Source: Bacillota bacterium
GTDB lineage: Bacteria > Bacillota > Desulfotomaculia > Desulfotomaculales > JAJYZD01
Reading direction: 5' to 3'
Length of the DNA stretch: 32,824 nt
Assembly (NCBI GenBank): GCA_021800315.1
Contig: JAJYZD010000003.1
Coordinates: forward strand, 1-32,824
In this document: in pieces, positions 1-32,824 of the stretch
Numbering within the stretch: position 1 is the stretch's first letter
Layout of the letters: each line of letters opens with the position of its first letter
Notes under the pieces: model-generated
The model's input: only the letters and a program-made list of their open reading frames with translations
What the model was told of the DNA's origin: nothing
Databases searched by the model: none
Program-made: the position numbers and the translations under genes

Positions 1-665
1 GCCAACTGGCTGGCACCGTCCGGTTTGGCGGCTTCCAGCCGTGCAGCGTATTGGGCCAGTTCGTCCAACATGATCAGAGCCTTTCGCTCACCCAGGACTT
101 TCTCAAAAAAAGGTTTCCCGGGGGCGGCATAAGAGCCGGCCTCGTCCTCCACCTCGCGGTAAAGGGCCTCCCCGCCCACCTGGTAAGCGATTTCCCCCCA
201 GAGGGTATAAGGTGTGAGGGCGTCACCCTTCGGTTTGTGAACCGGAATTTCGTCACCGGCCACCCCGACGACCACCACCGACCCGGGCCGGGGCAAAAGA
301 CCCGCATCGATAAGGCCGGCGGTTACACCCGCCAACTCCGTTCCCCTGCGCGCCACGTGCGTACAGGCCAGAAGGCTGTGCGTCTTACCGCCGCCAAAGG
401 CGGTTTCCAGGCGGTGGATGGCCGGTACGGTAAGGTCCCCCGCAATGCGCCCCAAAACCTCCGCCAGGGTGGTCCGGAGCCCCTGGGTCGCAAAAGTGAG
501 GTCCCGGAAAAAGATCTCCGCGTCGGCATAAACGGTATCGGGGGATTGCCGGCCGCCCCGGTAGCTCTCAATGACCGGTGTCAGCGAGGCCGTAAAAACC
601 TCCGGGTTAAACGTTCCGGCAAGTATTTCCGCTCGCGGTTCGCAGGCCTCAAATATAGATCGCAC
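1..665 (-). CDS. DUF499-family AAA+/P-loop ATPase, 5' part (runs off the window); likely defence-associated
   Basis: Not in the ORF track. Manual translation from GTG 665 (GAGG upstream) gives MRSIFEACEPRAEILAGTFNPEVFTASL...HRLETAFGGGKTHSL (Walker A)...YTLWGEIAYQVGG...LIMLDELAQY (Walker B), open to the edge. These motifs are typical of DUF499 proteins. Confidence 0.8.
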   Translation of the reverse strand, partial: MRSIFEACEPRAEILAGTFNPEVFTASLTPVIESYRGGRQSPDTVYADAEIFFRDLTFATQGLRTTLAEVLGRIAGDLTVPAIHRLETAFGGGKTHSLLACTHVARRGTELAGVTAGLIDAGLLPRPGSVVVVGVAGDEIPVHKPKGDALTPYTLWGEIAYQVGGEALYREVEDEAGSYAAPGKPFFEKVLGERKALIMLDELAQYAARLEAAKPDGASQL

Positions 666-1098
666 CTTACACCATCCTCAACCAGTTTAGTTCTTATTCC
701 AAAGCCGGACGAAAGCCGGATAAAACTGATGTATACCGGGATCGCCTGGCGAAGCATAAAGGTCAAATTCGACGGGAACCAATGATATCCTTTCTCTTGT
801 GGATTTTCACTCCGTTCTTCCTGGTAAACTTCGGCCGCATTCACCCCGCCAGACGGTCCCGCCGGCGTGGGAACAGGCCCACGGGCGCTCCAGGTGGTCG
901 CGGGAATCGTCCGGCAAACGAATTCTCCACGAAAACTCCTTCAGTTCCCTCATTCGGTCAATCAGCAGCCGGGCATCTTCCGAAACCGGGAAAGGAGTTG
1001 CCACCGTAGCGGAGAAGTAATAACCCGGCCCGGCGGCGCCCACGGTCCCGGCCGGTGGTCGGACGCCGGAACCCTTTCACTTCCCGGAGGTATATTTC

Positions 1099-2052
1099 TT
1101 GAACTGTTACCTGGGCATCGACGTAGGGTCGGTGAGCATCAACATCGTGGCCGTGGACGAAGCGGGGCAGGTCATATCCGGCCTCTACCTGCGCTCCCGG
1201 GGCCGTCCCCTGGAAGTCATCCTGGAGGGGCTCAAAGATACCGCATCCCGTCTCGGCGGGAACGTGACCGTGGCCGGCTGCGGCACGACGGGGAGCGGCC
1301 GATACCTGGCCGGGGTGATGACCGGGGCCGACGTCATCAAGAACGAGATCACGGCCCACGCCGTGGCCTCCTCCCTCGTCCGTCCCGACGTCCAGACCAT
1401 CCTGGAGATAGGCGGTCAGGACTCCAAGATCATCGTGCTGCGCCAGGGCATAGTCACCGATTTCGCCATGAACACCGTTTGCGCCGCCGGCACGGGATCC
1501 TTTCTGGACCAGCAGGCCGCCCGCCTGGGGATCCCCATCGAGGAGTTCGGATCCCTGGCGCTGGAATCCGGCAACGCGGTCCGCATCGCCGGACGCTGCA
1601 CCGTTTTCGCCGAATCGGACATGGTCCACAAACAACAACTGGGCCACCGGGTCCACGATATCATCCGGGGACTGTGCGAGGCCCTGGTACGCAACTACCT
1701 GAACAACGTGGGCAAGGGCAAGGAGATCCTCCCGCCGGTGCTGTTCCAGGGGGGCGTGGCCGCCAACATCGGTATCGTGGCCGCCTTCGAGCGCGCCCTG
1801 GGAATCCCCGTGCAGGTGCCGGACCACCACGACCTGATGGGTGCCCTCGGAGCCGCCCGCCTGGCCCGCGAGGCCGTGGAGCGCTCGGGAAGGACATCCT
1901 TCAAGGGCTTCGGCGTCAACGCCCTGCCCCACCGGACCAGCGGCTTCGAGTGCCACGGCTGTTCCAACGTGTGCGAGATCGTGGAAATCTACGAAGGAGA
2001 ACAGGTCATCGGCCGCTGGGGCTCGCGTTGCGGCCGGTGGGACATCTTTTGA
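1099..2052 (+). CDS. Acyl-CoA dehydratase activase (BadF/BadG/BcrA/BcrD, ASKHA ATPase) with C-terminal Cys-rich extension
   Basis: GGAGG RBS then TTG. Motifs YLGIDVGS, TTGSGR, NEITAH, EIGGQDSK, MNTVCAAGTGSFLD and AGRCTVFAESD (4Fe-4S Cys), FQGGVA, and C-terminal CHGCSNVC...SRCGRW. Confidence 0.9.
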   Translation: MNCYLGIDVGSVSINIVAVDEAGQVISGLYLRSRGRPLEVILEGLKDTASRLGGNVTVAGCGTTGSGRYLAGVMTGADVIKNEITAHAVASSLVRPDVQTILEIGGQDSKIIVLRQGIVTDFAMNTVCAAGTGSFLDQQAARLGIPIEEFGSLALESGNAVRIAGRCTVFAESDMVHKQQLGHRVHDIIRGLCEALVRNYLNNVGKGKEILPPVLFQGGVAANIGIVAAFERALGIPVQVPDHHDLMGALGAARLAREAVERSGRTSFKGFGVNALPHRTSGFECHGCSNVCEIVEIYEGEQVIGRWGSRCGRWDIF

Positions 2053-2057
2053 GTTTG

Positions 2058-2077
2058 GTGTATACTATCGTTTACAC
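2058..2077. promoter_or_regulatory. Putative upstream activating sequence for a sigma54 enhancer-binding protein
   Basis: Inverted repeat GTGTATA-CTATCG-TTTACAC (TGT-N12-ACA, TyrR-box-like), about 50 bp upstream of the -24/-12 element. Confidence 0.55.
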
Positions 2078-2127
2078 TACGAGCCGTTTCTTTCGACCGG
2101 AGACCGCCAAATCCCTTCCCCCCCGGG

Positions 2128-2145
2128 TTGGTATATCTTTTGCAT
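2128..2145 (+). promoter_or_regulatory. Putative sigma54 (-24/-12) promoter of the acyl-CoA dehydrogenase/mutase operon
   Basis: TTGGTATATCTTTTGCAT gives exact GG-N10-GC spacing in a TGGYAYR-N4-TTGCA context, 35 bp before the ATG at 2180. Confidence 0.7.
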
Positions 2146-2179
2146 AAGTACTCGCAAACAGATTTTGGGGGCGTGTTTC

Positions 2180-3316
2180 ATGTTTGAAATGAGCGAAGAA
2201 CAGCAACTGGTCCTGGAGACGGTCCGGCGTTTCGCCCGGGAGGAAGTGGCCCCCCGGGCCGCCCGCGTCGACCGGGAACATCTTTTCCCGCGCGAGAACC
2301 TTGAAGGCGCCAGGCGCCTGGGCCTGATGGGCATGCCGATACCGGAGCGGTGGGGCGGCGCCGGCTACGACTTCCTGTCCTACATGCTGGCCGTGGAGGA
2401 AATAGCGAAAGCCTGCGCCTCCACTGCGGTCATCCTGGCCGTCCACACTTCGATGGCCTGCTTTTCCGTCCTCAACTTCGGCACCCCGGCCCAGAAGGAA
2501 AAATACCTGACCCAACTGGCCGGCGGATCGCTCCTGGGCGCCTTCGCCATCACCGAGCCGGAGGCCGGCTCGGACGCCGGGGCATTGTCCATGCGTGCCG
2601 TACGCAAGGGTGACCGCTACATCGTCAACGGCACCAAGATTTTCATCACGTCCGCCGGAGCGGCCGACCTGTACGTCACCTTCGTGTCCACCGATCCCTC
2701 CCGCGGCGCCCGCGGCATCACGGCGCTGCTGGTGGAAAAGGACACCCCCGGTTTCCGGGTGGGTCGCCTGGAGGAAAAAATGGGGCTGCACGGCTCCCCG
2801 ACCGGCGAACTGATCTTTGAAAACGCGGAAGTTCCCGTAGAAAACATCCTGGGCGAGGAAAACAAGGGCTTTTCCTTGGCCATGTCCCTGTTGGAAGGCG
2901 GACGCATCGGCATCGGCGCCCAGGCGGTGGGCATCGCCACGGCCGCCCTGGAAACCGCCGTGGCCTACGCCCGTCAGCGGGTGCAGTTCCGCCAGAACAT
3001 CGCTTCCTTCCAGGGTATCCAGTTCATGCTGGCCGACATGGCCACCGCCGTGGACGCCGCCCGTCTCCTGGTCTACCGGGCCGCCTCCCTCAAGGACCGC
3101 GGCCAACCCCACGGCAAAGAGGCCTCCATGGCCAAGCTCTTCGCCACCGACACGGCCATGCAGGTGACGACGAACGCCGTCCAGGTGCTGGGCGGCTACG
3201 GCTACTGCCGCGAGTACCCGGTGGAAAGGTACATGCGCGACGCCAAGGTGACCCAGATTTACGAAGGAACCAGCCAGATCCAGCGCCTGGTCATCGCCAG
3301 GCATTTGACCAAATAG
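2180..3316 (+). CDS. Short/branched-chain acyl-CoA dehydrogenase (butyryl-CoA dehydrogenase family)
   Basis: True start is likely ATG 2180 (MFEMSEEQQLV) inside ORF 1841..3316. Motifs FAITEPEAGSDA, NGTKIFITS, EEKMGLHGSPT, LEGGRIGIGAQ, LGGYGY, and IYEGTSQIQ (catalytic Glu). Confidence 0.95.
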   Translation: MFEMSEEQQLVLETVRRFAREEVAPRAARVDREHLFPRENLEGARRLGLMGMPIPERWGGAGYDFLSYMLAVEEIAKACASTAVILAVHTSMACFSVLNFGTPAQKEKYLTQLAGGSLLGAFAITEPEAGSDAGALSMRAVRKGDRYIVNGTKIFITSAGAADLYVTFVSTDPSRGARGITALLVEKDTPGFRVGRLEEKMGLHGSPTGELIFENAEVPVENILGEENKGFSLAMSLLEGGRIGIGAQAVGIATAALETAVAYARQRVQFRQNIASFQGIQFMLADMATAVDAARLLVYRAASLKDRGQPHGKEASMAKLFATDTAMQVTTNAVQVLGGYGYCREYPVERYMRDAKVTQIYEGTSQIQRLVIARHLTK

Positions 3317-3327
3317 GGGGAGTAGGT

Positions 3328-3858
3328 TTGGCGGAGAAACAGCCAGGATTGGTGCAGGTATACACAGGCAACGGCAAGGGCAAGACCACCGCGGCCCTGG
3401 GGCTTGCCTGGCGGGCGGCGGGCCACGGCAAGCGGGTATTCATGCTGCAGTTCATGAAAGGCAGTCCGGATTACGGCGAAGTCAGGGCGGCCTCCCTGCT
3501 ACCCGGCTTTACCCTGGTTCAGAGCGGCCTGCCCACCTTCGTGGACAAGGTCCATCCCTCGCCGGAGGATCTGAGGCTGGCCGCCGAAGGACTGGACCGG
3601 GCGCGGCGGGAAATAAGCGAAGGGGACTGGGACCTGGTCATCCTGGACGAGGTTAACGTGGCCCTGGACTACGGCCTCATCCGGGCGGAGGATGTGGAGG
3701 CGATGATCCGCCAAAAACCGGCCGGGCTGGAACTGGTCCTGACCGGCCGTTACGCCCCGCGATCAATCGTCGCCCTGGCCGACCTGGTCAGCGAGGTCAC
3801 GCTGGTCAAACACCCTTACTACCGCGGGATCCAGGCCCGCCAAGGTATTGAGTACTAG
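3328..3858 (+). CDS. cobO: Cob(I)alamin/cob(I)yrinic acid a,c-diamide adenosyltransferase (CobO/BtuR/CobA type)
   Basis: Motifs QVYTGNGKGKTTAALG, QFMKG, LVILDEVNVA, ELVLTGR, ADLVSE, KHPY..GI.A..GIEY. Confidence 0.93.
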   Translation: MAEKQPGLVQVYTGNGKGKTTAALGLAWRAAGHGKRVFMLQFMKGSPDYGEVRAASLLPGFTLVQSGLPTFVDKVHPSPEDLRLAAEGLDRARREISEGDWDLVILDEVNVALDYGLIRAEDVEAMIRQKPAGLELVLTGRYAPRSIVALADLVSEVTLVKHPYYRGIQARQGIEY

Positions 3859-3879
3859 CCGCGAAGGAGGTTTTTATTC

Positions 3880-5541
3880 GTGGGTCAAGACGACTTGAAA
3901 CCGGATCCGGAAAGGGAAGCCTGGCGGGCCAAACGATCCCAATTGCCCGACCGTCCGGTTGACTTCACATCCCTTTCCGGCCTGGAGCTTGCCGAACTCT
4001 ATACGCCGGAGGACCTTTCCGGCTTCGATTACGGACGCGACCTGGGCTATCCCGGCCGGTATCCCTACACACGCGGCGTGCAGACGAACATGTACCGGGG
4101 ACGCCTTTGGACCATGCGCCAGTTCGCCGGCTTCGCCTGCGCGGCGGAGAGCAACGCCCGTTACAAGTTCCTGTTGGAACGGGGCACCTCCGGCCTCTCC
4201 GTGGCTTTCGACATGCCCACCATCATGGGATACGATTCCGACCACCCGCGGGCCTGCGGCGAGGTCGGCCGGGTCGGAGTGGCCATCGACTCCCTGGCCG
4301 ACATGGAGACCCTGTTCGCCGGCATTCCCCTGGACCGGGTCAGCACCTCCATGACCATCAACGCCCCGGCCCCGGTCATCTGGGCCATGTACATCGCCAC
4401 GGCGGAAAGGCAGGGCGTGAGCCCCGGGAAGCTGACCGGCACCATCCAAAACGACATTCTGAAGGAATACATGGCGCAGAAGTCCTGGATCTTCCCGCCC
4501 GAACCCTCCCTGCGCCTCATTACCGACATTTTCGCCTTCGCCGCCGACTTTGTTCCCCACTGGAACACGGTCAGCATCAGCGGTTACCACATCCGGGAAG
4601 CCGGCTCCACCGCCGCGCAGGAACTGGCCTTCACCCTGGCCGACGGCTTCGCCTACGTGGAAGCGGGCATCAAGGCCGGTCTTTCCGTGGACCGCTTCGC
4701 CCCCCGCCTCTCCTTCTTCTTCAACTCGCACATTGATTTCTTCGAGGAGATCGCCAAGATGCGGGCGGCCAGGCGCATCTGGGCCCGGCACATGAAGGAG
4801 AAATACGGGGCCAGGGATCCCCACTCGCTGCTCCTGCGCTTCCACACCCAGACCGCCGGCTGCAGCCTGACCGCCCAGCAGCCGGAGAACAACGTGGTTC
4901 GCACCGCCTACCAGGCGCTGGCCGCGGTTTTAGCCGGCACCCAGTCCCTGCACACCAACTCCCTGGACGAGGTCCTCGCCCTGCCGACGGAAAAGGCAGT
5001 CCAGATAGCGCTGCGCACCCAGCAGATCATCGCCCATGAAACCGGCGTGACCAACGTCATCGACCCCCTGGCCGGCTCCTACTTCGTTGAATCTTTGACC
5101 AACCGGATGGAGGAGGAAGCCGAAAGGTACTTCGCCGAAATCGAACGCCGTGGCGGCGTCATCGCCGCCATCGACCAGAATTTCTTCCAGCAGGAGATCG
5201 CCGACGCCGCCTACCGCTTCCAGCAGGCCGTGGACAACGGCCGGCGCATCGTGGTTGGAGTGAACGACTTTGTCGATCCGGCGGAAAACATCGATATCGA
5301 GCTTTTGCGCATCGACCCGGCCGTAGAGCGCGACCAGGTGGAGCGACTCCACCAACTGCGGACGGGCCGGGACAACCTGACGGTCGGCGAAAAACTGGAC
5401 GACCTGCGGCAGGCCGCCGAAGGCACCGCCAACCTGATGCCCTTCATTCTGGCGGCCGCACGGGTCTACGCCACTGAGGGCGAGATCATCCAGGTCTTCC
5501 GCGAGGTATTCGGAGAATACCGGGAGAAGCCGGTATTTTGA
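3880..5541 (+). CDS. icmA: AdoCbl-dependent acyl-CoA mutase large (substrate-binding) subunit, isobutyryl-CoA mutase type
   Basis: AAGGAGG RBS. Motifs [73 protein letters not shown]. Phe and Gln occupy the specificity positions where MCM has Tyr and Arg. Confidence 0.85.
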
Positions 5542-5554
5542 GGGGGCATAACAC

Positions 5555-5956
5555 ATGACGGTGAGAAAGATAAGGGTGTTAATGGCCAAACCGGGCCTGG
5601 ACGGCCATGACCGGGGGGTCAGGGTGATTGCCCGGGGCCTGCGGGACGCCGGCATGGAAGTGGTTTACACCGGGCTGCACCAGACCGCCGAACAGGTGGT
5701 AACCGCCGCCGTCCAGGAGGACGTGGACGTGGTGGGACTCTCTATCCTCTCCGGCGCCCACATGACCTTCTTCCCCCGGGTCAACGAACTCCTCAGGGAA
5801 AGGGGAGCCGGGGACATCATGGTCATCGGCGGCGGCACCATTCCCGAGGCCGATATCCGGGAGTTGAAGGAGAAAGGCTGGGCCGCCGAGATCTTTACGC
5901 CGGGCACCAGTCTGGAGAAGATTGTGGGGTGGATCCAGGCCAACGTCAAAGTCTAG
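5555..5956 (+). CDS. icmB: Acyl-CoA mutase small (B12-binding) subunit
   Basis: [11 protein letters not shown] (DxHxxG), [22 protein letters not shown]; directly follows the large subunit. Confidence 0.9.
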
Positions 5957-5967
5957 CGAGCGGGCTT

Positions 5968-6000
5968 GGGGAGGGCCGGGCACGATGCCCGGCCCTCCCC
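5968..6000. other. Perfect intergenic GC-rich hairpin (15-bp stem, 3-nt loop), no U-tract
   Basis: GGGGAGGGCCGGGCA-CGA-TGCCCGGCCCTCCCC between the mutase small subunit and MBL genes. Confidence 0.75.
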
Positions 6001-6020
6001 AGCAGAAGGTGGTGACCGCC

Positions 6021-6941
6021 ATGCTTCAGCAGATCACCGGCAATTTCCACTTCGTGGAACGCGGCTGGCTCAGTGCCAACCACTTTGTCTACAACGGCAG
6101 GCGCAGGATGCTGATCGATACCGGTTACCAGACGCACCTGGGCCAAACCCTGGACCTGATACGGCAAACCGGCCTCGACCCCCGCTCGGTGGATTTGATT
6201 GTCTCGACCCACGGCCACTGCGATCATGTCGGCGGCAACCGCTTCATCCAGGAGTTGTCCGGCTGCGAAATAGCCATGCACGCCATAGACCGGCGGTTCA
6301 TCGAAGCCCGGGACGACTACCATACATGGTGGAGCTATTACGACCAGCAGGCCGACTTTTTCCCCGTCCACCGCTCCCTGGCGGACGGCGAGAACATCGA
6401 CCTGGACGATCTCACCCTGGAAGTGTTGCACGTGCCAGGGCACGCCGCCGGTCAGATCGCCCTGTACTGCCCGAAGTTCCGCTTTCTGATCGCCGCCGAC
6501 GCACTCTGGCAGGGCGACTTCGGCGTCCTGACCCCCGCCGTCGACGGCCCCGCGGCTCCCCTCCTGCAGCAAAGCACCTTGGACCGGTTGGCCGCCCTAC
6601 CGCTCGCCGTCATCTATCCCGGCCACGGCCCCGTCATTCGCGACTCGCGGCTGGCCATCGACCGCTGCCGGAGAAGGATTGAACGGTTCCTCGCCGAACC
6701 GGCCGCCATGGCCCGCGACCAGGTGAAGAAGATCATCCTCTATGCCCTGCTCATGAAAGAAGGCTGTCACGAGGCGGACTTCTTCCCTTACCTGATGACA
6801 ACCCCCTGGTACCCGCAAACGGTCGATCTTTTCTTTCCCCAACGCTACCGGGAACTGTACGATGACGTCATGGCGGAACTGGTGCGCCGGAATCTGGTCA
6901 TCCGGTCCGGTCAACGCCTGGCAGCGGCTTTGAGGGCCTGA
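6021..6941 (+). CDS. MBL-fold metallo-hydrolase
   Basis: Start ATG 6021 after AAGGTGG. Motifs LIDTG, THGHCDHVGG (HxHxDH), PGHAAG, AADAL, IYPGHG. Confidence 0.9.
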   Translation: MLQQITGNFHFVERGWLSANHFVYNGRRRMLIDTGYQTHLGQTLDLIRQTGLDPRSVDLIVSTHGHCDHVGGNRFIQELSGCEIAMHAIDRRFIEARDDYHTWWSYYDQQADFFPVHRSLADGENIDLDDLTLEVLHVPGHAAGQIALYCPKFRFLIAADALWQGDFGVLTPAVDGPAAPLLQQSTLDRLAALPLAVIYPGHGPVIRDSRLAIDRCRRRIERFLAEPAAMARDQVKKIILYALLMKEGCHEADFFPYLMTTPWYPQTVDLFFPQRYRELYDDVMAELVRRNLVIRSGQRLAAALRA

Positions 6942-7037
6942 CCCGGACGGAGCATCCTGACGCTCGGGAACCAACCTTGGTTTCCTCATCTGTCGAACCC
7001 AAACCACGTCACGATAACCACCGGAACGGTTCCATGT

Positions 7038-7247
7038 TCAGGACCCGGCAGCCCTAAACCGGCGAAATACCGTCGATATGGACGCGACAGCCAGCCGGGA
7101 TTGCCAACCCAAACCAGCCACCAGGACGCCGGCCATGATGAAACCAAAGCCCGCCGCTTTAGCCCGGGTGAGAAAGTCCGTACCCCAAACCAGGGAGACC
7201 GGGAACGCGAACACCGACTCCAGGCTGAGAATGAGGGCGGCGTGGTG
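7038..7247 (-). pseudogene. 3' remnant of an EamA/DMT-family transporter
   Basis: HAALILSLESVFAFPVSLVWGTDFLTRAKAAGFGFIMAGVLVAGL resembles the last two helices of EamA proteins (AAxIxxLEPVFA...GE.LT...G..LI.GV). The upstream part is replaced by the sugar porter region. Confidence 0.6.
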
Positions 7248-7395
7248 AAGCCTACCTTTGGCGATGGTGCCGATAGAGGAATTCCATAAACTGCAGGAAT
7301 CGTCCTGTAAGGATATGGGCATAGTAAGCGCATCTAATTTCCGGCCGGCAGTTCGCGAAAAACGCGAATCACAGCAGGTGAGGTGGAAAATATCC

Positions 7396-8739
7396 TTGTC
7401 TAAAGAGGCCTTTTTGGCAAAAGCCAACACCAGAAAACTGCGCCCTTTTTGCTACGTGGTAGCAATCGTCGCGGCCATTGGCGGCCTCCTTTTCGGCTAT
7501 GATACCGGGGTTGTCTCCGGAGCCATACTCTTTGTAAAACAAGGGTTCCACATGAATTATGTTCAGCAGGAACTAGCCGTCAGCTCCGTACTCATGGGCG
7601 CGGTGCCAGGGGCGGCCATGGGCGGCATGCTTTCCGACCGCTTCGGTCGCCGGTCCATGATGATCATAACCGCAGTTATCTTTTTGATTTTTGCCCTTTT
7701 GACCTCGCTTACCCAAAACACTTGGCAATTCATGGCGGTCAGATTCATAGTGGGACTGGCCATCGGCGTCGAAGCCCTGATATCACCTATGTTTATTGCC
7801 GAAATTGCACCGGCCGCTGTGCGGGGCCTGCTTGTTACCCTTGACCAACTGGCCATAACTTTCGGCATTGCCACATCCTACCTTGCCGACTATCTCGTCT
7901 CGCCCCACTGGCGCGCTATGTTTGCTTTTGCCGCAATCCCGGCCCTGGTACTGACCGTAGGCATGTTCCTTCTTCCGGAAAGCCCCCGCTGGCTGGTGGT
8001 AAACGGTAAATTAAAAGATGGCTTTGTTGCTTTGAGTAGGATAGACGGAGTTAAACAAGCTAAGGAAGACCTTAAGGAGATAGAAAACAGTATAAGGGAG
8101 AGCAAATTTGGTTGGCGCGAAATCCTAGAGAACAAACTCCGCAAACCCCTTATTATTGGTGTGCTCTTGGCTATATTTCAGCAGTTAACCGGTATCAATA
8201 CCATAATATATTACTCACCAACCATTTTTTCGATGGCCGGCTACGGGTCAGCGGCAGCCATCGGAGCAACCGCCATCGTCGGCTCGATTAATATAATTTC
8301 CACCATTATATCTCTCCTTTTAGTAGATAAATGGGGAAGAAGACCTCTTCTCCTGGCTGGTGTAAGTGGTATGGTGATATCACTTATCCTTATCGGAGCT
8401 TTCGTTGGCATTTATCATCGGGGGGGGATATTTCTCATGGTTACTCTCCTTGCTTATGTATTTTCTTTTGCTATTGGCCTTGGACCGGTTTTCTGGCTGT
8501 TTATTTCGGAAATATACCCGTCACGCATCAGGGGTACAGGAATGTCGTTTGCCAATGTGGCCAATTGGGCAACCAACTTGGCGGTTTCAATTACCTTTCT
8601 TTCTATCGTAAATAGAGTTGGAATGGGAAATACGATGTTTATCTATGCCGGCATGGGTATAGCGGCTTTGCTCTTTATCTTTTTCTTTATTCCGGAAACA
8701 AAAGGCAAGAGCCTGGAGGAAATCGAAAAACTTTTTTAG
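7396..8739 (+). CDS. Sugar porter family MFS transporter
   Basis: Likely start TTG 7396 after GAGGTG (the track ORF begins at 7258). Motifs GGLLFGYDTG, SDRFGRR, PMFIAEIAP, PESPRWL, QQLTGINTIIYY, DKWGRR, SEIYP..IRG, PETKGKSLEEI. Confidence 0.95.
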   Translation: MSKEAFLAKANTRKLRPFCYVVAIVAAIGGLLFGYDTGVVSGAILFVKQGFHMNYVQQELAVSSVLMGAVPGAAMGGMLSDRFGRRSMMIITAVIFLIFALLTSLTQNTWQFMAVRFIVGLAIGVEALISPMFIAEIAPAAVRGLLVTLDQLAITFGIATSYLADYLVSPHWRAMFAFAAIPALVLTVGMFLLPESPRWLVVNGKLKDGFVALSRIDGVKQAKEDLKEIENSIRESKFGWREILENKLRKPLIIGVLLAIFQQLTGINTIIYYSPTIFSMAGYGSAAAIGATAIVGSINIISTIISLLLVDKWGRRPLLLAGVSGMVISLILIGAFVGIYHRGGIFLMVTLLAYVFSFAIGLGPVFWLFISEIYPSRIRGTGMSFANVANWATNLAVSITFLSIVNRVGMGNTMFIYAGMGIAALLFIFFFIPETKGKSLEEIEKLF

Positions 8740-8753
8740 GGGAGTGGCTTCTT

Positions 8754-11123
8754 ATGCTGGCCTTTGGTAAGCCCGGTCTCGTACCGAACTGGTCATCGTC
8801 CAAGAAAACCTGTATAGGAACGGCAATAGAAAGCAATTCACGAGTATGGTTTACAGTAGCCGACGGGATACTCACCGAGGTATTCTATCCCCGTATAGAT
8901 CAAGCCAATATAAAAGACTTTCAATTTATAGTTACTGAAACCAAAAGGAAACTTTTTTTAGAGGAGAAAAATGCTTTTCATCAAATCGAATACATAGATC
9001 AGCAGCATTTTTCCCCAGCGTACCGCATTATCAGCACAGATAAGGATAATTATTATCAATTAACAAAGTCCCTAATCACTAATCCGGAAAACGATTCCTT
9101 GCTTATGCAGGTGGAATTCAAACCATTGGTTGATGGTGAGTTTCACCTTTATGGCCTACTGGCACCTCACCTTGAAAATAATAGTCATCCCAATTCCGGT
9201 CATTTAAATCAGCACAGGGGAAGGCCTATGCTGGTCGGGTGGAGCGGGCAAACCTTCCTGTCGCTGGCTTTTTCCGCACCGGTACTCAATCGCTCCTGCG
9301 GTTATGTCGGTTTCTCGGATGGCTGGCAGGATTTGCGGTCCCATAACCGGATGGAGTGGATCTTTGACGAGGCAACCGACGGGAATATAGCGCTTACTGC
9401 TGAAATTGACCTAACTCAGAAATCGCCATTTGTTGTTGTATTAGCATTCAGTACCACTGAAAAAGGAGCCATGCACACTGCCCAAAGCACATTAAATAGG
9501 GGATTTGCCAATACCCTTCACGCTTATGTGAAATCATGGGGTCATTACCTTTCGCGGCTTGACCCGGCACTGGCCAATCGCGAATGCAAGATCAGCGCAG
9601 TTGTTCTTCGTACCCATGAAGACAAAACATTTTCCGGGGGAATGGTAGCTTCCCTTTCGATACCATGGGGAGAGTCCGCCTATGGTAATAATATTGGCGG
9701 TTACCACCTGGTCTGGCCCCGGGACTTATGCCAGTCTGCGCTGGGTCTAATCGCCTTGGGCGATATCGAAAGCGCCATGCGGGCGCTGAATTACCTGGCC
9801 ACCATTCAGAAGGAGGATGGTAGTTGGCCCCAAAATTGCTGGCTGGATGGTAGCCCTTACTGGGAGGGAGTCCAGCTTGATGAAACGGCTTACCCCATAA
9901 TTTTGGCCTTTCGGCTCCTTAAACCCGCTGCCATCAACGTGGAGGCAATATATCGCCGGATGGTGCGGGCAGCCGCCATTTATCTAACCCGTAGCGGACC
10001 GGTCACCCCGGAGGATCGCTGGGAGGAGGACAAGGGCTATTCACCTTCTACCCTGGCTGTGTGCATATCCGCTCTCACGGTGGCCGGTGAAATGGCACTT
10101 CAATCCGGGGACCTTGGGTGCGCGACTTATTTTCAGGAGGTTGCCGATTATTGGTGGAGCATGTTGGACAGTTGGACTTATACCACCAACGGAAGACTCA
10201 TGGCCGGGCATACCAGCTATTACGAAAGAATCGATGCTGTTTACCACGGTAGTGAGGAAACAGACGGGAACCCGAACAAGGGATATATACCAATTAAGAA
10301 TCTCCCGCCTAATTATGCGTCCTTATACCCTAAATACAATATTATCGACGGCGGTTTTATCGACCTTGTCCGGTTTGGTTTAAAAAGGCCCGACGACCCT
10401 CACATATTAAATAGTCTCGTCGTATATGACGCCATGCTCAAAACCGACACACCTTTTGGCCCCGTTTGGCACCGCTACAACCATGATGGCTATGGGGAAA
10501 CAAGCGATGGCTCACCCTACCAGGGTTCGGGACAGGGAAGGGGATGGCCCCTTCTTACCGGGGAAAGAGGCCAATTGGAGATAGCGGCAGGTCGATCCGC
10601 CAAGATATTTTTGGACTTTATGGAAAAGTGCGCCCAAGAATCCGGGTTGATACCAGAACAGGTATGGGACCAGTCCGACCTACCGGAAAAGAACCTCTTT
10701 CTTGGAAGAGCCACCGGATCGGCAAGACCCCTTGTTTGGGCCCACGCCGAATACATCAAGCTTTACTGGGCCCAGAATAGCAAACGGGTTTTCGATCTAA
10801 TTGATCCGGTTTACAAAAGATATATCCTCAATCAGCCAACAGTAAATTTTGTTTTTTGGAAAAAAGAAAATAAGGTAAGAAGCATGCCGGCCTCTTATCG
10901 ATTGATGATTGAATCCAGGGAACACGGGGATATAACCTGGAGTACGGATGGGTGGCAAACCAGGAATACTCAGCCATTAAGTGATTATGGATGGGGCAGT
11001 TATTACGTTAAATTTGAGGCCAATAGCTTACCCCCCGATACAAAACTTGAATTCTCCTTTAACACCGCCCATGCCGATGACGAAACTTATGTCGTGAGTC
11101 TTACCCGTCTACGCTTCGCTTAG
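8754..11123 (+). CDS. Glycoside hydrolase family 15 (bacterial glucoamylase/glucodextranase type)
   Basis: N-terminal AFG.PG..P.W...K...VWFT...G.LTEVFYP domain. Motifs VASLSIPWG, GYHLVWPRDL, QLDETAYP, RWEE, RYNHDGYGE, WPLLTGERG, IPEQVWD, TGSARPLVWAHAEY. No signal peptide. Confidence 0.93.
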   Translation: MLAFGKPGLVPNWSSSKKTCIGTAIESNSRVWFTVADGILTEVFYPRIDQANIKDFQFIVTETKRKLFLEEKNAFHQIEYIDQQHFSPAYRIISTDKDNYYQLTKSLITNPENDSLLMQVEFKPLVDGEFHLYGLLAPHLENNSHPNSGHLNQHRGRPMLVGWSGQTFLSLAFSAPVLNRSCGYVGFSDGWQDLRSHNRMEWIFDEATDGNIALTAEIDLTQKSPFVVVLAFSTTEKGAMHTAQSTLNRGFANTLHAYVKSWGHYLSRLDPALANRECKISAVVLRTHEDKTFSGGMVASLSIPWGESAYGNNIGGYHLVWPRDLCQSALGLIALGDIESAMRALNYLATIQKEDGSWPQNCWLDGSPYWEGVQLDETAYPIILAFRLLKPAAINVEAIYRRMVRAAAIYLTRSGPVTPEDRWEEDKGYSPSTLAVCISALTVAGEMALQSGDLGCATYFQEVADYWWSMLDSWTYTTNGRLMAGHTSYYERIDAVYHGSEETDGNPNKGYIPIKNLPPNYASLYPKYNIIDGGFIDLVRFGLKRPDDPHILNSLVVYDAMLKTDTPFGPVWHRYNHDGYGETSDGSPYQGSGQGRGWPLLTGERGQLEIAAGRSAKIFLDFMEKCAQESGLIPEQVWDQSDLPEKNLFLGRATGSARPLVWAHAEYIKLYWAQNSKRVFDLIDPVYKRYILNQPTVNFVFWKKENKVRSMPASYRLMIESREHGDITWSTDGWQTRNTQPLSDYGWGSYYVKFEANSLPPDTKLEFSFNTAHADDETYVVSLTRLRFA

Positions 11124-11284
11124 AGGCGGGAGCCAACCCGGGGAGACGGTACGGCTGCTGTACGGGAACTCCCGTGGGCCCCCACCCCCATCCAGCATAC
11201 GAAGATAACGCTTGACGGCGCAAAGTTGCTACGGTTCGGCTGTCGGCAGAGGTTCATACGGGCATCCCATCGGAATCCACAAGG

Positions 11285-13336
11285 TCAGATCAGTCCGGCC
11301 ACTACCTGCATCAGGTCTAAAACGGGGATGTCGCTGGGATGACCCGGCTGCGTCCGGGCTAAATGCAGGCGTTCGAAGCAGGCCGGGCAGTCGATCAGTA
11401 GTTCATCGACACCCAGTTTGTCGGCGTCCAACATTACATTATTCGCCATATCAATGGACATTGGGGGATGGGCCCGCCTGATGCCGCCCCCGGCACCACA
11501 ACATTTCGCAAACCGGCCATGGTCAGGCATTTCCACCAACTCCAGACCGTGAACGTACTCCAGTACCTGCCGGGGCGGACGGATGACTTCGCGCGATCCC
11601 CGGGCCAGGTTGCACGGATCGTGGTAGGTCACCTTGCGCCTGTATTCCCGGGTGAGGACCAGCCTGCCTTGCGCCAGAGCCGGGGCCACCACCTCCGTAG
11701 TATGCACCACCTCGAACGCCAACTCCCGGCCAAGAAATACCGGCCAGTTGGGAACAATCATGTTCAGGCAACACGGGCAGGAGGTGACGAGACGCCGGAC
11801 TCCCCGCTTTTCCAAAGCCTCCACATTATGACGTACCAACTCTTCCACCAATTGATGCTCGCCGACGATCCACAGCGGGAAACCGCAGCACCACTCATCG
11901 TCCAAAATGGTAAACTCCACGCCTGCCGCCTGCAGGACCTTCACCGCTCCCGCCACCATCGGCCGGGCGGCGTAGGCTCCGGAGCAGCCCGCAAAAAAGG
12001 CCGTCCGGGCCTGCCTAAGCACCTTCACTTCCGGCGGAATAAAGGCCAGCCGGTCAGCATGCGGTTGGCCGTAGGGATTATTGGTCTGAAAGATGATGGT
12101 CCGTAAATCACGCTGCGGGCCCACGGGCCCACTTTCCAACTCAACCATCTTGTGCCGCAGCGCCGGCCACAGCCGCAGGCAATTGACGCCCACCGGACAG
12201 TGTTCCCCGCATACACCGCAAACGGTACATCGGTAAAGGGCGTCGGTGAGCCGGTCTATCTTACCTTTATCCAGGGACCGCTCCCCCCGAAGAAGGGCCC
12301 CCGCGCCGCGCTGAGACGCCAACAGGCCCTTGAAGAGGCTGATCTTCTCCGGTGGTGATATTTCCGGGGTGCCGCCGGCTTCCTGCACCGGGCAAAATTC
12401 GAGGCATTGTCCGCAGCGGGTGCAGGCATCAAGGGAAGCCAGGTTTAAAGTAGACAGCCCTTCCCATAGTTTTATCTGTCCCTTTCCGGTCCTGGAGGCC
12501 GGGAGCAGTTCCACCGCCGAGGCCGTTTTCCCGGCGCGGCTGTGGTCCAGCGACCCGGCATCCGTGGTCAGCGGCGCCACATATATATGGAACAACTTGG
12601 AGAACGGAATGTACGCGATCGTGCAAAGAGCCAGAAAAACGTGGAAAAACCACAAGTACTGATGCCATTCGCCGGCCGAGGCCGGGCCGGCCGTCAGGAA
12701 CAGCCGCCCGGCCCATGCTCCCGGCGTAGGCCAAAAAAGCTCGGGGGTAGCCGGACCCTGGGCAGCCATACGGCTGCCCTCGACCAGAAAACCCGTTCCC
12801 CCCACAAGGAAGAAAGTCAGCAGAATCCCCAGGTCTTCCGCCGCATTCACCCGCCGCCGGGCGGGCGTTAGGAAAAGGCGCCGCACCAGCATGCCCAGAA
12901 TCCCGAGGACAAAGGCCGCACCGGCCCAGTTCACGACCAGCTTATAGACATAAAAGACTTCCCCATGCAAAAAGGCCAGCCCGAAATCATGGCTGACCGC
13001 CAAAAGCAGGCTGGCGGTCAAAAGCAAAAGGAAGCCCCAAATCACCAGTATAAGGGCTATCCCCCGGAAAACGCTGTAGCGAAAAACGCGACGGGCTAAA
13101 AGGCAGTCCGCGGAGAAAAAACGGGAAAGGGACCAGACGACAAACCGCCAGCCTCTTCTACCACCGAAATCACCGGCGGCCGGCCTTCCGGACTGAAACC
13201 ATAACGAAACCCGTAGCCATACGCCCCAGGCTAATACCGCGAGCGCGAGGGCGGCAGCCAGGTAAAAAGCAACAATCACCGGACCTGAGACGCCGTAAAA
13301 GACCGGCCGGGCATAAGATGGTGCTAGGGGTTGCAA
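11285..13336 (-). CDS. Membrane-anchored heterodisulfide reductase-like fusion (NarI/HdrE-like membrane domain + 2x4Fe-4S + 2 CCG domains)
   Basis: Multiple TM helices with His residues (SHD, WHQ, FHV, YIPFSKLFH). Fe-S motifs CTRCGQCLEFCP and CTVCGVCGEHCP. CCG domains FAGC...WCCG...SCPCC and YHDPC...KCCGAGGG...DCPAC. Start is TTG 13336 after AAGGTG, or TTG 13354. Confidence 0.88.
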   Translation of the reverse strand: MQPLAPSYARPVFYGVSGPVIVAFYLAAALALAVLAWGVWLRVSLWFQSGRPAAGDFGGRRGWRFVVWSLSRFFSADCLLARRVFRYSVFRGIALILVIWGFLLLLTASLLLAVSHDFGLAFLHGEVFYVYKLVVNWAGAAFVLGILGMLVRRLFLTPARRRVNAAEDLGILLTFFLVGGTGFLVEGSRMAAQGPATPELFWPTPGAWAGRLFLTAGPASAGEWHQYLWFFHVFLALCTIAYIPFSKLFHIYVAPLTTDAGSLDHSRAGKTASAVELLPASRTGKGQIKLWEGLSTLNLASLDACTRCGQCLEFCPVQEAGGTPEISPPEKISLFKGLLASQRGAGALLRGERSLDKGKIDRLTDALYRCTVCGVCGEHCPVGVNCLRLWPALRHKMVELESGPVGPQRDLRTIIFQTNNPYGQPHADRLAFIPPEVKVLRQARTAFFAGCSGAYAARPMVAGAVKVLQAAGVEFTILDDEWCCGFPLWIVGEHQLVEELVRHNVEALEKRGVRRLVTSCPCCLNMIVPNWPVFLGRELAFEVVHTTEVVAPALAQGRLVLTREYRRKVTYHDPCNLARGSREVIRPPRQVLEYVHGLELVEMPDHGRFAKCCGAGGGIRRAHPPMSIDMANNVMLDADKLGVDELLIDCPACFERLHLARTQPGHPSDIPVLDLMQVVAGLI

Positions 13337-13432
13337 GTTTTCACCTTTTTTCAATCGCTGATTTTTTCCAACACGTACCTGAAAATACCCCTGCCCCTGT
13401 CACTTAACCCACGCCCCTGCCAGGTGCCGACT

Positions 13433-14215
13433 TTAAAGCGCCATACTCCCCGCTCGTCGCGGACCCTGCCCCGGCGGCGGGTCTTCCCGCGCAAACGGCC
13501 GCCTGGTTATCTTCCCGGTGTAGGGGCAAGCCAAAATACAAAGACCGCAAATGGCGCGTCCCGTCTTTTCCCGGTTCGCGGTCAAACGACCGGTACAGGC
13601 CTGCACGTCTATCTGCCCGGCCGGACCGGCGCTGGACCATTCCCGGTCCGGTATGGCCTGCACCGGGCAGCCGTCGACGCAGCGACGACACTTGCCGCAC
13701 CGTCCGGACCACAGCGGGGATTGGCAGACCGCGAGGGGGGCGTTGGTCAAAACGGTGGCCAAACTCAGGAGTGGTCCGTAGCGCTCGTTGATCAGCAGCC
13801 CGCTCTTCCCGACCCAGCCCAACCCGGCGCAGGTCGCCGCGGTTTTATGGGGGAAAAGAGGATAGATCCGGGCTATGAAGCGGGAATCCCGCCGTAGGGA
13901 ATCCGGGGGTATAGCCAGGGTCCTCCATCCCCGGCTCTTCAAATAGCGGACCAGCCAGCCCTGGACCCGTTCCAGCCGCTGGTCGACGTCCGCCATTTGA
14001 TTACAGTAAGCCGTTACGCCGCCGGAAGAAACCACGTTCCCGCCGCCGGAAGGATGGGCAACCGCCAGGGACACGGCTTTATCCAAATGCCGCAATTCCC
14101 CGGCCAGACCGCGGCTGACATCGCCATACCCTACCAGGGTGACCCCCAGGGACACCAACCGGTCGCTCAAATCCCGCTGCCAGTCCACGGGCATGACTTC
14201 GCCAGCCACTGTCAT
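13433..14215 (-). CDS. QueG/reductive-dehalogenase-like cobalamin and 4Fe-4S dicluster protein (short form)
   Basis: HKTAATCAGLGWVGKSGLLI...YGP....TVLT, then CGKCRRCVDGCP...C...CGLCILACP. Confidence 0.8.
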   Translation of the reverse strand: MTVAGEVMPVDWQRDLSDRLVSLGVTLVGYGDVSRGLAGELRHLDKAVSLAVAHPSGGGNVVSSGGVTAYCNQMADVDQRLERVQGWLVRYLKSRGWRTLAIPPDSLRRDSRFIARIYPLFPHKTAATCAGLGWVGKSGLLINERYGPLLSLATVLTNAPLAVCQSPLWSGRCGKCRRCVDGCPVQAIPDREWSSAGPAGQIDVQACTGRLTANREKTGRAICGLCILACPYTGKITRRPFAREDPPPGQGPRRAGSMAL

Positions 14216-14262
14216 CCGTCCCCTTTTACGGTTTTTCCGGCGGCTTTCCTCCGCCGGATCGC

Positions 14263-15315
14263 CTAAAGCGCTTTCCGGGCCCAGTTCGACGCCCCGTATT
14301 GTCTAACCGTATCCACCATAGTCCGGAGATTGGCCAGGGGAGCCGTCGGCCAGATATCACAGGATGGCCAGAGGGCGTCCACCCCCCCTGCCAGGCTGGC
14401 CAGCACCGCGGCCTCAACATCCTCCGGCCGGCCGTTCACCAGGATGTTATAGGCATCGATATTGCCGAACAGCAATGGTTCACGGCCGATTTTCTCCCTG
14501 GTCTTTTTCAGGTCGTTCTTAGGCTCCACGCTCAGCGCGTCCGCTCCGCATTCATTCATCAGGTCGATCACCAGGTTGGTATCCCCGCAAATGTGCAGGA
14601 TCCGGGGTGATGCCATCGCCTTAAAGATCCGGACCAGGTGCGGTTTAATCACCTGCCGGAAGCTGCGCGGACTGAGGATGTCCGCGGTCGCCCCCATTTC
14701 CCGGATGGTGATGTAGTCGGCGCCGGCTGCCCGGTAGGCCGCCGCCATGGTGATGATGACCCCGGAGAGGGTTTCCAGGAGGGCGTTGACCTTGGCCGGG
14801 CTCCGGGCGGTCAGCTTGAAGAGGTCGTTCAAGTCCATCAACTGTCCGGCCAGGGTGTACGGTCCAAGCAACCAACTGCCGACCGGGACCGTTGCCCCGA
14901 CATCCTTCTTCAGCAATCCGATGGCTTCCATTACCAGCGGAAAGCGGCCCCGCTCCGGGAGGTCGGCGGGAACCGTCACCTTTTCCATGTCTTCCGGCGA
15001 GTGAACTATTTTCGCCTTGATCGTCGGGTAGAGCACCTGGCCGACATCTTCGTAGGCATTCATGACGCAGCCCAGCGCCTCGGCTTCAACGCACATATCG
15101 AAAGGGACCACCGCGCACTCGTAGCCAAACAGGCGGTACGAACTGGCGGCCGCGTTGGCCATTTGCACCGGATCACCGTGGATGGCCGCGAACTTGTACC
15201 CATACTCGGCCAGACCGGCTGTAGTAACGTTTCCCATCCCGCTGTAACAGGCGATCCGATCGGTTTTCCGCCCGGCGAACAAGCCCAGCACCCTGTCCCT
15301 GCTGGAGACGCTCAT
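14263..15315 (-). CDS. MtaA/CmuA-family methylcobamide:thiol methyltransferase (UroD fold)
   Basis: VPFDMCVEAEALG, GPYTLAGQL, and Zn motif LHICG...PSCDI. GGAGG RBS. Confidence 0.9.
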   Translation of the reverse strand: MSVSSRDRVLGLFAGRKTDRIACYSGMGNVTTAGLAEYGYKFAAIHGDPVQMANAAASSYRLFGYECAVVPFDMCVEAEALGCVMNAYEDVGQVLYPTIKAKIVHSPEDMEKVTVPADLPERGRFPLVMEAIGLLKKDVGATVPVGSWLLGPYTLAGQLMDLNDLFKLTARSPAKVNALLETLSGVIITMAAAYRAAGADYITIREMGATADILSPRSFRQVIKPHLVRIFKAMASPRILHICGDTNLVIDLMNECGADALSVEPKNDLKKTREKIGREPLLFGNIDAYNILVNGRPEDVEAAVLASLAGGVDALWPSCDIWPTAPLANLRTMVDTVRQYGASNWARKAL

Positions 15316-15338
15316 GAAAACATCCTCCTTGTAGTCAA

Positions 15339-16298
15339 CTAATTTGTCGCTGCCGCCGGCGGCTCTTCCAACCGGGCCGCAAAATCGGGGAAGAATCTAC
15401 GGACGGGGTGGCCGGGGCCGGCCGGCAGCACTCCCGTTTCCCCGCCGGCCAGGGTCGTCAGCAGCATACTCGCCGTAGCCACCGCGGGCAGTATTTTCGG
15501 CAGGTTTATAATGGGACCGGTAAAAAGGAGATCGGTCCACAGGAAAGCGGCAACGGCCTGCCCGGCGGCGTTCATGGCGTTGAAACCCTCGGCGCCCCAC
15601 ATTTCGCGAGCCTCTTTCCACATGTAGGTGCCGTTCGAGGAAGCGACGCCCGCCGGCCAACCGAACTCCTCCTTCATCAACCGGCAGGCGAGGCAGGAAA
15701 AAGCCGTGGAAGGAAGGTTCATCGTAGCCGCATCCACCAGGATACTGGCAAAATCATCCTCCCCGATTATCTCCAGCATCTTGCGCAGTCCGCTCACTCT
15801 GCCCGCGGCTGTCTGATCCTCCTGGTTGAAGGCCTGCACCACGACGTGCCTGACGCCCAGTTCCTTCAGACGGGCTACCTGGCCCGCTATATCCTTGTCC
15901 CACGGCGTGATGCTGTTGTACAGCAGCCGGTCATGCACACCCAGCCCGGCTGCGTAGGCCGCCGCCTCCAGACGGGTCTTCTCCACCCATACGTCGATGC
16001 CGAAAGGCTGTTCCGAGACGCCGAGGAAAAAATCAATATAGGTTTTCATCTCGTCCAGCGAATTGGCCACCAATGCCACCAGGGCCCCAACGCCAGTTTG
16101 GGCGGACAACTCTTCCTGCCGCAGGATGTAATCCCGGGCCTTGACCCGGTCAAACTTCCTTTCCTTCCTGCTTTCCAGAATTCTGTCCCCGTTGTGGAAC
16201 ATCGACGAAACAACCAGCGGCGGATTTTCCCCGGGCTGCCCGCCGACCGCCCACGGACCGATGCGGCAAACCCTTTGCTCCCGGTTCAACTTAAACAC
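15339..16298 (-). CDS. MtrH/MtgA-like methylcorrinoid:tetrahydrofolate(pterin) methyltransferase
   Basis: Start GTG 16298 overlaps the upstream stop (GTGTTTAA). MFKLNREQRVCRIG...VGGQPGENP...RLLYNSI matches the MtrH-family N-terminus. Confidence 0.85.
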   Translation of the reverse strand: MFKLNREQRVCRIGPWAVGGQPGENPPLVVSSMFHNGDRILESRKERKFDRVKARDYILRQEELSAQTGVGALVALVANSLDEMKTYIDFFLGVSEQPFGIDVWVEKTRLEAAAYAAGLGVHDRLLYNSITPWDKDIAGQVARLKELGVRHVVVQAFNQEDQTAAGRVSGLRKMLEIIGEDDFASILVDAATMNLPSTAFSCLACRLMKEEFGWPAGVASSNGTYMWKEAREMWGAEGFNAMNAAGQAVAAFLWTDLLFTGPIINLPKILPAVATASMLLTTLAGGETGVLPAGPGHPVRRFFPDFAARLEEPPAAATN

Positions 16299-18276
16299 GT
16301 ACCGAGACCCCCTTTTCTTGCCACTTCGGTATCCTGTCCAAAACAGCCTGGATGTGGGGAAACCCGTCCCCGGCATGCGGAAAGGCCATCGCCGCGGCAA
16401 ACCTTTCCTGGAAGTCCGGCTCGACCGCCGTCTCGACAAACTCGACCGTTCCCGCAATCCGGACGGCCTCGCGGCGCTTCTCCACGTCGAACAGGGCCAG
16501 CCTGGCACCGTCACCGGCCGCGTTGCCCACGGGCATGACGTCCTCCAGGTCGCAGTCGGGAATCATCCCGATAACCATGGCGCTCTCCTTGTCGATATAG
16601 CTGCCGAAGGCGCCGGCCAGCGTAACACTGTTCACGGCGTCCACGCCCAGCTTTTCCATCAGGTAGCGCGCTCCCACGTACAAGGCGGCCTTGGCCAGTT
16701 GCACCGCCCGGACATCGCCCTGGGTGAAGGTGATATCGCGGCCGATGGATGTCTCCTGCGCCCACGCCAGCACGAATTCCGATTTCCCGTCCTCCCCCTT
16801 GCGTAGCCGGGGGGAAGCGATTTTCAGGTTGAAGCGGCCGCTTTTTTCCACGATCCCGCTCTTGAACAACTCAGCCATGACATCAATGATTCCGGAGCCG
16901 CAGAGTCCTTTGGCCTGCGGGTTGTTTACCCCGGGGTACCAGCCGTCCAGTCCGATCACTTTGTAGGAAACAGCCAGGGTTTCGGGATTGATACGCACCT
17001 TTTCGATGGCTCCCGGCGAGGCCCGCATACCGAACTTGATCTGGGCCCCCTCCAGGGCCGGGCCGGTCGCACAGGACGTACACAGAAGCCGCCGGGCGTT
17101 GCCGATGTCGATTTCACCGTTGGTGCCGATGTCGATGATCATGCGGATTTTTTCCGGTTCCTTGTATGGTTCTTCCGCTATAAGTACGCCTACGTTATCC
17201 GGCCCGACGAAGCCCGCTTCGACCGGCAGGGAATGCACGTTGGCGCCCCGGCACACCTTTATTCCCAGGTCCCGGGCCTTGATGTCCAGCGCGTTTTTGG
17301 TAGCCGCGGTAAACGGGGAGCGGCCCAGAAACCGTGGTTCGATGCCCAGGGCGATGTGCTGCATGGCCGTGTTGAATACCAGGGTTACCTCCAGGATATC
17401 ATCCGCCGTAAGGCCGGCCTTCCCCGCCAGGCGCCCGGCCAGGGTGTTCAGACCCTCGATGATGGCTCCGCGCATTTTCGCCAGGCCGTCGTCGTTCATC
17501 ATACCGTAGGTTATGCGGGAAAGCACGTCTTCGCCGTAGCGCACCTGCGGGTTCATCATGGAGTCGACGGCGAGCACCTGCCCGTTACGCAGGTCGCACA
17601 GGTAGGCGGCCACGGTGGTGGTGCCGATGTCCACGGCCAACCCCACGCAGTGCTCCACCAGACCGGGTTCCACCAGGATTATTTCCCGGCTGTTCCATAC
17701 GGTTACCGTAACCTTCCAGTCCCCTTCGCGGACGACGTCCGGCAGACAGGTCAATACCGAATAGTCCACGGCCAGGTCTTCCGGTACACCGTACTTGGCG
17801 GCCAGGGTCCGCCTGATCCGCTCGGCGTCACCGCGGTGATCATCCAGCGTGGCCGGCGTCATTTCAATGTAATACTTCCGGACGGCCGGGTTCAGGTTGA
17901 ACACGCGTTCCTTGCCGGTCTCCAGCACCACCTGCCTGGCTCCCCTGCTTTCCTCCGGCACGAAAACCAGGACGTCTCCCCGTACCGCGGCGCAGCAGGC
18001 CAGACGGTATCCTCCGGCCAGCTCTTCCTCCGTCAAAAATTCCCCTTCATCCCCGGCCAGGGGTGAAAGGTTCTCCATGCGCGAGTCGATACCGAATTTC
18101 TCGAAAAAACCCTCTTCAATCTTCACCTTGCACTTGCCGCATACCCGGGAGCCGCCGCAAACACTCTCGATATCCACGCCCAACTGCCGGGCCGCTTCCA
18201 AAACGGTAACCCCTTCCGGTACCTGGCCACGCCGGCCGGATGGCTGAAAAATCAAGGTCACTGAGGTCGATCCCAT
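16291..18276 (-). CDS. RACo/RamA-like ATP-dependent reductive activator of corrinoid proteins (2Fe-2S + ASKHA, DUF4445)
   Basis: CGGSRVCGKC...RLACC, AVDIGTTTV, NPQVRYGEDVLSRI, IDIGTNGEI, SCATGPALEG, GLCGSG, QLAKAA, LAGAFG, GNAAGDGA. Confidence 0.93.
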   Translation of the reverse strand: MGSTSVTLIFQPSGRRGQVPEGVTVLEAARQLGVDIESVCGGSRVCGKCKVKIEEGFFEKFGIDSRMENLSPLAGDEGEFLTEEELAGGYRLACCAAVRGDVLVFVPEESRGARQVVLETGKERVFNLNPAVRKYYIEMTPATLDDHRGDAERIRRTLAAKYGVPEDLAVDYSVLTCLPDVVREGDWKVTVTVWNSREIILVEPGLVEHCVGLAVDIGTTTVAAYLCDLRNGQVLAVDSMMNPQVRYGEDVLSRITYGMMNDDGLAKMRGAIIEGLNTLAGRLAGKAGLTADDILEVTLVFNTAMQHIALGIEPRFLGRSPFTAATKNALDIKARDLGIKVCRGANVHSLPVEAGFVGPDNVGVLIAEEPYKEPEKIRMIIDIGTNGEIDIGNARRLLCTSCATGPALEGAQIKFGMRASPGAIEKVRINPETLAVSYKVIGLDGWYPGVNNPQAKGLCGSGIIDVMAELFKSGIVEKSGRFNLKIASPRLRKGEDGKSEFVLAWAQETSIGRDITFTQGDVRAVQLAKAALYVGARYLMEKLGVDAVNSVTLAGAFGSYIDKESAMVIGMIPDCDLEDVMPVGNAAGDGARLALFDVEKRREAVRIAGTVEFVETAVEPDFQERFAAAMAFPHAGDGFPHIQAVLDRIPKWQEKGVSVRV

Positions 18277-18430
18277 ATTCCTTCTCCCCTTTGCGCTTGT
18301 GTGGACCCGGACAGACCGGCGGACGGCCTGGTGCCTTGTACATGTTGTTAACCCACAATGCTCAGCTGCTAAAGGATCCGCCGTGAACAGCCGACCACGC
18401 CGCCCAGTCGGAGGCAGCCGCCGGACTGCC

Positions 18431-19090
18431 TTAAAGCCCGCGCAGCGAACTGATCATGTTGATGGCGTCGCGCAAGGCGTTGGTGGCATCCTTGGCATAA
18501 CCGTCGGCGCCCCAGCGCTCGGCGATTTCCTCGTTGACGGGAGCGCCGCCGATCATGATTTTGGCTTTCGGATTCTTGGCCTTGATCACTTTAATGATGT
18601 CCTTCATCCCCACCATCGTTGTCGTCATCATAGCGGACAGGGCCACGATCTCGGAGTCTGTTTTCAGTTGTTCCTCGACGAACTTCTCGAGCGGTACGTC
18701 GCGGCCCAGGTCGTGCACGACGAAGCCGGCCGCATCAAACATCAGCTTTACAATATTTTTGCCGATATCATGCACGTCCCCCTGTACCACCCCCATGACA
18801 ACCTGGCCCTTCGGCTTCGAATTTTCCTTCGAAATCAACGGACGCAGAATATCCAGTCCGGCGTACAGTGCATCAGCGCACATCAACAGTTCCGGCACGA
18901 AATATTCCTGAATTTCGTAGAGACGGCCTACTTCCTGCATGCCGACCACCAGGCCGTCGAAAATGGCCTCGTGCGGTTCCATCCCTTCCCTGACGGATTC
19001 ATTCGCCGCATCGCGGGCCGCATCCTCATCGTAGTTAACTACGGCGTCGCCGAGTTTCTTCAACAGTTCCTGTTTTCTTTCCGGTGTCAT
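18431..19090 (-). CDS. Methyltransferase corrinoid protein (MtaC/MttC/MtbC family)
   Basis: Cap domain GL..GM..VG.LYE..EYFVPELL, then VQGDVHDIGKNIV (DxHxxG), DLGRDVP, LSAMMTTT, MIGGAPV, GADGYA. Confidence 0.95.
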   Translation of the reverse strand: MTPERKQELLKKLGDAVVNYDEDAARDAANESVREGMEPHEAIFDGLVVGMQEVGRLYEIQEYFVPELLMCADALYAGLDILRPLISKENSKPKGQVVMGVVQGDVHDIGKNIVKLMFDAAGFVVHDLGRDVPLEKFVEEQLKTDSEIVALSAMMTTTMVGMKDIIKVIKAKNPKAKIMIGGAPVNEEIAERWGADGYAKDATNALRDAINMISSLRGL

Positions 19091-19153
19091 AAGCTCGTAC
19101 TCCCTTCCAATATTGTTGCTTCGTTCCCCGGAGACCTGCGGGCAGGCTGCGCC

Positions 19154-20410
19154 TTAGGACGACTGCGCCACGACCGCCCCGCCGCCCGCCTGTTCTTCAC
19201 AAAAGTCCGCCAGTTGCCGCTTCGGCTCCCCGGCAATCAGGACGCCGGCGATGCTCAGCAGGAACATCAGGCTGCCCAGGCGGAAGGCCACGGGGATGGA
19301 ATAGTATTTGATCAGGATTCCCGCCACCAGGGGCGCAAAGAGAGCACCGACCCTCCCCACGGTCAAGGAGAAAGATGTCGCCGTACCACGCATCTCGGTC
19401 GGGAAGGACTCTCCGCAATACAGGATCCCGTTCACCCAGGGCCCCTGGTAGATACCGAAAACCAGGAAACCGAGAACTATCAGCAGCGGCAATGAATCCA
19501 CCCGCCGGGAAGTGAAGAAGTACATGGCCACGGCACCCGCCACGGCGGTCAGGATAGTGGCGTTTCTCCGGCCCAGGCGGTCGCCCAGCCAGCCCGAGCC
19601 GACCACGAAGACTATGGCAAGCAGGTAGATGAGGGCCATGGCGCCCGTCATCCGCCCGGGGGACAGGTGGCCTTTCTGCATCAGGTACAACGGCAGGTAA
19701 ACGGAGTAGGACCAGTAAGTGTATTCGGTCCCGATCCAGGCTATGGTGGTGCCGATTAAGGCACGGCGGGAACTTTTGCCCGCGAAAAGCTGCCTGATGG
19801 TAGTTTTTCTTTTTTCGCCGGCAAATCGCTGTTGGACCGTCTGAAAGCGGGGTGTTTCGACCAGGAACTGCCTGACGAACACGATAAGCAAACCGGGGAG
19901 CAGGCACAGAAGGAAGGCATAACGCCAGCCTTCGGCCACGTTGAGGAACAGTCCGAAAAACCCCACGGCTGCCAACGAACCCAGGCTGTAGAAGCTGTAA
20001 AACATCCCGAAACCGCGGCCGCGGCTCTTCTCCGGCCAGGTTTCCGCCAGATAGGTCGTGGCCACCGGCAGTTCCATCCCGCCGCCTAGTCCGGTGAGCG
20101 CCCGGGCGATTCCCAGCATGGCCGGGGAAGACGCCAGTCCGGTCAGCGCCGTGGTCACGGTGTAACCGAGGATGGATATGCCCAGTCCTTTCTTTCTGCC
20201 GATGTAATCAGACATCAAGCCGCCGGCGAAGGTTCCGCCGGCATAGCCCACCAGGAAAATCGTGGCGATGAGCCCGATGGTCGTGGTGGAGGCATGCAGG
20301 CTTTCCTCTATCTTCGGCACGCTCACGGCATAGAGGTTGATCACCAGGGCGTCGAAGAACCAGCCGGCCCCCGCGATCAGCAGCACAAAAACACCCAGCC
20401 CGGCGATCAC
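19154..20410 (-). CDS. MFS transporter (organic acid/metabolite:H+ symporter-like); start uncertain
   Basis: About 12 hydrophobic segments, with SDYIGRK, YLAETWP..SRG, ETPRF, GDRLGRR, ESFPTEMRGT. Confidence 0.9.
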   Translation of the reverse strand: MIAGLGVFVLLIAGAGWFFDALVINLYAVSVPKIEESLHASTTTIGLIATIFLVGYAGGTFAGGLMSDYIGRKKGLGISILGYTVTTALTGLASSPAMLGIARALTGLGGGMELPVATTYLAETWPEKSRGRGFGMFYSFYSLGSLAAVGFFGLFLNVAEGWRYAFLLCLLPGLLIVFVRQFLVETPRFQTVQQRFAGEKRKTTIRQLFAGKSSRRALIGTTIAWIGTEYTYWSYSVYLPLYLMQKGHLSPGRMTGAMALIYLLAIVFVVGSGWLGDRLGRRNATILTAVAGAVAMYFFTSRRVDSLPLLIVLGFLVFGIYQGPWVNGILYCGESFPTEMRGTATSFSLTVGRVGALFAPLVAGILIKYYSIPVAFRLGSLMFLLSIAGVLIAGEPKRQLADFCEEQAGGGAVVAQSS

Positions 20411-20482
20411 CGGGCCGTTGCCTGTCCGGCCGCCCGTTTCCGCCTTCCTCAGATTGTCTACGATCTTTCACCTCGCCTGATG

Positions 20483-21499
20483 TCAATGCTCATCCGTTAC
20501 GGACAGAAAAGCTTCGATGTTTCGCCAAGGGGTGGCCGGGGCCAGGTCGCAACCCGGCATCAATACGAAACCCCGGTGCTCACGCAACTCCGCCAGCGCC
20601 CTCTGTACGCCGGCTCGGATTTCGGACGGCCCCGCCCCGTAGAGCAGCAACGGATCGATATTCCCGCCCATGCCCAGACCCGCCAAACCGTCGCGGGCCA
20701 GCGCCAGGCTCACCAGGCTGTCGAAACTGAACGCCGAAAGCCCCCGGATACGGGCGACCGCCTGGAGCCTGTCCGCGGTACGCCCGCAGATGTGCAAAAG
20801 ACCGGCCCGTTCTCCACCGCCGGTAAGCGAACTGAAGAGTTCACTCAACGGTTCCGCCACGAATTCGGCGAACATCCTGGGCGAAATCAGGTCGCCCGAA
20901 GCCAGTGGCTCGGCCAGGTAGACGATATCAACGCTGTCCAGCACCGGCCGGTAAAACTCCAGGACCGCCTCCTGCGCCATGGCGGTGAAGGAGCGGAGCA
21001 GGCCGGGATTACCCAGGCACAGCCGCAACAACGCCTGCGGTCCGAACACCTGGCCGGCCACGGTAAAAGGTCCCCAGGACACCATCGTGACGGGGAATTG
21101 ATCCCCCAGACGGTCCGCCACGCGCCGGGTGGCTTCCTGAACCGTCTCCACCGTACGGCTTTGCGCCAGCTCCTTCACCCGGCACCGGATGGACGGATCG
21201 ACCGGCAGGATCCGGGCCGGCACGGGCGGAGACGGGTCGGGCCAAACCAGTTCGGTACGGGCCAGCGCAGCCGGCAGGGCGTTGTTGAACCCGCCCCCGA
21301 CGAAGACTATGCCCCGGCCCAGCCGCCTTGCCGTGCTGACAATGGCGCCGGCCAGCCGAACGGGGTCAAGGGCCGCTTCCCGGAAGCCGATCCCGTTCTG
21401 GACCATGGTCCAGGCGCCCCCGCCCAGCAGGCTGACCGGCAATTGCGCCGGTGTTTGACCCCGCAGGGCCGCCAGGATATCCGCCTTGGAACCGCTCAC
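20483..21499 (-). CDS. UroD/MtaA-family methyltransferase-like protein
   Basis: WGPFTVAGQ, EPLASGDLISP, LHICG, GGNIDP, LMPGCDL...TP..NI. Confidence 0.88.
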   Translation of the reverse strand: MSGSKADILAALRGQTPAQLPVSLLGGGAWTMVQNGIGFREAALDPVRLAGAIVSTARRLGRGIVFVGGGFNNALPAALARTELVWPDPSPPVPARILPVDPSIRCRVKELAQSRTVETVQEATRRVADRLGDQFPVTMVSWGPFTVAGQVFGPQALLRLCLGNPGLLRSFTAMAQEAVLEFYRPVLDSVDIVYLAEPLASGDLISPRMFAEFVAEPLSELFSSLTGGGERAGLLHICGRTADRLQAVARIRGLSAFSFDSLVSLALARDGLAGLGMGGNIDPLLLYGAGPSEIRAGVQRALAELREHRGFVLMPGCDLAPATPWRNIEAFLSVTDEH

Positions 21500-21523
21500 G
21501 TCCGCCGCCTGCCGTCCATCCGT

Positions 21524-22555
21524 CTAACCCGGCGGCGTAGCGGCGGCCGTCCGCAAAAGCGCCTCTACATTCTCCCGCGGAACCGTGGGCCCGATATCGC
21601 AGCCGGGCATCAGGATGAAGCCGCCGCCCCCACCCAGCCTCTGGATGACGTCCCGCGCCTTTTGGGCTACTTGCTCCGGACCGGCCTGCAACATCACGGC
21701 CACCGGGTCGAGATTACCGGCCAGGCATCTTTTGCCGCGGAAGGCTTCCCGCGCCTTGACGAGGTCAACCTTGTGGTCGACGCTGATGATATCCGCCCCG
21801 GTCTCCAGCAGAAGATCCAGCCTGTCCGTGGTGTCGCCGCAGATGTGCAGCAGGGTTTTGACCTTCTTTTGGTGCCATCGGTCCGTCAGTTGGCGCAGGG
21901 AAGGCAGAACGAACTCGGCGAACTGTTTCCGGGAAAGCAGGTCGCCCGACGCCGTGGGATCGGCGATGGAAACCATTTCGATTAGGCCGCGCGAAATCAA
22001 CGGTTCGTAGAAACCGGTGATGAACTCCCGCGCAAAGTCGACCACGGCGTGCACCATTTCCCTGGCCTTGAACGTGCCCCGCATCAACGGTTCCACCCCG
22101 CAGATCTGGCCCGCCAGGGTGAATGGTCCCCAGGAGGTAGTGGTCACGACAAACCGGTCGCCGATGCGTCCGGACACAATTTCGGTGGTTTTCCAGACCG
22201 TTTGGATCGTTTCGTGCCCGGCCATTCTCCCTGTATCCAGGGCCCGCACCCCGGCCAGATCGTGAACCAGGGCTTCTTCCAGGTCCGGAGCACCGATCTT
22301 GCGGTACTTGATCGTCCCGCCCAACGCCGCCACATGGAGGTTGTTGTAGCCGGAGCCGCAGTAGACCATGGGATTGCCCACTTCCTCGGCCATCCGGACG
22401 AATACGCCGGCCATGCGCCGGGGATCCCGGGCCAGGGACTCAAACGTCTCCCCCGCCTGATAGAGGGTCCACATGCCCCCCCCGTAGTAGGCGGCCGGGA
22501 CCCGTTCGGTATCCTGCAAGTCGACGGCCGCCAGGATCGCTTCTTTTCCGGTCAT
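21524..22555 (-). CDS. UroD/MtaA-family methyltransferase-like protein
   Basis: WGPFTLAGQ, DPTASGDLLS, LHICGD, AGNLDP, LMPGCDI...P.ENV. Confidence 0.9.
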   Translation of the reverse strand: MTGKEAILAAVDLQDTERVPAAYYGGGMWTLYQAGETFESLARDPRRMAGVFVRMAEEVGNPMVYCGSGYNNLHVAALGGTIKYRKIGAPDLEEALVHDLAGVRALDTGRMAGHETIQTVWKTTEIVSGRIGDRFVVTTTSWGPFTLAGQICGVEPLMRGTFKAREMVHAVVDFAREFITGFYEPLISRGLIEMVSIADPTASGDLLSRKQFAEFVLPSLRQLTDRWHQKKVKTLLHICGDTTDRLDLLLETGADIISVDHKVDLVKAREAFRGKRCLAGNLDPVAVMLQAGPEQVAQKARDVIQRLGGGGGFILMPGCDIGPTVPRENVEALLRTAAATPPG

Positions 22556-22599
22556 ACTATCCCCCTGTTCCTGTCAGCGCTGGCCGTGGGAACCCCTTT

Positions 22600-23049
22600 T
22601 CAGCCGATGCCCTTGTCGAAGCGGGGCGGCGGCAGGTACTCCCACGGTTCGCCTTTACGGTAGTGGTCGGCGATGTCCATCACCTTGGCCGCATATTCAA
22701 ACGCATAGGGGATGCCGGGACCGCCGGGCACGAAACCGGCGCCGATCATACCCACCGCTGCGGCCTCGAAAATCTCCTGGTCGGTGGCTCCGGCCTCAAT
22801 GGCGGGAACCACGTGAATTATGCAGCGCGGCGACAGGTACGAAACACCGATGGCCGTAAAGATCAGTTCCTTGACTTTCCGGCTCAGCGCTCCGTCGGCC
22901 CAGATGGAATTGTAGAAGTCGGCGAAAGTGCGGCCCGATTCCGGGTTCACCTGGTTGATAACTCCAAACATCCGGGGAATGAAACCCATTGTTTCCTTCA
23001 TGTACTTGTTTACTTCCTCGGCTGTCATCCGGCCTTTCTCTTCACTCAC
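22600..23049 (-). CDS. Carboxymuconolactone decarboxylase/AhpD-like protein
   Basis: GALSRKVKELI...SPRCIIH...AIEAGATDQEIFEA; GGAGG RBS. Confidence 0.85.
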   Translation of the reverse strand: MSEEKGRMTAEEVNKYMKETMGFIPRMFGVINQVNPESGRTFADFYNSIWADGALSRKVKELIFTAIGVSYLSPRCIIHVVPAIEAGATDQEIFEAAAVGMIGAGFVPGGPGIPYAFEYAAKVMDIADHYRKGEPWEYLPPPRFDKGIG

Positions 23050-23131
23050 GACTATCCCTCCACCTTAAATTTTGTTCCCAACGGGTTCAGGCGCCCAAAC
23101 GGTGCCCGCGGGTCTTCCGGTACCCGGTGTC

Positions 23132-23662
23132 CTACACGAAGGACCGGTTAACGAGTTCACCCACCAGCCTGACCTCCCGGGAAAGGGTGGTACCGACCGG
23201 CGACGTCTTCCAGACCCTGCCGTGCAACTCCTCCATTCTGGACCGCGGCGCGTCGGTTTTAAGAAAAACCCTCGCCCGGATCTCGGTGAAACCGGGCAGT
23301 TCCGACTGGTCCGCCTCGGGCGCCAGGCCCAAAAAGCCCGGCAGATCAATGTTGCCTTCCAGTTCGATCTCCAGCTTCTGCACATTGATACCCATAACGG
23401 CGGCATTCATGGCGTAACCGATACACAGGCAGGAGCCGTAGGATGCCAGGACCATTTCCACCGGGTTGGGTGCCGTGTTGGTGCCGCCAAGGTCAGGCGG
23501 TTCGTCCATGGCCAGCGTAAACCCACGGATATTGCTCTCCACCGCGAAGCCGCCACGCCAGCACGACCGTGCCCGCCACAAGGTTCTCCCCAGATCGGGA
23601 TTTTCTTTTACGGCCTGGACGATCTGTCCAAGCTTTTCGGGATCAAGACCGTTGATGACCAT
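23132..23662 (-). CDS. OsmC/Ohr-family protein
   Basis: Start ATG 23662 after AAGGGAGGG. Motifs INGLD, DEPPDLGGTNTAPNPVE.VLA..GSC, LEIELEGNIDL.GFLG, TSPV. Confidence 0.88.
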   Translation of the reverse strand: MVINGLDPEKLGQIVQAVKENPDLGRTLWRARSCWRGGFAVESNIRGFTLAMDEPPDLGGTNTAPNPVEMVLASYGSCLCIGYAMNAAVMGINVQKLEIELEGNIDLPGFLGLAPEADQSELPGFTEIRARVFLKTDAPRSRMEELHGRVWKTSPVGTTLSREVRLVGELVNRSFV

Positions 23663-23955
23663 AGTTCGTACCCTCCCTTGCAAACTCCCCGGCCCCCCTG
23701 TCCGGAGGCCCGTTACCCTAGACTGCCCAAGACAACCGGCAGCGCTTGCCGGGCCCCGGTTGAACGGCTCCCGTATTCCCCTTCCCTGATCCCGGCGGGT
23801 TTTTCAAGACATCGCCTTTTGCTCTCCGGCCGCAGTCCTGACAGTGTGCCCCGATGGATCCTTGTGCAATTGTGTACTTTGATTATTCTAATACTAAATT
23901 ACGCTATAAAAAAATACCCCCTCGTTGAAAACTTCATTCCCCAACAACCGGAGTC

Positions 23956-23967
23956 AATGTATACATT
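23956..23967. promoter_or_regulatory. Palindromic operator overlapping the -10/+1 region (GntR-like GTATAC core)
   Basis: Perfect palindrome AATGTATACATT. Confidence 0.55.
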
Positions 23968-23993
23968 ATATGCCCTTTTTCGCTGCCTGTCAA
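23965..23993 (-). promoter_or_regulatory. Consensus sigmaA promoter of the methyltransferase operon
   Basis: Minus strand reads TTGACA-GGCAGCGAAAAAGGGCA (17 nt)-TATAAT. Confidence 0.85.
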
Positions 23994-24467
23994 CACGATG
24001 ATCCTGAACAGCCGGAAACCGGGACTGCTTTGTCATAATCACAGGTCGGCCCGCATTTATTGCCGGGACGATTGACCGTTTTTCCGCTACCGCTTGAAAC
24101 AGTGAATGGTTGTATTTAACCGCAGTAATCTTGCAATTTGTCCCAGACCGGAGAGATTCCGGCCCAGGTTCAAATTCCTGCAGCTTAATTGGCTGGATGT
24201 CGCTAACCGTCGTCTGACCCTCAACCGGAAGCCACCTGTATTACCACACAAAGGAAACAGCCAGGGGATCGTCCGGCGCTTCGGCTATTGCCGGCCCGGC
24301 CCACGACCCGGCGGGGCCGCTGCATCCCGCGCCCGCAAGGACGGAGATCAGCGGCCCCTTATCCGGAAACTGCAGGCCCGACCGCGAACCGTTAACGCCA
24401 TCCGGTTGTTTGGCCGAACCAGCGCCTGGTGCCCGTCCAATTCGCCACACTTTCCCGGGCGAACTTG

Positions 24468-25493
24468 TCAGCGCGTCGTTGCCCCACTTCCTCCGAAGTT
24501 CCGCACCGTCTCCACCATGGTTTTCAGGTTGGCCGGACCGGTACCCGGAGGCACGCCGCAACCAGGCATCAGGATGAAGTTTGCCGGTCCGCCTGCCAAG
24601 ATACAGGCGTTGGTTTCGGATTCCACCGCCACCCGGTCCCCCTGCAGGAGGGTACGGACCGGATCCACATTGCCGGCCAGTACCACCGCCGGGCCCACAC
24701 TACTTCTGGCGTCTTTGAGGCTCACCTTCTGGTCGAGGCTCAAAGCGTCGGCGCCGGTATCCCGCATCTCGGGCCAGATCTTTTCCGTGGAACCGCAAAT
24801 ATGCAGAATGACCCGGCCGCCCAGGCTGTGCACGTGCTCCACCAGCGAGGTGATGAAGGGGAAGGCGAAAGACCTGCTGTGCCGGGCGGCCAGCATGTCG
24901 GCCGATACAAAGGGTTCCGGCAGGTAAAATATCCTTGCCCCACAGCGGTAGGCTTCTTCCGCCAGGCTCTTTAAGATCCCGGTTATTTCCCTGATAATAT
25001 CCTCCAGCCGGGAAGGATTCAGGAAAATTTGCCTGAGCATCCTTTCGGCTTCGAAAACCCGCATCGCGGTAGTAAAGGGGCCTTCGAAGAGCACGCCCAG
25101 AGCCTGCCCCGCCGGTTGGCGCAGGATTGACAGCGCCTCCATCATGGCGTTGACCGAGGCTGTATTCTCCCAGGAGACGTTGCCGAATCCCTTAAAGTCA
25201 TTCAGGTCGAAGACCGTATCACCGACCGGGCCGAACGGCGACATCTTCACCTTCACCCCCATTGCTTCGGGAACAGCCATGGCGTCGGCGTATACGACCG
25301 TCCAGTCCATGCCGGTCCGGGCTTGAAACTCACCCTGTATCCGGGCCATCAGGGATCCGTCGGACCGCATTGCCGAAAGCGTACAACCGGCCATGAAGGC
25401 GGCCTGGGCCGCCCCTGTAATGATTACCGGAATACCGGAGGGTTGATGAGCCCATAAATTGGCCAGATTACCGGTGAGCGTCGCTTCAACCAC
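24468..25493 (-). CDS. UroD/MtaA-family methyltransferase-like protein (divergent fourth paralogue)
   Basis: Likely start GTG 25493 after AAGGAG (the track ORF extends to 25802). Motifs PEAMG, EGPFTTA, LHICGS, LAGNVDP, LMPGCGVPPGT..ANL. Confidence 0.85.
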   Translation of the reverse strand: MVEATLTGNLANLWAHQPSGIPVIITGAAQAAFMAGCTLSAMRSDGSLMARIQGEFQARTGMDWTVVYADAMAVPEAMGVKVKMSPFGPVGDTVFDLNDFKGFGNVSWENTASVNAMMEALSILRQPAGQALGVLFEGPFTTAMRVFEAERMLRQIFLNPSRLEDIIREITGILKSLAEEAYRCGARIFYLPEPFVSADMLAARHSRSFAFPFITSLVEHVHSLGGRVILHICGSTEKIWPEMRDTGADALSLDQKVSLKDARSSVGPAVVLAGNVDPVRTLLQGDRVAVESETNACILAGGPANFILMPGCGVPPGTGPANLKTMVETVRNFGGSGATTR

Positions 25494-26212
25494 CTTTACC
25501 CGCCACTCCTTCCATTGTTGTCGATCTTCCCGGCGTGAGCACTGGTTGCCTTTCCCGGCGCGCGCCCGGTCTCTCCTCCCGGTCCGGCCGCGCCAGGACC
25601 CCGCCGACAGGCCATCCAGGATATTTCTGCCCGCGGACCGGCATGTCCCGGAACCATGGTGACGGTCCCGAACGGGGAGAGCGGTTAGCACCACCTTCCC
25701 AAAGGCCTGTTCAGGTACAATCCCTCCGACCCACTTCCTTGCGGAGAGGAATTCTCCCGGCCGGTCCCGCTTTCCTTCCCAGACGGGCGCCTTTGGGCCC
25801 AATGGCGGCTGAAGGATGGCGACCGGTCAGCGGCTGCCCCTCAATATTCCGAAACAACTCCTGCCCGCCTCGTTGCATCGATGAGAGGGGAAGGGAAAGT
25901 TCCCTGCTTTCAGGGCGGAAGTGTCTCACTGCCCGCCGGATAAGGCGGGGGGCCCCCACGGCCTGGTTCCACCTTCCTGCCGGCTCATTGGGCAGGCCAC
26001 GTGGCCGGACTCTCCATCCTTCCGGTGCCGGAGGGGCCCTCCTGGTTGACAGTTATCCACGGCATGAAAAGCGAGTAGACGGAGTGATAGCATGGTTTGT
26101 ATCGCGTTCAGGTTTAAACCAGGCAGGTGGTCTATTCCGTGGAAGACGTTCTCCGCCTAGAAATCTTCGATGCGCCGGCGTCTGGTGTATGTCGGGATGA
26201 CGATGTCGCCTG

Positions 26213-27127
26213 TCATTTCCAACTCGTCAGTGACGAGGGCCCCGTTGCACCTGGCCCTGACTCCCGGCCGGGCGGTTGGGCACCCCGGTCCTTTTCGCCG
26301 CTCTGGGCCATGGCCCAGCCGCCGGCGAACCAGCGACCGCCCGCGCCGGCCAGGACGACGTCCTTTAAGCCGCCAAGGGACTCCCCGGGCAGTGGAAGCC
26401 AGGCACTCTGGCTATACATGGACAACTGATCGGGGATGCTTCCGCCGCCGCTACGGTCAGCGATCCACCGGTTCCCGCCGGCGGGAAACATAGTGTACAG
26501 TCCCTGGGCGCCTCTGTCCATGATCGAAGATGGGACCGCCAGGGCGGTAACCCAGCTTCGCCCGCCACCCGCAGAGTAGAGGATGAATCCCTTGTTGTTA
26601 TTGCTGAAGATTTGGACGGGCTGATCTTGAACCACCACAAAAAACCCGCCGTCTGCGGCCCATGGTCCCTTCCCTATGTACCACGGCACGGGAAGGTGCA
26701 CCGGCCCCCAGGATCGCCCGGTGTCAGCCGACCGCCAAAGGGACGGTTGGTTCGCGCCTATGGCAGCCAGGACGACGCCGTCAGGGAGGGCGGCCAGTTG
26801 CTCGACCGCTCCCCCGAGTTCCTCCCCGGCCCGCCAGGAATCGCCCCCGTCGCCGGAGATCCAGACAGTGCCGTTAGAGTCTCCGGCTACCACCAGCCGG
26901 TCCGAAAGCATGACCAGGGCGGTGGGCTGAAAAGGCAGCAAGGTTGTGCTGAGTGCGCCTTGGCCGGAAGTCGCTGTTTGAGCGGCCCGGTTAACGGGAG
27001 CGGCCGGCAGCGGGGATGAAGGGGCCGGTTGGGCGGACGGCTTGCCGGTCCCGCAGGCGGTCACGAACAGGACGATGCCAAAGACCACGATGACGCGGGC
27101 AAGGGTGCCCGCCAACCGGGGTGTCAC
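26213..27127 (-). CDS. BNR/Asp-box beta-propeller lipoprotein, possibly C-terminally truncated
   Basis: Signal peptide with lipobox VTAC and a Pro-rich linker. Asp-boxes SGDGGDSW, SADTGRSW, SAGGGRSW. AAGGGGG RBS. Confidence 0.7.
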   Translation of the reverse strand: MTPRLAGTLARVIVVFGIVLFVTACGTGKPSAQPAPSSPLPAAPVNRAAQTATSGQGALSTTLLPFQPTALVMLSDRLVVAGDSNGTVWISGDGGDSWRAGEELGGAVEQLAALPDGVVLAAIGANQPSLWRSADTGRSWGPVHLPVPWYIGKGPWAADGGFFVVVQDQPVQIFSNNNKGFILYSAGGGRSWVTALAVPSSIMDRGAQGLYTMFPAGGNRWIADRSGGGSIPDQLSMYSQSAWLPLPGESLGGLKDVVLAGAGGRWFAGGWAMAQSGEKDRGAQPPGRESGPGATGPSSLTSWK

Positions 27128-27270
27128 CGGGAACCCCCCTTCACCGTTCTTGCTCAGGAACCTTCTCCGATAACCGCGGGCGGCGCAGGTGCCTGCCCGG
27201 GCACGACCGCCGGGTCTTACCGGTGGACGTAGGTGTCAAGCCTGCAGTTGGCTCTGGTTTAACCGGTTGG

Positions 27271-27303
27271 CGGCGCCGCCCGTCCCTTCCGCGGGCGGCG
27301 CCG
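27271..27303. other. Intergenic GC-rich hairpin (12-bp stem)
   Basis: CGGCGCCGCCCG-N9-CGGGCGGCGCCG; no U-tract on either side. Confidence 0.5.
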
Positions 27304-27579
27304 GACCGCCGAACTGGGTTTGGGCATTGTTCATATCCTGATGTTGAAGTCGTTCACCCTGCCTGGACACCGGCGCGCCGGAAACCGGGCGGATTGGAAG
27401 CCGGTACCGGGCCCGTGGAAAGGGAATCAACCAGGCGGATCCCGTCCCATGGCAAACAAAGACCGTGCCGGCCGGATGCCGGGACCTTGCTTTCGCGTCG
27501 AGCCCACCCCTTTTTTGCATGCGGGTGGCTTTAGTCACGCCGGTCCGGCGGAGACGGGGCGGTATACCGCCAGCCCTTC

Positions 27580-28989
27580 CTACCAGGCGGAAGATTCGGC
27601 TCCCTCTGTACCTGGAAGCTGCTTCTCTTGGCCGGTCGACAGATCCCTGAGCCAGAGGCTCCCGTCCCGTCTGAAAACAAAGGCCGTGTTGTCCGGATTC
27701 CACGCCACGAGCTTCGTCCATAGGTCTTGCGCCGGAAAGGACATAACCGTAGCGAGCCGGCCGGCCCGGATATCATAGGTATAGACCGTGGCCAAGCCGC
27801 CCGCGCTCGGCCCGCCGGCAGGCAGCACGGTGACGAACGAGAGGCGGTCCGTGCCAAGCCAATGCAGGGCGGAGACCCTGACGGGGGGCAGGTTCCAAAG
27901 CGGGGTCACCTGTCCTCCGGTGGTCACCAGGTAAATGCCGTTATTGGCCGACTGGGCCGGTCCCTGCAGGTTGTCAGTGGAACCGGCGAAAGCGATCCCC
28001 TGCCCGTCGGGACGCCAGGCGTAGCCCCCCGCCCAGAGTCCTTGGTCAGTTAAAGGGAGCAGCGGAACCGGGCTTCCGTCCCAGGGCAGGTCGTAGATCG
28101 TCACCGGTCCGACGTCGGAGCGCTGGTTTTCAAAGGCCAGGCCGCTGCCGTCCGGATTGACGGAAACGCCGCCGGCCAACCTGGTGGACAGCCGGACAAG
28201 ATGGCTTCCGTCGGCCGCGGCCACATAAAGTTTATCCCCGGGCACATACGGGTTTGGCTCTCCGGCCACCGGGTTTTTCCCGTCCGGTGACCCAAGGGCG
28301 AGGTCGAAGCCTGGGATGCTGCCGTCAGACAGGACCTCGGACGCCGAGGCAGGCAAAAGGAGGGTAGACCGGCCGGTCCGCACGTCGATACTCACCACGT
28401 CCCCGCCCGGATAGCCCTCATCGGCCTTTGGGGTTTGTAGCGGTTCGGATGCAGAGGACTTTCCCTTCCCCCGCAGGTAGTCGGCAACGGTATAGTTCCC
28501 GGTGGCCGTCAATTGCACGGCCTGGGAACCGTCCGCCGCCACCCGGTAAAGGTTACGGTCCAGGGTGAAAACAACCGGCGGCTCTCCGGGCTGAGAACCC
28601 ATGCTCTTTTCATACGCCAGTATTTTGGCGGCGTTGGCTTTCTCCAGCGGCGACAGCCCGGCGGCGATGTCTTTCTCGGTCGTGGCCGCGTCCACCGTGA
28701 TCGGAGCAGGGTGGTACCACGACTAGGACGCGAAATAATCCTTCCAAAACGGGGTCTGGAAGATCCAGCCGTGCCGGGCGTATATTTCGTTGCGCATGAT
28801 GTCCAGCCGATGCCGGGACAAACCCTGCAAATCCTGCGTCGTGACCGGCCTTGAAGCCGTCCAGGGATAAAGGACGGTGTTATGGGAGGCGGCGGGGAGC
28901 TTGACCGCGGGCGCACCGCACCCGGCCAGAACGGTCACCAGGATATTCGTCCAGAAAACGGCCCGGCCTCGCCGGCAAACAGTCTTCAC
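27580..28989 (-). pseudogene. YARHG-domain + TolB-like beta-propeller lipoprotein interrupted by one in-frame TAG (nonsense allele or amber readthrough)
   Basis: GGGAGG RBS, GTG 28989, lipobox LAGC. Reads RNEIYARHGWIF...DYFAS-TAG(28725-28723)-SWYHP...LSPLEKANAAKILAYE in one frame, then PD40-like repeats (SPDGK, NPDGS, WRPDGQ, WNPDN). Confidence 0.8.
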
Positions 28990-29080
28990 CGCGAAACCTC
29001 CCTTCCCAAGGAACGCCGGCCGGCCGGTACGGAAACCGGTCCGGCTATTTCCAGCCAATGGACAAGGAGCCATGTTTCCC

Positions 29081-30247
29081 TCACTGTCCGCGGGGAAAGG
29101 ATACGCTGCTGAAATAGGCACTTTGCGCCTGGGATGGAAGCCCCTGCACCTGGTTCCAGGTCGTCCCTCCGTCTGTGGTCGCCAGAAAGACGCCCCGGTC
29201 GCCGACGGCCCAGCCGTCCTTCGGGTTGACGAAGTGGACGCTTCTAAGCAGGTTGCCGGAAGTTGTGGTTTGTAGCGTCCAGTTCCTCCCTCGGTCTGTC
29301 GTCGCCAGCACGCCGCCGGCCACGGCCCATCCGTCGCGCGAGTTTACGAAGTCCACCCCTTGCAAAAAAGAAAAAGAGGAAGAATCAGCGGCAGAGGGGA
29401 GCGTCTGTACCGACCAGGTTTGCCCGCCATCTGAAGTCGCCAGGATGAGGGGGGTAAAACGCATGCCGTTTTGGTAAGGCCCCGCAGTCCGGGCACCGAC
29501 AACCCAGCCGTTTTCGGCCCCGGCGAAAGAGACGCCGGCCAGCCCCGCTATCGATATGCCGGCGGGGATATTCTGCACGGTCCAGGTCCGGCCGCCGTCG
29601 GTGGTGGCCAGGATGCCGCCGCCTACGGCCCATCCGTCCCGGGGGTTGGCGAAAAATACGCTGCTCAGACCCCAGGCAACCTTTCGCAGGGCGTGCTGCG
29701 GCGTCCAGTTCGAGCCGCCGTCGGTGGTGGCCAGGATTACGGGGGAGTTGGTGTTTTGGTTAACACCCGCCACCCAGCCATCCCTGGGATTAACAAAAGA
29801 GACGGCGTTCAGGATATCTCCGGTTATCCGGTAAGGATCGGCGTACTGCTGCCTCCAGCTGGTTCCACCATCGGTGGTAGCCAGGATGATGGAGGAATCC
29901 GAACGTTCGTTAACCCCGAGAATCCATCCGTCCCGCGCGTTGACGAAATCCACCTTCTCGATTTGGGCATCCGTAAGACCCGCGCCCGGGTTTTGAGCCG
30001 TCCAGGTCCGGCCGCCGTCCCCGGTGGCCAGGATGACGGGAGTAGAGGTTTGGGGCGGCTTTCTGCCGTGGATCAAGTAGCCCGCCGCCCAGCCTACGGC
30101 TGCCTGCCTTTGGACGGGGGGAGCGCCGGCCGGCGGGGAAGGCTTAGGAACAGGCCGGCCGCCCCCGCAGCCCGCCAGACCCAGGACCAGGAGCAGGGAA
30201 GCCAGGGACAAGGCAGCCCCGGCAAAAGGCCTTGCTTTACGAAACAT
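29081..30247 (-). CDS. YCF48/BNR-repeat seven-bladed beta-propeller lipoprotein
   Basis: Lipobox LAGC and Pro-rich linker. Seven (I/V/F)LAT.D.G..W repeats and repeated F.N..DGW motifs. GGAGG RBS. Confidence 0.9.
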   Translation of the reverse strand: MFRKARPFAGAALSLASLLLVLGLAGCGGGRPVPKPSPPAGAPPVQRQAAVGWAAGYLIHGRKPPQTSTPVILATGDGGRTWTAQNPGAGLTDAQIEKVDFVNARDGWILGVNERSDSSIILATTDGGTSWRQQYADPYRITGDILNAVSFVNPRDGWVAGVNQNTNSPVILATTDGGSNWTPQHALRKVAWGLSSVFFANPRDGWAVGGGILATTDGGRTWTVQNIPAGISIAGLAGVSFAGAENGWVVGARTAGPYQNGMRFTPLILATSDGGQTWSVQTLPSAADSSSFSFLQGVDFVNSRDGWAVAGGVLATTDRGRNWTLQTTTSGNLLRSVHFVNPKDGWAVGDRGVFLATTDGGTTWNQVQGLPSQAQSAYFSSVSFPRGQ

Positions 30248-30459
30248 AACCTTAAAACCTCCAAAGGTGGACTCTTACGGAGCCGAGACCAGCCTGACGA
30301 CTTCGTTACTCCCCGAGGGCACACGGGAGGTGGGCTTCAGGGGCGTTCCCTAATAAAGCATATGATTACCGGGCGGCCCAAATCAAGGTCCGCACCCGAC
30401 CGAAAGCCTCCGGTTTCGCCGCGCTACCGGTGCCTGCCGGGAGGCGGCCACGGACCGCA

Positions 30460-31131
30460 TCATTGCAGCAGGGCCTGGAACCGCGGATCATTGCGCACGT
30501 TGTCAAAATCCTTTTCCTTGGCGGCGATACCCTTGACCCCGCTCCAGATACCGATGGCCCGGCGCAGGTACTTCACAGTCATGGGCACGTTGCCCTGCCG
30601 TCCGTAGATAGCGGCTATGCCGTAATAGGTCCACTCGTCGTTCCTGTCCAGGGCGATGGCGGACTTGTAGGCGGCGATGGCCTGATCCCAGCGGCCCGCC
30701 AGTTCGTAGGCCAGACCCAGGTTGAAATGAGCGTACTCAAAATCCGGTTTCATCGTTATAGCCTGTTGAATCATCCGGATGCCTTCATCGTACCGGCCCA
30801 GGAAGGCATAGGTGGCGCCCTTGGCGTTCAGGGCCTGGTAGGATTGGGGATCCAGGACCAGCGCCTGGTTGAAAAGGTCCAGGGCCGGCTGGTAATCCCG
30901 CTGGTAATACAGCTTCAATCCCTTCCGGTACAGGTCCAGGGCGGTTGCTGTGTTGGAAGTAGCGGCGCCGCCGACCGGCTTTTTGACCGCCGGCACGGGG
31001 TGGGGTATGGAAGGAACCGCAGGCCTGCTCCGGCCCAATACAGGAAAAAACAGGTATGCCGCCACCGCTCCGGCTATGACCAACCCGGCAACCGTACCCG
31101 CTATAACCCGCCCCGGCACCTTGGACTTCAT
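30460..31131 (-). CDS. Membrane-anchored TPR protein
   Basis: N-terminal TM helix and Pro-rich linker. TPR motifs (ALNAKG..Y..LGRYDE, AHFNLG.AY...GRWDQA) and C-terminal KDFDNVRNDPRF. Start is ATG 31131 or GTG 31140. Confidence 0.88.
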   Translation of the reverse strand: MKSKVPGRVIAGTVAGLVIAGAVAAYLFFPVLGRSRPAVPSIPHPVPAVKKPVGGAATSNTATALDLYRKGLKLYYQRDYQPALDLFNQALVLDPQSYQALNAKGATYAFLGRYDEGIRMIQQAITMKPDFEYAHFNLGLAYELAGRWDQAIAAYKSAIALDRNDEWTYYGIAAIYGRQGNVPMTVKYLRRAIGIWSGVKGIAAKEKDFDNVRNDPRFQALLQ

Positions 31132-31165
31132 CGCCGGCACCCCCTTCTCTGTGCCAACCGCCTGC

Positions 31166-32104
31166 TCAGTGTTCCGCCTCCCTAATCGCCGCCAGCATAC
31201 TCCCGGCCGAGAATCCAGGATAGACCCGGTATATGTTCCAGGTGTCCGCCCGGGGATCCGGCCGGTTGACTCCCGGTTCCTGCAGGAAGAAATAACGGTA
31301 GCCGAGTCCGGTCAGGATGTTCCTGGCCGTTGAGGTCGATCGGCCATCCGGCCAGGCGAAGTCCACCGGATCGGCGACACCCACCTTCTTTAACTCAGCG
31401 GTCATTTTGGTGGCGTCGGCCAGGATCCTCTGCGCGTATTCGGCAGTGGTTTCCATCCTGTGCTGGTCAGGCAGGTACTTTCTGACGGAATAAAACCACC
31501 CGGTCTGAGTTCCGTCCGGCCCCGTCCAGACCTGGTAATGGCCGTTGTAGGTATGTCCCCCGAAGGACCATACACCCGAGCCGAGCATTCTCTCCGCCTC
31601 AGCGGCGCTCACATAGTGCCAGTAGGCCCGCATGTGCGCGTCCGGATCCCACCAGCCCGTGATCATGAACATGGTGGCCGTCAAATTGTACTTTTCCAGG
31701 AGCGGCGTGGCGTACTTGTACGTGTCCTCGTAACCGTCGTCAAAGGTCAATAACACGGCTTGGACAGGGACGGTCGCCTCGCCGCGCAGAAACTTGTGGA
31801 AGGCGGCGAGGGAAATTACGTGGTAACCGTTGTCCAAAAGCGCCTGGAGTTGGTCGTCCAACTCCCCGGGCGTCTCAATCGCCGGATCCTGCCCGGCCCT
31901 GTGTTCATAAGGGGGATAAGAGGTGTCGGGCGAAACGTCGTGGAACTCCAGCACGATCACCTGGCTGCCTACCGGGACGGACGGGGATGGCTGCGCCGCC
32001 GCCGGCCGCTGATGCACATTGTTTTTCGGCGCGTTTGACGAACACCCCGTTAAGACCATGGTCAAGATGATTGGGAATATTCCCATAAGGCAAATCCTGT
32101 TCAT
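31166..32104 (-). CDS. Polysaccharide deacetylase (CE4/NodB; IcaB/PgaB-like) lipoprotein
   Basis: Lipobox LTGC. Motifs VLEFHDV, LLTFDDGY, ATMFMIT, GGHTYNGH, FAWPDG. ATG 32104 is best spaced from GGAGGG. Confidence 0.9.
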   Translation of the reverse strand: MNRICLMGIFPIILTMVLTGCSSNAPKNNVHQRPAAAQPSPSVPVGSQVIVLEFHDVSPDTSYPPYEHRAGQDPAIETPGELDDQLQALLDNGYHVISLAAFHKFLRGEATVPVQAVLLTFDDGYEDTYKYATPLLEKYNLTATMFMITGWWDPDAHMRAYWHYVSAAEAERMLGSGVWSFGGHTYNGHYQVWTGPDGTQTGWFYSVRKYLPDQHRMETTAEYAQRILADATKMTAELKKVGVADPVDFAWPDGRSTSTARNILTGLGYRYFFLQEPGVNRPDPRADTWNIYRVYPGFSAGSMLAAIREAEH

Positions 32105-32406
32105 GCCGCCCATCCCTCCGGCACAACTATCCCCGGGATCCTACCGCCTGGTTCTTTCTCCCGCTCCGCAGTTCGCAACAAGAGGACTCCGCACCGTTGC
32201 CGCCCACCTTGGGGAACCACCTCCGCGGAGGCTCGCACGCCAGGGTCTCCGGGCCGGCTAACACCAGGGTCAAGTAATTCGAGCGAAAAGGAATCAAAAA
32301 TGGTTAGCGCTTACAGCTTGCCGCTTCCTGAACCAAGCGGATAGGCACTTCATGCATTCTTCGAGGTGCAACAGATATTTCCATTTATTACCATATATTG
32401 TAACTT

Positions 32407-32435
32407 ATTATACCACGATGAGGATTTGCTGTCAA
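32407..32435 (-). promoter_or_regulatory. Consensus sigmaA promoter (with extended -10) for the lipoprotein cluster
   Basis: Minus strand reads TTGACA-GCAAATCCTCATCGTGG (17 nt)-TATAAT, i.e. TGnTATAAT, in an AT-rich patch. Confidence 0.85.
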
Positions 32436-32824
32436 TAGTTTTCTTCACTAGGGGTGCACGACAGAAATATGATGTCCCATAAGGCATTGCCAAGCCCCCT
32501 AAGGTAGAACGGCGAGTGCCTGACCCAGAAGTCGGTTATATGCGGCCCCAACCTCATAGAAGGCTGCCCATGTACTCCCATGCCATGTGCAGCATGGTCT
32601 GTCTGTTCGTCCACCACCGTGTGGGTTGAAACTCCGGATCCGGTACTGCAACGTAAGTAAACGTTGTACCGGTGCCCTTAAAGACCCGGGTAAACATCAA
32701 GGCTCGGTCACCTCTGTCGCCCCCCTCACCCCGCTGGGCATATCCGGGTTCACCCCCTCCTTCGTGGCCGCGCCCGGGCCGGATGCGGGCGCTTCGGTGA
32801 GCATGACCGTCTACGGCTGGGGGC

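Follow-up and report, generated by a model that had tools for sequence, protein, structure and literature searches.

The window, a stretch of 32,824 nucleotides of Bacillota DNA, carries what we consider, with a probability of roughly 0.5, to be the Bacillota form of a module in which methyl groups pass, by way of a corrinoid, between sulfur compounds (thiols or thioethers) and the folate/methanopterin C1 pool. The module combines enzymes of the methanogen methyl-to-thiol type with a membrane protein that resembles heterodisulfide reductase (Hdr-like). In the majority of other lineages, genes for coenzyme M (CoM) synthesis stand next to it although no methane enzyme is found there. It is widespread and apparently new to the literature; full-text literature searches returned no description of it, in keeping with the original prediction, which had called the system a candidate undescribed one.

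Open reading frames searched against Pfam and NCBIfam gave eleven co-oriented genes on the minus strand at 11285-23683, OsmC first and the Hdr-like gene last (Table 1), with every gene present and in the order originally predicted. The gaps between the genes are 154 nt or less. A scan of 10900-26300 found five promoter-like sites, compared with 3.4 ± 1.8 in shuffled sequences, and the only perfect one, TTGACA-17-TATAAT, lies ahead of OsmC. From the gaps and the perfect promoter, we read the run as a probable operon.

Table 1. Features of the gene run and its surroundings in the window.
Feature	Position	Strand	Evidence
Fourth URO-D paralogue (UroD_up)	24468-~25490	minus	URO-D 1.8e-57; upstream of promoter
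Sigma-70-type promoter-like site, TTGACA-17 nt-TATAAT	23993..23965	minus	12/12 match, ~280 nt upstream of OsmC frame
OsmC-like protein	23132-23683	minus	PF02566, E 4e-18
CMD/AhpD-like protein (AhpD-fold)	22600-23049	minus	PF02627, 2.1e-9
URO-D paralogue, zinc MtaA-family methyltransferase (UroD_a)	21524-22555	minus	URO-D 1.2e-56
URO-D paralogue (UroD_b)	20483-21499	minus	URO-D 2.9e-42
MFS transporter	19154-20410	minus	MFS_1 4.2e-61
Corrinoid (cobamide) methyl-carrier protein	18431-19090	minus	B12-binding 6.8e-26 + B12-binding_2 3.6e-21
RACo-type ATP-dependent reductive activase	16291-18276	minus	RACo_C_ter 4.9e-94, Raco_middle, RACo_linker, Fer2
MtrH-family methyl-corrinoid:pterin (THF/H4MPT) methyltransferase	15339-~16304	minus	PF02007 1e-43
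MtaA-like zinc methyltransferase	14263-15315	minus	URO-D 1.6e-70
QueG/RdhA-fold Fe-S protein, 2x[4Fe-4S]	13433-14215	minus	TIGR00276 + RDH, both below cut-off
Fused NarI-like (HdrE/DsrM-like) membrane + HdrD-like protein	11285-13354	minus	CCG x2 (1.3e-31), Fer4_8, Nitrate_red_gam

UroD_a has 278 relatives in the species-genome collection, and we mapped genes and gene order around its orthologues from 80 species genomes (80 loci, many with incomplete flanks). By tblastn, CMD was detected at 62 of the 80 loci, the MtaA-like protein at 59, the corrinoid protein at 56, MtrH at 55, RACo at 49, the QueG-like protein at 42, the HdrD-like protein at 30 and OsmC at 20, and an independent clustering of the open reading frames agreed with this synteny. 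At the 32 loci with full flanks, the counts were 31 for the corrinoid protein, 29 for RACo, 27 for CMD, 25 for MtrH, 24 for the QueG-like protein and 23 for the HdrD-like protein, which makes the Hdr-like protein a regular part of the module. Because these flanking genes recur at the UroD_a loci, the gene set is not a chance neighborhood. The cross-genome synteny for which the original prediction called is real and strongly conserved over phyla, with loci in Nitrospirota, Nitrospinota, Chloroflexota, Bacillota, Hydrothermarchaeota and Archaeoglobi. DsrE, a CCHC protein (DUF6951), CobW, FolD and MTHFR are recurrent members in the loci of other lineages. Against our reading, a paralogous core elsewhere in the window's genome (C304), and in four relatives from the same taxonomic order, has no Hdr, CMD, OsmC or UroD_a gene nearby.

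Profile matches and alignments show the predicted module to contain one corrinoid protein with RACo, an MtrH-type transferase and two zinc (His-Cys-Cys) MtaA-family transferases. The corrinoid protein scores 202 bits against TIGR02370 (cut-off 215.3) and contains GDVHDIG, which we take to be the DxHxxG base-off/His-on motif, and RACo begins with a [2Fe-2S] domain (Fer2). The MtrH-like protein, whose reading frame extends to 16514 with homology beginning near residue 74, passes NF002142 (331.2 bits vs 287) and falls below the MtgA model (136.6 bits vs 550); it would form the link to C1 metabolism, to which FolD and MTHFR in related loci and Ftr in a Nitrospinota locus also point.

All four URO-D paralogues of the window keep the His-Cys-Cys zinc triad of MtaA, and MtaA 4AY7 is the best solved relative of each (E 4.4e-50 for the MtaA-like protein, 1.9e-22 for UroD_a with its triad, His237-Cys239-Cys319, aligned, and 1.8e-19 and 3.7e-19 for the other two). 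According to the zinc-ligand rule of Kountz & Balskus, His-Cys-Cys marks sulfur or selenium methyltransferases, and O-demethylases have carboxylates or no ligands. Scored by this rule, the triad is present in 81/81 rows for UroD_a, 54/55 for the MtaA-like protein, 26/26 for methanogen MtaA and 0/2 for HemE, and among the genome's own paralogues (12 URO-D matches in all) it also occurs in five of the six others. Family membership alone would be compatible with O-demethylase MT1s, because the known O-demethylase MT1s OdmB, VdmB, MtoB and MtvB are URO-D-family proteins themselves, and the wide occurrence of the triad in this genome counts against our reading. However, the triad and the top match to MtaA in all four paralogues suggest that they are of the thiol type and not of the O-demethylase or halomethane type. 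The premise of the original prediction that MtaB, MttB, MtmB and O-demethylase MT1s are missing stands for MttB, which had no match across the whole genome (86% complete), while the part concerning O-demethylase MT1s misread the family.

In the phylogeny, 26 methanogen MtaA rows form a clade of 99% support within which the MtaA-like orthogroup falls; this places it, as a predicted function, among the methanogen methylcobamide:CoM methyltransferases; it passes PRK06252 (258.9 bits vs 244) and falls below MtaA_Meth (239 vs 400). UroD_a, in contrast, forms a distinct orthogroup outside this clade and is the only one of the four to match CdmB (E 7.5e-7). UroD_b is 36% identical to UroD_a, forms a long-branch sister to its group and has no counterpart in the 80 loci save a second copy in one of them (L054); it is, by all appearances, a lineage-specific addition and a divergent UroD_a paralogue. 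UroD_up sits on a long branch with no close relatives and clusters with no reading frame from the 80 loci, and we regard it as a separate unit outside the conserved module.

UroD_a travels with a single-cysteine AhpD-fold protein, CMD, which is more strongly conserved than any other protein of the module (its homologues in other phyla are 60-76% identical) and has the invariant motif SPRC-x-x-H, with Cys76 and His79 in 64/65 rows and the remaining row gapped. OsmC scores 59.4 bits against NF041052 (cut-off 95) and has Cys85 (residue of the reading frame) in 24/24 aligned homologues. Since each protein has a single invariant cysteine and not a CxxC pair, the thiol-redox role is kept here as a putative one. 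Eight cysteines of the QueG-like protein recur in 40 or more of 44 rows, and the protein scores below the cut-offs of TIGR00276 (53 bits vs 200) and RDH (47.6 vs 160). Its AlphaFold model (pLDDT 84.9) retrieved QueG 5d0a first in Foldseek (E 1.3e-10, TMq 0.60), with PceA and NpRdhA next and a weak match to MMACHC. It is shorter than QueG and we rejected an assignment as QueG itself; it is a candidate cobamide-binding reductase or cobamide-processing/electron-delivery protein.

The Hdr-like protein has about five transmembrane segments in its HdrE/DsrM-like domain, and its HdrD part carries two CxxCxxCxxxC motifs (311, 376) and two complete CCG motifs (457-529, 581-659); Nitrospirota encode the two parts as separate HdrE-like and HdrD-like genes. 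Two points count against our preferred reading: CCG proteins serve non-disulfide dehydrogenases too, and the best curated matches of the Hdr-like protein are TfrB (159.8 bits vs 385), LdhH and GlpC, all far under cut-off. DsrK is as well (94.5 vs 400), and no curated equivalog passed.

The analogy to the CoM/heterodisulfide system was strengthened by genes for cysteate synthase and sulfopyruvate decarboxylase, both of CoM synthesis, in or near the operon in 63/80 genomes. Where related operons end in a PALP gene, this scores as cysteate synthase (462 bits vs 324.9) and is followed by a fused ComDE. Cysteate synthase is over cut-off in 61/80 genomes, and ComD, present in 63/80, lies no more than 1 kb from cysteate synthase in all 63. 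In a sample of 201 Nitrospirota genomes, cysteate synthase occurs in 33/38 with UroD_a vs 0/163 others. COG1900, the family of CoM synthase, was not found in three of four other module genomes checked, so the last step has no assigned gene. Neither cysteate synthase nor ComD/E is above cut-off in the window's genome (86% complete), in any of the 9 Chloroflexota or in either of the 2 Bacillota genomes among the 80; therefore CoM is not attributed to this organism. In their stead the window's genome has the MFS gene and an extra paralogue. The MFS protein best matches an aromatic acid/H+ symporter family, with 148.7 bits well short of the 418.55 needed; it has a homologue at 1/80 loci and is, judged by this distribution, a lineage-specific addition. 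The imported, charged S-methyl compound of the original prediction thus rests on the window itself, as MFS, UroD_b and UroD_up are not conserved.

We propose that the two zinc enzymes would exchange methyl groups between the corrinoid and S-methyl compounds or thiols, in one direction or the other, and that MtrH would connect the corrinoid to methyl-THF. For Nitrospirota, Nitrospinota and Hydrothermarchaeota, the partner thiol may be CoM or a close relative derived from sulfoacetaldehyde, the product of cysteate synthase and ComDE; in the window's organism, an imported substrate or thiol would come by way of the inserted MFS and UroD_b. Together with CMD and OsmC, the Hdr-like protein could cycle the resulting (hetero)disulfide, or a mixed methyl-disulfide, with menaquinone as the partner. 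The host is a sulfate-reducing Firmicute whose genome is DsrA-positive (574.7 bits vs 392.85) and contains an ACS fragment. The net flow that we favor would carry the methyl groups of methylated sulfur compounds (methanethiol, DMS or methylthio-acids) to the methyl branch of the Wood-Ljungdahl pathway in these sulfate reducers. The opposite direction has thermodynamics on its side: because moving a methyl group from a thioether to THF/H4MPT costs ~30 kJ/mol (the established value of the Mtr reaction), a soluble system by itself would run to thiol methylation.

McrA was found in none of the 80 module genomes, most of which carry the CoM synthesis genes. Overall, the original interpretation is supported for the conserved module, its thiol type and its Hdr-like protein, and is not supported for the MT1 premise; the thiol-redox role of CMD and OsmC stays putative, and the imported compound is a proposal for the window's organism.

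Pfam and NCBIfam scans placed each of the genes named in the original prediction on the minus strand of the window, and because all of them were found, the intergenic gaps within the operon are ≤ 154 nt and a perfect TTGACA-17-TATAAT lies upstream at 23993..23965, the observation of a single co-oriented run is confirmed. Its premise that no O-demethylase MT1 is encoded here was wrong, since O-demethylase MT1 enzymes belong to the URO-D family themselves and family names cannot show their absence. The window comprises one entire contig (C51, 32,824 bases) of the host genome, a 3.48-Mb metagenome-assembled genome (342 contigs, 61% G+C, 86% completeness, 2.35% contamination), and its DsrA above cut-off, the adjoining DsrB-like gene and its 12 URO-D matches mark the host as a sulfite/sulfate-reducing Firmicute rich in corrinoid methyltransferase systems. 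An acetyl-CoA synthase fragment is also present, and MttB was not found in this 86% complete genome. The host SelD (393 bits, contig C312:4591-5505) contains one in-frame TGA, implying that the organism probably decodes selenocysteine. Rfam at gathering thresholds gave no match in the window, so no riboswitch hints at a ligand. The window DNA is present in nine DNA sequencing runs from three studies of mine drainage, mine tailings and sediment metagenomes, and no RNA run is listed as containing it. An island of low G+C at 7000-11200 (46-50% vs 58-65% elsewhere), convergent to the operon end, carries genes for a sugar-porter MFS protein (7258-8739) and a GH15 glucodextranase-like protein (8754-11123) and was possibly acquired recently. 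Upstream, the genes at 867-6941 include an acyl-CoA dehydrogenase (1841-3316), the large-subunit N-terminal domain of methylmalonyl-CoA mutase, another B12 enzyme (3880-5541), and an MBL-fold hydrolase (5922-6941).

Genes of the operon and the upstream URO-D paralogue in the window, with the evidence for each assignment
Feature	Coordinates	Strand	Evidence
OsmC	23132-23683	-	Pfam/NCBIfam scans
CMD/AhpD-fold protein	22600-23049	-	Pfam/NCBIfam scans
UroD_a	21524-22555	-	PF01208 E 1.2e-56
UroD_b	20483-21499	-	PF01208 E 2.9e-42
MFS transporter	19154-20410	-	best NCBIfam match is an aromatic acid/H+ symporter family, far below cut-off
Two-domain corrinoid protein	18431-19090	-	Pfam/NCBIfam scans
RACo activase, N-terminal [2Fe-2S] domain	16291-18276	-	Pfam/NCBIfam scans
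MtrH-family protein	15339-~16304	-	NF002142 passed, 331 bits vs 287
MtaA-like protein	14263-15315	-	PF01208 E 1.6e-70; PRK06252 passed, 258.9 vs 244
QueG/RDH-like Fe-S protein, 260 aa	13433-14215	-	Pfam/NCBIfam scans
NarI/HdrE-like membrane domain + HdrD-like domain fusion, 689 residues	11285-13354	-	Pfam and motif search
UroD_up, fourth URO-D paralogue, upstream of operon	24468-~25490	-	PF01208 E 1.8e-57

To see how far the gene set is conserved, we looked at relatives within the order and across phyla. Among 41 genomes of the same order, surveyed through matches to the QueG-like protein, four contain close QueG-like homologues (51-62% identity), and regions of 17-30 kb were fetched for each. 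These four relatives keep the core of corrinoid protein (CoP), RACo, MtrH, MtaA-like and QueG-like protein at 49-81% identity; UroD_a (the paralogue next to CMD) and UroD_b (the following one) have weak matches alone (23-30% identity), and the Hdr-like protein, MFS, CMD and OsmC have nothing above 60 bits in the fetched regions. The host genome itself carries the CoP-RACo-MtrH-MtaA core a second time, on contig C304 (C304:1497-6352 and 12556-13539 region; 72-83% identity), and CobW-like genes are close by. A URO-D paralogue in that region has an in-frame TGA inside the match and lacks the His-Cys-Cys zinc triad (H-C-C); it encodes a selenoprotein or else is broken.

Databases contain more than 1,200 homologues of UroD_a, one of which (48% identity, on a 3.72-Mb contig) comes from Metallumcola ferriviriculae according to its source name. 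A scan of one genome per species yielded 278 relatives, of which the best 80 loci (46-63% identity) were taken with ≤ 10 kb on each side. In tblastn searches with the window proteins, these 80 loci contained CMD in 62, MtaA-like in 59, CoP in 56, MtrH in 55, RACo in 49, QueG-like in 42, HdrD-like in 30, OsmC in 20 and MFS in one, many of the loci being truncated at contig ends. All-against-all ORF clustering, which is independent of tblastn, agreed with this picture. Loci with flanks of ≥ 5 kb upstream and ≥ 10.5 kb downstream number 32, and they contained CoP (31), RACo (29), CMD (27), MtrH (25), DUF6951 (25), QueG-like (24), HdrD (23) and OsmC (13). Going by record titles, about 55 of the 80 loci (two of these 55 unlabelled) are from Nitrospirota/Thermodesulfovibrionia, 12 from Archaea (Hydrothermarchaeota, Geoglobus, Ferroglobus), nine from Chloroflexota and two each from Bacillota and Nitrospinota. 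In Nitrospirota, the genes usually run as follows: [sensor kinase - sigma-54 regulator], [DsrE-OsmC, divergent], CobW, a receiver-like 132-aa protein, UroD_a, CMD, MtrH, MtaA-like, CoP, QueG-like, RACo, DUF6951, (FolD), HdrE-like, HdrD-like and a PALP enzyme. Conserved synteny, which the original prediction had proposed to look for, was thus found for OsmC, CMD, one UroD, CoP, RACo, MtrH, MtaA, QueG-like and Hdr, and the MFS transporter (1/80 loci), UroD_b and the upstream paralogue are additions of the window's lineage. The module is more general than the window suggests and belongs to the corrinoid three-component methyltransferase systems. It is present in 38 of 201 sampled Nitrospirota genomes, about a fifth, and a split methionine synthase was dropped by reasoning because the module is accessory in this sample and lies behind sensor-kinase/sigma-54 regulators. 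CobW/COG0523-type GTPases stand next to the operons in 20 of the 80 loci (L011:1643-2731 and 11355-12386; L032:8183-9100; also on host contig C304), which fits zinc or cobalt delivery to the methyltransferases. A Nitrospinota variant (locus L023) has the order QueG-like-UroD_a-MtaA-CoP-RACo without MtrH or CMD, followed at 11178-12783 by an AhpC/TSA peroxiredoxin and then formylmethanofuran:H4MPT formyltransferase (Ftr), whose position beside the variant suggests a methanopterin-linked C1 route in Nitrospinota.

The chemistry of the URO-D proteins was approached through their zinc site and their phylogeny. As to the kind of METHYLTRANSFERASES, the best solved relative of all four window paralogues is MtaA (4AY7), the Methanosarcina methylcobalamin:CoM methyltransferase, with E values of 4.4e-50, 1.9e-22 (UroD_a), 1.8e-19 and 3.7e-19, and CdmB (9RUI) was matched by UroD_a alone (E 7.5e-7). 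In the HMMER alignment, LHICG and PGC of UroD_a fall on the same motifs of MtaA 4AY7, whose His, Cys and Cys we take to be the zinc ligands of MtaA. CdmB is described as a zinc-free haloalkane MT1 grouped with O-demethylases. A joint alignment contains the H-C-C triad in all four window paralogues, 81/81 UroD_a rows, 54/55 MtaA-like rows and 26/26 methanogen MtaA rows, and in neither HemE row. According to Kountz & Balskus (10.1101/2023.07.31.551370, main text), from whom we took the ligand rule, the triad marks S- or Se-methyltransferases, and O-demethylases replace one or both cysteines; our joint alignment is free of known O-demethylase rows, and because the A. fulgidus mto cluster was recognised in no genome of a 41-genome sample of relatives of a Geoglobus MAG, the rule stands here without a positive O-demethylase control. 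Five of six further URO-D paralogues of the host genome also carry the triad, so that the rule gave no discrimination within that genome. With these bounds, the zinc site of the module's URO-D proteins is, judged by its ligands, of the thiol type.

The paralogues separate in curated models and in the tree. The MtaA-like protein passes PRK06252 and is below TIGR01463 (212.7 vs 235.4) and MtaA_Meth (239 vs 400), and UroD_a (185.8), UroD_b (103.4) and UroD_up (132.8 bits) are below every curated MtaA-family cut-off. We built a quick IQ-TREE maximum-likelihood tree of 84 rows, in which the two orthogroups were sampled and the named references were HemE and 26 archaeal MtaA proteins above the NF040654 cut-off. 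The orthogroup of the MtaA-like protein (16 rows, support 100) is nested in a clade of 99% support that also takes in every methanogen MtaA row and further methanogen rows of MtaA-like type; UroD_a with its long-branch sister UroD_b (support 100) lies outside, as does UroD_up. In this quick tree, the MtaA-like protein thus appears to belong among the CoM methyltransferases. The inside/outside pattern agrees with the published description of Mlp3/Mlp1 versus Mlp2 as far as its available text goes, the clades being likened by description alone.

In most carriers, genes of coenzyme M (CoM) synthesis accompany the module. The Nitrospirota operon ends in a PALP gene that encodes a cysteate synthase (TIGR03844, 462 bits vs 324.9), and this gene is adjoined by a fused sulfopyruvate decarboxylase, ComDE, whose alpha part is over the cut-off (177.7 bits vs 147.95) and whose beta part is under it (210.7 vs 221.5). 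The same cysteate synthase/ComDE pair is described as MA3297-MA3298 of the Methanosarcina CoM pathway (PMC12068725, available text). Cysteate synthase is above the cut-off in 61 of the 80 genomes and matched at E ≤ 1e-60 in 63, ComD is above the cut-off in 63 of the 80, and each of the 63 genomes matched for cysteate synthase has ComD on the same contig within 1 kb of it (coordinates compared by eye). We then used 201 Nitrospirota genomes drawn evenly from the phylum of one carrier. The UroD_a orthologue was found in 38 of them and cysteate synthase in 33, all within those 38, while none of the 163 genomes without UroD_a has cysteate synthase; as the sampled genomes are relatives and not independent, no statistical test is attached to 33/38 vs 0/163. 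In 24 of the 33 genomes the two genes are 9-12 kb apart on one contig. Within the sampled phylum, cysteate synthase behaves as part of the module. McrA was detected in none of the 80 module genomes, nor in the host genome.

Among the 80 genomes, cysteate synthase was not found in any of the nine from Chloroflexota, either of the two from Bacillota, one other archaeal MAG or three from Nitrospirota; two of three Archaeoglobi MAGs have none and the third has a match below the cut-off. In the host genome (86% complete), the best cysteate synthase match is 29 bits and the best ComE match 37 bits, ComD has no match, and two ComA-family fragments are present. COG1900, the CoM synthase family, occurs in two of five genomes checked, the host being one. 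The CoM part of our reading is thus not shown for the window's organism. An SsuA-family aliphatic sulfonate-binding protein (98 bits vs 163.5) is encoded just past ComDE on the opposite strand in one locus (L102:5057-6013 (-), equal to G045:C17:153056-154012). In the Chloroflexota MAG of locus L022 (G086), a genome without cysteate synthase, a ComD-like protein just over its cut-off (148.5 bits) is beside a ComE-like protein below its own (155 bits) at C42:11342-12390, and this pair may represent a different way of making sulfoacetaldehyde, or a phosphonopyruvate decarboxylase.

The remaining members are mostly proteins with conserved cysteines. Of all members, CMD is conserved best, with 60-76% identity between phyla; its one invariant cysteine is part of an SPRC-x-x-H motif, and a CxxC is absent. 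OsmC has a single invariant cysteine, and DsrE keeps its usual one. Matches of CMD and OsmC to selenoprotein or arsenic-linked families that would name a substrate were rejected because the scores are far below cut-off. The predicted complex of UroD_a with CMD gave no answer (score 0.00), weighing neither way. DUF6951, a protein of ~105 aa with an invariant Cys-Cys-His-Cys set (Cys11, Cys35, His73, Cys76), would seem to be a metal-binding accessory in corrinoid methyltransferase systems; it follows RACo in 43 of the 80 loci (e.g. L087:17293-17607), and in the host genome it is near other corrinoid-protein genes (C216:13635-13949 and C101:2436-2747). The QueG-like protein keeps eight cluster cysteines, and its predicted model (pLDDT 84.9) matched QueG with E 1.3e-10 and TM-scores of 0.60 on the query and 0.43 on the target, followed by reductive dehalogenases and then, weakly, by the cobalamin-processing enzyme MMACHC. 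That it is QueG itself was rejected, as it scores 53.2 bits vs 200 (TIGR00276), and has 260 aa vs chains of 367-384 aa, although the two share a fold. No variant of the CoP/RACo/MtaA core lacks it, not even those that are without Hdr, and we therefore suspect that it reduces or processes cobamides, or delivers electrons, instead of taking part in the substrate chemistry.

The Hdr-like fusion carries two motifs of the form CxxCxxCxxxC and two of the complete CCG type (CX_nCCX_nCXXC), at 311, 376, 457-529 and 581-659 (Pfam CCG twice and Fer4_8). Its membrane part matches PF02665 with 31 bits over residues 140-262 and has ~5 hydrophobic segments and histidines at 122, 130, 231, 238 and 256; the separate membrane subunit of Nitrospirota matches DsrM with 35.6 bits vs 300. 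The best matches of the fusion are TfrB, LdhH, GlpC and DsrK, all well below cut-off, and it passes no curated equivalog (TfrB 159.8 vs 385, DsrK 94.5 vs 400, HdrB model 30.8 vs 345).

The data show which parts the module has and that they are conserved, a zinc site of thiol type, a place for the MtaA-like protein among CoM methyltransferases in the quick tree, and folate C1 and CoM-type genes at the same loci; beyond this, the parts might work together as follows. CoP would be held at Co(I) by RACo, the two zinc enzymes would methylate or demethylate it using S-methyl compounds or thiols, and MtrH would exchange the methyl group between CoP and methyl-THF (methyl-H4MPT in archaea). The thiol partner in most lineages would be CoM or a close derivative, and the Hdr-like protein, with CMD, OsmC and DsrE, would handle the disulfide or persulfide of that thiol against menaquinone. 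We give this reading a probability of about 0.5. The direction we favour would run from a methylated sulfur compound via methyl-THF to CO2 with sulfate as the acceptor, because the regulators are of the sensor/sigma-54 type, FolD, MTHFR and Ftr are among the neighbours, the hosts reduce sulfate and the window has an extra paralogue and a transporter. The weak point of this catabolic direction is that methyl transfer from a thioether to a pterin is uphill by ~30 kJ/mol (the Mtr reaction). A speculative role of Hdr would be to join methanethiol and a carrier thiol into a mixed disulfide with the electrons going to quinone, providing a better leaving group or a pull, and the chemistry of cob(I)alamin with disulfides may argue against this rationale. 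In a wider form, which is possible but doubtful, Nitrospirota, Nitrospinota and Hydrothermarchaeota would make CoM and run a methyl-CoM/heterodisulfide cycle without MCR, and the window's Firmicute would work in the same way on a thiol or substrate taken up from outside. MtrH, CoP and the MtaA-type enzyme would then join methyl-THF/H4MPT to CoM, the second zinc methyltransferase and its AhpD-fold partner would take methanethiol-type compounds, and a quinone-linked HdrED would form or split a CoM mixed disulfide, for an energy-coupled use or formation of methylated sulfur compounds. There is a substantial chance that the module stands for CoM-dependent methyl-sulfur metabolism outside methanogens.

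The main rival is the reverse direction, followed by O-demethylation, methyl-selenium salvage and halomethane or metalloid chemistry. In reverse, MtrH and CoP would carry methyl groups from the Wood-Ljungdahl methyl-THF to a thiol, be it CoM, sulfide, methanethiol or a different one; the system would then be a soluble methyl sink resembling Mtr, or a means of methylating thiols, and the Hdr-like protein would keep the thiol pool reduced. Transfer from methyl-pterin to a thiol is favoured thermodynamically, as in the Mtr and MetH reactions; the MtaA-like protein groups with enzymes that physiologically methylate CoM, besides passing PRK06252, and the CoM synthesis genes are co-located in 63/80 genomes. 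However, no consumer of methyl-CoM is known here, given the McrA result in the 80 genomes and the host, and sensor-kinase/sigma-54 regulators, substrate-type paralogues and a transporter resemble an inducible catabolic operon, so that we regard the reverse direction as unlikely. A conventional O-demethylase of the Mto/Odm type, acting on methoxylated aromatic acids with the URO-Ds as MT1s, MtrH as MT2, the MFS protein as importer and the redox proteins dealing with reactive catechol or quinone products, would account for the MT1(URO-D)-CoP-MFS-MtrH-RACo architecture, the same as in the mto clusters of A. fulgidus and M. shengliensis in the available descriptions, and for the 12 URO-D matches of the host. 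The best NCBIfam match of the transporter, to the aromatic acid/H+ symporter family, also points this way, but its score falls far short of the cut-off, and 79/80 related loci have no such transporter. Moreover, the triad is intact in all paralogues and in 135/136 orthologue rows, where O-demethylases reportedly replace cysteines, the best solved relative is MtaA and not CdmB (the solved member of the O-demethylase-related clade), and the co-location of cysteate synthase, ComDE and Hdr would be left unexplained; we consider this reading improbable.

Salvage of methyl-selenium compounds (dimethylselenide or methylselenol), proposed for type 1 mlp clusters, would make CMD and OsmC seleno-redox relatives that handle selenide. 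Mlp/CoP/RACE clusters are tied to selenium and ClMlp2 methylates selenide (10.1101/2023.07.31.551370, main text), UroD_a lies outside the CoM-methyltransferase clade like Mlp2 as described there, the host SelD has its in-frame TGA, and CMD and OsmC weakly match the (seleno)protein families NF041047 and NF041052, below cut-off. Against this, type 1 clusters are without a folate methyltransferase whereas MtrH is in 55/80 loci here, often with FolD or MTHFR; the main text of Kountz & Balskus (10.1101/2023.07.31.551370) never names MtrH, AhpD, OsmC or Nitrospir-; and trace-element salvage would leave a quinone-linked Hdr and dedicated CoM-type synthesis genes unexplained. This possibility is about as improbable as O-demethylation. 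Methyl transfer from chloromethane or dichloromethane (mec/cmu/cdm-like), or of metalloids (As/Sb/Te), would suit mine drainage, where, along with tailings and sediment, the window DNA was detected in three studies; the mec cassette, as described in its available text, too joins an MtaA/CmuA-family protein, MtrH, a corrinoid protein and RACo, and CMD weakly matches AhpD domains linked to arsenic genes. We hold it to be very improbable, since the haloalkane MT1 CdmB is zinc-independent, grouped with O-demethylases and only weakly matched here, the arsenic-linked matches are 24-34 bits vs cut-offs of 120-510, and most of the related loci are, going by record titles, from groundwater, hot-spring and vent MAGs.

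To our knowledge, the enzymology of anaerobic methanethiol and dimethylsulfide degradation by sulfate reducers has been open since isolates were described in the 1990s, and the module is a concrete, testable candidate for it, reaching about a fifth of the sampled Nitrospirota genomes and several other subsurface lineages. We know of CoM only from methanogens, alkane-oxidising archaea and bacterial alkene metabolism, and cysteate synthase/ComDE inside a bacterial methyltransferase/Hdr operon without MCR would widen its biology. A CoM cycle, if true, would give CoM a third role in biology and be an extant relative of methylotrophic methanogenesis in its methyl-transfer half, and the module would bear on ideas that methanogenesis began with methyl transfer. 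UroD_a together with the SPRCxxH CMD protein can serve as a genomic marker in surveys of aquifers, vents and mine waters.

In full-text literature that covers few subscription journals and no supplements, we found neither this gene set nor the occurrence of cysteate synthase/ComDE in Nitrospirota described. Several known systems resemble parts of the module. The mec cassette, cdmBCA and cmuAB join an MtaA/CmuA-family protein with MtrH or another MT2, CoP and RACo; in the available accounts, thiol or CCG proteins, present in the module, are not reported for them, the CdmB-type MT1s are zinc-free and O-demethylase-related, and the module has neither a sensor PocR kinase nor a MecJ-type antiporter here. 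The Mto, Odm, Vdm and Mtv systems, as far as their available descriptions go, share a URO-D-family MT1, CoP, an MtrH/pterin MT2, a RACo-type activase and often MFS transporters, but the module has a thiol-type zinc triad, CoM methyltransferases as its closest relatives and, in addition, the Hdr-like protein, CMD, OsmC and, in other genomes, genes for CoM synthesis. Type 1 mlp clusters of anaerobes combine several H-C-C MtaA-like proteins with CoP and a RACE/RACo activase for a proposed S-/Se-methyl metabolism (10.1101/2023.07.31.551370, main text). Of their Mlp2 + Mlp3 + CoP + RACE set, the window contains at least two MtaA-like proteins, CoP and RACo, the clades being compared by description alone; unlike these clusters, which lack a folate methyltransferase, the window and 55/80 related loci have an MtrH-family gene, and the main text of that study mentions heterodisulfide reductase in its introduction only. 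With DsrMK, HdrDE and HmeCD, the module appears, from its motifs, to share a NarI-like di-haem-type membrane subunit and a cytoplasmic protein with two [4Fe-4S] and two CCG units, but in the window these form a single fused polypeptide whose genomic partner is a methyltransferase operon and not DsrAB/DsrC. Methanosarcina offers a parallel in its methylthiol:CoM methyltransferase systems together with membrane HdrDE: MtsA/MtsB and MtpC/MtpA are systems in which zinc MtaA-family enzymes work on S-methyl compounds and CoM via a corrinoid protein, the Mtp cluster includes the MFS transporter MtpP as the window includes an MFS protein (10.1101/548461), and HdrDE is a heterodisulfide reductase of cytochrome b and CCG parts in an organism that makes CoM via cysteate synthase and ComDE (PMC12068725). 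Compared with Methanosarcina, the module is without MCR, has its MtrH-type pterin methyltransferase within the operon and RACo with [2Fe-2S] instead of RamA, adds CMD, OsmC, the QueG-fold protein and DUF6951, and is hosted by bacteria and non-methanogenic archaea.
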